Source of the DNA: Verrucomicrobiota bacterium
GTDB taxonomy: Bacteria; Verrucomicrobiota; Verrucomicrobiia; Limisphaerales; CAIQOK01
Assembly (NCBI GenBank): GCA_046346715.1
Contig: JAXMHO010000001.1
Span: forward strand, 187,051-251,050
Direction of reading: 5' to 3'
Length of the DNA: 64,000 nucleotides
This document shows, one piece after another, positions 1 to 64,000 of this stretch. A model generated the notes under the pieces. That model made no database searches, was not told the origin of the DNA, and was given only the letters and a program-made list of their open reading frames with translations. Each line of letters begins with the position of its first letter. Within the stretch, counting starts at the first letter, position 1. Position numbers and translations under genes: made by a program.

Positions 1-3000
1 GGATCGTAAAGGACGACGTAGCTGGCGGTCGTGAGGTTCAGGCCCGTGCCGGCGGCGCGCAGGCTCAGGAGGAAGACGCCCGCGCCGGGCTCGTTCTGGA
101 AGGCGTTGACGACTTCCTGCCGGTCCTTGGTCTGGCCGGTGAGAATGTGCGTCGGGATGCTGCGCGTGTGGCATTCCTTCTGGAGCAGTTCGAGCATCTG
201 GACGAACTGGCTAAACACCAAAACTTTTTGTCCGTCTGCGACGAGGGTGTCGAGCAGTTCAAACAAGGTGTCGGTCTTGCCGGAGGCGGAGTCGTTGCCG
301 ACAAGTTTCGGATGGCAGCAGATCTGGCGCAGGCGCGTGAGCGCGGCGAGGACGTGCATCTGGCTCTTGTTGATGCCCTTCTCGGCGACGGTCTGCATGA
401 CCTGCTCGCGGCTGCGGCGGAGTTCCGCAAGGTAAAGCTTCCGCTGTTCCTCGCCGAGCTGGCAGTCGCGGCGTTCCTCAATGCGGTCCGGCAAATCTTT
501 CGCGACGTGCTTCTTCAACCGGCGCAACAGCAGCGGGCGGAGCTTGGCGGACAGCCGGCGGCGCGCGATGCGCTGTTCGGCCTCGGGGTTTTCCGCGCCT
601 TTCGGCTCATAGAGTTCGAGGAAATGCTCCTGCGTGCCGAGGTAGCCGGGCTGCACGAAATCGACGATGCTCCAGAGGTCGAGCAGGCGGTTTTCCAGCG
701 GCGTGCCGGTGAGCGCGAGCCGATACTGGGCCTTGAGCTGCTTGACGGACTGGGTGACCTGCGCGCCGGGGTTCTTGATGAACTGCGCCTCGTCGAGAAT
801 GATCGCGCGGAAGGAAAATTTCTGCAGCTCCTCCAGGTCGCGCCGCAGCAGCGCGTAGTTCGTGACGATGAGGTCGTGCTGGGGAATTTGTTTCCGCAGG
901 ACGTGCCGGGCCGAGCCGCTTTCGAGCACGAGGATTTTCAGATGCGGGGTGAAACGCTCCGCCTCGCGCCGCCAGTTGTGCAGCACGGACGCCGGGCAGA
1001 TGACGAGGGAGGGCTTGGGATCTTTTTTGTTCTGGTCCTTGAGCCACGCCAGCCAGGCCAGCGTCTGGAGGGTTTTGCCAAGGCCCATGTCGTCGGCGAG
1101 AATTCCGCCCAGCCGGATGTTCGCGAGGTGGACGAGGAAATCAAAACCGTCCTTCTGATAGGGACGCATCTCCGCCTGCACCAGGGCGGGAACGTCGCTG
1201 GACGGAATGCCCTTGAAATCACGGAGCCGCTCTCGCAACGCCTGGGCCTGCGGCGAATCGGCAAACCGCTTGAGACCTTCCTCGTCGAGGTGCGCGGCCT
1301 GTTCCAGACCGATGCGCTGGGCGACGGGAATCAACCCTTCGACGCCGAGGTCCGCCATCGCCTCATGCGCAGATTGAACGGCGGTGGTGTCGAGTTCGAC
1401 CCAGCCCGAGTCGGGCAGTTTGACGAACCGGCTCGTGGCGGCGGCGAGACGCTGCAGGTCGGCGGCGCTGAGCTTGAGACCTTCCTGCTCCCATTCGGCG
1501 GAGACGGAGAGCCAGTCGATGCCGCTGCCCTTGACGATGAGCCGGGGCTTGAGCTGGCGCGGCTGGAGGAAGAGGCGATGAAAGGCGGGGTTGCCGAGGA
1601 AGTCTGTTTCCGGCGGACGATACGGCCAGACGCGGGCAAGCTGGCCGAGGAAATTTTCATTGGCATCGCCGACCCAGAGGCCGGGCTCGGGCGTGAACCA
1701 GTCGAGCTGGCGCAGCCATTGCACGGCGGTCTCCAGGCGCGGGTCGTCGAGGATCTCGGGCTTTTCACTGGCGCGCTGCTGGTGCGGCTTCCAGTCACGG
1801 CCGTTCCAAAACCACGAGCTGCCATCGCGCTTGCTCTTCGCCACCAGCCGCAGGCGGACGGTTTCATCCAGCAGCTCAAAGATGAACTGCGGCGCCGCGG
1901 GATGCGTGAGACAAAGCTGCTCCCAGTCCACGCCGTCGGAGAGATGCGTCCGGCGGAGATGCATCAGCAGGCGATGGCTCAGCTTGCGAACGGGAATGGC
2001 GGGCTTGCTCTGCCAGTGGTCGAGCACGGACAACGGCGGCGGATTCCGCAGGAGATAAAACGTTCCGCCGGCGAGCGCGAGCGGCGGATGGCTGGCGAAG
2101 ATGTGGATGTCGGTCAGGGAAACGGACCGTCCATCCGGCAAGGAAAGCCGGTGCGTGAAGGCGAGATCCTCGGTGCTGTGATCCAGGTGCGGGATCAGCT
2201 CGGCCACCTGGCCGTGGAACTGAATCTTTTTGCCGTCGGGCGCTTCCAGCCGCGCCGCGCGTCCCCAATGGGCCAGCCAGTGGAGCAGTTCGGAGTTGGT
2301 CAGGACCAGCGTGTCGGCGCCGTCCTTGCGTTCGCGATGCGTGTCCGCCAGCCATTGGATGAACTCCCAGTCGTCCGGCAGAAACAATTCCTGCTCATGG
2401 GCGGCGCGGGTGGTGAGCTCGATGATTTCGCGCAGGGAGCGGATCTTGTCGCCGGTGCGCGGCCGGATGAGATGGAACTGCACGCCGAGCCGCTGGCGCG
2501 AGGGCTGTTCCTCGTCGGGGCGCGGCTGGCAGACTACGCGCAGCGAGGCGCGCGGCGAATCCAGGTGCATGGGCTTGGCGGGAAACAGCCAGTTTTCCAG
2601 TTCACGCACCAGGGCCTGCTCATGTTCGGCTTCTTCAACCGCGGCGAACCGGTTCAGGTTGGAATACGGCTGCAGTTCCGGCGGCGTGGAACGCTTGGCG
2701 CGCAAAAACAGAAACGCCAGCTCCTCCAGCCGGGCCTTGCCCGTGACGACCAGCATCGCCGGCCACCAGTCGGTGGCGGGGAAATCCTTGCGGGACAGGG
2801 AAAGCTTCTCGAAGTAATCCTCCAGCAGCAGCCACGCGCGCTGGGAATCCGGGCAGGTGGCGAAGATGCGCAGCAGCTCCTCGCGTTCGGCCACGGCGGA
2901 TTTGGTGTCGGAGAGTTCGCGCCGCAAATCCGCCAGCGCCCCGTAGGTCTGGGAGAGAACCTTGTGATGCGCGTCATACTTGGTGGTGCTGACACCGCGC

Positions 3001-3035
3001 GCGCCATTTCCGTTTTTAGACAAATTCTTTGGCAT
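1..3035 (-). CDS. SNF2-family (RapA/HepA-like) DEAD/H-box helicase; 3' end cut by the window edge
   Basis: It is absent from the ORF track because this frame has no stop in the window, and no other ORF is listed in that frame over 3 kb. Manual reverse translation from ATG 3035 (MPKNLSKNGNG...) is open to position 1. SNF2 motif I is ILADDMGLGKT (about 1050-1085) and motif II is IILDEAQFIKN (about 770-800). The helicase-C block KVLVFSQF...LLSLRAAGTGLNLTTASYVVLYDP lies at 3-300. The first ~560 aa have no family I can name. Confidence 0.85.
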   Translation of the reverse strand, partial: MPKNLSKNGNGARGVSTTKYDAHHKVLSQTYGALADLRRELSDTKSAVAEREELLRIFATCPDSQRAWLLLEDYFEKLSLSRKDFPATDWWPAMLVVTGKARLEELAFLFLRAKRSTPPELQPYSNLNRFAAVEEAEHEQALVRELENWLFPAKPMHLDSPRASLRVVCQPRPDEEQPSRQRLGVQFHLIRPRTGDKIRSLREIIELTTRAAHEQELFLPDDWEFIQWLADTHRERKDGADTLVLTNSELLHWLAHWGRAARLEAPDGKKIQFHGQVAELIPHLDHSTEDLAFTHRLSLPDGRSVSLTDIHIFASHPPLALAGGTFYLLRNPPPLSVLDHWQSKPAIPVRKLSHRLLMHLRRTHLSDGVDWEQLCLTHPAAPQFIFELLDETVRLRLVAKSKRDGSSWFWNGRDWKPHQQRASEKPEILDDPRLETAVQWLRQLDWFTPEPGLWVGDANENFLGQLARVWPYRPPETDFLGNPAFHRLFLQPRQLKPRLIVKGSGIDWLSVSAEWEQEGLKLSAADLQRLAAATSRFVKLPDSGWVELDTTAVQSAHEAMADLGVEGLIPVAQRIGLEQAAHLDEEGLKRFADSPQAQALRERLRDFKGIPSSDVPALVQAEMRPYQKDGFDFLVHLANIRLGGILADDMGLGKTLQTLAWLAWLKDQNKKDPKPSLVICPASVLHNWRREAERFTPHLKILVLESGSARHVLRKQIPQHDLIVTNYALLRRDLEELQKFSFRAIILDEAQFIKNPGAQVTQSVKQLKAQYRLALTGTPLENRLLDLWSIVDFVQPGYLGTQEHFLELYEPKGAENPEAEQRIARRRLSAKLRPLLLRRLKKHVAKDLPDRIEERRDCQLGEEQRKLYLAELRRSREQVMQTVAEKGINKSQMHVLAALTRLRQICCHPKLVGNDSASGKTDTLFELLDTLVADGQKVLVFSQFVQMLELLQKECHTRSIPTHILTGQTKDRQEVVNAFQNEPGAGVFLLSLRAAGTGLNLTTASYVVLYD

Positions 3036-3161
3036 TCTGATTAAACGACCGTCGAGCCACTAAACGACCTATCATCTCGACAAATGACGACGCTCGGGTC
3101 AATCAGAAAAACAGGAATTTTGGGTTGTTCCCGCCTCAAACCCTTGACGAACTGCTGCGTT

Positions 3162-4253
3162 TCACAACGCAAACGGCAACGCGACAACCCGCACCCGACA
3201 TTCCCCGGCGGTGGTTCGCAAGGTCAGTTCGGCACCGGGCTGGTTGATTTCCCGGCGCACATAGCCCAGCACGAGCGACTGGGAAAACGACCGGGACCGG
3301 ACCGCGCTGGTCACGTAACCGACTTCCTTGTCGTCCTGAAATAGCCGGTCACCTTTTTGCGGAAGCGTGACCAGGCTGTCCAGCAATCGAAGTCCGCGCA
3401 GTTCCTTGGCCACCTGCCCCATGCTGTGGATGCGGTTCAACACCTCCTGACCGATGTAGCAGCCCTTGCTGTAGCTCACCGCGCGCGCTTCCAGTCCGGC
3501 TTCCAACGGCAGAATGGTTTCGTTCATGTCCACGCCGTAGCGCGGGATGCCCGCCTCGATGCGCGCCTCGTCAAAAGCCTGCCAGCCACAAGCGCGGCCA
3601 CCGGCCGCCTTCGCCGCGGCGATCAACTTGTCCGCCACCGCGCCCAGCGCCGCGTTCGGCACGAACAAATCAAACCCCGCCGAACCCAGCCGCGCGTGGT
3701 TCATCAGATAAATGTCGCCAAGCGTGGCGTCGGAAACTTTGATTGAGGCCAACGCCTTGGCGGGAAGTTCGGCGAACAAACCCAGCGCGCGAATCACCGC
3801 GTCCGACTTCGGCCCTTGCACGGTCAGCAAGCCGTAGTGCGGCGCGGCCTCGACGATTTGCACGTCGTCGGAAACGATGAACTTCTCCAGACGTTGCGCC
3901 ACTTTCAGCGAGAGGCCCGGTTCAAAATCCAGCAGCAGCTCGTCCTGAAGGCAGAAAATGTTCAGGTCGCTTTCCATTTTTCCCTTGGCGGTCACGAGCG
4001 CCGCATAACAGCCTTCGCCGACTCGGAGTTTCTTCACGTCATTGGTGACCTGCCCGTGCAGGAATCGAACCCGGTCCGTGCCGGTCAGACAAAGCCGCCC
4101 CCGAAAACTCAAGTCAAGCACCCCGGCATGCTGCCGCAACGCCGCGTGTTCGGCCGCGACGTCGCCGTAATGGCCGACCACCTCCGCGCCGTCCCGTTCG
4201 TCAAAGTGTGCGCCGAGTTCGTGATGCAGTTCGTGCAAGAGCAGACTTTCCAT
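3162..4253 (-). CDS. ygfZ: YgfZ/GcvT-like folate-binding protein
   Basis: This is the C-terminal 363 aa of track ORF 3162-5441, with the start moved to ATG 4253 (MESLLLHELHH). It has the family signature KGCYIGQE. The upstream 396 aa of the track ORF are R/A/G-rich shadow sequence overlapping real plus-strand genes. Confidence 0.8.
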   Translation of the reverse strand: MESLLLHELHHELGAHFDERDGAEVVGHYGDVAAEHAALRQHAGVLDLSFRGRLCLTGTDRVRFLHGQVTNDVKKLRVGEGCYAALVTAKGKMESDLNIFCLQDELLLDFEPGLSLKVAQRLEKFIVSDDVQIVEAAPHYGLLTVQGPKSDAVIRALGLFAELPAKALASIKVSDATLGDIYLMNHARLGSAGFDLFVPNAALGAVADKLIAAAKAAGGRACGWQAFDEARIEAGIPRYGVDMNETILPLEAGLEARAVSYSKGCYIGQEVLNRIHSMGQVAKELRGLRLLDSLVTLPQKGDRLFQDDKEVGYVTSAVRSRSFSQSLVLGYVRREINQPGAELTLRTTAGECRVRVVALPFAL

Positions 4254-4376
4254 GAAGACAGTGTAGCGGTTGCGGTCGTTTGCGGAAGTTGAATGTGCCC
4301 GGCGTTTACCCGCCGGGGAAATGGTGTTAGTCTTTTCTCGAATAAAAACGCCTGACCGGCGTCTAATCCGTGTGAT

Positions 4377-4898
4377 ATGAAGAAATGGTTCGTAATCATG
4401 GCCGCGCTGCTGACCTTGGCCTTTGCCGCCCAGGCCGGCGGGCATCGCTATTTTTGTTATCGCGGATGCAGTTCGCCCCGCGTCTCGTTCTACTGGTCGA
4501 GCTATCCCTGCTACACGCCGTGGTATTCCTATTCGTATGCCCCGGTGGTGGACTACGATGACACCTATTCGCGGCCGAACTACGCGGTCAACGGCGCGTT
4601 GACCGGCGCCTTGCTCGGCGGGCTCATCGGCGAAAGCTCGCATCACCGCGGCTGGGAAGGTGCCGGCATCGGCGCGGCGGCGGGCCTGCTGCTCGGTGGT
4701 CTGGCCGAGCACAATGCGCGGTCCTATGAACGCGCCTACGTCGCCCCGCGCGTTTCCCGCCAGCAAACCCTTTCCGTTCCCGCCGCTCCGACGGTGAACA
4801 CGGCCCCGACTGTTCCCGATGCCCCGCGCGTTCCGGATGCGCCCACCTATCGTCCCGCCAGCGCCATGAGCGGCGCCAACGCGCTGTTTGGCCGTTAA
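4377..4898 (+). CDS. secreted glycine-zipper protein (YMGG / 17-kDa-antigen-like)
   Basis: Signal peptide MKKWFVIMAALLTLAFAAQA. Glycine zippers GALTGALLGGLIG and GAGIGAAAGLLLGGLA. Pro-rich tail. Confidence 0.6.
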   Translation: MKKWFVIMAALLTLAFAAQAGGHRYFCYRGCSSPRVSFYWSSYPCYTPWYSYSYAPVVDYDDTYSRPNYAVNGALTGALLGGLIGESSHHRGWEGAGIGAAAGLLLGGLAEHNARSYERAYVAPRVSRQQTLSVPAAPTVNTAPTVPDAPRVPDAPTYRPASAMSGANALFGR

Positions 4899-4932
4899 TC
4901 TTTCCGTACCAAACCGAAACTTGAAAACATCT

Positions 4933-5556
4933 ATGAACCTCTCCCGTCTGTCCTTCACCGCCCTCGCCCTCGCCGGAATCGTTTCCGGCTGCGCCTCCTC
5001 CGGCGTCCGCAATCCGTCCGGCAAACCCGTCACCCAGATGCGCGCCGACGAACAGGGCTTTGTCGCCGGCACCGGCGTCGAATCCCAGGACCTCGTCGCC
5101 GTGACCGACAAGATGGCCCGGGGCATATTGTCCGTGCCGCAGATCGCCAACGCGCAAGGCACGCCGCGCATCGCGCTGGATCCGGTGGTGAACAACACGC
5201 GGTTCCCCATCAACAAGGACATTTTCCTGACCCGCATCCGGGGACAGCTCAACAGCAAGGCGGCCGGCAAGGTGTTGTTCCTGGCCCGCGACCGCATGGC
5301 GGCATTGGAACATGAACGCGCGCTCAAGCAGTCCGGCCAGGTCACCGCCAGCGCCGATCCGAACGTGGTGGAATTCAAGGGCGCGGACTTTTTCCTGACC
5401 GGCAAGCTCGAAGGCATGTCCACCCGCACCAGCGCCGGCACGAGCGACTACGTGCTCTACAGCTTCCAACTCATCGACGCCCGCACCACGGACATCATCT
5501 GGGAAGACACGGCGGAGATTAAGAAACAAGGGCTGGAAGATGCGGCGTATCGGTGA
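4933..5556 (+). CDS. lpoB: LpoB-like lipoprotein (COG3417, penicillin-binding-protein activator family)
   Basis: Start moved to ATG 4933, giving MNLSRLSFTALALAGIVSGC with a lipobox. The pattern DPVVNNTRFPI...FFLTGKLEG...YVLYSFQLIDARTTDIIW resembles the LpoB fold. It lies beside a YcfL-like gene, as in the E. coli ycfL-lpoB neighbourhood. Confidence 0.55.
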   Translation: MNLSRLSFTALALAGIVSGCASSGVRNPSGKPVTQMRADEQGFVAGTGVESQDLVAVTDKMARGILSVPQIANAQGTPRIALDPVVNNTRFPINKDIFLTRIRGQLNSKAAGKVLFLARDRMAALEHERALKQSGQVTASADPNVVEFKGADFFLTGKLEGMSTRTSAGTSDYVLYSFQLIDARTTDIIWEDTAEIKKQGLEDAAYR

Positions 5557-5570
5557 TTTGAAAACCGGGG

Positions 5571-5665
5571 AAACATTCAACATCCAACATCCAACGCTCA
5601 ACGTCCAAGTCAGGAACGCGCCACACATTGGGCGTTCGATGTTGAATGTTCGTCGTTGGATGTTT
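5571..5665. repeat. two inverted arrays of a 7-nt unit: (CAACRTC)x5 at 5571-5609 and (GAYGTTG)x5 at 5631-5665
   Basis: Read directly. The forward array is AAACATT CAACATC CAACATC CAACGCT CAACGTC, followed by a 21-nt spacer. The reverse array is GGCGTTC GATGTTG AATGTTC GTCGTTG GATGTTT. The second array contains the ATG (5639) of the next lipoprotein gene. Confidence 0.7.
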
Positions 5666-6814
5666 TGCCTGCTGGGCTTGCTGCTGTTCACCGGCTGCGC
5701 CACCCAAAGACGCTCCGTTCACCTGACCGGCAACATCCTGGTGGACGGTCCCGCCATGATCACGAACGGCCCGCCGCAGGACAAAGTGCTCTGGCAGTAT
5801 CGCACCGCCGCCGCCGCCATGCGCCGCGGACAGTTTGAGCTCGCCAAACAGATGCTCGATGACGCCTTGCTGACGGCTGGCGGCATTTCCACCGACAAGA
5901 GCGCCCGGCTCGCGCGCAGTTATTTTCATCCGGAATCGCGCAAGACCTTCATCGGCGAACCTTACGAACGCGTGATGGCCTATTATTATCGCGGCATTCT
6001 TTACTGGATGGACGGCGAACCGGACAACGCCCGCGCCTGTTTCCGCAGCGCCGCCATGCAGGATGCCGATGCGGAAGCCCACGAATACTCGGCGGACTAC
6101 GCGCTGCTCGATTACCTCGACGGCCTCGCGACGGTGAAGCTCGCCGGCGACGGCTCGGACGCCTTTGCCCGCGCCGAGAAGGAGGCGCGTCTCGCCAAAC
6201 TTCCGCCCGCCGAATTGAAGGCCAACGTCCTCTGCTTCGTCGAATCCGGCATGGGTCCGTATAAATATGCCTCCGGACAATATCGCGAGGAGCTTCGCTT
6301 CGGCCTGCCCGCTTCGCCGGTGGCCTCCGCCGTCATCGACGTCGCCGGCCAGAAGGTTTCGGCCGCGCCGGTGGACGATTTATATTTTCAGGCTACCACC
6401 CGCGGCGGCCGGGTCATGGATCATGTGCTCGGCAACAAGGCGAAGTTCAAGGCCACAACCGATGCCATCGGCACCACGGCGATCATCGGCGGCGCGGTCG
6501 CAGCCAGTCAGCGCAACCGGACGTCGCAGGAAGTCGGTCTAGGTCTGATCGCTGCCGGTGTAGTGAGCGAAATCATTTCCGGCGCCACCACACCCGCCGC
6601 CGATGTCCGTTCCTGGAGCAACCTTCCCCGTTACCTGAGCTTTGCCAGCCTTTCCCTGCCGCCGGGCCAGCATACCGCGACGATTGAGTTTTTTGATGGT
6701 GACGGAAAGGTCCTGCCGAATCTGACCAAGACCCTCACCCTCGAAGTTCCCGCCGACGGCAAAGACAAGGTCGTCTTCGTCAGCGACAAATCGACAACCC
6801 CACAACACTTATGA
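5639..6814 (+). CDS. lipoprotein of unknown function (TPR-like N-terminal part)
   Basis: Start moved to ATG 5639, giving MLNVRRWMFCLLGLLLFTGC with a lipobox. Its stop overlaps the next start (ATGA at 6811-6814). Confidence 0.6.
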   Translation: MLNVRRWMFCLLGLLLFTGCATQRRSVHLTGNILVDGPAMITNGPPQDKVLWQYRTAAAAMRRGQFELAKQMLDDALLTAGGISTDKSARLARSYFHPESRKTFIGEPYERVMAYYYRGILYWMDGEPDNARACFRSAAMQDADAEAHEYSADYALLDYLDGLATVKLAGDGSDAFARAEKEARLAKLPPAELKANVLCFVESGMGPYKYASGQYREELRFGLPASPVASAVIDVAGQKVSAAPVDDLYFQATTRGGRVMDHVLGNKAKFKATTDAIGTTAIIGGAVAASQRNRTSQEVGLGLIAAGVVSEIISGATTPAADVRSWSNLPRYLSFASLSLPPGQHTATIEFFDGDGKVLPNLTKTLTLEVPADGKDKVVFVSDKSTTPQHL

Positions 6815-7233
6815 AAAAACTGTTCCTCGCTCTCGCTCTCGCCACCGGCGCGGCCGGCTTCACCGGCTGCAAAACCGCCGTCCACGATCACGGCGCCTAT
6901 CTGCCGCTGAATGTCCCGGTGAACGACAAGGAGAACTACGTCTCGGCCGTGCTGCTCAGCGAACGCGTGCAGAAGTCGGTCGCCGTTCCCGGCATCCAGG
7001 AAACCCGGCTGCCTGACGGCCGACTCCATGTCGCGGTGCAGTTGCGCAACCGCGAAGAGCGCCGCATCCAGGTGCAGGCGAACTGCGAGTTCAAGGACGC
7101 GCAGGGCTTCGTCATCGACACCACGCCGTTTCAGAATGTGTTCTTCGACGAGAACTCCCAGGAGTCCGTGAAGTTCATCGCCCTGAGTGAAAAGGCCGCG
7201 CGCTACACCATCCGGGTCCGCGAGGCGCATTGA
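6811..7233 (+). CDS. YcfL-like (DUF1425) lipoprotein
   Basis: MKKLFLALALATGAAGFTGC carries a lipobox. The body GRLHVAVQLRNREERRIQVQANCEFKDAQGFVID matches the DUF1425 pattern. Confidence 0.55.
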   Translation: MKKLFLALALATGAAGFTGCKTAVHDHGAYLPLNVPVNDKENYVSAVLLSERVQKSVAVPGIQETRLPDGRLHVAVQLRNREERRIQVQANCEFKDAQGFVIDTTPFQNVFFDENSQESVKFIALSEKAARYTIRVREAH

Positions 7234-7268
7234 ACGAAATCCGTCCACCATTTATCCAACAGGCAGCT

Positions 7269-8183
7269 ATGAAAACTTGGATTCAACTTGGTTTGCCGGC
7301 GATTTTGCTTACCACGCTTTCCGTGCAGGCGCAGCGGGGAACGCACCAGTTCCCGCCGCCGCCGGCGCCCAAGCCCGACGTGCCGAAGGTGTGGGTGGAT
7401 TCCACTTACCAACCGCCGGCGTGGTCCGCCGAGCGCACCTCGGCGCCGACCTACGTCTATGAACAAAAACAATACGGCGGCCGCCCGGCCATCGTGACGC
7501 CGGAACAGGCGCAGGGAATCATCGACGCCTTCAAGGCCGCGTATCCGAAGCTGGGCAATCCCCGCCTGCTCATCTACGTGAACCGCGAGCTGGTTTCCGA
7601 ATCGCCGGGCATGAAAGTCACGCACGGCACCCAGCACATCGAGAGCACCAAGAGCTTCGGCACGGGCAGCAATGAAACCGCGTCGGTCAAAACCGTCACC
7701 GACCAGAGCTTCCGCGCGGACGACAAGGCCAAGCCCACCTTGGCAGACAAACAAACCGTCCGGGACATCGAACGCCTGTTCGGACGTCCGCTGCGGCAGG
7801 CCGGCGCGACGTTGGTGGATCAAAAGGTTGCCGCCCAGTTGATCGCGGACAAGCCGATCACGGATTTCGTCGGCACCACCGACTCGGCGGAATCGCGCAA
7901 GGACCGGGAAGCGATTGCGCGCATTGCTGACGTGGTGATTGAACTGCTCGTGGCGTCGAAGACGGTGGTGGTTCCGACCATCGCGGATTCGCAGACCGTG
8001 ACCGTGCCGGACATTCAAGCCACGGCCATCAGCCTGAAAGACTCGAAGATCATCGGCCAGGCGGCGGCGAGCGAAGTGTTGAACCGCGTCCCGCCGAGTT
8101 CGCTGGGCAGCCTGGGCGTGGCGGAAATTACGGAGGCCATCGCGCTGGCCGTGATGGAAGACATGACGGGCGAGGCGAAGTAG
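7269..8183 (+). CDS. secreted protein of unknown function
   Basis: Start moved to ATG 7269 (MKTWIQLGLPAILLTTLSVQAQ). Normal coding composition. No family recognised. Confidence 0.55.
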   Translation: MKTWIQLGLPAILLTTLSVQAQRGTHQFPPPPAPKPDVPKVWVDSTYQPPAWSAERTSAPTYVYEQKQYGGRPAIVTPEQAQGIIDAFKAAYPKLGNPRLLIYVNRELVSESPGMKVTHGTQHIESTKSFGTGSNETASVKTVTDQSFRADDKAKPTLADKQTVRDIERLFGRPLRQAGATLVDQKVAAQLIADKPITDFVGTTDSAESRKDREAIARIADVVIELLVASKTVVVPTIADSQTVTVPDIQATAISLKDSKIIGQAAASEVLNRVPPSSLGSLGVAEITEAIALAVMEDMTGEAK

Positions 8184-8212
8184 CCCCGCTACGGGAAGTC
8201 CGTCCGAAAACT

Positions 8213-9286
8213 TTAATTCACCGCCGCCGCTGCCTTCGGGCTTTTCGACAGCGTCTCAAAGCCCCAGCGCAGCATGCGTTCCGTGGTTTCCCAAGAGATG
8301 CACGCATCGGTGATGGAAACACCGGGACGGAGTTCGGCGAGGTTCTTCGGAATCGGCTGCGCGCCTTCGTGGAGATAGCTTTCGATCATCGCACCGATGA
8401 GCGAAGTGGTGCCGGCGACGCGCTGTTCGATGATGCTGTGCCAGACATCTTCCTGCCGCGCGGCCTGTTTGCCGGAGTTCGCGTGGCTGCAATCCACCAT
8501 CATCACTGGCGGCAGACCGGACTGCTTCAGCTTCGCTTCCGCTTCCGCAATGCTCTTCGCATCGTAATTCGTCATCGCCCGGCCGCCGCGCAACACGACG
8601 TGGCCGTCCACGTTGCCGGTTGTGCGGACGATGCTGGTGAAGCCGTCCTGATCAATGCCGAGAAAACTGTGCGGCGTGCGCGCCGAGACCATCGCGTCCA
8701 CGGCGATCTGCAGGCTGCCGTCGGTGGCGTTCTTGAAACCGATGGGCATGGAAAGGCCGCTGGCCAGCTCGCGATGCGTCTGGGATTCCGTCGTGCGCGC
8801 GCCAATGGCCGCCCAGGTGACGAGGTCGGCGGTGTATTGCGGAATGATGGGGTCGAGAAATTCCGTCGCCGACGGCAGACCGAGCGCGGTGATGTCGAGC
8901 AGCAGCTTGCGGGCGATCTTCAGGCCGGATTCGATGTCCTGGGAATTGTCCAGGCGCGGATCGTTGATCAAGCCCTTCCAGCCGATGGTCGTGCGCGGTT
9001 TTTCAAAATAGACGCGCATCACGATTTCCATCTGGCTGGCGAATTCCTTGCGGAGCACGCTGAGCTTCTGGGCGTATTCGAGCGCGCCCTTGACGTCATG
9101 AATCGAGCACGGCCCGACCACGACCAGCAGGCGCGGGTCGTTCTGGCGGAGAATGCGGGTGACGGCCTCGCGACCGCGCGCAACGGTGGCGCTGGCGGCC
9201 TCGGTCAACGGCAGAGTGGACTTGAGCGCGTTGGGCGCCTGCAGCCGGACGATTTCTCTGACGTGCAAATCCTGGGTCTGATACAT
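8213..9286 (-). CDS. aroG: class I (AroF/G/H-type) 3-deoxy-7-phosphoheptulonate (DAHP) synthase
   Basis: 357 aa from ATG 9286 ([12 protein letters not shown]). Motifs [32 protein letters not shown] and MVDCSHANS. The isozyme cannot be assigned from sequence. Confidence 0.9.
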
Positions 9287-9481
9287 CGGCGGCAGTATAG
9301 CATTTCCCGCCGGCGGTGAAAGTCTTAAAGCGGCGGGGGCGGGGGCGGACGGCTCCGTTCCGCCGCGAAGAAAGCTTCCACAAAGGCTCTGGTCGGTTGG
9401 CAAGGGGCGGAAGAGACTGGTGAACCGCCGCAATGAGCGTATGCTCGACGCAGTTCAACGTTCCATCTGAAACCAAACCCT

Positions 9482-10075
9482 ATGTTAAACCTCCCGAAAA
9501 TCTTTTCCCGGCGGATCATCGTGGCCGCGGGCGCGTTGCTGATGCTGATGTGTCTTGGCGTGCAGGCGCAGAATCCCGTCATCACGTCGTTCAGCTTCAA
9601 CGGCAGCCTCACCTGCAGCAACCTTGCGCCCGGCAGCACGGCGGTCGTCGAGTGGGCGTCGTCCCCGTCCGGCCCGTGGCGGACCAATTGGAACACCCTG
9701 GAAGCCGTCAACGTGGGCACGAACGGCGTGATCAACGTGTTGGTGCCGATGTTTTACCGGGTGCGCGGAGTCGCGGCCGCACCGGCAACGAATCGCCCGC
9801 CCGTCGCCGTTGATGACAACGAGGCGGTGGCGGCCAACACCTCTCTGGTCCGAGCGGCCAGCGTGTTTCTCGCCAACGACATTGATCCGGACGGCCAAAC
9901 GCTGACCCTCGTGTCCGTCTCGAACGCGACGAACGGCAACGTCCTGCTTTCCGCGGGCACGGTTATTTTCACGCCGCAGTCAGGGTTCACCGGCATCGCC
10001 ACCTTCAACTACACCGTTTCTGAAGGCACACTGACGGACACCGGCGTGGTGACGATAGTGGTTGGAGGGAACTGA
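9482..10075 (+). CDS. secreted protein: N-terminal FYR-motif beta-sandwich plus a cadherin-like/VCBS-type Ig domain
   Basis: Signal peptide ending LGVQAQ. Then ...VEWASSPSGPWRTNW...MFYRVRG, followed by PPVAVDDNEAV...ANDIDPDGQTLTLVSV...FTPQSGFTGIATFNYTVSEG. Confidence 0.65.
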   Translation: MLNLPKIFSRRIIVAAGALLMLMCLGVQAQNPVITSFSFNGSLTCSNLAPGSTAVVEWASSPSGPWRTNWNTLEAVNVGTNGVINVLVPMFYRVRGVAAAPATNRPPVAVDDNEAVAANTSLVRAASVFLANDIDPDGQTLTLVSVSNATNGNVLLSAGTVIFTPQSGFTGIATFNYTVSEGTLTDTGVVTIVVGGN

Positions 10076-10254
10076 AGGGCGGCGGGGGGTGGTGAAAATG
10101 AGGTTGGTGCTGGGCGCGCCGGCGAAAGTCGTGCGCCAGTTCACCGCGAGGAATGCGCCGGCTTGAAACACTGGGCGGACAAATACGTCGCCAACGCCGC
10201 CTACCGCCTGAAGCACGGCATCAATGTCTCCGCACCGTTGAAGAGTTGAAAATA

Positions 10255-10552
10255 CGTCACGAGGACTGACCCCGTTTCGGACCTGAGCAACCGCTGTTGG
10301 CGCTGCAAATACTCAGGACTGACCCCTTTACTTCCCCCTCTCCTCGCCCAACGAGGAGAGGGTTGGGGTGAGGAGATGAGACAGTTGGATTTATTTCCAA
10401 GCCCGTCAGGGCTGACATCGTTGTAGCCCGCCGATTCCTAAAATGATTTCAGCTCCGGAGGAGCGACATCGCCGTGGGCAACCAATATGCCGCCCCGCTG
10501 GGGCTAAATAAGATGGTGGTTCGGGTTCTACAACTATGCCGCGCCTACGGCG
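10255..10552. repeat. cluster of short REP/MITE-like elements and hairpins
   Basis: AGGACTGACCCC occurs twice (10262, 10315). There is a perfect 11-bp hairpin CCCTCTCCTCG/CGAGGAGAGGG (10336-10362). Degenerate units end in ...TATGCCGCCCCGCTGGGGCTAAA and ...TATGCCGCGCCTACGGCGCTAAA (10484-10557). No credible ORF. Confidence 0.5.
10342..10375. repeat. left copy of a ~33-nt element (CCTCGCCCAACGAGGAGAGGGTTGGGGTGAGGAG)
   Basis: Its reverse complement, CTCCTCACCCCAACCCTCTCCTCGTTGGGCGAGG, aligns with 13756-13787 (CTCCTCACCCCGGCCCTCA--TCGTTGGGCAAGG). The two copies are therefore inverted and bracket the RM gene. Confidence 0.6.
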
Positions 10553-13435
10553 CTAAATCTGCCCCGGCAAACCCGGTGTGCGCAGTTTGCGCGGCTTGGC
10601 TGGCAGGGAGGAACTGCTGCTCCGCCGGCCTTTGGCTGATGGCGTAGCCGGCAACAATGGCGCGGTGAGCTTTTCGTAGAGGGAGAAAAGAAATTCCACG
10701 CGCTCGCGATCTGAGTTGAACGGCTCGGGGCGATAACATTTCTCCACGGCGCGATCTAATTCTGTGTGGGCTTTAACCAACTCCGGCGGCATGGAGAGCG
10801 GGTCGTAAAGGTCGGCGAGCGTGCTCATGCCTTGCGGTGGCAGATGCGGTTTGCGGGCGTCCAGCACGGCCTGCGCTTTTTCTTCGACGGCGTCGCGCTG
10901 TTTGTCCGTCGCGCTCTCCGGCCACGGGAAATTGTTGTAAACAATCTTTCCTGAATACTGATAACGAGATTCCAAACGCCCTGTCACTTGCCGCGTCCAA
11001 GCCATGTGCATAACCGAAGTAAGCACACCGAAGGTGAACTGGCTTGCACCAGAAATCGTGTAGAGTTTATTGCTCGCTATGATTTTTGGCGGAAGGAAAG
11101 CGATTGGGATGTAGGCTCTGCGTTCCGAAGAAACTTCAGGAACTGCAAGGTAACTTCTTACCGGCTGACGTATCTCACCAAACCGCGTCGGGAACTTTGC
11201 CAGTTCACGTGTTGTCTCACGGCTGCTTTTCAAGCGTTGTTCCCGCACAGCATCAACCCGCTTCATCACTTCGGTCATGTCTCGCAGTTCTTGAGGCGAT
11301 GCGTCAGCCAACCACAAACACCACCGAGAAAGTCCATTGATGAATTCTTCTGAGCCGAGAAACGGACGAATAAATTTTGCCGCCGCTGGCTCTTTCGCAA
11401 GCAGTTCAGCTTTCGCTTTATCATCAAGCAAAAGGTAACCGCCATCGTTCGGCATACTGCCGAAAACAATTTCCGGCACGTTGCAAAGTGGCTTGGAACT
11501 TTTTGTGACGACCTTATCACTTCCCTCAACGAGATAAGGGCTGATGTTTTTTGCTTTTGCGACCGTTACGCTATCGGATTCGTAGTCGTAAATCCGCTTG
11601 TTAACGGAGTCGACAGCAGCAAAGCCGATGATGACGACGTGAACGTGTGCCATACCACGCGCTTCACTTACCCAGGGAAAAGTGCGGTGCCCGAAATGAA
11701 TTTTTAGACCGTGTTGAAATAGCGCCTTCCAAAGAATTCCAACCTGCTCGCCCTGCGTGATTGAATTGGTTGAAACGAATCCGACGACAATTTGTGTGCC
11801 TTTGATGTATTCAGCAGCTTTGAAATACCAGGCCGTCACGAAATCAAGCAGCCCATGACCTTTGACATCACCACAAACCAACTCCATGTCAGCGTTTTGT
11901 TCGCTCGTCATGTATTGTTTTCCCACGAACGGCGGATTGCCGAGGACGTAGCTGCATTGGTCGGGCGGCAGGACTTCGCGCCAATCTTTGCGAAGGGCAT
12001 TGGCGCAATGTATGTGCGGGGATTTCTTAAGCGGCAGCCGTTGGTAAAGCTGACCGAACGCTTCGGAAATCTTCACGTTCATTTGGTGGTCCATCAGCCA
12101 CATCGCCACTTCGGCAATGCGTGACGGCCATTCCTCGATCTCAATGCCGTAGAACTGATGCACGTCCACAGCGGAGACACGGTTCACCTCGTCCAGCGTC
12201 AGTTCCCGCTGCCCGCCGAAAAGTTCCTGCAAGGTTTCAAGCTCCAACTGCCGCAGTTCGCGATAGGTGATGACGAGGAAGTTGCCGCATCCGCACGCCG
12301 GGTCGAGGAAGCGTAGGCTGCAAAGCTTTTTGTGAAACTCTTCAAGCCGCGCAATGCGTCCGGTGGACTTGTCCTTTTTGCGGGCTTCAAACTCGGCGCG
12401 GAGATCGTCCAAGAACAACGAGCGGGCGACCTTGAGGATGTCGCGTTCGCTGGTGTAGTGCGCCCCAATCTGCCGCCGTTCCTTCGGCTGCATGATGGAC
12501 TGAAATAGCGAGCCGAAGATGGCGGGCGAGATTTCGTCCCAGTTTTTGGCGCAACATTCCAGCAGCGCGTCGCGCATGTTGCGGTTGAAATCGGCAAAGC
12601 CCAGCGCATCGGCAAAGAGATCGCCGTTCACGTAGGGAAATTGGGCGAGGTCTTCATCGAGATTAGTTTGGCGCTTTTCAACGGGCTTGTTGAGGATTTC
12701 AAACAACCGCGCCAGATGCAGGCCCAAGTCTGAGCCATCGGCTTGCGTGTGATTCTCGATGTAGAGCTTGAAGGCTTCGCGCGGAAACAAACCGGTATCT
12801 TCCGCGAACAGACAGAACAGGATGCGGACGAGAAAGCGTTCCAGGTCGTGACCGGTATAGCCGCCCGCTTCCAATTCATCGTGGAGCTTGCCGAGGATTT
12901 CGGCGGCCTCGATGTTGATGGGGTCTTGTTCCTTGAACGTGTGCTGCTTGTAGCCGGGGATGAACGAAAAGGCGTGGATGTGCTTATGCAGTTCCGCGAG
13001 CGCGAATTCGGTGACTTCGTAGCGGCGACCGGCGAACAGAGGCAAATCGCGCTGCGTCTCCGGTTCGAGATCGTAGAGCACGAAGCGTTGGAAATCGGAG
13101 ACGATGACGTAGCGGGGAATCTCTTTCTCCCGCCCTTCCGCCGCCATCGCCTGGATGTAATCAAACGCTTGAGTCTTGGCGCGTCCGAGATCTTCCCCCG
13201 CGCTTTTGTGTTCGACGAGGAGTTTGCGTTTCCAGAGGAGATCGATCTTGCCGAAGTTACCGGAAGCTTTCAGGACGGGGACTTCAAAGCTGGCGACGAG
13301 TTTGCGGGACAAACCGAAGACGTCGAAAAATTCGTTCCAGAACGTTTGTTTGTCGGCGCTTTCGCTAGTCGAGTGCTTATGATCGCGCGCGAACTTGACC
13401 GCGTTATGGCGGATTTCATTCCAAGACAGGGGCAT
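10553..13435 (-). CDS. MmeI-family type IIL/IIG restriction endonuclease / N6-adenine DNA methyltransferase fusion
   Basis: 960 aa. The N-terminal MmeI-type nuclease region WNEIRHNAVKFARDH...QTFWNEFFDVFG...GKIDLLWKRKLLVEHKS fits a D-x(n)-ExK motif. SAM motif FLDPACGCGNFL and catalytic motif GNPPF. The C-terminal half (about 10950-12150) is clearly lower in GC (45% in a 60-nt sample at 11041-11100). Confidence 0.75.
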   Translation of the reverse strand: MPLSWNEIRHNAVKFARDHKHSTSESADKQTFWNEFFDVFGLSRKLVASFEVPVLKASGNFGKIDLLWKRKLLVEHKSAGEDLGRAKTQAFDYIQAMAAEGREKEIPRYVIVSDFQRFVLYDLEPETQRDLPLFAGRRYEVTEFALAELHKHIHAFSFIPGYKQHTFKEQDPINIEAAEILGKLHDELEAGGYTGHDLERFLVRILFCLFAEDTGLFPREAFKLYIENHTQADGSDLGLHLARLFEILNKPVEKRQTNLDEDLAQFPYVNGDLFADALGFADFNRNMRDALLECCAKNWDEISPAIFGSLFQSIMQPKERRQIGAHYTSERDILKVARSLFLDDLRAEFEARKKDKSTGRIARLEEFHKKLCSLRFLDPACGCGNFLVITYRELRQLELETLQELFGGQRELTLDEVNRVSAVDVHQFYGIEIEEWPSRIAEVAMWLMDHQMNVKISEAFGQLYQRLPLKKSPHIHCANALRKDWREVLPPDQCSYVLGNPPFVGKQYMTSEQNADMELVCGDVKGHGLLDFVTAWYFKAAEYIKGTQIVVGFVSTNSITQGEQVGILWKALFQHGLKIHFGHRTFPWVSEARGMAHVHVVIIGFAAVDSVNKRIYDYESDSVTVAKAKNISPYLVEGSDKVVTKSSKPLCNVPEIVFGSMPNDGGYLLLDDKAKAELLAKEPAAAKFIRPFLGSEEFINGLSRWCLWLADASPQELRDMTEVMKRVDAVREQRLKSSRETTRELAKFPTRFGEIRQPVRSYLAVPEVSSERRAYIPIAFLPPKIIASNKLYTISGASQFTFGVLTSVMHMAWTRQVTGRLESRYQYSGKIVYNNFPWPESATDKQRDAVEEKAQAVLDARKPHLPPQGMSTLADLYDPLSMPPELVKAHTELDRAVEKCYRPEPFNSDRERVEFLFSLYEKLTAPLLPATPSAKGRRSSSSSLPAKPRKLRTPGLPGQI

Positions 13436-13755
13436 GGCTGAACGCTCGCGTGTCGTTCAGCCGCAAATGGCTGTTCTTGAACCGGACTCGAAGCGATGCC
13501 TGAAAATAAAAGTGGGACGTACCTACACACGTCCCACAGCAGGCACCGCCAGGCGCCCGGATAAGAACGTCTCGGCACGCCCCGATTGGGGCGTACCTCG
13601 ACGCTGCCTTATCCTCTAAAACTGGCGGTTTTGCTGTGGATAGCAGCCGAAGCTACGCGAAATGGATTTGGTTAAATTGGTTTCTTGGTCGTTTGGTTAA
13701 TAACGGACGCGGGGAGACTAGCGCGATTGGTTGGCAGCGCAATCCGGGAATTTTT

Positions 13756-13787
13756 CTCCTCACCCCGGCCCTCATCGTTGGGCAAGG
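13756..13787. repeat. right, inverted copy of the ~33-nt element at 10342-10375
   Basis: Direct alignment; see the left copy. Confidence 0.6.
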
Positions 13788-13882
13788 CGGACCGTGGTGG
13801 CGGGTTGGTGGGGAGTGCGTGGCTGTCTTTTAATTTCTGCCGGGGTCTTAAAGAAGGTTGATTCAGGGCAATCCCGTTCTTA

Positions 13883-15316
13883 ATGTTGGCCGGTCTTGGA
13901 CGATACCAGAGTATGGCCGATCAAAAACTAGACGCCAATCAGAAGGCGTTGCAGATCAATCTCAACGCCACTCAATACGGCGCGTTCGCCGAAATCGGCG
14001 CCGGCCAGGAGGTGGCGCGCTGGTTCTTCCGCGCCGGCGGCGCGGCGGGCACGGTCGCCAAAACCATCTCCGCCTACGACATGTCGGTCAGCGACGCCAT
14101 CTACGGTCCGGCGGACCGTTACGTAAGCCGTCAGCGTCTCCAGGCGATGCTGGAGCACGAATACAAGCTGCTGATCGAACGGCTCGACCCCGCCCGCGGG
14201 GACAAGACCACTTTCTTCGCTTTCGCCAACACCGTAGCCACCCGGAGCTACACCCGCAAGGAAGAGGGCCAGGGCTGGCTGGGCGTGCGCTTTCAATCGA
14301 AGCCGCGCGAGCGTCCGTCGGAAATCATCATCCACGTCAAGCTGCTCGACACCGAGAACGTCCGTTCGCAGGAGGCGCTGGGCGTCATCGGCGTGAACCT
14401 GATTCACAGCGCCTTTTACCTGAGCAACGCGCCGACGCAGATCATCGAGGCGCTCAAGGACGGGCTGACGCCGGGACGGTTCGAGGTGGACATGATCAAG
14501 TTTTCCGGTCCGGCCTTTGCCGGCGTGGACAACCGCCTGATGGCGCTCCAGCTCGTCGAGCAGGGCCTGACCGACGCGGCGATGTTCACGGCAAACGGCG
14601 AGACGGTGATCCCCAGCGAGCTGCTCTACAAGAAACCGGTGCTCGTGCAGCGCGGCAGCTTCCGGCCGCTCACCAATCCGATGCTCGACATGCTTGAACG
14701 GGCACAGAAGCAGTTCGTGAAGGAGGAATCCCTCAAGGGCGAAGCGCCGGTGGTGCTGTTCGAAATGACCCTGCGGCAGCTGCAGATCGGCGACACCATC
14801 GACCACAGCGATTTCCTCGACCGCGTGGACACGCTCGGCGCGCTGGGCAAGCCGGTGTTGATCTCCAACTTTCTGCGGTTCCACCGGCTGGTGATGTATC
14901 TCTCGCGCCACACGCAAAAGCCCATCGGCCTGCCCATCGGCCTGGTGCGGCTGCGCGATGTGCTGGACGAAAAATTTTACACGGACCTGCCCGGCGGCCT
15001 GATGGAATCCCTCGGGCATCTCTTCAAGAACGGCGCGCGGCTGTATGTGTATCCGTCGCTGGACAAGAAGACGGGCAAATTGGTGACGGTGGAAAACCTC
15101 GAGGTCGCGCCGCATCTCCGCCATCTCTACGCGCACCTGGTGGAGAATCATTTCGTCGAGAGCCTGCCGAACCACAACCCGGAATATCTCAGCATCTACT
15201 CGAACACCGTGCTGGAAAAAATCCACGCGGGCGACGACTCGCTGGAAAAGCTGGTGCCTCCCGCCATCTTCCAGCTGATCAAATCCAAGAAGCTGTTCGG
15301 CTGGCCGGACCGCTGA
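13883..15316 (+). CDS. conserved protein of unknown function
   Basis: 477-aa ORF with normal composition (QINLNATQYGAFAEIGAGQEVARWFF...). An alternative start is ATG 13913 (MADQKL). The 483-aa minus ORF 13928-15379 is its shadow. No family assigned. Confidence 0.6.
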   Translation: MLAGLGRYQSMADQKLDANQKALQINLNATQYGAFAEIGAGQEVARWFFRAGGAAGTVAKTISAYDMSVSDAIYGPADRYVSRQRLQAMLEHEYKLLIERLDPARGDKTTFFAFANTVATRSYTRKEEGQGWLGVRFQSKPRERPSEIIIHVKLLDTENVRSQEALGVIGVNLIHSAFYLSNAPTQIIEALKDGLTPGRFEVDMIKFSGPAFAGVDNRLMALQLVEQGLTDAAMFTANGETVIPSELLYKKPVLVQRGSFRPLTNPMLDMLERAQKQFVKEESLKGEAPVVLFEMTLRQLQIGDTIDHSDFLDRVDTLGALGKPVLISNFLRFHRLVMYLSRHTQKPIGLPIGLVRLRDVLDEKFYTDLPGGLMESLGHLFKNGARLYVYPSLDKKTGKLVTVENLEVAPHLRHLYAHLVENHFVESLPNHNPEYLSIYSNTVLEKIHAGDDSLEKLVPPAIFQLIKSKKLFGWPDR

Positions 15317-15366
15317 GGCCAGGCGCCCGTTGCCCAAGGGGCAAAGCTGCGGCTTGGATGAAGCAC

Positions 15367-15386
15367 GGCGGCGCAGCAACGCCGCC
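15367..15386. terminator. GC hairpin between convergent genes (GGCGGCG-CAGCAA-CGCCGCC), no U tract
   Basis: A 7-bp perfect stem lying between the stop at 15316 (+) and the stop at 15407 (-). The terminator function is inferred. Confidence 0.3.
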
Positions 15387-15406
15387 CTACCATATACGAG
15401 CTGAGT

Positions 15407-16219
15407 TTAGGCCACGGCGTGGCTGCGCGGAAACACCCGCAGCGAGTAGCGGCCGCCGGTTTCCGTGAGGCGCGCGCGCATGTGAAAGGCCTTTGCCAGC
15501 AGCGCGGTTTTCATCATCTGCTTTTTCTTCCCGGCCGCCAGCACCCGGCCGGCCTTCAACATCAGCACGTGGGAAAACACCGGCATGATTTCCTCGACGT
15601 GATGCGTCACCAGCACCAGCGTCGGGGCATTGCGCCGGCGGCCGAGGCGCTGGAGAAACTGCAGGAACTGTTCGCGCGCGGCGGGATCCAGACCGGCACA
15701 GGGTTCGTCGAGAATCAGCAGGCGCGGATGGGACATGAGCGCGCGGCCGATCAGGATGCGCTGGCGTTCCCCCTGCGACAACACCGACCACGGACGCGCG
15801 GCCAGATGCTGGCATTCGACGCGGCGAAGAATCCGCATCGCCTCCTGCCGGTCGCGGCGCGAGGGCTTTCCCCAGAAATCAATGATCGCGTATTTGCCGC
15901 TGACCACGCTGTCCAGCGCCGGCTCGGTGTCGGCCATCATCTGCCGCAGCGACGAGCTGACCAGGCCGATGTTCTTGCGGAGTTCGCGCCAGTCGGATTC
16001 GCCGTAACGCTGGCCGAGCAGCGTCATCTCGCCGCTGGTGGGCATAAGATAACCCGTCAGGGCGCTGAGGAGGGAAGTTTTGCCGGAACCATTCGCGCCG
16101 AGCATCACCCAGTGTTCACCGGGCAGCACGCGCCAGGAAACGTCGTCTAGGATGACCGTCCGGTCCCGCTCAATGCGCAGCCGGGCGATGTCGAGAATCG
16201 GAGCCTGAGGAGATTTCAC
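15407..16219 (-). CDS. ABC transporter ATP-binding protein (last gene of the 9-gene operon)
   Basis: Walker A GANGSGKTS, signature LSQGERQR, Walker B LLILDEP. GTG start overlapping the upstream stop (GTGA). Confidence 0.85.
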   Translation of the reverse strand: MKSPQAPILDIARLRIERDRTVILDDVSWRVLPGEHWVMLGANGSGKTSLLSALTGYLMPTSGEMTLLGQRYGESDWRELRKNIGLVSSSLRQMMADTEPALDSVVSGKYAIIDFWGKPSRRDRQEAMRILRRVECQHLAARPWSVLSQGERQRILIGRALMSHPRLLILDEPCAGLDPAAREQFLQFLQRLGRRRNAPTLVLVTHHVEEIMPVFSHVLMLKAGRVLAAGKKKQMMKTALLAKAFHMRARLTETGGRYSLRVFPRSHAVA

Positions 16220-17742
16220 TGGGGATTGACGGCTGGCACCGCATTGGTGCCCGAGGAAACCGAATCCGGCACGGCGTTGGTGGACGGCGTTTCCGTCTTC
16301 AGGTTCAACCGGGTGCGGATAATCGCCCGCGCCTCCGCCGGGATGCCGGCTTCGGGATCGAGCATCTTGGCCAGAATCTCGCGGCGGATGGTGGACAACG
16401 CCGGCAGGCCGATGGCCGCCTTGCGGTCCTGCGGAATCTGGGTGTCGTAGGCGCTCCAGATCTTTTGGGCGAGCAGCGCATAGCCTTCGTAACGGTCCGT
16501 GTGATCCAGCGCCAGCTCGGTGTAGCTGCGGTAGAGGATGCCTTCGAGCGAGGCTTTGACGCGGTCGCGCGAGGTTTCGCTGATGTCCACCTGAACGCAG
16601 GACAACACGTATTGATCCAGCGTCACATTGCGCGGGTAGGAGGTCGGGTCGCCGTCGATGATGGTTTTGTCAGGATATTGCTCACTGAGGTATTTGTACC
16701 AGCGCGCGGCGTCGGCCATCCGGTTGTAAACGTAGAGGGAGTAAATCGCCTGGCGCAGGAAGTTGCGATGGCCGGTGGCCATCTTGGATTTGTCGCCCGG
16801 CGCCTCCGCCATCTGCTCCTCGTAGGCGCGGTTGACGTTCGGAACGATGTCGAGGTTCGGCCCGAAGTCGAAGGCCTTGTCGATGTTGTTCACTTCGAGA
16901 CGCCCGCGCTGGAAGCTCAGCAGCATGTCCTGGTAAATGGACCGCCGGAGCTGCATGAGGTCGTCGGGATTGACCTTGCCGGGATTGGCTTTCGCGGCTT
17001 CAAGTCCGACCACCGCCCAGTAAATGGCATGCGCCTCGGGCAGCCGCCACTCCAGCGGACCGTAACGCTGGTCCACTTCCTTCATGAGGCGGGCGTCCAT
17101 TTTGAACTTGGTGCGCAGGAGCGTCGCCCGCTGCTTCTGATCGTCGGTCTGGGGATTGATCAGCTCGTCGAAATTGACCTCCTTCATTTTGCCGAAGACC
17201 TGGGCCATCTGATTCGCCCACTGCTGCTTGTAATACATGTTGGCGTCGTCGAGGTTCGCGCCGAGCTTGTGCTGGAAAAACCACGAGAGCTGCTGGTGGA
17301 TGAGCGGGCTGTTGGGGTTGTATTTCAGGCCCTCGTCGCGCAGCAGTTCGATGCCGCCCTGCAGCCAGCGCCAGCGGTCGGAAAAATCCTTGAACTTCAC
17401 GGAGATGTTGTAGGCCATGTTCCACGCCTGAAACACCCAGACCTGCGGGAAGCGCGGCTCCAGCTTGGTGATCCAGTCCGCGAGCTGCATCATCTCGAAA
17501 TACTTTTCATTCTCCTGAAGGTCGTTCGCGCGAATCCAGAGCAGGTTGGAAATCAATCCGCGAAAGCCGCCCAGCGCCACGGTGGTGAAGGCCAGCACCG
17601 GCGGGGCGTTGTCCAAGGCCTGCGCGTGCGTCAGCCCCAGCCGGTCGCGGTCGCGGTTCATGGAGGTCTGCACCTGCGAGATGCCGGCCAGCAGCGCCCC
17701 GATCAGCAGCCCGAGCAGAATGGTCTTGAGGCGGCGGTTCAT
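16216..17742 (-). CDS. N-terminally membrane-anchored protein of unknown function
   Basis: 508 aa. One N-terminal TM segment (ILLGLLIGALLAGI). Trp-rich body (WIRANDLQENEKYFEMMQLADWI...). ATGA overlap with the upstream gene. Confidence 0.6.
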   Translation of the reverse strand: MNRRLKTILLGLLIGALLAGISQVQTSMNRDRDRLGLTHAQALDNAPPVLAFTTVALGGFRGLISNLLWIRANDLQENEKYFEMMQLADWITKLEPRFPQVWVFQAWNMAYNISVKFKDFSDRWRWLQGGIELLRDEGLKYNPNSPLIHQQLSWFFQHKLGANLDDANMYYKQQWANQMAQVFGKMKEVNFDELINPQTDDQKQRATLLRTKFKMDARLMKEVDQRYGPLEWRLPEAHAIYWAVVGLEAAKANPGKVNPDDLMQLRRSIYQDMLLSFQRGRLEVNNIDKAFDFGPNLDIVPNVNRAYEEQMAEAPGDKSKMATGHRNFLRQAIYSLYVYNRMADAARWYKYLSEQYPDKTIIDGDPTSYPRNVTLDQYVLSCVQVDISETSRDRVKASLEGILYRSYTELALDHTDRYEGYALLAQKIWSAYDTQIPQDRKAAIGLPALSTIRREILAKMLDPEAGIPAEARAIIRTRLNLKTETPSTNAVPDSVSSGTNAVPAVNPQ

Positions 17743-19125
17743 TGGGTGCCTTGGGCCGTCGCCAGTTCACGGCGTTTGAATCCGATGATGCCCACGAGCG
17801 CGAACAATCCGCCCAGCACAAGCACGATCTGGGTGAAGGCCAGGCCAAGCTCCGTCCAGGTGATGCTGCGGCCGGAGCTCAACGCCTCGACCGGCGAGAA
17901 GCCGCGCGCCAGGTTGATCACTTTCAAGGCGACGGCGAAGAACGGCACGATGACCAGGTCGGCCACGGACGAACCCACCTGGCCGGTCTCCTCGTTGCGG
18001 CTCATGATGGTTCCCTCGGTCACGACGTTGGTGAGCGTGGTGGTGGAAAACGCCATGGTCAGGATGCCAATCGAGAAAAACGCCGCGACCGGGAAGGACA
18101 GAAAACTCGCCGCCGCGAGGCCGATCGCCGACAGCAGCGCCATCCAGCACAGGATGATCGCCAGCCCGCGCGTGAAGTTCGCGCCGAAGCCGCCCTGCCG
18201 GTAAAGCACCTCCAACCCGTCCGTCAGCGGAAACAGCAGCGCGATGTTGTTGGGGTTGATGAAGGTAATCATCAGCGTGCCGTCGCTGTTGAGCAGGCTC
18301 GCCTAAGACATCGAACTCGTGGTAGGCATCCGGCGCCAGGCTCATCGGTTCGAGGCGCACCACCTTGGTTTTCTTTTCCTCGCCCACCTGCCACAGCGCG
18401 GTGAAGGTGCCGGAGGGGCTTTTCTCCGCGGCATTGAACTTCACCCGGACCCGGAGCGGCTCGTCGCCGAGAAATTTCGCAATCAGCCCGAGGTCAATCT
18501 GCCACTGGCGCTGATAACCCGGCGGCACCACCTGATAGGCCGCCTTCACTTGCTCGACAATCTGCCGGCGGACTTCCGGGAGGTCGGCGCGGCTGACCGG
18601 GTTTTGCTCGAGACGTTCCCGCAACACTTTGTCGGCGTCGCGCTGAATGTCCTCGTCCGCGTTTTTTTCCCGCACCGAACCGCGGGCGACGAGCACTTCG
18701 CGCCGGAGAATCAACTGCTCCGCCGCCGGCAATTTTGTGGCGCGCCATTGGAGCAGGACGTAAACGCTCAGTCCGGACAGGCCCAGCAGGGCGGCGTTGA
18801 GCGTCAGGATGCCGAGCCATTTGCCCAGCCAGATCTGCCAGCGGGCGACGGGTTTCACCGCCACCATCTGCATCTGACATTCCTCGATGTCGCGGGCCAG
18901 CGTGCCGCAGGACAGCCACAGCGTGGACAATCCCAGCAGCGCCGTGATGGCGGACAGCGTGTAGGTCAGGAGAATCTGGGTGAACCCGCGCGCCGTGCCG
19001 TCATCCTTGATCAACACCGGCAGCGCCACCACCGCCGTGAGCAGCAGCACGGCCACGACCAGAAAGAGCCGGAAGCGAAAGGCCGCTTTCCAGGTCAGTC
19101 CGACGATGGCAAGGAGTTGTTGCAT
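17739..19125 (-). pseudogene. ABC-2-type transporter permease interrupted by a 1-nt frameshift near 18299-18306
   Basis: Track ORF 17767-19125 is credible only to ...LAPDAYHEFDV and then turns H/R/G/P-rich. The +1 frame continues ASLLNSDGTLMITFINPNN..., which is track ORF 17739-18272 and its upstream extension. The locus is 1387 nt, which is 3n+1. Confidence 0.65.
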
Positions 19126-19155
19126 TGAGTTGAGCGCGGCGGTCCCGGATGAAAA

Positions 19156-20352
19156 TTATTTCTTGTTCCCGAGCAGCGACGAGAGCTTCTCGTCCGCCTT
19201 GGACAAATCCACCGGCTTCTCCGGCGCGGCGGCGGACGGCGGCGGCGCTGAGTGGGCCGCAGGTTTGGCCAGGGCTTCCAGCTTCTGCTCGTTCACGGCC
19301 GGAGCCGCGGGCGATTCCGCTCGGGCGGGAACCGGCGCGGTCTGCGGCAGGGAAAGCTTCTCGAGAATTTTTTCGGTGGCCGGTTTGGCTTCCGAGCCCG
19401 CCCGCAGATACTCCGCCACCCTCGCGCCGGACTGCGCACCGCTGGTTTCCTGGGCGGCGCGCGCCTTCTTCACGACGTCCAAAAAATAGCTCTCCAGGTT
19501 TTGCGTGGGGTTGTCCACGCGGACTTCGCCGGTGGTGAGATCCTTGCGGATGATTTCCAAGACGCGCTCCACTGTCGGCCGCGGCAGCACCGGCGTGGTG
19601 ATGCGCAGCGTGTCGGGTTCGGCGAGCAGCTCCTTCAGCGTGCCGGCCGCCTGGATCTTGCCACCGTAATAAATCACCACGCGGTCGCAGACGTCCTCGA
19701 CATCGGAAAGCAGATGGCTGCTGAGAATCACGGTCTTGCCGCGGCGCGCCAGGGCGAGAATCAAATCCTTCACCTCGCGGCAGCCGATGGGGTCCAGGCC
19801 CGCGGTCGGTTCGTCGAGAATGACCAGGTCGGGATCGTTGATGAGCGCCTGGGCCAGGCCGATGCGGCGCTGCATGCCCTTGGAGAATTCGCCGACGGCC
19901 CGCGTGCGGGTCTGGTTGAGGCCGACCATGTCCAGCAGCTGTTCGGCGCGGCTGTTGCGCTCGCCCTTGCTCAACTCGAAAAGGTTGCCGAAGAAATCGA
20001 GCGTCTCGCGGGAATTGAGATAACGGTAGAGGTAGGATTCCTCGGGCAGATAGCCGATGCGCGCCTTGGTCTGGACGTTGCGCGGCGATTTGCCAAAGAC
20101 CTCGATGTGCCCCTTCGTCGGATACAGGAGCCCGAGCAGGAGCTTGACCGTGGTGGACTTTCCCGAGCCGTTCGGCCCGAGCAATCCGAAGACCTCCCCG
20201 CGGCGCACCTCGAAGTCCACGCCGTCCACAGCGCGCGCCTTGGAACGGCCCCAAAAATCCTTGAAGACCTTGGTCAGCCCGCGGACGGAGACGACGACCT
20301 CCTGGGAGTTCGGAGTTCGGAGTTCGGAGTTCGGAGTTGGATCGGCGGCCAT
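19156..20352 (-). CDS. ABC transporter ATP-binding protein with an Ala/Pro-rich C-terminal extension
   Basis: Walker A GPNGSGKST, signature FSKGMQRR, Walker B LVILDEPT. Codons 6-17 are encoded by a tandem heptamer. Confidence 0.85.
   Translation of the reverse strand: MAADPTPNSELRTPNSQEVVVSVRGLTKVFKDFWGRSKARAVDGVDFEVRRGEVFGLLGPNGSGKSTTVKLLLGLLYPTKGHIEVFGKSPRNVQTKARIGYLPEESYLYRYLNSRETLDFFGNLFELSKGERNSRAEQLLDMVGLNQTRTRAVGEFSKGMQRRIGLAQALINDPDLVILDEPTAGLDPIGCREVKDLILALARRGKTVILSSHLLSDVEDVCDRVVIYYGGKIQAAGTLKELLAEPDTLRITTPVLPRPTVERVLEIIRKDLTTGEVRVDNPTQNLESYFLDVVKKARAAQETSGAQSGARVAEYLRAGSEAKPATEKILEKLSLPQTAPVPARAESPAAPAVNEQKLEALAKPAAHSAPPPSAAAPEKPVDLSKADEKLSSLLGNKK
20304..20338 (-). repeat. tandem 7-nt repeat: (AACTCCG)x4 plus AACTCCC on the coding strand
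   Basis: Read directly on the plus strand: GGGAGTT CGGAGTT CGGAGTT CGGAGTT CGGAGTT. It lies inside the first codons (PTPNSELRTPNSQ) of the ABC ATPase. Confidence 0.9.
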
Positions 20353-20367
20353 AAATCGTTGGATGAA

Positions 20368-22387
20368 TCAGGCGATCTTCGGCGTGAGCGAAGTTTTCGG
20401 CTCCGACGAGGAATCGCGCCGGCCGGAGGGGGCCGGCTCGGGCTGGAAATGCTCGAGGTCCTCGCCTTTGCGCACCAACCGCGCGCTGTTGAAGATGACG
20501 ATGAACGTGCCGGCCACATGGAGGATGGACGCAATGATCGGTCCAATCTGACCCATCGCGGCCAGGCTCAAGCCGCCGATGATGAACATCACGCCGAGGA
20601 AAAAGTTCTGGTTGATGACAGCCCGGGTGCTGCGCGACAGCTTCACCAGAAAGGGCAGCCGGCGGAGATCATTGTTCATCAGCGCAATGGTCGCGCTGTG
20701 GATGGCCACCTCGCTGCCCGCCGCGCCCATCGCGATCCCGATGTCGCCCGCGGCCAGCGCCGGGGCGTCGTTCACGCCGTCGCCGATGACCGCCACCTTG
20801 TAGCCCTTGGCCTTCATCGCGCGGACAAACTCCACCTTGTTCTGCGGGAGACAATCGCCCTTGGCTTCCTCGCAGCCGATTTCGGCCGCCACGCGCGTGG
20901 CCACCGCCTGGCGGTCGCCGGAAATCATTGCGATGCGGCGAACGCCGGATTCCTTCAACTCGGTGAGGGACACCCCGGCTTCGGCGCGGGTCCGGTCCTG
21001 CATGCCGACCCAGCCGATGCATTGATTGCCACGAGCCACGAAGATCAGGCTCCAACCTTCGGCTTCGTTCAGATCAACGGACTTAAGAAAATCCTGCGCC
21101 ACGCCGTTGTCCTTGAGCCATTGCGCGCGGCCGACCAGCACGGTCTGGCCGTTGATGACCGCCTTCACGCCGCGGCCGGCGGTTTCAGAAAAGTCCTTGG
21201 GCTCCACCAGCGGCACACCGGCTTCCTCGGCCAGTTGCGCGAGCGCCTTGGCCGTGGGGTGATTGCTGTATTTTTCCGCCGAAGCCGCGAGCAGCAGCAG
21301 TTCGGCAGGCTTGGCATCGCCCAACGGGGCGAGCCGGCTCACCGCCAGCTGGCCGGTGGTCAAGGTGCCGGTCTTGTCGAAAACGAAGGCGTTGATCTTC
21401 GCGGCAAGCTCAATGTCCGCGACGTTCTTGATCAGCAATGCCCAGACGCGCCGCCGCAGACAGCGCGGCCACCATCGCGGTGGGCGTCGCGAGAATGAAG
21501 GCGCACGGGCAGGACACGACGAACACGGCGATGACCCGGTCCAGGTCTTTCGTGAACGCCCAGACCAGCGCGCCGATGACCAGCACCAGCGGCGTGTAGA
21601 AGCCCATGTATTGGTCGACAATCTTCTGCACCGGCAGCTTGGTCTGCTCGGCGGCCAGGATCAGCTCGCGCACCCGGCCGAGCGTGGTGTCGGTGCCGGC
21701 GCGGCTGACCTTGATCTCCAAAACGCCCGTGAGGTTCTGCGTGCCGGCGTAAACTTCGTCGCCAGGCTTCTTGTCCGCCGGCAGCGATTCGCCGGTGATG
21801 GTCGCCTGATTGAAGGAACCCTGACCGTTGACGATGACGCCGTCCGCCGCAACGTTGTCGCCGGGACGGATGCGGATGATGTCGCCGACAGCCAGTTCGC
21901 TGGCGGCAATTTCCTCCTCGAGGCCGTCCTTCTTGATGCGACGGGCCTTGGTCGGGGTGAGCTTGATGAGCGATTCAATGGAAGCGCGGGCACCTTCGGC
22001 CGTGCGGGTCTCGATGATCTCGCCCAGCAGCATGAAGAAGGCGACCACGCCGGCGGTCTTGTATTCGCCGGAGGCAAACGCGGCGAGGACGGCGATGGCG
22101 ACGAGTTCGTTGATGCTCAACCGGCCGATGCGCAGATCCTTGATGGCGATCAGCACGATGGGCGTGCCGAGAATGATGGCGCCGATCATCGCGCTGGCAT
22201 TCGCGATGGTCGTGCCCTGCTCGAACAGCCAGTCCACGATGAAGGCGTTGATGACAAAGACCACGCCGACGAGCGTCTGGGTCAGGCGGACGGGCGCGTG
22301 CTCGTGGCCGCAGTCGCAACCGGGACCGTGTTCGTGGTGGCGCGGGGCTTCATCCTGCACCCGGCTCAAAAAAGATGTGACTTGCAT
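20368..22387 (-). pseudogene. P1B-type heavy-metal-translocating ATPase (CPC type, His/Cys-rich N-terminus) interrupted by a 1-nt frameshift at about 21436
   Basis: Track ORF 21410-22387 carries HHEHGPGCDCGHEH, TGES and CPC, and runs to ...AAARLGI, then hits a stop. The +1 frame continues LIKNVADIELAAKINAFVFDKTGTLT..., SNHP and GDGVNDAP (track ORF 20368-21621). The locus is 2020 nt, which is 3n+1. Confidence 0.7.
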
Positions 22388-22394
22388 GGCAAAA

Positions 22395-23519
22395 TTAAGG
22401 CATCACCGGATTGGGCGTCGCCGGTTCGCGGTTCAACTGTAGCCACAGTTGGTCGGATTTTCCACCGGCGGCGGCGGGCAAAACCCACTTGTCCATCTTG
22501 TTGGTCAGCATGCGGCCGACGGACTCGGCCAGCTTGCTTTGGGTGAACAGATTGGGATTCGCCTGATACGTCGGCAGGATTTCCGCAAAGCGCTCGGCCT
22601 GGCTGGCGGTTTCCCGGACATGCCGGATGCGATCAGATTCGGCCAGGTTCACGCGGGATTCGGCATCCGCGCTGGCCTTGCTGACAACCTGGTTTTCGTA
22701 GCTGCGCGCCTCGTTCAGGGCCTTGTTGCGGTTTTGTCCCGCCGTGACCACGCCGTCGAAGACCTGCTTCAAATTGCGCGGCGGAATGCTGCGGAGATCG
22801 ACGATGTCGTCCACGACCACGCCGACGTTCTGCTGGTCGATCAGTTCCGTGGCGCGCTTGCGCACGGCGTCGCGGAAGCCGGCGATGTCGCGGTTCAGGA
22901 TGTCGTCCACCTTGAATCGCGCCGCCGTGAAGATGAGGGCGTTGTCCAGGGCGTTTTGCACAACGTTCGAGGCGTTCACAAAACTGAAGACATACCGGAC
23001 CGGGTCATCAATGTGAAAGGAAAGCGTCGCCCGGGTGTGGATGATGTTGCCGTCCGCGGTGAGCACGTAGCCTTCGTTGGCGGGGTTCAACGCGCCTTGT
23101 GGCGGCGGCTCGGTGCCGGCCAGTTCCATTTCGGGCGTGGTGTAATACCAGCCGACCGACGACGTCACCTTTTGGATGCCGGTGATGGAGACTTTTTCGA
23201 CTTCATCGATGGGCGGGGGAAAACCGAGATGCAACCCCGGTCCGAGCAGCGCCTTCTCACCGGTCCCGACGGGCTTGCCCAGGCGCAGAATGATGGCGCG
23301 CTGGTCGGGTTCCACGCGGAAAAATCCCGAGCAGAGGAACACCACGACCAAAACGGCCATGACCACCTTGACGATGGCAAAACTGCTGCCCAGCGCCTCG
23401 GCGAGCGCCTGCGAACCCGCGTCCACCGACGTGTCGGGCGAGGCCGGCGCCACCGGCGCGGGATGGTGATGCTCGTGACCGTGGTCGTGGTCGCCGTGGG
23501 AATGTTTGTGTTCGCTCAT
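22395..23519 (-). CDS. SPFH/band-7 protein, HflK-like, with a His-rich N-terminus
   Basis: N-terminus MSEHKHSHGDHDHGHEHHHP, one TM segment, then an SPFH body and a coiled-coil region. The gap to the next gene is 7 nt. Confidence 0.75.
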   Translation of the reverse strand: MSEHKHSHGDHDHGHEHHHPAPVAPASPDTSVDAGSQALAEALGSSFAIVKVVMAVLVVVFLCSGFFRVEPDQRAIILRLGKPVGTGEKALLGPGLHLGFPPPIDEVEKVSITGIQKVTSSVGWYYTTPEMELAGTEPPPQGALNPANEGYVLTADGNIIHTRATLSFHIDDPVRYVFSFVNASNVVQNALDNALIFTAARFKVDDILNRDIAGFRDAVRKRATELIDQQNVGVVVDDIVDLRSIPPRNLKQVFDGVVTAGQNRNKALNEARSYENQVVSKASADAESRVNLAESDRIRHVRETASQAERFAEILPTYQANPNLFTQSKLAESVGRMLTNKMDKWVLPAAAGGKSDQLWLQLNREPATPNPVMP

Positions 23520-23526
23520 GGCCGGC

Positions 23527-24432
23527 TTAGCGGGTCATCAGGTTCGTCGAAAAACCGCGGAACAGATCAAACGGCGGCGTCTGGTGATCGAAGATCAGCG
23601 TCGAACGTTCCTTCAATGATTCCTCCAGCGCGGTCAGGCGGAACAGGAAGCTGGCCAGCTGCGGGTTCTGCTGGAACACCGCCAGCGACTTGGCGGCCTC
23701 GGCCTCACCCTTGCCGCGAATTTCCAGCGCCTGCCCTTCGGCGGCGGACAGGACTTCGGCGGCCTTGCGGTCGGCGGCGGAACGGATTTTCTGGGCCTCG
23801 GCCTCGCCTTCGTTCTGAAGCTTGCTGATCAAAACCTGGCGTTCAGAGGTCATGCGCTCGAACACCGCCTGGGTGGTCGGCTCCGGCAGGCCCAGCTTCT
23901 TGATGCCCAGGAATTCAATGGCCAGACCGTAGTCCTTGTCGCGGATCTGCGACTGCACGGCGGCGAGGATCTCGCCTTCGATGGCCGTGAACCGGGCGCC
24001 TTCGCCGCTCGCGGAGATGAAGTCGGACAGCGGATGCTTGCCCACCACGGCGTTCTTGGAGCTGGCGAGGAGGCCCTTGAGCTTCTTCTGTGCGTCGGAG
24101 ACGGAGCCGCCGGGAAAGCGCAGCATGAAGGATTTCGGATCGGTGATGCGCCAGCCGACGTAAACCGAGGTCAGCAGGTTGTTGTTGTCCGCGGTGAGGC
24201 CCTCGGTGAAGTCATCCTCGAAGTTCTGCACGCGCTTGTCGAAGTAATAGACCTTCTGCACGGGCCAGGGCCATTTGAAGTAGGCGCCGGCGTTGGTGAC
24301 TTCCAGCGTGGGCTTGCTGAACGTCGTCACGGCGGCCACCTGCGTGGTCCGCACCTGGAACATGAACAGCAGCAGCGCGAAGATGATGACCAGCAGCGCG
24401 CCGATCGCCAGGGTGAGGGTGTTCTTCTTCAT
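23527..24432 (-). CDS. SPFH/band-7 protein, HflC-like
   Basis: One N-terminal TM segment, an SPFH body, and an Ala/Glu-rich coiled coil (EGEAEAQKIRSAADRKAAEVL). Confidence 0.75.
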   Translation of the reverse strand: MKKNTLTLAIGALLVIIFALLLFMFQVRTTQVAAVTTFSKPTLEVTNAGAYFKWPWPVQKVYYFDKRVQNFEDDFTEGLTADNNNLLTSVYVGWRITDPKSFMLRFPGGSVSDAQKKLKGLLASSKNAVVGKHPLSDFISASGEGARFTAIEGEILAAVQSQIRDKDYGLAIEFLGIKKLGLPEPTTQAVFERMTSERQVLISKLQNEGEAEAQKIRSAADRKAAEVLSAAEGQALEIRGKGEAEAAKSLAVFQQNPQLASFLFRLTALEESLKERSTLIFDHQTPPFDLFRGFSTNLMTR

Positions 24433-24439
24433 GGGTGAA

Positions 24440-26317
24440 TTATTTCTTCGGGGTCGGGTTCAAACCTTCCAGCAGGTCGGTGCGGATCTTGTCCTGCAGA
24501 TCAACCTGGAAAACGTTGTGGGTGTTCGTCGCGAGCAAAACGTATTTGCGCGCGCCGGCGGTGGCGGCGGCAAAACTGCGCAGATAGGCGCGTTCGGAAT
24601 ACACCGACGGCGCGGCGGCATAGGCCGGAATCTGGTTGGTGAACAGCGCCGCCCGCGCCCAGGCGGCAATCTGCTGCTGCTGCCGGCCGGCTTCGGCGTC
24701 GTTGATCTTCTTGAACGCGCTTGCGCCCGCCAGGGCGTTGGTGTGAATCGCATCCGCCTGCGCCGCCAGGATGCGCGCCTGCTTCGACTGGATGGCTCCC
24801 ACAACCTTTTCGTAGTCGGGGGCCACCTTCACCGGCGGATGAATGTCCTGGAGTCCGACGAAGATGATTTTCGCCCCGAGTTTGCGCTCATTGGCCGCCG
24901 CCTGGATGGTGTCGCGCAATTTTTCCGCCGCCGCCTGGCGGCCGCGCGACATGACCTCGTTCAAATCGACGCTGACAAAATACCGGACCACCTCGCGGGT
25001 GGCGAGGTTCAGCAGCAGATTGGACGCACCGTCGTTGTTGTAGGCCCAGGCGAGCAGATCATCGATCTGGAACTGCACCGGAATGCTGACGGTCAGCAGG
25101 CTGACGGGCGGCGTGCGCCGGCCGGCGGCGTCGTTGGTGTCCTGCAGGGAGCCCACTTCATGATTGGCCACGAGGAAGTTCTCCTCCTTCGTGTGCGCCA
25201 CCGTCCACAGCACCGTGCTCTGGCCTTCCGTCTTGGGGTCGGGCGAAAAACCGACGTTGAAGCTCTGGATCTGTTCGGTGCGATAGCGATACACGCGGTC
25301 CACCGGCCACGGCCATTTCACATGCGCGCCGGGATTGAGGATGGTGCGGTTTTCGACGGGCCTGCCAAAGCGTTCGAGCAACCCCTGCTCGCCGGGTTCG
25401 ATGAACACGAAACACGTGGACAAGAGCAGGACGGCCAGTTGCAGCAGCAGAACCCACTCGGCGGCGTTGATGAAAAACTTGTAGAACCACGTCTCCGACA
25501 CCTTGAAACCAAACTGGTAGTCGAGCGCCTGCGCCGCCGTGGTGATCAACCCCTCCGGCTGGCCGAGCAATCCCACCAGACGGCTGTCATACAACGGACG
25601 GGCAACCTTGCCCCGCACCCGCGGACGATACAGCTCCAGCAGCAGTTGAATCAGCGTCTCCGCGGCCACCAACGCCAGCAGGCCCACGAGCACCGCCGCC
25701 ACATAAAAATCCATCTTGGCCACGCCCGCCTCGACTCCGACCAACCCGAGCGTCAGCGCCGCGCACAGATAGGAACCCAGCAGCAGCCAGCTCGCGCCCG
25801 GACGCAGCAGCCGTTGATTTTCCAGCCGGGCGATGGTGGTGGAGAATTTGCCGAGCAGGAACAGCGCAAGGGCGAACAAGGCAAACGTCGCCAGCGCCAC
25901 CGTCGGCTGCTTGACCCCGACGGGCGTCCCGCTCTTCGCCAGCCAGCGCCAGAGCGACCAGGCCAGGAACGCCTCCGCCAGACACAAAACCAAGGTGAAA
26001 ATGGGAACGAAGAACCGCTCGAACTGTTCGCGGGAACGCTGCGCCGGGAACGCCTCGGCATCCTTGGCTTCAAACAACGTAGCGCCGCTTTTGCTCTTGG
26101 ACAGCTCGTCGAACTCCAGCTTTTCCAGGCGTTCGCGCTCCTCCAGGCGCATCTGAAACCAGCTCACCAGCGCCACCGCCGAGCCGATGCCGAGGAAAAC
26201 CATGCCGATCTGCCCGGCCAGGGAATTGGTCAGCCGCGCCACGATGAAACCCGACAGGCCGATCACGAGGAGCAGCAGCAGGTTGATGAACCCGTTTTTT
26301 TGAATGTTTCGTTCCAC
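24440..26317 (-). CDS. polytopic membrane domain (about 300 aa) fused to an SPFH/HflK-like domain
   Basis: 625 aa with a GTG start. Several TM segments are followed by IEPGEQGLLERFGRPV...VKWPWPVDRVYRY and an SPFH body. Confidence 0.7.
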   Translation of the reverse strand: MERNIQKNGFINLLLLLVIGLSGFIVARLTNSLAGQIGMVFLGIGSAVALVSWFQMRLEERERLEKLEFDELSKSKSGATLFEAKDAEAFPAQRSREQFERFFVPIFTLVLCLAEAFLAWSLWRWLAKSGTPVGVKQPTVALATFALFALALFLLGKFSTTIARLENQRLLRPGASWLLLGSYLCAALTLGLVGVEAGVAKMDFYVAAVLVGLLALVAAETLIQLLLELYRPRVRGKVARPLYDSRLVGLLGQPEGLITTAAQALDYQFGFKVSETWFYKFFINAAEWVLLLQLAVLLLSTCFVFIEPGEQGLLERFGRPVENRTILNPGAHVKWPWPVDRVYRYRTEQIQSFNVGFSPDPKTEGQSTVLWTVAHTKEENFLVANHEVGSLQDTNDAAGRRTPPVSLLTVSIPVQFQIDDLLAWAYNNDGASNLLLNLATREVVRYFVSVDLNEVMSRGRQAAAEKLRDTIQAAANERKLGAKIIFVGLQDIHPPVKVAPDYEKVVGAIQSKQARILAAQADAIHTNALAGASAFKKINDAEAGRQQQQIAAWARAALFTNQIPAYAAAPSVYSERAYLRSFAAATAGARKYVLLATNTHNVFQVDLQDKIRTDLLEGLNPTPKK

Positions 26318-26334
26318 GGAATTTAAATTGTTGG

Positions 26335-27477
26335 TCAGCTCAATTCGCGTTCTTCAAACAGCATCACCGCCAGCGCCAGCGCCGCTCCTATGTATCCCAG
26401 GGCGTAGGCGACGGCCTTGCCGACGTAGCCCCAATGAAACGCGGTTTTGCCCGTTTCCAGCACGTCGGCGAGCCAGAAAAGCTGCCAATTCGGGGTGACG
26501 GTGTAAAGCACGGACGCCCACCAGGTCCCGCCCATCCCGGCCTGCGCCAGCTTCGCCCGGTCGCCGGCATCAATGCCCTGCAATTCGCTTGAAGACATGG
26601 CGCCGTCCTTGTCCTGGTCGTATTTCGCGATGGTTTCCTTCAACAGGACCTTCTGCGCATCCGACCAGCGGCGGCTGTTCAACTCCTGTTTCAGGTCATA
26701 ACGCCAGACCGGCTCCGCATGGCGGCCAAACAGGTAGTCCGACATCAGCCCCACCATGAAAATCGCCGAGCAGATCGCCAGGGTGGGAATCATGTCGAAC
26801 CGCGTCGAACACGCCAGCGCCAGCGCGGCCAGAATCCACAGCGCGAGCAAAATGAGAACGGCGGCGGGAACAATCCGCCAGTCCACCATCGCCTGCTCGC
26901 CCAGCGACTGCGTCTGCTTGGTGAATTGGAAAATAAGAAACGCCGCCAGCGTCACCGTAATCAGCAGGGAAAAGAAGGCATCGCTCACAAACGGCCGGCG
27001 CAGGAAGAAGTTGCTGAACCCGCCCAGCAGATAGGCCGCCAGCAGCGCCGCGGCAAAAATCCCCAACGCCGCCAGGTCCGTGCTGCCATAGGCGTCGAAC
27101 ACCATCCGGCTCGCTATTAAGGCCGCCACCAGGTTCACGTACGTCATCAGCGTCAGCGCCAGCACCAGACCGGCGAATTTGGCCAGCAGAAACTGGGTCC
27201 GGCCCACCGGCTTGGACAACACGGCCAGGGCGGTGCCAAGCCGGATTTCCCGCGCCAACGACGCCGACGCCGTCAGCACCGCGCCGAACAAGCCCGACAG
27301 GAGCATCACCGCCAGCACCGTGTTCTTGACCAGCTTCGGTTCGTCGCCGAAGGCAAAGTAGTAGGGCGTCGCCAGGAAAATCTCGAAGCCCGCCGACACC
27401 GTGGTCAGCAGCAGGAAAATCGGCTGCCGGACCAGTTCCATGAAGGCATTGACGGCGATGGTGGCGAATTGTCGCAT
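26335..27477 (-). CDS. ABC-2-type permease carrying an EF-hand-like insertion (first gene of the operon)
   Basis: 380 aa with about 6 TM segments. A soluble insertion of about 70 aa (aa 250-320) lies between the last TM segments. Confidence 0.7.
   Translation of the reverse strand: MRQFATIAVNAFMELVRQPIFLLLTTVSAGFEIFLATPYYFAFGDEPKLVKNTVLAVMLLSGLFGAVLTASASLAREIRLGTALAVLSKPVGRTQFLLAKFAGLVLALTLMTYVNLVAALIASRMVFDAYGSTDLAALGIFAAALLAAYLLGGFSNFFLRRPFVSDAFFSLLITVTLAAFLIFQFTKQTQSLGEQAMVDWRIVPAAVLILLALWILAALALACSTRFDMIPTLAICSAIFMVGLMSDYLFGRHAEPVWRYDLKQELNSRRWSDAQKVLLKETIAKYDQDKDGAMSSSELQGIDAGDRAKLAQAGMGGTWWASVLYTVTPNWQLFWLADVLETGKTAFHWGYVGKAVAYALGYIGAALALAVMLFEERELS
26584..26619 (-). other. canonical 12-residue EF-hand Ca-binding loop, DQDKDGAMSSSE
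   Basis: It matches DxDxDGxIxxxE at positions 1, 3, 5, 6, 8 (Met for Ile) and 12. It is flanked by helix-prone AQKVLLKETIAKY and LQGIDAGDRAKL. Confidence 0.55.
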
Positions 27478-27589
27478 TGTTACAGGTTCGACAGGTTATG
27501 CATCGCCGGGCTGATTGCAAACGGTATTCAGGCCGGGCGATGGCGTTTGGAACAATCAAGGCGGGGAGCCGTTCAAACTGGCGCGGGAT

Positions 27590-27618
27590 AAAAACCGGCT
27601 TGGCCAGACAGACGCCGG
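27590..27618 (-). terminator. possible intrinsic terminator after the CLC-F unit (CCGGC-14 nt-GCCGG-UUUUU on the minus strand)
   Basis: A 5-bp stem plus a 5-U run. A second hairpin, AAACGG-9 nt-CCGUUUU, lies just upstream on the transcript (about 27621-27642). Confidence 0.35.
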
Positions 27619-27832
27619 GCTTAAAACGGCGGACGGCCCCGTTTACCGCGTATTCGATCCTCTATCCGCAGCAGCCTTGGCATGAACTTAGCAACCGTCA
27701 TCGGCGGGCAAATGGTCAGGACTGACACCTTTACGAACGAAGCCAAGCCATCGGTAACACCTTCGATCAACCCTACCCACGCGAAGCGGATTCTTGGGAT
27801 GGCCTTGTTGGTTAACGAACAACGTCAGATCG

Positions 27833-27955
27833 CTATTCATCCTTCTTGGCCGCACTGATGATCTCCTCGTAGGCGCGCTTGGGACTGAGCTTGGCCCAAA
27901 AGCCGGCGGCTTTGACTTTTTCGGTGGGTGTCAAACAAATGCGAAGCTGGCCCAT
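27833..27955 (-). CDS. 40-aa ORF, possibly the truncated N-terminus of a DUF190 (CrcB-associated) protein
   Basis: Below the track's size cut-off. MGQLRICLTPTEKVKAAGFWAKLSPKRAYEEIISAAKKDE starts 5 nt after the CLC-F stop. It has a weak resemblance to DUF190 N-termini (LRIY...PLYEAI...A). It is followed by the AGGACTGAC repeat element. Confidence 0.3.
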   Translation of the reverse strand: MGQLRICLTPTEKVKAAGFWAKLSPKRAYEEIISAAKKDE

Positions 27956-27960
27956 TTCGG

Positions 27961-29415
27961 TCACCGCAATTTTATGTCTGGGTTTTGTTTCCTAGTTGTG
28001 TCAGTGGTGGGGTCGATTGTGTTCTCAAGTTCATCCGGATTGCTGATCAAGCGGGGGAAGCGGGCGAGTTCCGCCTCGGTCAGCGTCCGGCTTAATTCCC
28101 GCGCCTCCCGCAAGGGGATGTCCGTCGGGATTTCGTTCGCGTGCCGTTTGGGAACGCCCAACCGTTGCGAGAGATAAATCCCGGTATGACCGCTGAAGAA
28201 GTAGGCGATGAAGCAGGCCGTGGCGAAATAAACCGTGTTCTGCGCGCCGAACAATTCGATGCCCATCACCGTGCAGGCGAGCGGCGTGTTCGTCGCGCCC
28301 GCGAACACCGCGATGAAACCCAGCCCCGCGAAGAGATCCACGGGCGCCTGAAAAATCCAGGCGAGCGCGTTCCCCAAGGTCGCCCCGATGAAAAACAGCG
28401 GGGTCACTTCACCGCCTTTGAAGCCGCAGGCGAGCGTGACGCAGGTGAAGATGATTTTCGCCAGCCAGCTCCAGCCGTGCGCGCCGTCGGGTTGAAACGC
28501 GGAGAGGATCGTGACCGCGCCGGGATCGGGATTGGAGACGCCGATGCCGAGATAGTCGCGCGTGCCGAACGCATAAACGCCGCCGATGATCAGCAGCCCG
28601 CCCACGACCGGTCGCAACGGCGCGTATTTGATATACTTCTTGAACGGCAGTTGCAGCGCATGCACTAGCTCCGCAAAGAACGTGCTAGTCAGGCCGAACA
28701 GGCAGCCAACGATCACCACCTTGACCAGCAGGAGCAGGTCCAGAGGCAACAGGCTCCCGGTCGCAGCGGCGCTGCTGAACTGGATGTGATAGACGGCATG
28801 TTTGATGCCCCACGCGGAACAGGTCAGGTCGCCCACCACGCTGGCGATCAGAACAGGAATCAGCGCCTCATACTGAACGCGGCCAATGGTGAGCACTTCC
28901 ATCGCGAAGATGGCTCCCGTCAACGGCGTGCCAAACACGGAACCAAATCCTGCGGCGACCCCCGACAAGAGGAGCACGCGCATATTGCCGCCTTCGATGC
29001 GAAACACCCGACCAAACCAGCTGGAGAGCGCGCCCCCCATCTGCACCGCCGTGCCTTCGCGGCCCGCCGAGCCGCCGCACAGATGAGTCACCAGCGTGCC
29101 GATGAGGACCAGCGGCGCCATGCGCACCGGCACGCCGCCGCCCGGTTCATGGATTTCGTCCATGATGAGATTATTGCCGCCTTCTGCCGTGCGCCCGAAG
29201 TGGTGATACAACAATCCGACTCCCAATCCGCCGAGCGGCAGCAGGAACAACAGCCAGCCATGTTCCCAGCGCAATTGCGTCACGTGTTCCAGACTCCACA
29301 AGAACAGCGCGCTGGCCGAGCCCGCCAGCATCGCGGGCGGAATGACCAGCGCCGACCATTTGAGCAATTGCAGCACGCTCGATAGATGGGTGCACGGATT
29401 AAAGAGATGTTTCAT
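27961..29415 (-). CDS. CLC-F-type fluoride/proton antiporter (N-T subclade signature)
   Basis: Start moved to ATG 29415 (MKHLFNP). Helix-C GGNNLI has Asn where canonical CLCs have the GSGIP serine. GREGT has Thr instead of Pro. [13 protein letters not shown] is also present. Confidence 0.8.
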
Positions 29416-29449
29416 TGCAGCTCGGAGTGATTGGGGATGCGGTTGCCGG

Positions 29450-29578
29450 AAAAAAAAATCTCCCGGCGATGAGGGACGGCGCAAAGGGTTCTGCGACGGT
29501 GTCACTGCACCTCTGGGACGCCGGACTGGAATCAGTATTCAGGCGGTTTTCCTTTCGGAAGGCAGACACCATTGCCGC
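29450..29578 (-). promoter_or_regulatory. candidate, non-canonical fluoride (crcB-motif) riboswitch in the CLC-F leader
   Basis: On the minus strand, GGCA-AUGGUGUC-UGCC (29561-29576) has the P1 stem and 8-nt loop of the motif. AAAACCGCC follows it. UGACACC (29498-29504) is complementary to the loop GGUGU. A 9-U run lies at 29450-29458. There are extra insertions relative to the consensus. Confidence 0.4.
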
Positions 29579-29703
29579 TTATTATCGGCCTAAACCTATT
29601 AAATGACCCCGGACGCGGCAAGCAGTCCTTTTGCAGGATTCAATTTGAAGCGCTGGACCGTGATGAAGCTAAATAATTTATTAGTTCTGACCTTCCCCCT
29701 GCG

Positions 29704-30294
29704 TCAAGCCGGGGGGCCGTTCACAGTTTGCAGAAACCGCATCATGGTGTCGCCGTGTTTCATGGCTTTCTTCTCGTGCCAGGCGGCGGTCAGGGTCAGC
29801 GTATCGCGCTTGGTGTGGCCGAGCACGAACAACCCGCCGGGCGCCAGCAGACGCGGCAGGTTTTCGTCGTCGAGCAACTGCTGGGCGAACGAGGTGGAAC
29901 GGCGGTTGACGTTTTTCTCGCCATAGGGCGGGTCGGCCAGGATCAGATCAAACTGCGCGCCGCTCGCCGCCATTTGAGCGATGGCCGCGAAGGCATCCTG
30001 TACCCGGGCGTGCAAACTGCCGGACGGAAAGCCCGCCGCGTCCGCGTTCTGCCGGAGCACCTCGGCATGACGCTGCGACAGCTCGACCGACACCGCCGAC
30101 GCCGCGCCACGGCTCAGACATTCCAGGCTCAGGGCCCCGGTGCCGGCAAAGAGCTCCAGCACCCGCGCGCCGACGACGCGGCCGCCAAGACTGTTGAACA
30201 CCGCCTGTTTCACCAGGTCCGGGGTCGGACGCACGTTTAGGCCCTTCGGCACCTTCAAGATTTTGCCGCCCACCCGGCCGCCTGAGATACGCAT
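29704..30294 (-). CDS. rsmD: 16S rRNA (guanine966-N2)-methyltransferase RsmD
   Basis: VLELFAGTGALSLECLSRGA and LILADPPYG. Confidence 0.85.
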   Translation of the reverse strand: MRISGGRVGGKILKVPKGLNVRPTPDLVKQAVFNSLGGRVVGARVLELFAGTGALSLECLSRGAASAVSVELSQRHAEVLRQNADAAGFPSGSLHARVQDAFAAIAQMAASGAQFDLILADPPYGEKNVNRRSTSFAQQLLDDENLPRLLAPGGLFVLGHTKRDTLTLTAAWHEKKAMKHGDTMMRFLQTVNGPPA

Positions 30295-30328
30295 GATTCA
30301 GCGAGAATTGACCGACGTTGCGGGACGG

Positions 30329-31153
30329 CTATTGGGAAGGAGTCTGGCGCAAATTGGCCGGGGCGCTCGGCGCGGCGGGCGCAAAAATCTCCGCGAAGAA
30401 TTCCTTCATGGCATCCCAGGAACGATGATCGGCGGCGGCGTTGTATTGCGCGCCGGGAAGGGCTTTGCCATCCATGGCCCAGTCCGTGAAGCTGTGCACC
30501 GCCCCGCCGTATTTCACCAACTGCCAGTCCACCTTGGACGCACGCATCTCGTCCTCAAACGCCGCCAGGTCCTTGGCGGGAACAAACGGATCATCGGCAC
30601 CATGACAGGCGAGCACCTTGCAACGAATGTTTTTGCCGTCCCCAGGTGTCGGGGAATCGAGGCCGCCGTGAAAGCTGACCACGCCGGCGATGTCCGCGCC
30701 GCTGCGGGCGAGTTCAATCACCGTGGTGCCGCCGAAACAATAGCCGATGGCGGCGACATGCTTGGAATCCACGCGCTCGTTTTTCTTCAAAACTTCCAGA
30801 CCGGCGTTGGCGCGGTCGCGCAGGAGCGGACGGTTGGACTTGTATTTGCCTGCTTGCGCGCCGGCTTCCTGGGGCGTTTGCGGACGGACACCTTTGCCGT
30901 AAATGTCCGCGCAGAACGCGACGTAGCCGAGCTTGGCAAGCATCTCGGCGCGGCGCTTTTCGGAATCGCCGATGCCTTTCCACTGATGCACCACGAGCAC
31001 GCCGGGGCGTTTGCCGGTGAAGGCGGTGTCGTAGGCCAGCCAGCCTTCGAGCGTGGTGTCGCCTTGTTTATATTCGACGGATTGCGTATGAAGTTCGGCG
31101 CGGGCGATCGCCGCACAGCAGAACACCGCGAGAGCAGAGAGATGCCATTTCAT
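30329..31153 (-). CDS. secreted dienelactone hydrolase family protein
   Basis: Start moved to ATG 31153 (MKWHLSALAVFCCAAIARA). GYCFGG nucleophile elbow, and HGADDPFV. Confidence 0.75.
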   Translation of the reverse strand: MKWHLSALAVFCCAAIARAELHTQSVEYKQGDTTLEGWLAYDTAFTGKRPGVLVVHQWKGIGDSEKRRAEMLAKLGYVAFCADIYGKGVRPQTPQEAGAQAGKYKSNRPLLRDRANAGLEVLKKNERVDSKHVAAIGYCFGGTTVIELARSGADIAGVVSFHGGLDSPTPGDGKNIRCKVLACHGADDPFVPAKDLAAFEDEMRASKVDWQLVKYGGAVHSFTDWAMDGKALPGAQYNAAADHRSWDAMKEFFAEIFAPAAPSAPANLRQTPSQ

Positions 31154-31223
31154 GGCGTTACGAATAGCGCGGAAGCCCGAAGAACGCCAGTGCCATTCCG
31201 CCGTGCGGCCAGCCGCCGATGCC

Positions 31224-31727
31224 ATGTCAAAAATCGAACCGCCAAATCTGTTTCACCTGCGCGCCGCCATCGGCTGGATGGAACTGGGCAACATCCCCGA
31301 AGCCCTGGCCGAGTTGGACGGCATCGGCGCGGGGCTGCAACTCCATCCGGACGTGCTGGAAGTCCGCTGGATGGTCATCGCTCATTCCGCCGATTGGGAC
31401 GCCGCTTTGGTCGTCGCTGAAAAGCTGCTGGCGGCGGCACCGGAGCGTTCGTCGTCCTGGCTGAATCGCGCCTATGCCCTGCGGCGGGTGACGCGCGGAA
31501 GTCTGCAACAGGCGTGGGAGGCGTTACTGCCGGCGCACGAGAAATTTCCCAAGGACGCCACCGTGGCGTTCAACTTGTCATGTTATGCCTGCCAGTTAAA
31601 CCGGCTCGACGAGGCCCGCAGTTGGTATCAACGCGCCTTGCAGCTCGGCGGCAAAGACACGGTCAAGGCAATGGCGTTGGCGGATTCCGATCTGGAACCG
31701 TTGTGGGAGGAAATCCGCGGGCTTTAG
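31224..31727 (+). CDS. TPR-like helical repeat protein
   Basis: Start moved to ATG 31224 (MSKIEPPNLF). Helical repeat pattern with ...LDEARSWYQRALQLG. Confidence 0.5.
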   Translation: MSKIEPPNLFHLRAAIGWMELGNIPEALAELDGIGAGLQLHPDVLEVRWMVIAHSADWDAALVVAEKLLAAAPERSSSWLNRAYALRRVTRGSLQQAWEALLPAHEKFPKDATVAFNLSCYACQLNRLDEARSWYQRALQLGGKDTVKAMALADSDLEPLWEEIRGL

Positions 31728-31739
31728 GTAGGGCAAAAA

Positions 31740-32459
31740 TCAGCGCAGCCACCACCACGTCAGCAACGGGGCCACGACAAGGCTCGGCAGATAATCGGTG
31801 ACGTGAATCTTGCGAATGTCGAACAGCACCAGCGCGACGCAGAAGATCAGCATCCCGCCCGTGGCTTGCACGGAACCGCCAAGCTGATGAGCTTCCAGAA
31901 AAGGCAGAGCGTAGCGTGCACACAACAGGCTGATGCTCCCCTGCACCACCAATACCGGCACGGCGGCGAACATCACTCCCCAGCCAAACATCGGGATGAA
32001 CCCCATGACGGCCAGTGCATCCATCGCGGCCTTGATAAGCAGCGGCGCGAAATAACCCGACAAGCCATCGTGCGCCGCGCCGAGAATTCCGATGGGTGCG
32101 ACGCAGAACAAGGCCGTGCAGACCTTGAAGCCGGTCATGAAATCCGCGCCCGGCCGGTTCTCCGCCATGCGTTCCCGGGCAAATTGACCAATCCGGTTGG
32201 ACGTCTTCTGCAATTGCAGCAGCCGTCCGAGCAGTTTGCCGAGCGACAACGACAACAGCACCACGCCGAACTGTTTCAGCCCGGCGAGAAAAGGTCCTTT
32301 CAATCCGATGGCGACCAGCACCAGTCCGCACGGCACGATCAAAAGCCCGAGGGCGTTCTTGAAAAAATGCTGCGTGCGGTTGGACAGCGGACGACGCCAG
32401 GCGAGTCCGGCCAGGCCGCCGACCACGATGCCCGCGGCGTTGAGGTAGGTTCCGATCAC
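31740..32459 (-). CDS. DUF554 family membrane protein
   Basis: GTG start. (M)IGTYLNAAGIVVGGLAGL and about 6 TM segments, a typical DUF554 N-terminus. Confidence 0.65.
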   Translation of the reverse strand: MIGTYLNAAGIVVGGLAGLAWRRPLSNRTQHFFKNALGLLIVPCGLVLVAIGLKGPFLAGLKQFGVVLLSLSLGKLLGRLLQLQKTSNRIGQFARERMAENRPGADFMTGFKVCTALFCVAPIGILGAAHDGLSGYFAPLLIKAAMDALAVMGFIPMFGWGVMFAAVPVLVVQGSISLLCARYALPFLEAHQLGGSVQATGGMLIFCVALVLFDIRKIHVTDYLPSLVVAPLLTWWWLR

Positions 32460-32545
32460 GCGCTTACTGAACCATTCCGCCGGGCAAGTTCAAAGGGGAA
32501 AGTGGAACGGCAATTTGCGTTTTGCTTTTTGCAGTTCGTCCCGCA

Positions 32546-33124
32546 ATGATGGCGCGCATGACTCGGCTGCAACGCGTAATTGAAGATTCCATTGCCATGA
32601 CCCGCGGCCTGGCGGTGTTCGACAAGGACATCGCCCGCGCCGCGAAGATGGTGCTGAAATGCCTGACGTCCGGTCACAAGCTCCTGATCTGCGGCAACGG
32701 CGGCAGCGCGTCGGACGCCACCCACCTCGCCACGGAATTTCTCTGCCGGTTTCAGGACGAGCGCCGGCCTTACCCGGCCATCTCCCTGACGGCCAACGGC
32801 GAGTTCATGACGGCGGTCTGCAATGATTACAACGGCGACGAAATCTTCGCCCGCCAAGTGTGGGGCCTCGCGCAGAAGGGCGACCTGCTCATCGCCTTCA
32901 CGACCAGCGGCAAGTCCAAGAATGTGCTGCGCGCCCTCGAAGAAGCGCGGCGGAAGAAGATCCAGAGCATCTGCTTCCTCGGCCGCGACGGCGGTTTCAC
33001 CAAAGGCATGGCGACGCTGGATTTGATCGTGCAGGGACCGAGCACGGCGCGGATTCAGGAAGCGCAAAAGCTGCTGTTCCACGTCTTGTGCGAACTGGTC
33101 GAGGAAAAGCTTCCCAAGAAATAA
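32546..33124 (+). CDS. gmhA: SIS-domain phosphoheptose isomerase (GmhA/DiaA family)
   Basis: CGNGGSASDATHLATEF and FTTSGKSKNVL. The start is ambiguous (ATG 32546, 32549 or 32558). Confidence 0.75.
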   Translation: MMARMTRLQRVIEDSIAMTRGLAVFDKDIARAAKMVLKCLTSGHKLLICGNGGSASDATHLATEFLCRFQDERRPYPAISLTANGEFMTAVCNDYNGDEIFARQVWGLAQKGDLLIAFTTSGKSKNVLRALEEARRKKIQSICFLGRDGGFTKGMATLDLIVQGPSTARIQEAQKLLFHVLCELVEEKLPKK

Positions 33125-33139
33125 ACTCCCGCCGGCGCC

Positions 33140-33712
33140 TCAGAAATAGTCCGGCGCATTGCCGGGCTTCCACTTGATGTTGCAGCCGATGCTGGGTTTT
33201 TGCTCAACCGTGACGGAACTTCCCGCCAGCACCGCCTCCACCGCCGCGCGGATGTCTTTGCCCGTCACCGGAATGGTGTTCGCCCGCCGGGCATCATCGA
33301 ACTGCCCGCGATAAACCAGCCGATGGTCGCGGTCAAAAACATAGAAGTCCGGCGTGCAGGCGGCGTGATACGCCCGCGCCACGGACTGCGATTCATCGTA
33401 AAGGTAGGGAAAGACGTAACCGGCGTTCCTGGCTTCGTCCTTCATTTTATCCGGGGCATCGGCGGGATAGGCGGCGGCGTCATTGGAGCTGATCGCCACG
33501 ATGCCGACACCTTTACCCTGATAGTCCCGGCCGAACTGCGCGATGCCGTTGCGGAGGTGGATGACGTAGGGACAATGATTGCAGATGAACATCACCACCA
33601 ACGGCCAGCCCTTGAAGTCCTCGAGGGAGACGGTTTTTCCGTTCGTGTCCGGCAATTGAAAATCGGGCGCTCCCGTGCCGAGCGGCAGCATTGTTGAGTT
33701 CACAGCAACCAT
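33140..33712 (-). CDS. thioredoxin-fold (AhpC/TSA-like) protein
   Basis: Start moved to ATG 33712 (MVAVNSTMLPLG). CxxC motif FICNHCPYV. The upstream 120 aa of the track ORF are shadow sequence. Confidence 0.75.
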   Translation of the reverse strand: MVAVNSTMLPLGTGAPDFQLPDTNGKTVSLEDFKGWPLVVMFICNHCPYVIHLRNGIAQFGRDYQGKGVGIVAISSNDAAAYPADAPDKMKDEARNAGYVFPYLYDESQSVARAYHAACTPDFYVFDRDHRLVYRGQFDDARRANTIPVTGKDIRAAVEAVLAGSSVTVEQKPSIGCNIKWKPGNAPDYF

Positions 33713-33818
33713 GGGCGGAATGTGAAAGGTCGGCGGGGGTTTGTCGAACGGAAAAACCAATCTTGCAAGGCGGGTTGACGCTGCCGGACCGCCCGCATAG
33801 ATTGCGGTCGGTTCAACC

Positions 33819-34202
33819 ATGATTGCCAAACCAACCAGCGCCCCGTCCGCCGCCCCGAGCTTTCGCCTGAGCGACGAGCGGTTGATCAAGATCACGTCCA
33901 GCGCGGCCAACCGTGTCTCGATGCTTTTGAAAAAGCAGGGACGGACGGACGGCGTCCTGCGCGTGTCAGTGGTCGGCGGCGGCTGTTCCGGGCTGCAATA
34001 CAAGATGGACCTGCAGGATGCGCCGGCGAACCGGGATTTTCTCGTCGAAACCAACGGCGTCCGCGTGGTGGTGGATCCCAAGAGCGCGCTCTATGTGACG
34101 GGCAGCGAACTGGATTACCTCGACGCCCTCAGCGGCGGGTTCAAGGTCACCAACCCGAACGCCGCCACCAGCTGTTCCTGCGGCGAAAGCTTCAGCGCAT
34201 AA
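33819..34202 (+). CDS. iscA: IscA/ErpA-type iron-sulfur cluster insertion protein
   Basis: GGGCSGLQY and the C-terminal CSCGESF. Confidence 0.85.
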   Translation: MIAKPTSAPSAAPSFRLSDERLIKITSSAANRVSMLLKKQGRTDGVLRVSVVGGGCSGLQYKMDLQDAPANRDFLVETNGVRVVVDPKSALYVTGSELDYLDALSGGFKVTNPNAATSCSCGESFSA

Positions 34203-34224
34203 TTTCCGCCCGGCGATTTTGCCC

Positions 34225-34797
34225 ATGACCGACCACTTCGCCTTCTTCGAGGAACCCCGCCAGGCTTGGCTGGATCCTGAACGGCTGAAGGAAAAGTTTG
34301 TCACCCTGTCCGCCACGGTGCATCCCGACCGGGTTCATCAGTTGAGCGCCGCCGAACGCGAGGCCGCCCAGCAGCGTTACACCGCCTTGAACACGGCCTA
34401 CCAATGCCTGAAAGAACCCCGGTTGCGGCTGCGGCATCTGCTGGAGCTGGAATCCGGCAAAAAACCTTCCGACCTGACGCAGGTTCCCGAGGACCTAATG
34501 AACCTGTTCTTCCACATTGGGAAAGCCTTCCGTGAGGTGGATGCTTTCCTGACCGAGAAAGCCGGGGCGACTTCGCCGTTGCTCAAGGTGCAACTGTTCG
34601 AGCGGGGAATGGATTGGACGGAACAATTGCAGATGCTCCAGCAGGAACTGACCGGTCGCCGGGAACGTTTGCTGGCCGGTTTGAGGGAAACCTCCTCGCC
34701 GACGACGGCCTTGGTGGAAAATACTTACCGGCTGCTGAGCTTTTATGACCGGTGGCTGGCGCAGGTGCAGGAAAGAATTGCCCAGCTTTCCTTCTAG
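34225..34797 (+). CDS. hscB: HscB-like J-domain co-chaperone
   Basis: ATG at 34225 (MTDHFAFF). HPD motif in LSATVHPDRV. Helical C-terminal domain. It lies directly after iscA. Confidence 0.6.
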   Translation: MTDHFAFFEEPRQAWLDPERLKEKFVTLSATVHPDRVHQLSAAEREAAQQRYTALNTAYQCLKEPRLRLRHLLELESGKKPSDLTQVPEDLMNLFFHIGKAFREVDAFLTEKAGATSPLLKVQLFERGMDWTEQLQMLQQELTGRRERLLAGLRETSSPTTALVENTYRLLSFYDRWLAQVQERIAQLSF

Positions 34798-34900
34798 GCC
34801 CCGCCCACTTTTTTGACAACCCGCCGCAGCGGACGGATGGAAGGGCATATTTTCTAGGATATTTACGAGGAATTTCTCCCGGCGGCTTATTTCTCAAAGC

Positions 34901-34916
34901 TGGCATTTGCCCTGCT
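34901..34916 (+). promoter_or_regulatory. sigma-54-type -24/-12 element, TGGCATTTGCCCTGCT
   Basis: The GG and GC dinucleotides sit at the canonical positions (2-3 and 14-15 of the TGGCAC-N5-TTGC consensus). No plus-strand CDS follows it. Confidence 0.3.
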
Positions 34917-34926
34917 GAACTACTGC

Positions 34927-35117
34927 CAATGCAAACAGTAAACACAGTCTCGAATAAAAAGCTCCGAGCGCTGTGTTCTCCTGCCGCCTTCCCTGCTGTG
35001 TCGAAGGCACAATGCCCTCATAACTCTGCTGGTATGCGTCCGGCTGTCTAAGCCGACGTTCTTCTGAATTGGGTTTGGTTCCCGGCGGTTCGCGAAAGCG
35101 GGCCGCCGGTTTTTTTA
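34927..35117 (+). ncRNA. candidate ~190-nt sRNA (unassigned family)
   Basis: It is bounded by the sigma-54-like element and a strong intrinsic terminator. The region is relatively AT-rich. Internal hairpins are AACACAG...CTGTGTT (34941-34977) and GTCCGGC...GCCGAC (35039-35058). No credible ORF. Confidence 0.25.
35082..35117 (+). terminator. rho-independent terminator (plus strand)
   Basis: CCGGCGG-tt-CGC-GAAA-GCG-gg-CCGCCGG followed by TTTTTTT. The T run overlaps the coaE stop codon on the opposite strand. Confidence 0.7.
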
Positions 35118-35699
35118 TTGGCCCAGCACGATCCGGTTCAATTGCCGGCCAAGGACCGCCGGCTCGCCTTCCGACCAGACCACAAAATCCGCCCGGGCCA
35201 TTTTCTTTTCCACCGGCCATTGCGCCGCGATGCGTCCGGCAATCTGCTCCGCCGACCAGCCGCGCTGCCGCAGTCGCGCCTGCTGGGTCCCGGCGGTGCA
35301 GGCCACGCAGATGGTCCGGTCCAGCTCCTTTTCTGCGGCCGTCTCAAACAGCAAGGGGATCACCACCACGGCACGGGGCTGGTTTTCCATGCGCCAGCGG
35401 AGGATTTGTTCCTGCCACAAAAGCTGGATGCGGGGATGGGTGATGGACTCAAGCTGCTGACGCGCGGCACGGTCGGCAAACACCAGTTGCGCCAAGGCCT
35501 CGCGGTTCAGGGAGCCGTCCGGGGCAATCATCTGACTGCCGAAGGCGAGCTGGATTTCCTTCAACGCGGGCCGGCCGGGTTCCACCACCTGGCGGGCGAG
35601 GATGTCGGTGTCCACCACCGGCACACCCTGCTCCGCCAGATGACTGGCCGCCGTGCTCTTGCCCATCCCGATGCCGCCGGTCAGTCCGAAAACTTTCAT
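35115..35699 (-). CDS. coaE: dephospho-CoA kinase
   Basis: MKVFGLTGGIGMGKST P-loop and typical CoaE length. It starts 14 nt after the stop of the 2298-aa gene. Confidence 0.9.
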   Translation of the reverse strand: MKVFGLTGGIGMGKSTAASHLAEQGVPVVDTDILARQVVEPGRPALKEIQLAFGSQMIAPDGSLNREALAQLVFADRAARQQLESITHPRIQLLWQEQILRWRMENQPRAVVVIPLLFETAAEKELDRTICVACTAGTQQARLRQRGWSAEQIAGRIAAQWPVEKKMARADFVVWSEGEPAVLGRQLNRIVLGQ

Positions 35700-35713
35700 G
35701 CGGCATCAGCGGC

Positions 35714-38700
35714 TCAGGGCACGATCACCGCGCGATAGAAGCGCTGCTCCGACGCGGAGCTGTTCGCGTCGTTGAACTGGAAGACGCCGTCAACGCCAGC
35801 CGTGTTCGTGGATATGGACTTCCATCCCGCCGAGGTGGCGATATTCGTCGAAGACTGGATGATGTAGCTCAGGTTCGGCTGGCCGGTGAGCGTGAGCTGG
35901 AACTCGTTGTTCGCCTTCTGCAACACGCCGGTCAGGCGCGCCGGAATGACCGGCAGCACGGTGACCGTGGCGCTGGCGGCGTTGTTGAGGAAGTTCAGGT
36001 CCGTTTCAGCGGCCGCGCCAATCGCGCTGTTCAACGCCGGTCCGGCGACATTCAGCGTGGTGAGCAGATCCATCTGCGCGCCTTCACCGACGTTCAAGGT
36101 GCCGACGTTGAAGGTCACCGTGGTCGGCGACGCCGTGAAGCCGCCCTTTGAAACCGTGACCGTGTCGAGCGTGGCGCCCGCCGGCAACGTGTCGGTGACA
36201 ATGACGCCCGTCGCCACATTCGGACCCTGGTTGGTGACGAAGATGGAGTAGGTCGAGTTGTGTCCCACGTAGATCATCGCCGGATTCGCCGAGGCGGAAA
36301 CCGCCAGGTCAACCGTCGGATTAACCGGAGTCACCACCGTCAGATTCAAGGTCCAGCCGCGGCTGATGATGCCGCCGTCGCCGGTGACATCGTCCACCAC
36401 ATACAACGACCAGTCGCCGTTTGGCGTGCCGCCATTGAACTGGGCAAACGACGCCGTGAACTGGCCCGCGGGGGCCGGTGACGGGAACGCGCGGCTCGCC
36501 GGGAAGGATGCCGGCTTGTAGTCGCCTGCCGCTGTTGCTGTCGTGTCGGACAATGTGCCAGCTGCGGCGTCGTAGAAGGAAACGGTCAGATTGCTGACGG
36601 AGTTACCTCCTCCCGCTCCTGCCATGACGACCGACTTGGCGCCCGTCGGGCTGACGAGCAGCACGCCGATGTCTTTCGGGAACGCATGGGTGATTCCATT
36701 CAGCGTGACCGAGACCTTGCTGACATATCCGGACAATCCCGAGACGGTGATGGCGGACGGATACGGCGCGGCGCTGCCGTGGTCGGGAATGATGATGGCG
36801 TTCGTGTTGGCGAACGAATTGGTCTGCGGCAGCGTGAAGTTGAAAGTCACCGAGCCAAGATTGTTCGCGCCATCCTGCAGGGACAGCGTCGCGACGATCA
36901 CGCCGCCCACCGGATTGCCCGCCGTGAAGGTGAAGTTGCGGGAGACCGCCGCACCGTTGTGAACCAGCGCACCATAGTTGACCGCGCCGCTCGAAGCGGT
37001 GACCCCGCCGGTGTTGGCGAGCGTGGCCACCAGGCTAGTGGTGTCGATTTCGCCGGTGTTGGCGAGGCCTAGCGCCACCGTGACGGTTTCACCCGCCGAG
37101 ACCGTGCCGTCGGCCGGGAGCTGGGATTCAGAAACCAAGGCAGCATTGACGGTGACGATGGCGGCCTTGGGCAGCCGCGCTGTGATGGTGGCCGAGCTGG
37201 AATTGTTGTTGGTGTTGGAATCAGACGACGTCGTTGAGGCGGTCGCCGTGTTCACAATCGTGCCGGTCGTCGTGGGATGCGTGGTGATGGTGATGGCGGA
37301 GCCCGCACCGGAGTTCAGCGTGCCGAGGTTGACCGTCAGCGTGCCGCTGGCGAATGTGCCGGCGCTGGACGAGACATAGGCCAAACCGGCCGGGAGGACA
37401 TCGGTCACGACGGCATTCAAGGCCTTGCCGGGACCGTTGTTCACAACGGAGAGGGTGTAAACAAAGTTGCTGCCCGTGACCACCGTGTCCGCCGACGCGC
37501 TCTTCACGATGGAAAGATCCGCCACCGGCAGATTGGCCGTCGTCGAAAGCGTCACGCTGTTGTTGTTCGGAACGAGATCGTTCTGGCTCGCCGAGACGCT
37601 GGCCGTGGTCGTGAGAACGCCCGAGGTGTTCGGTGAAACCACGATGGTCACGGTTGCGCTCGCACCCACGTTGAGGCTGCCGAGGTTGGCATAGACCGTT
37701 CCCGCGTTGGTGTTGTAGCTGCCCTGGGAAACCGTGGTAGAAAGGTAGCGGACATTCGCCGGAAGCACGTTCGTGAAGGCGATGTTGCTCGCCGCGTTGG
37801 TGCCATTGTTCGTCACGGTGAAGGTGTAGGTGAGATTATCACCCGCCAGCACCGGGTCCGGAGAATCCACGCCCGAAATGGAGAGGTCGGCCGTTTGATT
37901 CACCGGCGTCAGAGTGGTAATGGCCAGGCTCCAGCCGTTGCTGATGACGCCGGAGTCGCCGGCGGATTCATCCACGACGTACAAGGACCAGACGCCGTTG
38001 GGATTGGAATTGTTGAAGACCGACAGGGCGGCCGGATACGGACCCGCGGGTGCCGGACTGTTGAAGACCGGCGTCGGGGCATAGGACACGGGCGCCCAGG
38101 TGCCGGTGCTCAAAGAACCGCTGTCAGGCAGCGGGGAAGCCGCCGCGTCATCAAAGGTGAAGGTCGCCCCGGTGACCGGCGAGCCAAACTGCCCGGCATG
38201 CGCCATCAGCACGCTCTTGGCGCCGGTGGGCGACACCAGCAGGACGCTGACGTCGTTGGGGTAACCGTGGTGGAAGTTGGTCAGCGTGGCGGTAACTTTG
38301 CCGACCAGGCCCGTGACACCCGAGACCGTGATGGTGGACGGATAAGGCGAGGCGCTGCCCACATCCGGAATGGTGATCTTGTTGGTGTTCGCGAAGCTCG
38401 TCGCCTTCGGCAGCTTGAAGGTGAAGCTGACCGTGTTCGAGACATCCCCGCTCAACTGCATCGTCGCCACCACGCTGCCGCCGTTCGTGCCGCTGGCGGT
38501 GAAGCTGTAAAGCTGCGAACCGGGCAGGCCGCCAGGTGAAAGCACGCCATAGACGAGCGTGCTCGTAGTGGGAGAAGTCACGCCGCCGCCAGAAAGCAGC
38601 TTGGCCATGACATTGGTCGTCGCGACGTTGCCGAGGTTGGCCAGCCGGAACTGCACGCTGACGGTCTCGCCGGATTCAATCGAGCCGTTCGCCGGCGCGA

Positions 38701-41700
38701 TGCTTTCCGTCACGAGCGTGGCGCCCGCGGGCTGCACGTTGACAAAGGGCGGAGCCACGATGGTCGTCGCCGTGGCGGAGTTGTTCGCGGAGAAGAGATC
38801 GGCCAGGCCGCCGGAAACCGTCACCGACGAAGTCACCGTCTGCGAAGTCGGAACAAACACGACCACCGTCATCGTGACGACGCCCCCCTGGCCGAGGCTG
38901 CCGACGTTGCAGGTCATCACATTGCCGGACTGCGAGAGCGTGCCGAGGGAGGAGTTGGAGCTCACCACCTGGGCGGCCGGCGGAAGAATCTGGGTGAGGA
39001 ACACCGACGTGGCGATGCTCGGACCAAAGTTGGTTGCGCTGACCGTGTAGGTCAGGTTGTTGCCGAGGACAATGCTCGCCGGCACATTCTGGAAGCCGAC
39101 GCCAAGATCCGCGGCTGCGCTGACGGCCGTGTTCACCGTGGCATTGTTGTTGCCGGGAACCGGGTCCGTCTGGTTCGCACGGACATTTGCCTTGGCCACG
39201 ATCTGACCTTCGGCGGAAGGAATGCCGGTGACCGTGGCCGTCACCACGGCGCCCTGGTTCATGCCGCCGATGCTGAGCAGCACAACATTGCCCACGATGG
39301 TCGCCGTGCCTTGGGAGACGTTGGCGGAAGTCAGGGCCAGCGACGACGTGAAGTTGTTGCTGACCACCACGCCGGACGCCGCGCTGGGTCCGTTGTTCGT
39401 GACGCTGATCGTGTAGGTGAGCGAGTTGCCGATGGTGACCGGGTTCGGCAGCGCCCGGATGCCGACCGCGACATCTGACGCCGGCGGATTGGCATGGCTG
39501 GTGATGGTCACGCTGTTGTTCGAAAGATCGCCGTCCGGATCCGTCACCGCCGCTGTCGAGGCCGTGGCGGTGATGGTGCCCACCTGGGTCGGGGTCACTG
39601 TGACGGTGGCCGTGGCCACGCTGCCGACGGGCAAGGTGCCGAAGTTGAAATTCACCGACGCGGCGGATTGCGCGAACGAACCTTGGGAGGTGCTGGCGCT
39701 CAGGAATGTCACGTTCGCGGGGAGGAGATGAGTCAGAGTCACGCCCTTGGCCACTTTCGGACCGAGGTTCGTCACGCTCAGGTTGTAGACCAGATTGTTG
39801 CCCACGATGACCGGCTCGGGCGCCGCATTGCCGCCGATGGCGAGGTCGCTGCCGGGACATTCGCCGCCGCCATCCACGCAGGCCGGTGTGGAGAGAAACA
39901 GCGACCAGCATTGAATTGTGCCAATATCGATGCCGATGTCGTCGATGACATGCAGGTGCCAGGTGCCGTTGACGGCGGAACCCGACTTGCCAATCAGCCC
40001 GGACAGCCGGTCCTGCGGCTGGAAGCTGCCGATGAACGGCGGGGCCCCCACGGCGATGTTGAACTGCGCGTCGTCGTCAAACGTGGTGCGGAGATCCGCG
40101 CAGTTGTTGCCGAAATTATCCCGGGAATCGCCGACGTGATCAGCCAGCGTATAGACCGTGCCGTCAGGCGAAATGAGCTGGAGAATCAGGTCCGAGGTGA
40201 AGGTGTGGGTGATGTGCAGCGAGAGCGTCGCCTTCAAAATGGCCGACGGGAAATTGGACACCACCAGGGGCAGATCGCCGGTGGACAGATCGGGAATCGG
40301 CGCCGTGCCCACGCTGTCAAAACGCAACGGGGTGCTGGACGATCCCGAAGCAACACTGAAAGTGTTGGTCTGGGTGGTCTCGTCGCTCTTGATGACGAGC
40401 GTAAAATTGACCGGCGTGCCGCACTCAAAATTCGGTGACGTGCTGAACTGAAAGGCGAGAATGTTGGTGCCGCTGTCGCCCGCGGCAATGTTGAGGTAGC
40501 TGGAGCTTTTGCCCGAGACGATCACGTTCGCATTGGTCGTGCTCAAGGTGGCGAGGATGTTGGTGCCGCCGACGAGGCCGACGTTGGTGATCACGATGAA
40601 CATCGGATTGCACTCGTTCGGGTCCACGCCGCCGTTGCCGTTGCCGCCGGGAAGCGAGTTGGTGAACACGCGGAAGTCCGGCGCGCCGCCGTTGCCCACG
40701 CGGATGTCCACATAAGTGTTCGGAGCCGAACCGCCTTCGGTCACCGGCGTGAGCCGCAAACTGATGGACTGGTCGTCGAGGACTTGCGAGAACTGAAGCG
40801 CGGAGTCGTAGTCGTCGTTGACGCCGTTGACCGGAGCATTGCCGGGCGTGTTGAAGTCGAGCAGCTGGCTTTGGAAGCCGCCGCCGCTGCCGCCGCCGAC
40901 CGTGTTCAAGCCCCAGATCACGTAGGCGCCATTCTGAGCGAACGCATTGCCGGTGAAATTGCGGCGGATGCCGACCCAGTAGGTGTGCTCGCTGTCGCGG
41001 ACAACCTTCAACGCGAGCGTGCTTTCATTGAGGGCGTCCACATAATTGCCCCAGTCAAACGTGTTGATCCGGTAAACGCCGTTGCCGGAAATGGTCCGCA
41101 CCTGGGAATCCTTCAACCAGCCGAGCTGGTTTTTGAAAAATGGGCTGAAATCCGTCTGCTGGCTGTTGGCGAAATTCGCGCCCATGGTGTCGAAGTCGTC
41201 GCCATACTCGATGGTGGAACCGCCCGCGCTGAGCGGATTGCCGTCGGTGACCTGCCACAAACCGGCATGGTAGAGCCCGTAGGTGTGCCCGAGTTCGTGC
41301 GCAACGACGCGGAAATCAAACTCACCGTTGATCCAGACGCTCGGACCGGTTATTTCGGCCAGGCCGCCGTAGTTGATCAGGGAGCCGGGAAGGTTTCCGA
41401 GGTATGAAAACACGACCACGATGCGGTCAAAGGTCGCCAAGTTGTAGTTGGCCGCCGCGAGCGCTTCCGCATCGGTGTGCAGGCCGGTGTTGTTGCCCGC
41501 CTGCGCATAGGTCGAGGCCGGCTGCGGCATGCGGTACAACTGGGAGGTGACCACGTTCGTCAGGGTGGTCTGGCCGTAGGAGCTCTTGGCGTAGTAGGGA
41601 GAGACCTGGGAGTCGATCAGGTTCTGCATATTCGCGGCGGTTCCGGCCGGGCCGCCGGGAAAGGTCGGGTCGCCAGGCAGGTCGGAGAAATCCACGCGGA

Positions 41701-42610
41701 TGACAAGGATTCTCTTGCCGCCCACCGTCCAGGCCGAGCTCGGATTGGCGCCCGTGCCGCTGGCCGCCACGGAAGGCGATTGCAACACGTTCGCAGGACT
41801 ATGGCTGGGAATTGGGGAAAGGCCGGTTTCGGATTTTTCCAGCAACGCCTCCACCTGCTGCAGATGTCCGGCGGACTTGAACTGATAAAACTCACCGCCC
41901 ATTTCGGCGACCACCGGCTGACCGGCGGGCGTGCTGGCATCGACATCCGGAACGACCGTCACCGTCTTTGAGGCCGGGACTGTTTCACCGGCTTCCAGTT
42001 CGCGCAATGCGCCTTCATGCAGGGCGAGCACGCCATCGACAGCGATGCCATGGACCGAAATGCCCTTCTTCGAAGTCTCCCCCAGGCGACGACCGTAGGT
42101 AAAGGCCTGATAGGTGCCCCCGTTGACCGTGACGTAGCGTTCCATCGGCCGGACCGGCGCGGCGTTTTTGTTTGGGCAGAAAATCAAAACGGAGAGATCG
42201 CCCACACCGGAAACACGCGTTTCCAGTTCGGCGCTCACGGCGGCCGGAAGCTGGCCCAGCACGGCGGCGGGCACCGCGGCTTCAAAGGCCTTGGCGGGAC
42301 TTTGACGGATCAACGCCGCCAGCGCCGTCCGGCGCTGTTGCGCGAGCGTCACGCCCTGGGCAATCATCCCTTCGCGGACCGCGCTGCTTGCGGCGGTGTA
42401 CTGGCCGGCCCAGGCGTTGAAGCTGTCAACGGCGGGGATGCCCGCCGGGCTGTGCCAGCCGTCGGCGTATTGAAGTCCTTTGGTCGAAGGGGCCGCGGTC
42501 AATGACGGAGCGGCGAGGAGTGTGACGGCCAGAAGGGCGGCGCCCAGCAACGTTTCGCGGTTTCCCGTACGATGCAACAAGCCAAACATGTTCTTCATAT
42601 TCTGATTCAT
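35714..42610 (-). CDS. 2298-aa secreted multidomain protein: zinc metalloprotease (gametolysin/M11-like), 3 P-domain modules, about 9 DUF11 repeats, FYR C-terminal domain
   Basis: Sec signal (LLAAPSLTA/AP). Protease region at aa ~295-560 with HELGHTYGLYHA and DDFDTMG. Proprotein-convertase-like P domains at aa ~770-906, ~1405-1566 and ~1935-2092. DUF11 signature (NLVYNLSVTNLGPKVAKGVTLTHLLPANV and similar). Ends ...RFYRAVIVP. Confidence 0.85.
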   Translation of the reverse strand: MNQNMKNMFGLLHRTGNRETLLGAALLAVTLLAAPSLTAAPSTKGLQYADGWHSPAGIPAVDSFNAWAGQYTAASSAVREGMIAQGVTLAQQRRTALAALIRQSPAKAFEAAVPAAVLGQLPAAVSAELETRVSGVGDLSVLIFCPNKNAAPVRPMERYVTVNGGTYQAFTYGRRLGETSKKGISVHGIAVDGVLALHEGALRELEAGETVPASKTVTVVPDVDASTPAGQPVVAEMGGEFYQFKSAGHLQQVEALLEKSETGLSPIPSHSPANVLQSPSVAASGTGANPSSAWTVGGKRILVIRVDFSDLPGDPTFPGGPAGTAANMQNLIDSQVSPYYAKSSYGQTTLTNVVTSQLYRMPQPASTYAQAGNNTGLHTDAEALAAANYNLATFDRIVVVFSYLGNLPGSLINYGGLAEITGPSVWINGEFDFRVVAHELGHTYGLYHAGLWQVTDGNPLSAGGSTIEYGDDFDTMGANFANSQQTDFSPFFKNQLGWLKDSQVRTISGNGVYRINTFDWGNYVDALNESTLALKVVRDSEHTYWVGIRRNFTGNAFAQNGAYVIWGLNTVGGGSGGGFQSQLLDFNTPGNAPVNGVNDDYDSALQFSQVLDDQSISLRLTPVTEGGSAPNTYVDIRVGNGGAPDFRVFTNSLPGGNGNGGVDPNECNPMFIVITNVGLVGGTNILATLSTTNANVIVSGKSSSYLNIAAGDSGTNILAFQFSTSPNFECGTPVNFTLVIKSDETTQTNTFSVASGSSSTPLRFDSVGTAPIPDLSTGDLPLVVSNFPSAILKATLSLHITHTFTSDLILQLISPDGTVYTLADHVGDSRDNFGNNCADLRTTFDDDAQFNIAVGAPPFIGSFQPQDRLSGLIGKSGSAVNGTWHLHVIDDIGIDIGTIQCWSLFLSTPACVDGGGECPGSDLAIGGNAAPEPVIVGNNLVYNLSVTNLGPKVAKGVTLTHLLPANVTFLSASTSQGSFAQSAASVNFNFGTLPVGSVATATVTVTPTQVGTITATASTAAVTDPDGDLSNNSVTITSHANPPASDVAVGIRALPNPVTIGNSLTYTISVTNNGPSAASGVVVSNNFTSSLALTSANVSQGTATIVGNVVLLSIGGMNQGAVVTATVTGIPSAEGQIVAKANVRANQTDPVPGNNNATVNTAVSAAADLGVGFQNVPASIVLGNNLTYTVSATNFGPSIATSVFLTQILPPAAQVVSSNSSLGTLSQSGNVMTCNVGSLGQGGVVTMTVVVFVPTSQTVTSSVTVSGGLADLFSANNSATATTIVAPPFVNVQPAGATLVTESIAPANGSIESGETVSVQFRLANLGNVATTNVMAKLLSGGGVTSPTTSTLVYGVLSPGGLPGSQLYSFTASGTNGGSVVATMQLSGDVSNTVSFTFKLPKATSFANTNKITIPDVGSASPYPSTITVSGVTGLVGKVTATLTNFHHGYPNDVSVLLVSPTGAKSVLMAHAGQFGSPVTGATFTFDDAAASPLPDSGSLSTGTWAPVSYAPTPVFNSPAPAGPYPAALSVFNNSNPNGVWSLYVVDESAGDSGVISNGWSLAITTLTPVNQTADLSISGVDSPDPVLAGDNLTYTFTVTNNGTNAASNIAFTNVLPANVRYLSTTVSQGSYNTNAGTVYANLGSLNVGASATVTIVVSPNTSGVLTTTASVSASQNDLVPNNNSVTLSTTANLPVADLSIVKSASADTVVTGSNFVYTLSVVNNGPGKALNAVVTDVLPAGLAYVSSSAGTFASGTLTVNLGTLNSGAGSAITITTHPTTTGTIVNTATASTTSSDSNTNNNSSSATITARLPKAAIVTVNAALVSESQLPADGTVSAGETVTVALGLANTGEIDTTSLVATLANTGGVTASSGAVNYGALVHNGAAVSRNFTFTAGNPVGGVIVATLSLQDGANNLGSVTFNFTLPQTNSFANTNAIIIPDHGSAAPYPSAITVSGLSGYVSKVSVTLNGITHAFPKDIGVLLVSPTGAKSVVMAGAGGGNSVSNLTVSFYDAAAGTLSDTTATAAGDYKPASFPASRAFPSPAPAGQFTASFAQFNGGTPNGDWSLYVVDDVTGDGGIISRGWTLNLTVVTPVNPTVDLAVSASANPAMIYVGHNSTYSIFVTNQGPNVATGVIVTDTLPAGATLDTVTVSKGGFTASPTTVTFNVGTLNVGEGAQMDLLTTLNVAGPALNSAIGAAAETDLNFLNNAASATVTVLPVIPARLTGVLQKANNEFQLTLTGQPNLSYIIQSSTNIATSAGWKSISTNTAGVDGVFQFNDANSSASEQRFYRAVIVP
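41285..41299 (-). other. HExxH zinc-binding motif (HELGH, aa 438-442)
   Basis: Codon positions were checked against the nucleotide sequence (plus strand GTGCCCGAGTTCGTG). Confidence 0.8.
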
Positions 42611-42670
42611 ACCTGACCTGACGTTCTCCTAAGAACGTCAGGCGCTGCCTTCCCGGGCGTGATTGCCGGG

Positions 42671-45600
42671 CTAGGGTCCGTGCAGGCGGAAGTATTTGCT
42701 GCCGGAGCCGACGCTGATGGTGATGACGTATTGTCCGTTGCTCACCACGGCAGTCGGGCTGGTGACGGTCGTCCACACCGGCGAAATGAGGTTGGTCGCG
42801 CTTTCCAGCACATAGCCGGCGGTGTTGGTCGGCCAGCTGATCACAAGGTTGGAGCCGGACTTGAAGACGCCCAGGTCGAGCGAATCCACCACGGTCTTCA
42901 CAATCGCCGAGTTGTTGGCCTTGGCCGGATCAACCACCTGCGACGCCGCCACCGCAATGTTGGTGATGGTGCCACCGGTGGTGGTCTTGACCACGATGCT
43001 CGCCACGGCCTGGCCGCCCACGGCGAGGGTGCCGAGGTTGGTGAAGGTCACCGTGCTGCCGGAGCGGGTGTAGCCGCCCGGGAAAGCGGAGACGAAGATG
43101 ACGGACGGCGAAAGGATGTTTGTGATCGCCACGCCGGACGCCGCCGCCGGACCGGCGTTGGTGACGAGCAGCGAATACGTCACGTTGTTCCCGCCCCACA
43201 GCGGATTCGGCGTGCCCACCACGGTCAGCACGAGATCGGCCTTGGTGGTGTCCACCGTCGTGATGACTGACGCGGTGTTGTTGACCGTGTTGGCGTCGGC
43301 TTCATTTGCCGCCACCGTGCAGGTGTTGGTGATGCTGCCCACCGCCGTCGGATTCACGACCAAGGTCAGCGACGCGCCGGTGTTAATAGCGAGCGTGCCC
43401 GGGCTCCAGGTCACGACGCCGGAAACGACGGACACCGAGCCCAGCGACGGATTGGAGGAGACGTAATTGACGTTGACCGGCAGGGTGTCGGTCAAAGTGA
43501 CGCCGGTGGCCGTGGACGGACCGTAGTTGGTCACCGTCAAGGTGTAGGTGAGATTGTTGCTCACGATCACCGAGCTTGCGCCCGAAGCCGTGGCCAGCAG
43601 ATCAACCGTCGAGCCCACCAAATTCACCGTGGTCAGATTCAACGACCAGCCGTTCGAGATCATGCCCGAGTTCAGCGCGGTGTCATCCAGGACATACAGC
43701 GACCAGGTGCCGTTCGGGTTGCTGCCGTTCAAGGTGGACAGGTTCGTGTTGTAAGGCGCCGCCGGAGCCGGAGCCGGGAAGATGGTCACGGGGAAGAACG
43801 TGGTCGGCTTGTTGGTGCCGGTGGTGATCTGCGAATTCAACGGCAGATAAGCGGCCGCGGCATCGTCGAATGTCAGCGTCGCGCCGTTGATGGCATTGAA
43901 GCCGCCGGCGTTCGCCATGAGCAGGGTCTTCTGGCCCGTCGGCGACACCAGCAAGGCGTCGATGTCCGCTCCGGAAGTGTGCGTCAGCTTGTTCAACGTG
44001 ACCGTGGCCTTCGTCAAGGAACCGCCCACGCCGCTGACGTTGATGGTCGAGGGATACGGCGAAGCCGCGCCCTGCAACGGGATGCTGATGGCGCCGGCGT
44101 TGGTGAACGAACCCGCGCTGTTGCCGAGGATGAAGGTGAACGTCGCCGAGCCCGCGCTGGCCGTGCCGTTGGTCAGGAGGAACGTCGCCACCACCGCCTG
44201 GCCGTTGCTGCCGCTGGCGATGAAGCTGTATTGCCGCGAGGCCGACGCACCGCCGACGGCGAGCGTGCCGTAATTCTGGGTGCCGCTCGGCGAAGTCACG
44301 CCGTTGGTCGCCAGCAAAGTGGCCTTCAGGTTGGAAGTGTTGGTGCCGCCGCCGTTGCGCAGCGCGAAGAGCAGCGAGACACTTTCACCCGGATCGATGA
44401 CGCCGTTCACCGGTCCGCTCTCGGTCAGCAGCGCCACGCCCGCCGGCACAATCAAGCTGCCGCTGTTGTCGCGGATGGTGAGGACGGCCGCGCTCGGGGC
44501 GACCAGAACACCGTTGGTGCCGATCGGATTGGACAACTGGAGCAGCACGGTCTTGTCCGGCTGCACTGTCGTGCTGTCCGTCACCGGCACGGAGAAGCTC
44601 AGGTTGGTCTGGCCGTTCGTGAAAACCAGGGTGCCGCTCACGGCCGTGTAATCGATGCCATTGGTGCCGGAGCCGTCCAGCGTCGCGTAGTTCACCGAGA
44701 CGGTGCTGTTGGTGTAGCCGGTGCGGAACACGTTGATGTTGGCGGTCACCGCGTTCTTGAACACCGTGTAGCTCGGGCTGGAGAAGCTCAGGCCGGCATT
44801 GATGTCAACAATCGTCACCGTGGCGGTGCTCGGGGAAATCAACTGGCCGGCGCCCGTCGGACCGGACAGCGACACCGTAAAGTTCAGGTCGCCTTGCACC
44901 AGGGCGTTGTTGATGATCGGGACGATGATGTAGTTGGTCACCGCGCCGTTGGTGAAGCTCAACGTGCCGCTGACCGGCGTGTAATCCGTGCCGGCGACCG
45001 CCGTGCCGTCCGCCGAGGCGTAGTTCACCGCCAGAGGTTCGGCGCTGGGATTCGAGCAGAACACCGTCAGGATGGCATTGGTGCCGCTCTTGGTGACGGT
45101 GAAGGTCGGACTGGTGAAGCCCAGACCCGCCTCGGCATCCAGCACGATCACGCTGGCGCTGCTCGGGAAGGTCAACTGACCGCCGCCGGTGGGGTTGGAA
45201 AGATTGACGCCAAACGTCAGGTTGCTGGTGGCGTGGAGATCATGCAGCACCGGGATGTTGATCGACTTGTTGGTCTCGCCGACGTTGAAGGTCAGGACGC
45301 CCGAAGTGGACTGGTAGTTGGTGCCGGCGATGGCGGAGCCGTTCGTGGTCGCATAGCTCACCTGCATCGTGCCGCTGGCGTTGTTCAAACGTTGCACATT
45401 CAGGATGACGGAGCCGGCGGTTTCGCTGACCACGTAAGCCGCGCTGGCAAACGCAAAGCCGGCATCATTGTCCACAATGGTCACCGGGCGGCTCGGGCTG
45501 CCCTGGAGGGTGGCGCCACCGGTCGGGTTGGAGAGCGTCAGTGTCAATCCCACGCTGCCCTGCACCAAGGTGTTCTCAAGCAGCGGCAGATTGAAAGTTT

Positions 45601-48600
45601 TGACCATTTCACCGCTGCCGAAGGTCAGCACACCCGAAACTGCGGTGTAGTTCACCCCGGCGGCCGCCGTGCCGGCGGTCGTGCTGTAGGATACAGAGAT
45701 CGTGCCGGACGAGCCGTTGGTGCGCAGCACGGTGATGACTGCGTTGCTGCTGGCTTCACCGAAGATGTAGTTGGTCGCGGCGAACAAAAGCTCACCGGGA
45801 GCCTGCACAGTGTCGATGATGGTAAGCGTGGCTTCAGCCGGCGGCAGGAGCAGCAGGTTTGCGCCATTGCTGGAGACGTCGGTAAGATTGGTCAGAATCA
45901 TCGTGACCGTGCGGTTGCCGCGCGGCAGACCATTGTTGACGACCGGAATCGCGACGTTCTTGGAAATGTCGCCCGGATTGAACACCACCACGTTGCTCAC
46001 GGACTGATAATCCGTGCCCACCACCGCCGAACCGTTGGTTGTGGTCATGAGGATGATGCTGGCCGCGCCGTTGGTGCCGCCTTGGCGGACGACATTGACG
46101 ATTCCCACGCCGCCGGGTGCGTTTTTGGCAACCGAGTAGGTGCTGGAACTCAGGCTGATTCCTGAATCATCGTTGAGAATGCTCACCACGGCGGAAGGCT
46201 GGTTGCCGAGTTGTGCGGGCGAGGTCGGATTTGACAACGCTACATCGAAGGTCAGCGTCGGCGTCACCGTTGCATCGTCATAGATAGGAATGACCACATC
46301 CCGCGAAACTTCGCCGGGCGGGAAGGAAATGTTGGTGACGATGCCTTCGTAGTTGATGGCCTCCAGCGCCGTGACATCACTGGAACTGAGCTGGATGGAA
46401 ACATCGCCCGAGCCGTCGAAGTTCGGGCCGCTGGTGCCGCCGGCGCGGCGGACCGTGACGACGACATTGGAGCTGATTTCGTGGGTCTGATAAGCGGCCG
46501 CGCTGAATTCAAACGAGCCGGAACCCGCGAGCGAACCGCCGTAGATGCGGACCAGATGCGGATGAGACTGGCTGTCGTAGGTCGTGAACGTGCCGCCGAG
46601 AACAATGTTGCCGTCGGGCTGAATCAACACCGCAGCCACGGACGCATTGGCACCGGTGCCGAAATTGATCGTCGGATCCACCGAGCCGTCCGGATTGAGC
46701 CGAGTGATGCGGTTGCGGGTGACATCATTGCAGCGGGTGAAATCGCCCACCACCACGATCCGGCCGTCCACCTGGACCGCCATTGCATTCACATTGGCGT
46801 CAGCGCCCACTCCCGGATTGAAGCTGGTGTCCACGCTGCCGTTGCTGTTCAGGCGGGCGAGGTGGTTCAGCGCAAAGCCATCCACATCCGTAAACAGGCC
46901 GCCAATCAAAATCTGACCATCGGGCTGAACCGTGATGGCGCGCACGGAATCATTGGCACCGCTGCCCGGCTGGAACGACGTATCCACCGAGCCATTCGGA
47001 TTCAGACGAGCCACGTGATTCAAAGGAGCACCGTTGAAGGTGGTGAAGTCGCCGCCGACCAGGATCTTGCCATCCGGCTGAACGGCGAGCGCGTAGATGG
47101 TTCCGTTGGCGCCGGTGCCGGGATTGAAATCATTGTCCACTGCACCGCCGTCCATCAACTGGGCCACGGAGTTGCGGGAAACGCCGTTGAACAAAGTGAA
47201 CGCGCCGCCGACCACAATCCGCCGTTGGCCGGTGACAAAGGTTTCACCGAGGGCATAGATGGGGTTGTTCGCGCCGGAGCCGGGATTGAAGGAACTATCC
47301 AGCGAGCCATCCAGATTCAACCGGGCAATCCGGCGGAGGATGGTGCTGTTGACGTTGGTGAAAAAGCCGCCGATCAAAATCCGGGAGTCGGTCTGGGCCA
47401 GCACCGAACGCACGGTGGCATTGGCTCCCCACGTGGTCAGATAAGTGGAGAAGTGCGTGTCCAACGTGCCGTCTGGCTTCAACCGGGCGATCCGCTGACG
47501 CGGAACTCCGTTGGCCGTGGTGAAATCACCGCCCACCAACAAACTGCCATCAGCCTGCAGGTCGAGGGCAAAGACGGAATCATTGAACCCTGCCAGACTG
47601 CTGTAGGTCGTGTCGGGTTTGCCGGCCGGCTGGTTGAAGGACTCGTCATCGGTGATGTTCAACAAGGCCTGAATCGGAGAACCCTGCGCGCCGCCGGGAA
47701 CAAATCCGCTAAGTTGCAAGGTCAGGAACCGGGTTGGATCCGACGTGCCATTGTTGATGATCGGCACGTGAATCAGCTTGCTGACTTCGCCGGGGCCGAA
47801 GAACAAGGTTCCGCTGGTGTCACCGTAGTCCGTGCCGGCGAAGGCCGTGCCAGGAATGGTCGCATAATTCACAGCGATCGATTCCGCCGAACCGCCGGTG
47901 CGAACCACCGGGATGATGGCGTCGCTGCCATTTTCATTCACCGTGTAAACGGGCGCGCTGAATTGAACGGTGCCGACGGCATCCATGTTCGAGATGACCA
48001 AGGTTGCGCTGGTGAACAGCCCGTTTAGAACCAGACTGTTGTTCGTTCCATTCACTTTGCCGTTGGTCAGGTTGATGTCGACCGTGAGGTCAGGCGTTAC
48101 CAGGCCATCCGGGAAAATGGGAATCGAGACGGTCTTGGCGCTGACATCGCCATTAGCCCAGGTGAGGACCGTGCTGGACGAAATGAAGTTCACACCATCC
48201 GACGCCGAACCCGCAGTCACCTGAACCGTCACGCTTTCCACGTTCAAGCTGCCACCCAGACGGTTCACCGTGATGACCGCCGGACTTTGCGTTTCACGAA
48301 TGCCGTAGATATCCGAACTCAAGCTGAGATGTCCGGAGGAGAAATCGTCATCCACGATCAGCAACTGGGCATTCGTGTTACCCAGGCTCGCGCCGCCGCT
48401 AGGCGTGAACAGGTTCAATCCCACGGTGCGATCCTGCTGGGCGATAAAGTTGTTGAGCAATGCGACCGAAAACGTTTGATTCGTCTGGCCGGACCCAAAA
48501 GTCAGCGTGCCGCTCTTGGCCGTGAAGTCCACGCCCGGAATGGCCGTGCCGTTCGTGGTGGTGGAGTATTTCACCGTCACCGTGCCAGCACTGCCCGTGG

Positions 48601-51600
48601 CGCGGTTGACGCTGATGATCGCGTTGCCGGCATTTTCATTGGTGACATAAACCGACGAGCGGAAGCTGAGGATGCCGGCCGAATTGTTGTTGTGAACAAT
48701 GCGCAGAGGTGCCGAGCTGCGTCCCAAGGAGACCCCCAGCGGAATGTTGAGTCCGCCCAGCAGGAAGGTTTCCGTGCCAATCGGCTGGGTCAGCTTCAGA
48801 TCAATCTCCGTGTCCGCGTTGTTGTTGCTGATGATGTTGATGTAAACCGGGCTGGCGAGGTAAACATGCGCTCCGTCAACGGCGGTCTCGTCGTTGTTGG
48901 GGCCGGTCAAGCCGTCGCTCATCATCCAAGTTCTCGACCAGGAGGAACGCCACAGCGGGGTGGCGGGGTTGAAGGTATAATCCACACCATACGCGGCGGA
49001 ACCAGGTCCCGGCGGACGGGGAATGGCCTCCAACTGCGCGCTGACCTGACCCAACGTGCCGTTGGCGCGGGTCAGCTGCACAAAGTATGTCGGCGAGGAA
49101 GAGTCCGCCGTGTAGCTGGGCTCGAGGCTGATCGTGCCGGAACCCGGAGTGGCGCCACCAATGATGCGCGCCACGTTGCTGCGCTGCCGGATGTCTTCCC
49201 GGCTGAAACCGCCGCCCACCTGCTGGAATTTACCGCCGATGATGATGTTGCCGTCGGGCTGGACATCGATGCCGTACACCGGGTTCGGCGCATTGACGTT
49301 GGAGTCGTGGTAAGGATTCACCAAGCCGGCAAACTGGTTGTAGGCCGTGTCCATGAAGGTTGTGTCCACCGCGCCGGCCGTGGTCAACCGCGCGAAGCTG
49401 ATGCGCCGGCTGCGGTTGATGCTGTTGAACACGCCGCCCACCAACACCGCGCCGTCCGACTGGAGTTTCAGGCTGTAAACAATGTCATCCGCGCCAACGC
49501 CGACATCAAAGGTCGAGTCCCATGAACCGTCGTTGTTCAACCGGGCAATTCCTTTGCCGCCGAGGTTGTTGAAAGCGTTGAAGGCGCCGCCGATCAGAAT
49601 CTGGCCGTCGTTCTGGATGGCCAAGGCGTAGATGGCGTCATCGGCGCCAAAGCCGGTGCCAATAAACGTTGAATCCAAGGTGCCGTCCGCATTCAAGCGG
49701 GCGATGCGGCTGCAGTCAACGCCATCCACCGTGGTGAAATCACCGGCGATGACAATTTTGCCATCGGACTGAACCGCCACGGAATAGATTGTGCCGTTGG
49801 GGCCGGTGCCGGGATCAAACGAGGAATCCAAAGTGCCGTCGGGATTCAGCCGGGCGATGCCATTGCGGCCCACCAGATCATAGGTGGTGAACATGCCGGC
49901 GATGACAATCTGGCCATCGGGTTGAACTGCGGCAGCATATACCGGGAGGTCCGCGCCGAAGCCGGGATCGAAGGAATTATCCAGCGCACCCGAAGTCGTC
50001 AGCCGGGCGATGCCGGAGCGGAAGGTGCCGTTGTAGGAACTGAACCCGCCAACGAGAACGGCCCGCTCGGAACTGTCCAGCACCACCGAGTTGATGAAGC
50101 CATCCGCACCGGAACCAGGATTGAAGCTGGTGTCCAGCATGCCGCCTTTGCGGACGCGGGCGACGCGGTTCCGGGGCGTGGTGTTGTAGGCGGTGAAGTC
50201 ACCGGCGATGATCGTTGACGAGTCGGATTGCACCGCGACGGAATACACCGTGCCATTGGCACCGGGATGCAGGTTGGCGGGCGGAGTTGTGGTCGGATAA
50301 TTGTCGGGATTGTAACTGCGGTCCACGGCACCGGCCGCCTGCTCGGCAGTGGCCCATTCGCCGTTGGCGTCCGGACTGGCGGCGATAGAGGCATCAAAAA
50401 CAATTGTCAAAACACAGCTGTCCACATTGCCGATGACGCCGTTTTGCGGCGCGTTGCCGGAGCTGCGGTCGAATTGGATGAAGATGTCCTCGTTGAACTC
50501 CACGAGGTCATCGTTGTGAATCGGAATGTCGATGAACTTGATCGCATCATCATTGGCGCCCCAGGTCAGCGTACCGCTGGCGGGGACGTTCGTGAAGTCC
50601 ACGTTGGCTGAGTATTTGGTGGCATTGTCGGGCGTGGCGTAGTCCGAACCCGGCTGCACAGGAAACGTGTTGTTGCGGCCGTATCCGTTGTTGCCCGTGG
50701 TGTCGATGATGTAGTGCACTGATGAACCGGAGGAGAAATTGGTGCCGGAGCGGACGACGCCAACGCGGGCCAGCGTGGTGCCTTCGTTGCAACGCAAAGT
50801 TGCGCGTTCAAAGTTGAAAATGGAATTGGTCGAGGGGAACAGGCCCGTTGCGCCCGGCACTGAACCGGTGTTCAAGAAGGTGACCGTGGCCGTCCCGTTC
50901 AACGCGTCTATCTGCGGCAGGCCCGGAGTCTGACCTTCGGCCGCGTCCAAGGTCGCGTTGGTGAGAGTGACAATGAGGTAACCGTTCACACCCGCAAAGT
51001 TCGGCACCGAAGCCGGCACATAAATGTCGGCGCTCATCTGCCAGTCATTGAAAATGACCGAGCCTTGGGCGAATGCCGGCGGCACGGTGGAGGTCGCCAG
51101 AAAATTGGTGCCACTGGTGGTGGAGCAGAAGGTCACCGTGGCCGGGGGCGGCGGAGTGGCGACACCATAAACCGGCGGCCAGTTCTCGGGAATGTCACAG
51201 AAAGGGGCATTGCTGAAGACAACACCCGTCACCCGAGAGGAGAAGATGCCGTTGCTGTAGGTGGTGATGGAACCCGGCAGATCAATGGTGCTGCTGAAAA
51301 CACCGTTGTTGAAGTTTTGATAGACCACCCGCACCACCATGTTGCTGATCATGGTGTTGTTGGTGTCGATGGTGCCGAAGTAGTTCGTGTAAAAAATGTT
51401 CGTGTAGAGGCTGCTGGTAATGGAGTAGTCCACCTTGACCTTACCGGAGTATCCGCGGTAACGAGTCACCGTGGCGCGGGCCGGCAGACCGAAGGTGGTG
51501 ACGCTGGCGGTGCCAAAACTTTCGTTTTGGCTGTAGCGATAGGCGGTGGATGTCAGTTGAAACTGCCCAGGCCAGTTCGCCCCGACCGCGTTCCAGTTCA

Positions 51601-52102
51601 AGATGTAATCACCTTCGTCCGCAAAGAACAAACCCGAGCCGAAGCCATTGACCGAAATGTAGTAGGTCGTTCCCTGTACCGCCGTGAACGTCATTTTGCT
51701 CGTCAGACTCGGGCCGCTGTCGTCGTCGGCGGCGACCTGGGTCAGGCTGGACACACTGCTGCCGGTGTAAGCCGCCAGCACCGTGTCGAACACGCTATTA
51801 AGGGTGTCAAAGGTGACGTTGCCATTGAGCGGGGCGGTCCAGCTGTACCAGACGGAGGATCCCAGCGGGATGGTGCCGGTCGGGGTGGCAACCACGGTCG
51901 GTTCTCCCAGTTCCAAGGTGGCATTAGTGTTGGAACCAGTCACCTGACCGAGCAGGCCGGTCACGGGAATGGCGTCGAGGAAATTGTCATTGGCGGGCTG
52001 GGCCAGCACGGTGGCCGCCCCCAAGATAACGCCGGCCCAGGCCGCGAGCTGAAAGGCTTTCAACCACGCCGGCACGGTGAATAATTGTCGCACTGTTCGC
52101 AT
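42671..52102 (-). CDS. about 3143-aa secreted giant protein: PPC-like domain, two 8-repeat delta-60 propeller blocks, about 10 Calx-beta domains, CARDB-like + P domain, DUF11 repeats, FYR C-terminal domain
   Basis: The track start at 52129 is TTG. ATG 52102 gives MRTVRQLF...GAATVLAQ/P. Delta-60 repeats (DGxLDxSFNPGxGAN...QPDGKILVGGxFT) span aa ~603-992 (49154-50323) and aa ~1505-1865 (46535-47617). Calx-beta signature GTDYxxxSGTLxFxxGE. Ends ...KYFRLHGP. Confidence 0.85.
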   Translation of the reverse strand: MRTVRQLFTVPAWLKAFQLAAWAGVILGAATVLAQPANDNFLDAIPVTGLLGQVTGSNTNATLELGEPTVVATPTGTIPLGSSVWYSWTAPLNGNVTFDTLNSVFDTVLAAYTGSSVSSLTQVAADDDSGPSLTSKMTFTAVQGTTYYISVNGFGSGLFFADEGDYILNWNAVGANWPGQFQLTSTAYRYSQNESFGTASVTTFGLPARATVTRYRGYSGKVKVDYSITSSLYTNIFYTNYFGTIDTNNTMISNMVVRVVYQNFNNGVFSSTIDLPGSITTYSNGIFSSRVTGVVFSNAPFCDIPENWPPVYGVATPPPPATVTFCSTTSGTNFLATSTVPPAFAQGSVIFNDWQMSADIYVPASVPNFAGVNGYLIVTLTNATLDAAEGQTPGLPQIDALNGTATVTFLNTGSVPGATGLFPSTNSIFNFERATLRCNEGTTLARVGVVRSGTNFSSGSSVHYIIDTTGNNGYGRNNTFPVQPGSDYATPDNATKYSANVDFTNVPASGTLTWGANDDAIKFIDIPIHNDDLVEFNEDIFIQFDRSSGNAPQNGVIGNVDSCVLTIVFDASIAASPDANGEWATAEQAAGAVDRSYNPDNYPTTTPPANLHPGANGTVYSVAVQSDSSTIIAGDFTAYNTTPRNRVARVRKGGMLDTSFNPGSGADGFINSVVLDSSERAVLVGGFSSYNGTFRSGIARLTTSGALDNSFDPGFGADLPVYAAAVQPDGQIVIAGMFTTYDLVGRNGIARLNPDGTLDSSFDPGTGPNGTIYSVAVQSDGKIVIAGDFTTVDGVDCSRIARLNADGTLDSTFIGTGFGADDAIYALAIQNDGQILIGGAFNAFNNLGGKGIARLNNDGSWDSTFDVGVGADDIVYSLKLQSDGAVLVGGVFNSINRSRRISFARLTTAGAVDTTFMDTAYNQFAGLVNPYHDSNVNAPNPVYGIDVQPDGNIIIGGKFQQVGGGFSREDIRQRSNVARIIGGATPGSGTISLEPSYTADSSSPTYFVQLTRANGTLGQVSAQLEAIPRPPGPGSAAYGVDYTFNPATPLWRSSWSRTWMMSDGLTGPNNDETAVDGAHVYLASPVYINIISNNNADTEIDLKLTQPIGTETFLLGGLNIPLGVSLGRSSAPLRIVHNNNSAGILSFRSSVYVTNENAGNAIISVNRATGSAGTVTVKYSTTTNGTAIPGVDFTAKSGTLTFGSGQTNQTFSVALLNNFIAQQDRTVGLNLFTPSGGASLGNTNAQLLIVDDDFSSGHLSLSSDIYGIRETQSPAVITVNRLGGSLNVESVTVQVTAGSASDGVNFISSSTVLTWANGDVSAKTVSIPIFPDGLVTPDLTVDINLTNGKVNGTNNSLVLNGLFTSATLVISNMDAVGTVQFSAPVYTVNENGSDAIIPVVRTGGSAESIAVNYATIPGTAFAGTDYGDTSGTLFFGPGEVSKLIHVPIINNGTSDPTRFLTLQLSGFVPGGAQGSPIQALLNITDDESFNQPAGKPDTTYSSLAGFNDSVFALDLQADGSLLVGGDFTTANGVPRQRIARLKPDGTLDTHFSTYLTTWGANATVRSVLAQTDSRILIGGFFTNVNSTILRRIARLNLDGSLDSSFNPGSGANNPIYALGETFVTGQRRIVVGGAFTLFNGVSRNSVAQLMDGGAVDNDFNPGTGANGTIYALAVQPDGKILVGGDFTTFNGAPLNHVARLNPNGSVDTSFQPGSGANDSVRAITVQPDGQILIGGLFTDVDGFALNHLARLNSNGSVDTSFNPGVGADANVNAMAVQVDGRIVVVGDFTRCNDVTRNRITRLNPDGSVDPTINFGTGANASVAAVLIQPDGNIVLGGTFTTYDSQSHPHLVRIYGGSLAGSGSFEFSAAAYQTHEISSNVVVTVRRAGGTSGPNFDGSGDVSIQLSSSDVTALEAINYEGIVTNISFPPGEVSRDVVIPIYDDATVTPTLTFDVALSNPTSPAQLGNQPSAVVSILNDDSGISLSSSTYSVAKNAPGGVGIVNVVRQGGTNGAASIILMTTTNGSAVVGTDYQSVSNVVVFNPGDISKNVAIPVVNNGLPRGNRTVTMILTNLTDVSSNGANLLLLPPAEATLTIIDTVQAPGELLFAATNYIFGEASSNAVITVLRTNGSSGTISVSYSTTAGTAAAGVNYTAVSGVLTFGSGEMVKTFNLPLLENTLVQGSVGLTLTLSNPTGGATLQGSPSRPVTIVDNDAGFAFASAAYVVSETAGSVILNVQRLNNASGTMQVSYATTNGSAIAGTNYQSTSGVLTFNVGETNKSINIPVLHDLHATSNLTFGVNLSNPTGGGQLTFPSSASVIVLDAEAGLGFTSPTFTVTKSGTNAILTVFCSNPSAEPLAVNYASADGTAVAGTDYTPVSGTLSFTNGAVTNYIIVPIINNALVQGDLNFTVSLSGPTGAGQLISPSTATVTIVDINAGLSFSSPSYTVFKNAVTANINVFRTGYTNSTVSVNYATLDGSGTNGIDYTAVSGTLVFTNGQTNLSFSVPVTDSTTVQPDKTVLLQLSNPIGTNGVLVAPSAAVLTIRDNSGSLIVPAGVALLTESGPVNGVIDPGESVSLLFALRNGGGTNTSNLKATLLATNGVTSPSGTQNYGTLAVGGASASRQYSFIASGSNGQAVVATFLLTNGTASAGSATFTFILGNSAGSFTNAGAISIPLQGAASPYPSTINVSGVGGSLTKATVTLNKLTHTSGADIDALLVSPTGQKTLLMANAGGFNAINGATLTFDDAAAAYLPLNSQITTGTNKPTTFFPVTIFPAPAPAAPYNTNLSTLNGSNPNGTWSLYVLDDTALNSGMISNGWSLNLTTVNLVGSTVDLLATASGASSVIVSNNLTYTLTVTNYGPSTATGVTLTDTLPVNVNYVSSNPSLGSVSVVSGVVTWSPGTLAINTGASLTLVVNPTAVGSITNTCTVAANEADANTVNNTASVITTVDTTKADLVLTVVGTPNPLWGGNNVTYSLLVTNAGPAAASGVAITNILSPSVIFVSAFPGGYTRSGSTVTFTNLGTLAVGGQAVASIVVKTTTGGTITNIAVAASQVVDPAKANNSAIVKTVVDSLDLGVFKSGSNLVISWPTNTAGYVLESATNLISPVWTTVTSPTAVVSNGQYVITISVGSGSKYFRLHGP

Positions 52103-52202
52103 AATGACTTTACAAAATTGGATCTGCAATTCGGACCAAACTCTCTCCCTTCATCCAGGGAGCCAGCAACCCGTCGTCAGCCACGTGAACTCTCGGCCAC
52201 CC

Positions 52203-55200
52203 TCAAGGCAGCGGCACAAACTTGACCTGACCGCTGCGGTTCGTACCGAGGAAGAACCCATAGCCCGCCTCCAGCTTCTGGAGCAGAACGCCTTGGAACT
52301 TCGTGTTGACGTTGATGGGCATGAGTTCGCTGCCTTGGAAAACGCCGTTGCTCTTGGTGAGGCTGAAGCTGAACTGGTTGGCGCCCTGCTTGGGAACCTT
52401 CAGGCTGGAATTCAAGCCGAAGCTGTTGGTCACCGGCTGGGACAGGTTGCCGCCTTCCACGACCACCGCGCCGTTGGTGGATTTGACCGCCGGCTCCACA
52501 AAGGCCGATCCCACCACGCCAAGCTGGTTGGTGAAGCCCGCCGGATAGTATTTGCGATATTTGGACGGCAGGTTGCCGGGCTTGATCCAGACCGCGTTGC
52601 CACTGAGGTCGCTGTCCGGCTGGTTGGTGTCGAAATGCATCCAGCCCAGCAGCAATCCGGCACCACCGTAAGGCGTCAGGTAAAGCGGCCACAGGCCCTG
52701 GCTGGAAATGCCGCTGCTCTGGGTTTCAGGAATGGAGGTGCCGTCACCCAAGGCGCCGCTCCATTGAACGGTGCCGTCGGTCTTGAGACGCAAGGCGGCA
52801 AAACCGTGACCCGCCGGGCTGTTCGTGCTGGTCACGTCGTCGCCGGGGAACACCACCGAGAACTTGCTCTTCACTTGCGCGGTCTGGCGATCCGCGCGCA
52901 GCACAGCCGTCCAGTTGGAGCTGGCCACCGAGCCGTTGATCTGACCACCGCCGGTGGTATCCAACAAGGCGTCAAGATTCAGCCGGAGCGAACGCTTGTC
53001 GGCCGACAGATTGGTTTTGACGAAATGGCCGTTGGTGGCAAACGCGCCGGAGAAGGAATACGTCTTGCCGGCCAGCTTCAACGCGCCGGTGACCTTGCCT
53101 GACTTCGTGACGGTGGCCTTGAAGTAGCCCGCGCTGGCCGTGGCCACGCCGTTGGTCTCGTAAAACAACCCATGGTAGGTGCCCTGAGTCAGGGTGAAGA
53201 GATTGGTCACACCGGAGCTGCTGCCGCCTGATCCAGATTCGCCCGGGAAGGCCAGAACCGTTGAATCCGAGCCGCCCTCATGACCGGAGTGCAACGTGCC
53301 ACCAAGGTTGATGATGGCGAGCGTGCCGGAATCGCAGTCGCAAGGCCGGTTGGTGGAGACCACGTCGAAGTTCCAGGAAAGCGGAATGGGGGTCGCATCG
53401 AAACGATTGACCAAGGTGTCGCCGTCCGAATCAATGTTTTCACTCTCCACCAACGCCTGGTTGAAGCTGCGCGTGAGGAAGTCGTTCGGATCAACAATGT
53501 TCGTCGCACTGAAGATGCCGGCATAATTGCTGACCCAGTAGAAGCGACCGCTGTTGCCGCCGTTCATCTGGCTGGAACGGTGCAGTTGTTCTGCGATGGA
53601 AACCCCGTTGGCCGTTGCCTGGGCAAAATAGACTTTGATGTTCGAACCAATGTTGATGTTGGTCAGACCGGCCGGACCGAAATTGGTGATGCTGCCCAAA
53701 AGCTCCAGACGATCCACGTAGAGGGCGCTGCCGGCGGCGGTGCCGGTGAAGCTGAATTTGCTGCCGGCATTGCCGTTCAGCACCAGACGGCCGACGGCGA
53801 GGTTGTTCGAGAAACCAAGCGGAGAAACACCACGGTCCTTGCCGGACCACGTCATGATGACGTTGCGGAACGGCGCGGCATTGTTGCTGATGGTGGTTCC
53901 AAGCAGGTTGCCGTTCACCGGCTTGGTCAGGAATCCAAAGTCGCCGCTGAGCGCCATGAAGTTGCCGTTGCTGACCACGCCGAGCACGGGTGTGTTGGTG
54001 TCAACGACGTGGCCGAACAGATTGTAGGAGCTGTAGCCGTCGGAGAAACAGCCCGTCGGCGAGATCGTCAGCCGGCCGCCAGCCTGAAGCACGTGGTTGC
54101 TGATGACGAGATTGTCGGCCGTAATGGAGACATCGCCGCCGCCTGACAGTGCGCTGATGGTGCCATTGGTGAGGTAGGCGCAGTTCGCCACGAGGCTGAA
54201 ATTGCCCGACGTGCCGCTCTGGAACACGCCGTCGTTCACAAAGTAGTTCGCACGGATGAAGCTGCCGGCGTTGGTGATGAATCCATGGTTGATGAAGGTT
54301 TGATACGGCGTCGCCAAGTTCGGATCGGCGAAGGGTCCGGTCATGTTGCCCGCAAAGCTCATCAAGGTGGGCGACGTGATCACGCCGTAGTTGGTCAGAT
54401 ACTGGAGGCGCGGCAAGGCGGTGGACCAGTTGATGTCGCGGTTCAGAAGATTGATCTGCCCCATCGAGTTGAAGCCGCCCTCACCATTCGCCGTGACGGT
54501 CAGGCGCTTGGTGTTGATCTGCATGCTCCTTGTCACATTCAAGCTGTCGCTGATGACGATGGCGTCATCGCCGCCACCAATGTTGGTGGCGGTGAGCGAG
54601 AGCGTCTGAATTTTCGGCCGCGTGACGGGGTCAAAGTTCGCGTCCACGAACAGCACATGAAAGCGGTTCGTGGTGTTGGACAGGAAAAAGTTGTCGATCC
54701 ACGTCATGCTGTAGCAACTGACCGTGCCGTCCGGCGTCGGGAGGTAGGGAACGACGAGGTTGGTGATGGCGAGGAGTCCGTTCGTGCTGCGGAGCAGGAC
54801 GTCGAGATTAGGCGACTGAATCAAAGCACCGGAGCTGCCTTGGAAATGGTTGGTGGCCTTCAGCAGCAGGTAGGACAAGGCCGAGATACGGCTGTCCGCA
54901 AGGTCCAGCGCACCATCGGCACGGATTTCAATGCGTCCCGGCATGTTGGTGACGTCTGAGTGCACCTCCACGCCAGGGGTCTGGGCTGAGGCACTGAAGA
55001 TCGCCTGATAGGCCGAATACTGAGGCGTGGTGAAGAACAGGTTGTTGTTGAAAATTCCCAGCGGGCTGCTGGCCGGCACGGCCGGCGCGTTGGACGCATT
55101 GCCGTACGGAGTCATCGAAAATGAAAAATTATAAGGCTGGTAGGTGAACTTGTTGCCGATGTTGCCATGAACCAGCGTGTTCGCATAGTTGGTGGCAAAT

Positions 55201-56366
55201 ACCAGGTTCAGGTTCAGAAGATTCGACAAGTTCAGGTAGTCATCCACCATCGTGACGTAGTTGGTGCTCTGGAGACCGGTCTGGAAGTCGGTATTGGTCC
55301 ACTGCCACTGGATGGAAATCCGGCCAAAGTTAAAAAAGAAATTGGTGAAGCCAAAACCAATGCCGTTGCCGTCAAAATAGACGGAGGCCTTCACGGCCGG
55401 ATTGGTGTTGCGGATGAACACAACGGAGGTGTCAAACACCCCGGGCCCAAAGGAGGCCGCAGTGCTGACATAGGCTTGCACCGGGTCCAAGCTCAGTTTC
55501 GGATCGATGGTCTGCATCGAACGCGTGGTGGCGATGGTGGTGCCAAATATCAGGCTCGGCGCGGAGGCAGGGGGGAAATTGTTCATGACCGTCGGGTCAA
55601 ACAGGAAGTCAAAACCCGTGCCCCAGTAGCCGTCGAGAATGCCGGTGTAATAAAAGAAGGAACCCAGATCGATGTTCGGCGAGGCCAAAAACAAATTCAA
55701 CGGCACTCCGTTGGATACGACGAAGATGTCCATGGGGGTCGATTGACGAAGCTCGCCCCGGTTCAAATTGACGTTCTTGCCGCTCAACCGCATGACGCTG
55801 CTCGCGTTCATGTTCAGCGAACCGGAGTTTTGAATATTGGTGGCGGAGATGTTCAGTTCGCCGTTTCCAACGATGCTGAACGGAGGCAAAAAGCCGGCGA
55901 AGACGAGGTTAAGCCAATAATTGGTGGACCGGCCGGTGCAGTTGATGACGCCGCCGCCGAAGCCGTTCCCCTGGTTCACAAAGTTCCCCGCCATGTTGCG
56001 GTTGTAAAACGGCACGCCCGGAATGATCGGTGGCAACGTGGAAGGATAATATTGGAAATCAAAGCCGGGGTTCCCGGTCAACACGCCCGTGTTGGTGTAG
56101 TTCAGCGTGCTATGGGTCGAGAACAGATTGAATTGATTTCCTGCGGTCTGCTCCGCCGGAACAGTGACCTCAAAGGTGCTGGTGTTCAGGAATTCATACG
56201 CGTCAATCTGCGGCCGCGGCGAGGGCGGTGAGGAGAACGGCGTGATGTTCCGGTAAAACGGAGCCTGCGCCGAGGCCACCCAGGTGAACGCCATCACCAG
56301 CAGACCCGGCATAAAAAAGCGTTTCATAGAATCAGAACTGCGTAAATTAAGGGATCCAAAAGTCAT
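52203..56366 (-). CDS. 1387-aa secreted protein of unknown family (Asn/Gly-rich, beta-helix-like body plus a 326-aa C-terminal domain shared with the 804-aa protein)
   Basis: The Sec signal is best read from the internal ATG 56327 (MKRFFMPGLLVMAFTWVASAQA/P). ATG 56366 would leave only 4 nt after the upstream stop. No known domain recognised. Confidence 0.75.
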   Translation of the reverse strand: MTFGSLNLRSSDSMKRFFMPGLLVMAFTWVASAQAPFYRNITPFSSPPSPRPQIDAYEFLNTSTFEVTVPAEQTAGNQFNLFSTHSTLNYTNTGVLTGNPGFDFQYYPSTLPPIIPGVPFYNRNMAGNFVNQGNGFGGGVINCTGRSTNYWLNLVFAGFLPPFSIVGNGELNISATNIQNSGSLNMNASSVMRLSGKNVNLNRGELRQSTPMDIFVVSNGVPLNLFLASPNIDLGSFFYYTGILDGYWGTGFDFLFDPTVMNNFPPASAPSLIFGTTIATTRSMQTIDPKLSLDPVQAYVSTAASFGPGVFDTSVVFIRNTNPAVKASVYFDGNGIGFGFTNFFFNFGRISIQWQWTNTDFQTGLQSTNYVTMVDDYLNLSNLLNLNLVFATNYANTLVHGNIGNKFTYQPYNFSFSMTPYGNASNAPAVPASSPLGIFNNNLFFTTPQYSAYQAIFSASAQTPGVEVHSDVTNMPGRIEIRADGALDLADSRISALSYLLLKATNHFQGSSGALIQSPNLDVLLRSTNGLLAITNLVVPYLPTPDGTVSCYSMTWIDNFFLSNTTNRFHVLFVDANFDPVTRPKIQTLSLTATNIGGGDDAIVISDSLNVTRSMQINTKRLTVTANGEGGFNSMGQINLLNRDINWSTALPRLQYLTNYGVITSPTLMSFAGNMTGPFADPNLATPYQTFINHGFITNAGSFIRANYFVNDGVFQSGTSGNFSLVANCAYLTNGTISALSGGGDVSITADNLVISNHVLQAGGRLTISPTGCFSDGYSSYNLFGHVVDTNTPVLGVVSNGNFMALSGDFGFLTKPVNGNLLGTTISNNAAPFRNVIMTWSGKDRGVSPLGFSNNLAVGRLVLNGNAGSKFSFTGTAAGSALYVDRLELLGSITNFGPAGLTNINIGSNIKVYFAQATANGVSIAEQLHRSSQMNGGNSGRFYWVSNYAGIFSATNIVDPNDFLTRSFNQALVESENIDSDGDTLVNRFDATPIPLSWNFDVVSTNRPCDCDSGTLAIINLGGTLHSGHEGGSDSTVLAFPGESGSGGSSSGVTNLFTLTQGTYHGLFYETNGVATASAGYFKATVTKSGKVTGALKLAGKTYSFSGAFATNGHFVKTNLSADKRSLRLNLDALLDTTGGGQINGSVASSNWTAVLRADRQTAQVKSKFSVVFPGDDVTSTNSPAGHGFAALRLKTDGTVQWSGALGDGTSIPETQSSGISSQGLWPLYLTPYGGAGLLLGWMHFDTNQPDSDLSGNAVWIKPGNLPSKYRKYYPAGFTNQLGVVGSAFVEPAVKSTNGAVVVEGGNLSQPVTNSFGLNSSLKVPKQGANQFSFSLTKSNGVFQGSELMPINVNTKFQGVLLQKLEAGYGFFLGTNRSGQVKFVPLP

Positions 56367-56370
56367 GGCG

Positions 56371-58764
56371 TCAGGGATTGATGGTCAACTCGAAGGGCAC
56401 GTCCACCGAGCGCGAGGCTGAGTCCGTGACCCGGATGGTGAAATCATAGGTAGCCGCCGCGCCAGTCACCACACCGACACCCGTTGAGAGATTGATGCTG
56501 CTGGAGTTGGTTGAGGCGACAAAGTTCAAACCGCCCGGCAAACCGCCCGAGCCCGGAGCCAGCGACCAAGTGTAAGGCGCCTGTCCGCCGCTGGCGGTAA
56601 GCGTGTTGAGATAGCTCGCACCGCGGGTTCCCGCCGGCAGTTGAGCGATGCCGCTGACGACCGTTGCGGCCGGCTGCGTCGAGACTTGGATGAAAATCTG
56701 GTTGAGGAAGTTGCCAAGGCTGGTGCGGTTTGGAAACACGACCGGGGTGTTGGTCGTGCCGTCGAACGACGCCCAGAGCAGGCTCTTGACCGCCGACGAT
56801 TCATCGGAAATGAAGAACAGCGACGAGTTAAACAGGTTGAAGTCGGCAATGTTCCAGTAGGAATCGCCAATCTTGTTGAACGAGAAAGTGGTCGGGCCAA
56901 CCAAGGTTCCCGGTCCAGACACCACGCCGTTGCTGATCGCCTGGTTGAAGCCAAGGTTGCGGAGGACGGTGCCGTTGAAATTGTTCGCGCCGCCCTGGTC
57001 CTGCACGCTGAACAGGAAGTCCGGGCGATTGACCACGCGCTCGATCAACTGTGGACGCAGCGTGTTGTTGGTCAGCTCGTAAAGCGTGTAGCGATTGGTC
57101 GCCGGCTCCCAGAAGGTGCCGATGAGCGAGTCAAAATCACGCCGCTTGAACTGGATGCGTTCCACGCCCTGGCGCAGGCCGATGGTGTTTTCCGGGCAGG
57201 TGATGGGCAGATACACCAGCCAGTTGTTCGTGAAATAGGTGATGGTGCTGACCGTGTAGGTCTGATTGCTGCCCGTGCTGTTGGTCAGCGTGGTGGAGGC
57301 AATCAGGTTGGTGGTCGCAACCACGTTCGTGTAAAGGCTCTGGATGATTTTAATGCCGCAGTTGTTCGTTGGCAGGATGAAGAAGCTGCCGGAAATGTTC
57401 TTGGAAAGGAGCAGTCCGGAGGTATTTGTTTTCAAGGACGGCGGAGTTCCCGCTACGGCAAAAGGGGCGCCGCCGGGCGAAACAATCTGCGTGCGATAAA
57501 CGCTGTGCTTGGCGTAGGTGTTGAAGTTGGTGACGACGTTCAGGAAATTGTGCTTGAAGTACTGGATGACCGTCGGCTCGACATTGGTGGTGATCACCAC
57601 CTGCACCGTGCCAGCCGGAGCAAACGGCGCGGGCACAATGTTGAAGACAAAATTAGTGGAGAAGGCCAGCTTGAACCAGTTGGTGGTGTCCTCCACCAGC
57701 AATCCCGGGAAGAGCGCCTGCAAGGCGGCTGCGCTGTTCGTCGGCGCCACCGAGGCGAGCAGGCCCAAATCAAAGGAATTGGTCAACAGCACCGGGGTGT
57801 TGTTGGTGACGAATTGAACCGTGCCCGTGCCGGAGGCTTCCGTGTTGTAATTGTCCTTGCGGAGCAGGTAACGCAATCCGGCCATGTCGTCACGGGTGAG
57901 GTAGGTGTAAAACCCGCCGATCTTCAAACCGACGCCGCCAGGGTTGATGCCCTGGGCGCCGCCAATAAAGGTGATGCCTTGATGAGAACCCGGATCAGCC
58001 GCCACAGAAGTGTAGACCTCCGCAGTGGGATCAACCGGATAGGCGATGGCTTCAGCGATCGGAGTACCGGTGCAGTATTCCACAATTCCATAGGTGTAAA
58101 GAACGCCGTTGATGTAGCTGGAATACGGGGTCTGACTCAGAGGCGTTTGGATGAGAACATCGTAGTTTCGCTTCACCACATGATACAAACCGGCCAAAGG
58201 ACAGGGAGTGCCCATTGTCCGCGCATGAAGCGTCCAAACAAAGCGCTCCGGCTGGCTCAAACCCAACTGCTCCACCAAGAGGTGCAGGGTCATTGATTTG
58301 ACGTCCGTCAGAAACAAATCCTGCGCCTCGAAATTAAGCTGCTGCGACTTGAGCGGAAACTCGGAGAGATCTTCGCTGTAGGCTGAAACGTTGGTCAGGC
58401 TGTTGATGACCCCGCAGGCCTGATCCACCGCCGCGACACCGTTTGAACCAAAGTATTCCCAGAACGGGGCGTCGCAGGAGTAATACATCACAGGGGTGTT
58501 GCGGCGAAATTCCTCCCCGAGGTTGTGCGGTCCGCCCAAATCTCCCAAGGCGACGTTGTCGCCGTAGGTGATGGATCCAATGTAGGTGCCGGCCAGATAG
58601 CCAAGCGCCGGAACCTGATAGGCTTCAAACGGCCCGACAAACGCAAATCCGTGCGACGATTGAATGCCGCCGAGCAGGAGGGCCAACGCCGCCATCTTCT
58701 TGAAAAAGCGCATAAAAAAACTGTTCATGACGCGGTCGCCTGAGTTCATCATTTCTCGTTTCAT
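56371..58764 (-). CDS. 797-aa secreted protein of unknown family with a C-terminal Ig-like (He_PIG-type) domain
   Basis: Signal MRFFKKMAALALLLGGIQSSHG (the start is ambiguous between 58764 and 58713). The C-terminus reads ...GASYLNTLTASGGQAPYTWSLAPGSGGLPGGLNF... Confidence 0.75.
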   Translation of the reverse strand: MKREMMNSGDRVMNSFFMRFFKKMAALALLLGGIQSSHGFAFVGPFEAYQVPALGYLAGTYIGSITYGDNVALGDLGGPHNLGEEFRRNTPVMYYSCDAPFWEYFGSNGVAAVDQACGVINSLTNVSAYSEDLSEFPLKSQQLNFEAQDLFLTDVKSMTLHLLVEQLGLSQPERFVWTLHARTMGTPCPLAGLYHVVKRNYDVLIQTPLSQTPYSSYINGVLYTYGIVEYCTGTPIAEAIAYPVDPTAEVYTSVAADPGSHQGITFIGGAQGINPGGVGLKIGGFYTYLTRDDMAGLRYLLRKDNYNTEASGTGTVQFVTNNTPVLLTNSFDLGLLASVAPTNSAAALQALFPGLLVEDTTNWFKLAFSTNFVFNIVPAPFAPAGTVQVVITTNVEPTVIQYFKHNFLNVVTNFNTYAKHSVYRTQIVSPGGAPFAVAGTPPSLKTNTSGLLLSKNISGSFFILPTNNCGIKIIQSLYTNVVATTNLIASTTLTNSTGSNQTYTVSTITYFTNNWLVYLPITCPENTIGLRQGVERIQFKRRDFDSLIGTFWEPATNRYTLYELTNNTLRPQLIERVVNRPDFLFSVQDQGGANNFNGTVLRNLGFNQAISNGVVSGPGTLVGPTTFSFNKIGDSYWNIADFNLFNSSLFFISDESSAVKSLLWASFDGTTNTPVVFPNRTSLGNFLNQIFIQVSTQPAATVVSGIAQLPAGTRGASYLNTLTASGGQAPYTWSLAPGSGGLPGGLNFVASTNSSSINLSTGVGVVTGAAATYDFTIRVTDSASRSVDVPFELTINP

Positions 58765-58770
58765 GGTTGC

Positions 58771-61185
58771 TCAGGGTTGCTGCAAGGTGACCTGACCGCT
58801 TTCAGTTGAACCGCTGAAGAATCCCTCACCCGGTCCGCCGCTGGTCAGCACACCGGAAACGGAGAGGGCGGGTTTGCCCGCCGTGGGATTCGGAACCTTG
58901 CCCGTAAACTTGCCCGTGCCAGGCGTCACCGCCAGCGTCACGCCGTTGGTTGCCGCCTTGCCGCCGGCATCCAGCGCGATGTCGAAGGACAGCGCATCGC
59001 TCAAGCCGCCGCCGCTAAGTTTCAACACCCGCGGCCCAGCCACCACGGCAGAACACGGAGACAAAACCGACGTCACACCGTTGGTGAAACCTTTCGTGTA
59101 AAGCCCGGACCCTTTGATCGCGGGCTTGATCCACGCCAGTTCGCCGCCCGGTGTAGTGGCGTTGTAGTCAATCCAGCTGATGACCAGACCGCCGCCGGAA
59201 ACGGGAGCGAACAACGGCCAGACCCCGTTCTTCGAGATATAGCCTTTTTGGGCGATCTTGTTGCCATCGGCCAGAGTACCATTGAAGACCACCAAACCGT
59301 CCGCGGCATTGCTCACCGTGCCAAAGCTCGTGCCGCCGGGTCCCTTGGCAATCGCGGGAATGGTCAGCGTGTAATTGTTGCCGCCCAGCAACGTCGGCTG
59401 GGTCTTGGAGTAAACCTGACGATCCGCGTTAATGACCGAGTTCCAGTCACCTCCGCACTGAACCGTGCCGACAATCAGGTCGGCACCCGACAGATCCACC
59501 TGGAACGAAACCGTCAGCGACGGCAGACCGGCGGACTTGCGGGAAATGATCTTGGTGCCGCTGTTGCCTTGGTCATCCAATTTGCCCGAAACCGAGTAGC
59601 TGCCCTTGGCAAAGGTGAACTTGGCGGTGTAATTCTTTTTCCCATCGACGGTCGCCTTAAACCCGCCGGCACTCGCCAGCGAAATGCCGTTCAAGCTGTA
59701 AAACAATCCATTGTACGTGCCGGCAGCCAGCGCGAAGCCGTTGGTTTCCGGCGCACCCGCGACCACCGCGCCGCCCGGATATCCGATCGTCGGCGGCTCC
59801 AAGGCGGGGTCATGAATGCCCACCGTCGTGGTTTTCACGGGAGCGGTGGCCTGGCCGACAAACTTCGGCGATCCAAAATTTTCCGCCAGCGGCAGCGCGA
59901 CGTAGCTGCTGCTGGTGTAAACCTGCGCAAAAAGATCATACTTGCTCGGACCAAACGTCGGACTGGTCCAAACGGTCAAAAAGCGGCCCGAGGAGTCTGC
60001 GGCAACGGCCGGCTGCTGCTGCACGCCCGCGGTCGTGGTGTTGACCCGGAATTCAGCTCCGTCCACCGATCCATCAGCATTCAGATAGCGGCCATACACG
60101 CCTTCGCGGCTGCCGTCCTGGCCGATGCTCGTCCACACGGCGAGATAGGAATTTCCCGCAACACTGATTTGCGGCGAAAACTGATCGCCATACAATACCG
60201 TGTTGATGCGGGCCTGGGCGCCGGCCTGGGGAATGCCGCCGGCAAATGTGAATGAACGCGCCTTGATGTCCCAGCCGTTCTTACGAATCTCCGTGTCCAA
60301 TGAGCTCCAGCTGATCACCACGCTGCCATCGTCCCCCGCAGCGACGGCGGGCTGGGCGCACACATCAAAGCCATCATTGACCACAAACTCATTGTTGGCC
60401 GGAGTGCCATCCGCGTTGAAAAGGCGGGCGAACACATCCACTGAAGGACGGGCAATTTGGTTTGTGGGAATCGCCACGGCGCTTTCGCCTTCCACCACCC
60501 GCTGCTGTTCAGAAACCCAGGCCACCACAAAACCGCCATTGGTCAGGGGAGCGATCGCCGCCGAACGCTGGTTGCGGGCGGTGAACTGGCTGATTTGAAA
60601 CTCAGTTCCGATCTTGGCGCCCGCCGGAGAAAACACCTGACCGAAAACATCCTGAAGCGTGGTCGGATTGTGCGTGGAATAAACCACCACGACATTCCCG
60701 TTGGCCAGCACGGTCAAAGCCGGATCTGCCTGGTAGTTTTTGGTGGAAGAGTTGACGAGCTGATCCAAGCCCAGCCAGGTGTTGCTCGCGGAAAGAAAGC
60801 GCGCGTAGATGTGCTGGAAGCTGAACTGTCCGCCCTGCCAGACAAACGCCGCACCGCCATCCTTCAACAAGACGACCGCGGGTTTCTCATGATCACCCAC
60901 CGCACTGGAATTAACACGAAAGGCCGGCAGAGTGGCGTTCAACCCGCTGTTCAACGGACGGCCCATCACCGTCGAACGATTGCCGAACATGTTTTGATCC
61001 TGCCACACCACGTAGCCGCCGCCCGCATTGATGTCGGCTTGGGGACGGCTCTGGCTGGCGGGAAGCAACCCGATGACGGGGTATTCACCGCCGGACGGCG
61101 CAAAGCCAGCCTGGGCGGATGCCACGGCCGCCATGGCAAGGGCGGCTCGGCACGCGAACTTTCGGGTCAGGAACAACAATGACAT
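58771..61185 (-). CDS. 804-aa secreted protein: about 7 repeats of ~55 aa (propeller-like) plus a 316-aa C-terminal domain shared with the 1387-aa protein
   Basis: Signal ...AAVASAQA/G. Repeat pattern Q..PAVA....G.FVV.W.S....D.FGQ.F...G...G.EF.VN. Confidence 0.75.
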   Translation of the reverse strand: MSLLFLTRKFACRAALAMAAVASAQAGFAPSGGEYPVIGLLPASQSRPQADINAGGGYVVWQDQNMFGNRSTVMGRPLNSGLNATLPAFRVNSSAVGDHEKPAVVLLKDGGAAFVWQGGQFSFQHIYARFLSASNTWLGLDQLVNSSTKNYQADPALTVLANGNVVVVYSTHNPTTLQDVFGQVFSPAGAKIGTEFQISQFTARNQRSAAIAPLTNGGFVVAWVSEQQRVVEGESAVAIPTNQIARPSVDVFARLFNADGTPANNEFVVNDGFDVCAQPAVAAGDDGSVVISWSSLDTEIRKNGWDIKARSFTFAGGIPQAGAQARINTVLYGDQFSPQISVAGNSYLAVWTSIGQDGSREGVYGRYLNADGSVDGAEFRVNTTTAGVQQQPAVAADSSGRFLTVWTSPTFGPSKYDLFAQVYTSSSYVALPLAENFGSPKFVGQATAPVKTTTVGIHDPALEPPTIGYPGGAVVAGAPETNGFALAAGTYNGLFYSLNGISLASAGGFKATVDGKKNYTAKFTFAKGSYSVSGKLDDQGNSGTKIISRKSAGLPSLTVSFQVDLSGADLIVGTVQCGGDWNSVINADRQVYSKTQPTLLGGNNYTLTIPAIAKGPGGTSFGTVSNAADGLVVFNGTLADGNKIAQKGYISKNGVWPLFAPVSGGGLVISWIDYNATTPGGELAWIKPAIKGSGLYTKGFTNGVTSVLSPCSAVVAGPRVLKLSGGGLSDALSFDIALDAGGKAATNGVTLAVTPGTGKFTGKVPNPTAGKPALSVSGVLTSGGPGEGFFSGSTESGQVTLQQP

Positions 61186-61253
61186 AACAGGTTCAGATTA
61201 TTTTGGATCGCCAGACACTATCCACGATTTTTCCAACGACGCAAACCGGCGTC

Positions 61254-64000
61254 TTACTGGGCGCCGGCCGGTGACGCAAAGCCTGTCTGCGTGAACGGCA
61301 GGTCCTCATCCAAATGCACACGGTTGCCGGCCGGATCAAGAATCGTCGGCGTGACAAAGATGAGCAGGTTCTGCTTGCTCGTCTTGTTCTGCTCGCTGCG
61401 GAACAAACGTCCCACAAACGGCAGATCACCCAGCACGGGCAGCTGGTCTTTGACGCGGGTGACGTTGTCCGAAATCAAACCGCCGAGGACCACCGTCTGG
61501 CCATCCCAGACAATGCAGCTGGTGGTGATGGAGCGGACACGGAAGCGCGGCAACGGCAACTGCGCCGTGAGCGGCAGTCCCGTTCCCTGCTGGGCCTGAA
61601 TCACGAACTGACCCGGATCATCGTAGCCGAGGAATTCCACCAGGCTCGGAATCAGGGTCATCTGGATCGTGTAGCCATCCGCGGAAACATACGGAATCAC
61701 GTCGATGGTCGGTCCCAGCGGAATCGGCGTCGCCGTAGGCGTGATCGCCTGCTGCGACTGCTGCAACACCGTATTACCACCCGTGGCGGCTGCTGTGCCA
61801 CCGCCATTGCCGCCGCCTTGGTTCACACCGCTGTCGGTGACGATGTAGCGCAAATCTACCGCCTGGAACTGCGTTTGACGGCCGCTCAACGTGGTCACGT
61901 TCCCGTCCGTCAGTTCATCCACGCCATCACGCTGCTGCAAGGCACGCAGCACCATCTTGAATTGAGGATCGGTGAGGATGCCGGTAAGCGAACCCACGGC
62001 CGGAGCGTTCACCGTGTTGCGTAGACCCGAGGTCAGAAGTCCGTCGGAATTTGCCGGCGTGGTGGCCGTGCCGAACAAGGTGCTCCCAGGGAAGGTTCCC
62101 TCCGGATTCACCGACGACGGCGCACCGTTCAGGCTGGGCTGGGTGCCGCCGGAACCGACCGCTTGTCCACCAACACGGAAATTGCCGAGATACCAGTCAA
62201 AGCCCAGCGCCTTGGTGTCGTTCTGGGTGACTTCGACAAACTTGACGCGGATGTTCACCTGGGGCGGAGCAACGTTGAGGGTCTGAATCGCCTGCTCGAT
62301 GATGTCCAAGTCTTCAGACGTCGCCCGGACCCACAAGGAGCCTTCGCGGTCGTTGAAGAACACGCTCTTCGGCGGATCGAGATTCACGCCTTCCGCACGG
62401 AAGAAATTGATGACCTGAGCCTGAACCAGAGACATGTTCTGGATGGAGGTCACGGCCGTGATGCCGTTGCCGCTACCGTTGGCACCGGCCTGACCGCCTT
62501 GACCAGCCTGGCCGCCGCGGTTGCCGCCGCCGCCTTGACCGCCACGGTTGCCACCACCGCTGCCGCCACCGGCAACGGTCACCTTGGGCAAGATGCTGCC
62601 ACCACCGCTGCCGCTTTGCCCGCCACCACCGCCGCCGCCGCTACGACCGCCGCCACCACCACCACCGCGGCCACCACCACCGCCACCGCCGCCACTACCG
62701 CCGGTGGTCTCAGAGAAATCAAAGCCTTCAACCGCTTCCAAGCCTTGCTGGAAGGTGTTCGGATCCACCTTGAAACGGCGGCTGATCAAAGGCGCGGCCT
62801 CGTTGCCCTTTAAGGAGAACTCAATCGTGTAATCCTTGATCGTATATTTGATGGGATGATCCGCCACCGTCACAATCGCATCCAAGGCGTCCGCCAAACG
62901 GATGTCGGAGAGGCCGGGGTTGATGCGGATATGAACGTCGTTGTTCAAATCGAGCTGTTCCGCCTGGGGAGCCGGAGCCGCAATGGGGAGGCCGGTCGCC
63001 GGATCGGTCAACGGCTGAACCGGGGCCGGAGCCCGGAAGCCGTCGCCGCCACCGCCGAATTGACCGCCAAGGCCATTGCCGACCACTGGAGTGGTCGCCA
63101 CGGTCTGTGCCGCCGAGGGTGAGGAATTAATCAGAAAATTGATGCCACGGTTGTTGGGATCGCGTTTCTTCGTGAGCTGGCTCAGCGTGCGCACGACTTC
63201 GGACAGCGGCACGGCCTCCTGGAATTCAAAATTGTCGAGGCGGATTGAATCCAGCTTGCTCATGATGATCTGCCGCTCGCGACTGGTGTTGATTATGTTG
63301 GTCTTCGCATAAGGATTCGGAACCGGAAGACTTTCGCGCTTGGTGGAATCGCGCCAGGAGTCCTGCACCTTTACGATCTTGGTCTGATTGTCGAGATTGC
63401 GTCCCGCAGTCGAACGCTTGTAGCGGGCGTTTTGAACCAGGCCCGAGTAGTAAACAATGGTCTCATTGCCCGGATCGAGCTTCATCGCCTGCCGGAGCTT
63501 GGCGTCGGCTTCATCAAATTTGTCGTTCTGCAAAAGCACGCGAGCGTCCTGAACCAGGATCGCGGCTTCTTCGCGCTGCTTCTGAATGGTCGGGAGCTGA
63601 TCGAGCACATCCTGATTCGGAGTGAACTTTTTCTGTTCGGCAAGCAGGGCGTTGTTCTTGGCCTGAAACTCCCGGGCCGCGTTGTCATGGCTGTTCACGC
63701 GCAGCACGTCCTCGATGTGTGTCTTGGCTTCGCGGAAATCACCGCGTTTTTGTGCATCCTTGGCGAGATCCATGCGGGCGGCGGTGAGTCCCGCCACGGT
63801 CTGCTTTCGCTCGGCGTCAACCCCGGGGCCGATTCCCACGATAAGCGCCCAGGCCTCATCGTAGTCCTTAGCGGCCGCCGGCAGATCACGCCGCTCTTCA
63901 GCAACCCGGGCATCCATCAGCTTCTGGCGGAGGGTGATGCGGTCGGCTTGACGGCGCAGGGCTTCCTTCACAGCCATGTCCGTATCCGTCTGGGCGGAGG
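61254..64000 (-). CDS. secretin (GspD/PilQ superfamily) with a helical TPR-like N-terminus; 5' end beyond the window
   Basis: Secretin domain: VNIRVKFVEVTQND..., DQLPVLGDLPFVGRLFRSEQ, NLLIFVTPTIL. The frame stays open from the first Met (63977) to position 64000. Confidence 0.85.
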   Translation of the reverse strand, partial: SAQTDTDMAVKEALRRQADRITLRQKLMDARVAEERRDLPAAAKDYDEAWALIVGIGPGVDAERKQTVAGLTAARMDLAKDAQKRGDFREAKTHIEDVLRVNSHDNAAREFQAKNNALLAEQKKFTPNQDVLDQLPTIQKQREEAAILVQDARVLLQNDKFDEADAKLRQAMKLDPGNETIVYYSGLVQNARYKRSTAGRNLDNQTKIVKVQDSWRDSTKRESLPVPNPYAKTNIINTSRERQIIMSKLDSIRLDNFEFQEAVPLSEVVRTLSQLTKKRDPNNRGINFLINSSPSAAQTVATTPVVGNGLGGQFGGGGDGFRAPAPVQPLTDPATGLPIAAPAPQAEQLDLNNDVHIRINPGLSDIRLADALDAIVTVADHPIKYTIKDYTIEFSLKGNEAAPLISRRFKVDPNTFQQGLEAVEGFDFSETTGGSGGGGGGGGRGGGGGGGRSGGGGGGGQSGSGGGSILPKVTVAGGGSGGGNRGGQGGGGNRGGQAGQGGQAGANGSGNGITAVTSIQNMSLVQAQVINFFRAEGVNLDPPKSVFFNDREGSLWVRATSEDLDIIEQAIQTLNVAPPQVNIRVKFVEVTQNDTKALGFDWYLGNFRVGGQAVGSGGTQPSLNGAPSSVNPEGTFPGSTLFGTATTPANSDGLLTSGLRNTVNAPAVGSLTGILTDPQFKMVLRALQQRDGVDELTDGNVTTLSGRQTQFQAVDLRYIVTDSGVNQGGGNGGGTAAATGGNTVLQQSQQAITPTATPIPLGPTIDVIPYVSADGYTIQMTLIPSLVEFLGYDDPGQFVIQAQQGTGLPLTAQLPLPRFRVRSITTSCIVWDGQTVVLGGLISDNVTRVKDQLPVLGDLPFVGRLFRSEQNKTSKQNLLIFVTPTILDPAGNRVHLDEDLPFTQTGFASPAGAQ
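62463..62708 (-). repeat. low-complexity Gly/Arg/Gln/Asn-rich insertion (about 82 aa) inside the secretin periplasmic region
   Basis: TTGGSGGGGGGGGRGGGGGGGRSGGGGGGGQSGSGGGSILPKVTVAGGGSGGGNRGGQGGGGNRGGQAGQGGQAGANGSGNG, encoded by GGY/CGY-rich DNA. Confidence 0.85.

Follow-up and report, generated by a model that had tools for sequence, protein, structure and literature searches.

The region described here makes up the last two-thirds (3′) of a conserved gene cluster, the 5′ MUL2-type part of which starts just outside the window, that is, the whole 64,000-nt stretch of DNA analyzed. The cluster recurs throughout an order of environmental Verrucomicrobia (Limisphaerales/Pedosphaera-type). MUL2 is a type-IV-pilus-like locus of Akkermansia, of the PilM/Amuc_1100/1099/1098 type (PMC13174399; bioRxiv 10.64898/2025.12.30.696933). 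In this cluster the genes of a MUL2-type machine are invariably followed by those of three lineage-specific Sec-exported proteins, designated A, B, and C, and usually by one or two genes for giant proteins, up to coaE. The reading preferred here, to which a probability of about one half is assigned, is that A, B, and C act together with the machine and that the giants are its payloads. Functional coupling of the large proteins to the secretin is plausible, judging from the sequences and their arrangement.

The sequence-only reading of the window described a minus-strand string consisting of a secretin, proteins of 804, 797, 1387, ∼3143, and 2298 aa, and coaE, and this order matches the ORF coordinates (Table 1), as do the reported intergenic gaps of 68, 6, 4, 73 (or 100), 60, and 14 nt. 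The secretin ORF continues to the window end without an in-frame stop; the full secretin in the database is P0121, a protein of 934 aa with signal peptide MIKPLTIPLCVSLLLAVATASAQ. Only 20 of its codons lie outside the window, indicating that the gene is essentially complete. The genes of the string are real rather than chance ORFs, given their Pfam matches (Secretin at E 4e-26, Calx-beta at E 5e-157, DUF5122 at E 2e-142, and DUF11 at E 3e-120) and their many database relatives. These number at least 2239 for A, at least 774 for B, and at least 4250 for C, the last figure referring to representative clusters at E ≤ 1e-3, whose members are either long (∼1300 aa) or short (∼1000 aa). Rfam, tRNA, and terminator/promoter scans of the region, the last covering positions 44001–64000, return nothing significant, and in the 68-nt gap between the secretin gene and gene A both a terminator-like site and a significant fold are absent. 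The hairpin between the two giant genes lies outside the 44001–64000 range of the terminator scan; its RNA fold has an energy of −30.5 kcal/mol (z = −2.4 vs shuffles), and it is unlike a canonical terminator, no T-run being seen by eye.

Table 1. Positions in the window of the genes of the string and of one hairpin.
Feature	Positions	Strand	Description
Secretin, Amuc_1098 (TPR-secretin) family (PilQ-like)	61254..64000	(-)	window holds 914/934 codons
Protein A, 804 aa	58771..61185	(-)	signal peptide + beta-propeller + all-beta C-terminal domain
Protein B, 797 aa (785 aa from ATG at 58728)	56371..58764	(-)	
Protein C, 1387 aa	52203..56366	(-)	signal peptide, ~1000-aa N-domain, C-terminal domain
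Giant 1, 3152 aa (TTG start; 3143 aa from ATG at 52102)	42671..52129	(-)	
Perfect 12-bp hairpin	42616..42643	(-)	in 60-nt giant 1/giant 2 gap; U-tract absent
Giant 2, 2298 aa	35714..42610	(-)	M6-like Zn-metalloprotease + DUF11
coaE (dephospho-CoA kinase)	35115..35699	(-)	PF01121, E 8e-52; conserved 3′ boundary of string

The secretin domain (PF00263, E 4.4e-26) occupies aa 679–880 of the 907-aa ORF (∼61338–61943), and a Gly-rich insert of ∼95 aa is located at ∼62441–62726. Secretin cores in the PDB match the window secretin at E 1e-17 to 1e-14, those of T2SS and T4P about equally. The best secretin family is NF042912 (Amuc_1098_fam), with 345–363 bits (E ∼1e-103 to 1e-108) compared with 124–150 bits for GspD. 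P0121 itself scores 353 bits against NF042912, below the equivalog cutoff of 750 and with only model positions 402–803 aligned, indicating that it is an Amuc_1098 homolog and not an equivalog. Matches of the window secretin to TPR models are sub-threshold (TPR_16, 25 bits, cutoff 32.7; TPR_2, 23 bits, cutoff 27), and many close secretin homologs have precomputed TPR matches in Pfam. Genes for GspC, E, F, or G–M are found neither in the window nor in the 10-kb flanks of the relatives. Among the window ORFs there are no T2SSE, T2SSF, or N_methyl matches and no prepilin motif, and profile and motif searches of the window reveal no pilin, ATPase, or platform genes.

The window ends inside the secretin gene, and the genes 5′ of it are inferred from relatives. 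The proposal that the secretin heads the operon is contradicted by these relatives, in every one of which, among those examined, PilM-like, Amuc_1100-like, and Amuc_1099-like genes precede it; the closest (locus L003, 65% identity) has all three. The upstream genes comprise PilM_2/FtsA, a PilN/O-like Amuc_1100 gene (PF28028), and a gene of ∼265 aa. PilM of the relatives scores 473–476 bits with Amuc_1101_fam and lies above the pilM cutoff of TIGR01175, and the NCBIfam scores (353 vs 750, 476 vs 650, and 61 vs 180) are all under the equivalog cutoffs. An Amuc_1100-like protein of L003 has no sequence match in the PDB at E ≤ 1. Genes called 5′ of pilM in the relatives are unrelated (NAGPA, S2/EF-Ts, UvrA, acylphosphatase) and are common to only 0–30 of 58 loci.

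Whether the large genes are syntenic with the secretin, a question raised with the sequence-only reading, is answered by the order pilM–Amuc_1100–Amuc_1099–secretin–A–B–C, which is found on one strand in 42/42 loci, these being the species-level relatives with full flanks; four further loci that were looked up agree. The same-strand order is kept in all 80 species-level loci as far as the flanks reach. In every locus examined the A–B–C block adjoins the pil genes, with protein identities of 37–65%, and B, at 36% identity over its full length, is near the Amuc_1100-like and Amuc_1099-like genes (35–36%) in its degree of conservation. Median gaps across loci are 3 nt from A to B and 12 nt from B to C, and coaE is directly 3′ of the protein-C homolog in 10 loci. 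Between the secretin gene and gene A, 49/75 loci have a gene for a 5′–3′ exonuclease that overlaps its neighbors by 4 nt. Because the exonuclease gene and coaE belong to the same tight string, adjacency and tight spacing alone do not prove shared function; the gene order plainly accommodates genes of unrelated function. The constant linkage of A, B, and C, combined with variable upstream genes, indicates that the large genes are not accidental neighbors. An export role had been regarded as untenable if the secretin belonged to an ordinary pilus or T2SS operon and the large genes were never syntenic with secretins; the secretin does lie in a T4P-like locus, but A, B, and C accompany it in all 42 loci. 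The literature search found no description of the extended A–B–C/giant cluster. The part with the secretin, which is its fourth gene, corresponds to the described MUL2 locus of Akkermansia.

Amuc_1098 is a protein of 907 aa with a signal peptide, a TPR region, and a secretin domain (PMC4960237). The secretin described here belongs to that family and resembles Amuc_1098 in layout (signal peptide, secretin domain, and a putative TPR region at the N-terminus; 934 vs 907 aa), the relatives have Amuc_1101-like PilM, Amuc_1100-like, and Amuc_1099-like genes upstream, and a dephospho-CoA kinase gene is a neighbor in both systems, appearing among the MUL2 neighbors of Akkermansiaceae in one figure legend (PMC13174399, Fig. 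2). The systems differ in that here 7–25 kb (A, B, C, and giants) lie between secretin and coaE, a stretch that this legend does not report for Akkermansiaceae, and in that no Amuc_1102-like gene is seen beside pilM in the relatives, judged by called genes. As far as the same legend goes, the MUL2 loci of Akkermansiaceae appear to be without A, B, and C, suggesting that the machine can work without them. No mention of Amuc_1093–1097, the genes downstream of Amuc_1098, was found in the literature searched. With type IVa pilMNOPQ operons the cluster shares an actin-like ATPase-fold protein and two small bitopic-type proteins followed by a secretin. It differs from them in the length of PilM (∼610 aa in the relatives, roughly double the usual), in a secretin with a putative fused TPR (pilotin-like) region that reaches only 102 bits with the PilQ model (TIGR02515; cutoff 284), in that PilP is not identified here, and in having large exported proteins downstream rather than aroK/aroB-type neighbors.

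The statement that no family can be named for A, B, and C is true of the curated libraries, where the sole match is of the C-terminal end of B, to the Ig domain He_PIG (Pfam, E 6e-7). Protein A has no Pfam match, C has none in Pfam, NCBIfam, or the PDB, and PDB sequence searches with A (as a profile), B, and C give no match at E ≤ 1. Protein A consists of an N-terminal beta-propeller (aa ∼28–425; 59911–61104) and a C-terminal domain (aa 481–799; 58789–59745), modeled by AF2 with a mean pLDDT of 79, and its Foldseek matches are generic propellers only (CylK, sialidases, GH145, PL24/25/42). In the AF2 model of B (pLDDT 66), long beta-hairpins are present in the N-terminal and central parts, and its structural matches in the PDB and BFVD are via the Ig domain only. 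Structure prediction of the 804- and 797-aa proteins, which had been suggested as a check, therefore provides no functional assignment, the one fold being a generic propeller and the other recognizable only in its Ig domain. The C-terminal domain of C (aa 1054–1381; 52224–53207) is homologous to that of A, with 33% identity over ∼325 aa (E 2e-30). By profile–profile comparison A, B, and C are not remote paralogs of one another; this A/C domain is all that connects any of them.

Giant 1 contains nine Calx-beta domains, 13 DUF5122/delta-60 propeller repeats, a P-domain, and two DUF11 domains (Pfam, NCBIfam). Giant 2 contains an M6-like Zn-metalloprotease domain, whose HExxH motif is HELGH at aa 438–442 (41285–41299), together with P-domains and six DUF11 domains (Pfam; NCBIfam including TIGR03296). 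The C-terminal architectures of the two are paralogous, and both end in a module, here termed FYR, that is detected with a purpose-built HMM at 42680–42886 in giant 1 (E 7.5e-10) and at 35720–35938 in giant 2 (E 2e-10). The FYR module, of ∼70–90 aa, takes the place of the 325-aa C-terminal domain in other clades, and members of the C family (50 loci) and of the A family (15 loci) end in it as well; 81/87 matches lie ≤12 aa from the stop codon. FYR-module proteins, including metalloproteases, are also found away from any secretin, in unrelated contexts. A giant 1-like homolog (Calx-beta/DUF5122) is in the same position in 38/55 loci, and giants are wholly absent in 10/55. Cluster giants of the relatives range from 1928 to 3199 aa, with the protease domain either fused or separate; in two loci (L083 and L085) the cluster giant begins with a protease domain homologous to that of giant 2. 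Giant 2 itself was rejected as a conserved cluster member after a metagenome scan in which relatives with ∼50% identity to it were located elsewhere, in different genomic surroundings.

All five large proteins (A, B, C, and giants 1 and 2) have Sec-type leaders, as the sequence-only reading had it, with a basic n-region, a hydrophobic core, and an AxA-like site. Signal peptides were judged by hydropathy and by eye, and the maximum 12-aa Kyte–Doolittle hydropathy of the leader cores is 1.8–2.6 vs 1.07 for coaE. The companion claim, that specialized leaders and tails are lacking, is likewise borne out in Pfam/NCBIfam searches at E ≤ 0.01, in which models for prepilin N_methyl, RTX, autotransporter, T9SS-CTD, and PEP-CTERM are unmatched by the five proteins. 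The class III leader motif is not found in the whole window. The proteins do not qualify as T1SS RTX substrates, since Sec-type leaders are present and HemolysinCabind matches are absent (Pfam). A T5SS C-terminal beta-barrel or TPS domain/TpsB is unmatched in Pfam/NCBIfam, and the C-terminal domain of A is predicted by AF2 to be soluble and all-beta. The T9SS Por_Secre_tail and type B CTD are absent from the whole proteins (Pfam, NCBIfam), and the isolated C-terminal modules have no T9SS match even at E ≤ 10; tails of the PEP-CTERM/exosortase type have no Pfam/NCBIfam match. Nor do the five proteins match the PilY1/PilC tip adhesin (PF05567) in Pfam; A is unlike PilY1 in that its propeller is N-terminal, PilY1 is absent from its top 50 Foldseek matches, and pilin genes are absent nearby. 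None of the five C-termini is hydrophobic, and the last residue of each is Pro. Terminal Pro was discarded as a signal, as it also ends 32% of secretin homologs and 3/24 other window genes, and it is treated as lineage bias or a weak feature only.

Other secretin-linked and sorting-domain systems offer partial parallels. In the T2SS a cargo gene may be located beside the secretin machine, as is pulA in the Klebsiella pul locus, and the T2SS is the model for folded periplasmic proteins crossing through a secretin. The present string is similar in that Sec-dependent multi-domain proteins without a linear secretion tail are encoded beside a secretin machine, and different in that the T2SS GspD model (TIGR02517) scores 124 bits, below its cutoff of 351, and in the lack of Gsp genes in the searches described above. 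T9SS cargo has C-terminal domains of the TIGR04183 and TIGR04131 types; FYR is also a small extreme-C-terminal domain on otherwise unrelated exported proteins, but it has no sequence match to them at E ≤ 10, and no T9SS genes are seen. In Omnitrophota, T2SS-like loci (gspD/E/F, rcpC) precede giant genes whose products exceed 30,000 aa and have many transmembrane segments and SecA-like domains (bioRxiv 10.1101/2023.11.21.568195). Both systems are from the PVC group and have a secretin locus directly 5′ of very large adhesion-domain genes, whereas here the giants are of 2–3 kaa, have one Sec leader each, and come after a pilM-type locus and three fixed mid-size genes.

According to the preferred reading, A, B, and C would be fixed partners that enter the periplasm via Sec and work alongside the machine, either at the outer membrane or on the cell surface. 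The giants would be variable payloads, either surface-displayed or secreted, and by analogy with T2SS- and type IV pilus-dependent secretion they would most plausibly cross the outer membrane through the secretin. The C-terminal domain carried by A, C, and the giants, whether the 325-aa domain or the ∼70-aa FYR module, probably serves a common sorting or anchoring step. The whole system may capture polymers or particles, in line with glycan acquisition by MUL2 in Akkermansia, where the locus is required for mucin acquisition; periplasmic laminarin uptake has been reported for Pedosphaeraceae (both PMC13174399; bioRxiv 10.64898/2025.12.30.696933).

The most probable alternative, although less likely than the preferred reading, is that these genes are neighbors only, the machine being encoded by an ordinary pilM-N-O-Q-type pilus operon and the downstream genes being carried in a long, vertically inherited string. 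The large proteins would then be periplasmic or would exit otherwise, through a separate Gsp-type T2SS or an FYR-recognizing pathway. Consistent with mere adjacency are the exonuclease gene inside the string in 49/75 loci and coaE at its end, the metalloproteases with FYR modules in unrelated contexts, the giant 2 homologs unlinked to the cluster, and the Akkermansiaceae MUL2 loci, which, going by the synteny legend (PMC13174399), appear to be without these genes. A weak sigma-70-like match in the secretin–A gap (61224–61197) points the same way, but promoter-like matches occur at chance frequency (4 found vs 4.7 expected). Mere adjacency is harder to reconcile with an A–B–C block that adjoins the pil genes wherever it was examined while the upstream flanks turn over, and with five proteins that have no signal for an alternative outer-membrane route.

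The stronger form of the proposal, in which a dedicated secretin exporter carries all five proteins and these form one giant surface fibre or protease complex, is improbable. The tight spacing, the C-terminal modules common to A, C, and the giants, and the adhesin-like and protease-like domain content are in its favor, but the giants vary in presence, number, and domains (1928–3199 aa; none in 10/55 loci) and so do not fit one fixed complex. The secretin belongs to a pilus-like machine of general type and not to a dedicated exporter, and A, B, and C are conserved to the same degree as the machine parts. Equally improbable is the reading in which the FYR module and, in this clade, the 325-aa domain would represent a novel type of sorting domain that marks proteins to pass through, or be anchored at, MUL2-type secretins, with A, B, and C as a cargo-handling or surface-adaptor module. 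Such a system would be a Verrucomicrobial counterpart to the T9SS C-terminal-domain system, for Sec-exported folded proteins, and, if true, would explain surface adhesins and proteases of 2–3 kaa without T1SS, T5SS, or T9SS signals. It is very unlikely that all 25 kb between secretin and coaE form an island that is hypervariable or was recently acquired: coaE does adjoin the secretin or protein C in other lineages (relatives and, as far as the legend in PMC13174399 goes, Akkermansiaceae) and giants come and go, but A, B, and C are at the site in all relatives and have diverged about as much as the pil genes, the block (GC content 0.57–0.65) resembles the remainder of the window in composition, and no mobile-element genes, tRNA, or repeats are seen in the region. 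The island reading is largely refuted for A, B, and C and could still hold for giant 2 alone.

A seven-gene core is now defined, as a basis for genetic work and structure prediction, comprising pilM, the Amuc_1100-like and Amuc_1099-like genes, the secretin gene, and A, B, and C. The MUL2/Amuc_1098–1102 system has been studied mainly in Akkermansia. In the abundant Verrucomicrobia of soil, peat, and freshwater, a MUL2-type machine is invariably linked to the families of A, B, and C, which have hundreds to thousands of database relatives and whose main domains have no model, and adhesin-like giants with Calx-beta and beta-propeller domains usually accompany it as well. These proteins are thus concrete candidates for what the pilus-like machine handles or displays, and the unannotated C-terminal module may prove to act as a sorting signal. 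The coupling, if true, would bear on the export of giant surface proteins by PVC bacteria and on their capture of polysaccharides or particles.

The ORFs from the secretin to coaE are, on their Pfam matches, genuine genes: Secretin is matched with E 4e-26, Calx-beta with E 5e-157 (9 stretches), DUF5122 with E 2e-142 (13 stretches), DUF11 with E 3e-120, and CoaE with E 8e-52. The sequence-only reading described six minus-strand ORFs whose lengths and intergenic gaps are reproduced here. Its description of the five large proteins, namely A (804 aa), B (797 aa), C (1387 aa), giant 1 (Calx-beta/DUF5122) and giant 2 (M6-like protease/DUF11), also holds: all have Sec signal peptides with a basic n-region, hydrophobic core, and AxA-like site (hydropathy and visual inspection), and none matches a prepilin, RTX, autotransporter-barrel, T9SS C-terminal-domain, or PEP-CTERM model in Pfam or NCBIfam. 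A motif scan of the whole window yields no class III leader motif. In the 68-nt gap between secretin and A, the terminator scan finds no terminator-like site, the RNA fold is not significant, and the single sigma-70-like match occurs at chance frequency. A perfect 12-bp hairpin without a U-tract directly 5′ of the giant 2 start codon (z = −2.4 vs shuffles) could serve in processing, stabilisation, or control of translation between the two giants. The C-terminal residue is proline in all five large proteins (35714–61185), in 63–68% of sampled 804- and 797-family members, and in 55% of 1387-family representatives, compared with 32% of homologous secretins and 3/24 other window genes; behind this may lie a C-terminal bias of the lineage or a component of the putative sorting modules.

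The secretin ORF stays open up to the window edge; the complete protein (P0121, 934 aa) extends 20 codons outside the window and has a typical signal peptide. It scores 345–353 bits with NCBIfam NF042912 ('Amuc_1098 family type IV pilus outer membrane protein') vs 124 bits with GspD and 102 bits with PilQ, and by these profile scores is a member of the Amuc_1098 family, under the equivalog cutoff of 750. Its architecture is probably that of Amuc_1098 of Akkermansia muciniphila (907 residues), where a TPR region at the N-terminus is combined with a secretin domain at the C-terminus; among the outer-membrane proteins of A. muciniphila, Amuc_1098 is the most abundant (PMC4960237). The Amuc_1098–1102 cluster is the MUL2 locus, tied to mucin acquisition (bioRxiv 10.64898/2025.12.30.696933; PMC13174399). 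Between the N-domains the window secretin has a ∼95-residue low-complexity insert of almost pure Gly/Ser/Arg/Gln (GGSGGGGGGGGRGGGGGGGRSGGGG...). One subclade encodes the secretin as two consecutive ORFs, of ∼750–767 aa (TPR and N-domains) and ∼215–225 aa (secretin core); independent assemblies show the same arrangement, which therefore probably reflects a genuine split or recoding event and not an assembly error.

A database search returned at least 2239 relatives of A. Around two remote members (38% and 46% identical) the gene order is PilM_2/FtsA (∼610 aa), PF28028 Amuc_1100 (∼320 aa), a ∼265-aa gene, secretin (∼900–940 aa), a ∼800-aa gene, a ∼790-aa gene with He_PIG, a ∼1300-aa gene, and a Calx-beta/DUF5122 giant. 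A species-level scan with one genome per species gave 250 loci, and in the best 80 of these, searched by tblastn with the window proteins and the upstream proteins of locus L001, the same-strand gene order is identical as far as the flanks extend. All of their named records belong to Verrucomicrobiota (Limisphaerales, Pedosphaera, 'subdivision 3'), except for a few MAG records labelled as other phyla; the closest locus, L003, reaches 65% identity, which means that the set lacks the species of the window. The seven core genes (pilM, Amuc_1100-like, Amuc_1099-like, secretin, A, B, and C) are all present in 42/42 loci with full 10-kb flanks, and the layout is repeated in four further contexts seeded with distant secretins or a 797-family member. 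Ten control genes 5′ of pilM, taken from four loci, recur in only 0–30/58 loci, indicating that the cluster outlasts general synteny. The secretin had been read as the head of the operon; genes of 260, 311, and 636 aa lie 5′ of it in L003, the last scoring 473 bits on Amuc_1101_fam, above the pilM cutoff, which puts the secretin in fourth place in a pil-type operon there and probably in the window as well.

Conservation of B is roughly on a par with that of the Amuc_1100-like and Amuc_1099-like genes, and A and C are comparable over their aligned parts. A is modeled (AF2 pLDDT 79) as an N-terminal beta-propeller, with only generic Foldseek matches (CylK, sialidases, GH145, PL24/25/42), and an all-beta C-terminal domain; B (pLDDT 66) has structural matches to its C-terminal Ig domain only. 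PDB sequence searches gave no relatives of A, B, or C. At E ≤ 1e-3, at least 4250 representative clusters match C; the family has a long form (∼1300 aa) and a short one (∼1000 aa). A domain of 325 aa at the C-terminus is common to A and C (33% identity, E 2e-30). Profile-profile comparison rules out A, B, and C as remote paralogs of one another.

Short-form C members end in a ∼70-aa module (consensus ...W..LTNFV...RFYRVRVD.P-COOH), here termed FYR, similar to the C-terminal 70 residues in each giant. An HMM built from these tails matches both window giants and, in other clades, C-family proteins at 50 loci and A-family proteins at 15; loci with the module range from L003 to L114, and 81/87 matches stop no more than 12 aa short of the stop codon. 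The module has no match in Pfam or NCBIfam even at E ≤ 10. Because it also terminates M6-like proteases (1030–1217 aa) and one unrelated ORF in cluster-free loci, it is, as judged from its distribution, widespread in this lineage as a C-terminal module of exported proteins in general. It is a candidate sorting or anchoring domain.

The 3′ part of the string is variable. A giant follows the 1387 homolog in 38/55 loci, coaE follows directly without a giant in 10/55, and the remaining 7/55 are unclear. Homologs of the protease part at the N-terminus of giant 2 (∼50% identity) occur in other contexts, and in L083 and L085 the giant of the cluster starts with an M6-like domain that is homologous (E 1e-35 to 1e-44), so the giants look like a shuffled, variable payload. 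A 5′-3′ exonuclease gene (PF02739/PF01367, ∼295 aa) lies between secretin and the 804 homolog in 49/75 species-level relatives, overlapping both neighbours by 4 nt in L018, and is absent from the window's clade. According to a synteny figure legend (PMC13174399), dephospho-CoA kinase and rho are neighbours of the secretin in Akkermansiaceae, which, as far as that legend goes, suggests an old pilM...secretin...coaE frame with extra genes set into it. The main rival, mere co-location of the large genes and the secretin in one gene string, draws on the housekeeping genes in that string and is less likely than a functional coupling.

Elsewhere in the window, the MmeI-family gene lies in a GC dip (0.54–0.56 vs ∼0.62 elsewhere) and probably belongs to an island gained by horizontal transfer. 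An ORF of 197 aa with a signal peptide and Big_9/cadherin-like sequence ends just before this gene and may be a truncated adhesin. The apparent split of the P-type ATPase could be a frameshift, pseudogene, or sequencing error; the SPFH/Band-7 genes lie upstream of it and of ABC-transporter genes.

Positions of features in the window and, where a locus is named, in relatives
Feature	Position	Strand	Remark
197-aa ORF	9482-10075		
GC dip	10001-14000		
MmeI-family type IIL restriction-modification enzyme	10553-13435	-	complete; all five MmeI Pfam domains, E up to 6e-91
P-type ATPase, two overlapping ORFs	20368-22387	-	E1-E2_ATPase 21410-22387; HAD hydrolase part 20368-21621
Three consecutive SPFH/Band-7 genes	22395-26317	-	374, 301, 625 aa
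FYR module, giant 2 C-terminus	35720-35938	-	tail HMM, E 2e-10
12-bp hairpin	42616-42643		
FYR module, giant 1 C-terminus	42680-42886	-	tail HMM, E 7.5e-10
Secretin insert	~62441-62726		
Two-ORF secretin, L018	5982-8949		
Two-ORF secretin, L045	6021-8989		
Two-ORF secretin, L084	4025-6989		
Two-ORF secretin, L032	5804-8721		
Exonuclease gene, L018	8946-9833		

The 5′ half of the cluster is a diverged member of the known MUL2/type-IV-pilus-like loci; no description of the extension (A-B-C and giants) or of the C-terminal module was found in the literature searched. Omnitrophota are reported to have T2SS-like loci upstream of giant genes (bioRxiv 10.1101/2023.11.21.568195), a loosely similar layout whose components differ from those of this cluster. 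The strict linkage, the lack of a signal for another outer-membrane route, and analogy with T2SS cargo and the role of MUL2 point, with a probability of roughly 0.5, to a system in which A, B, and C would cooperate with a pilus-like machine at the envelope or surface, the giants would be displayed or secreted via this machine, and its role may be the capture of polymers or particles.
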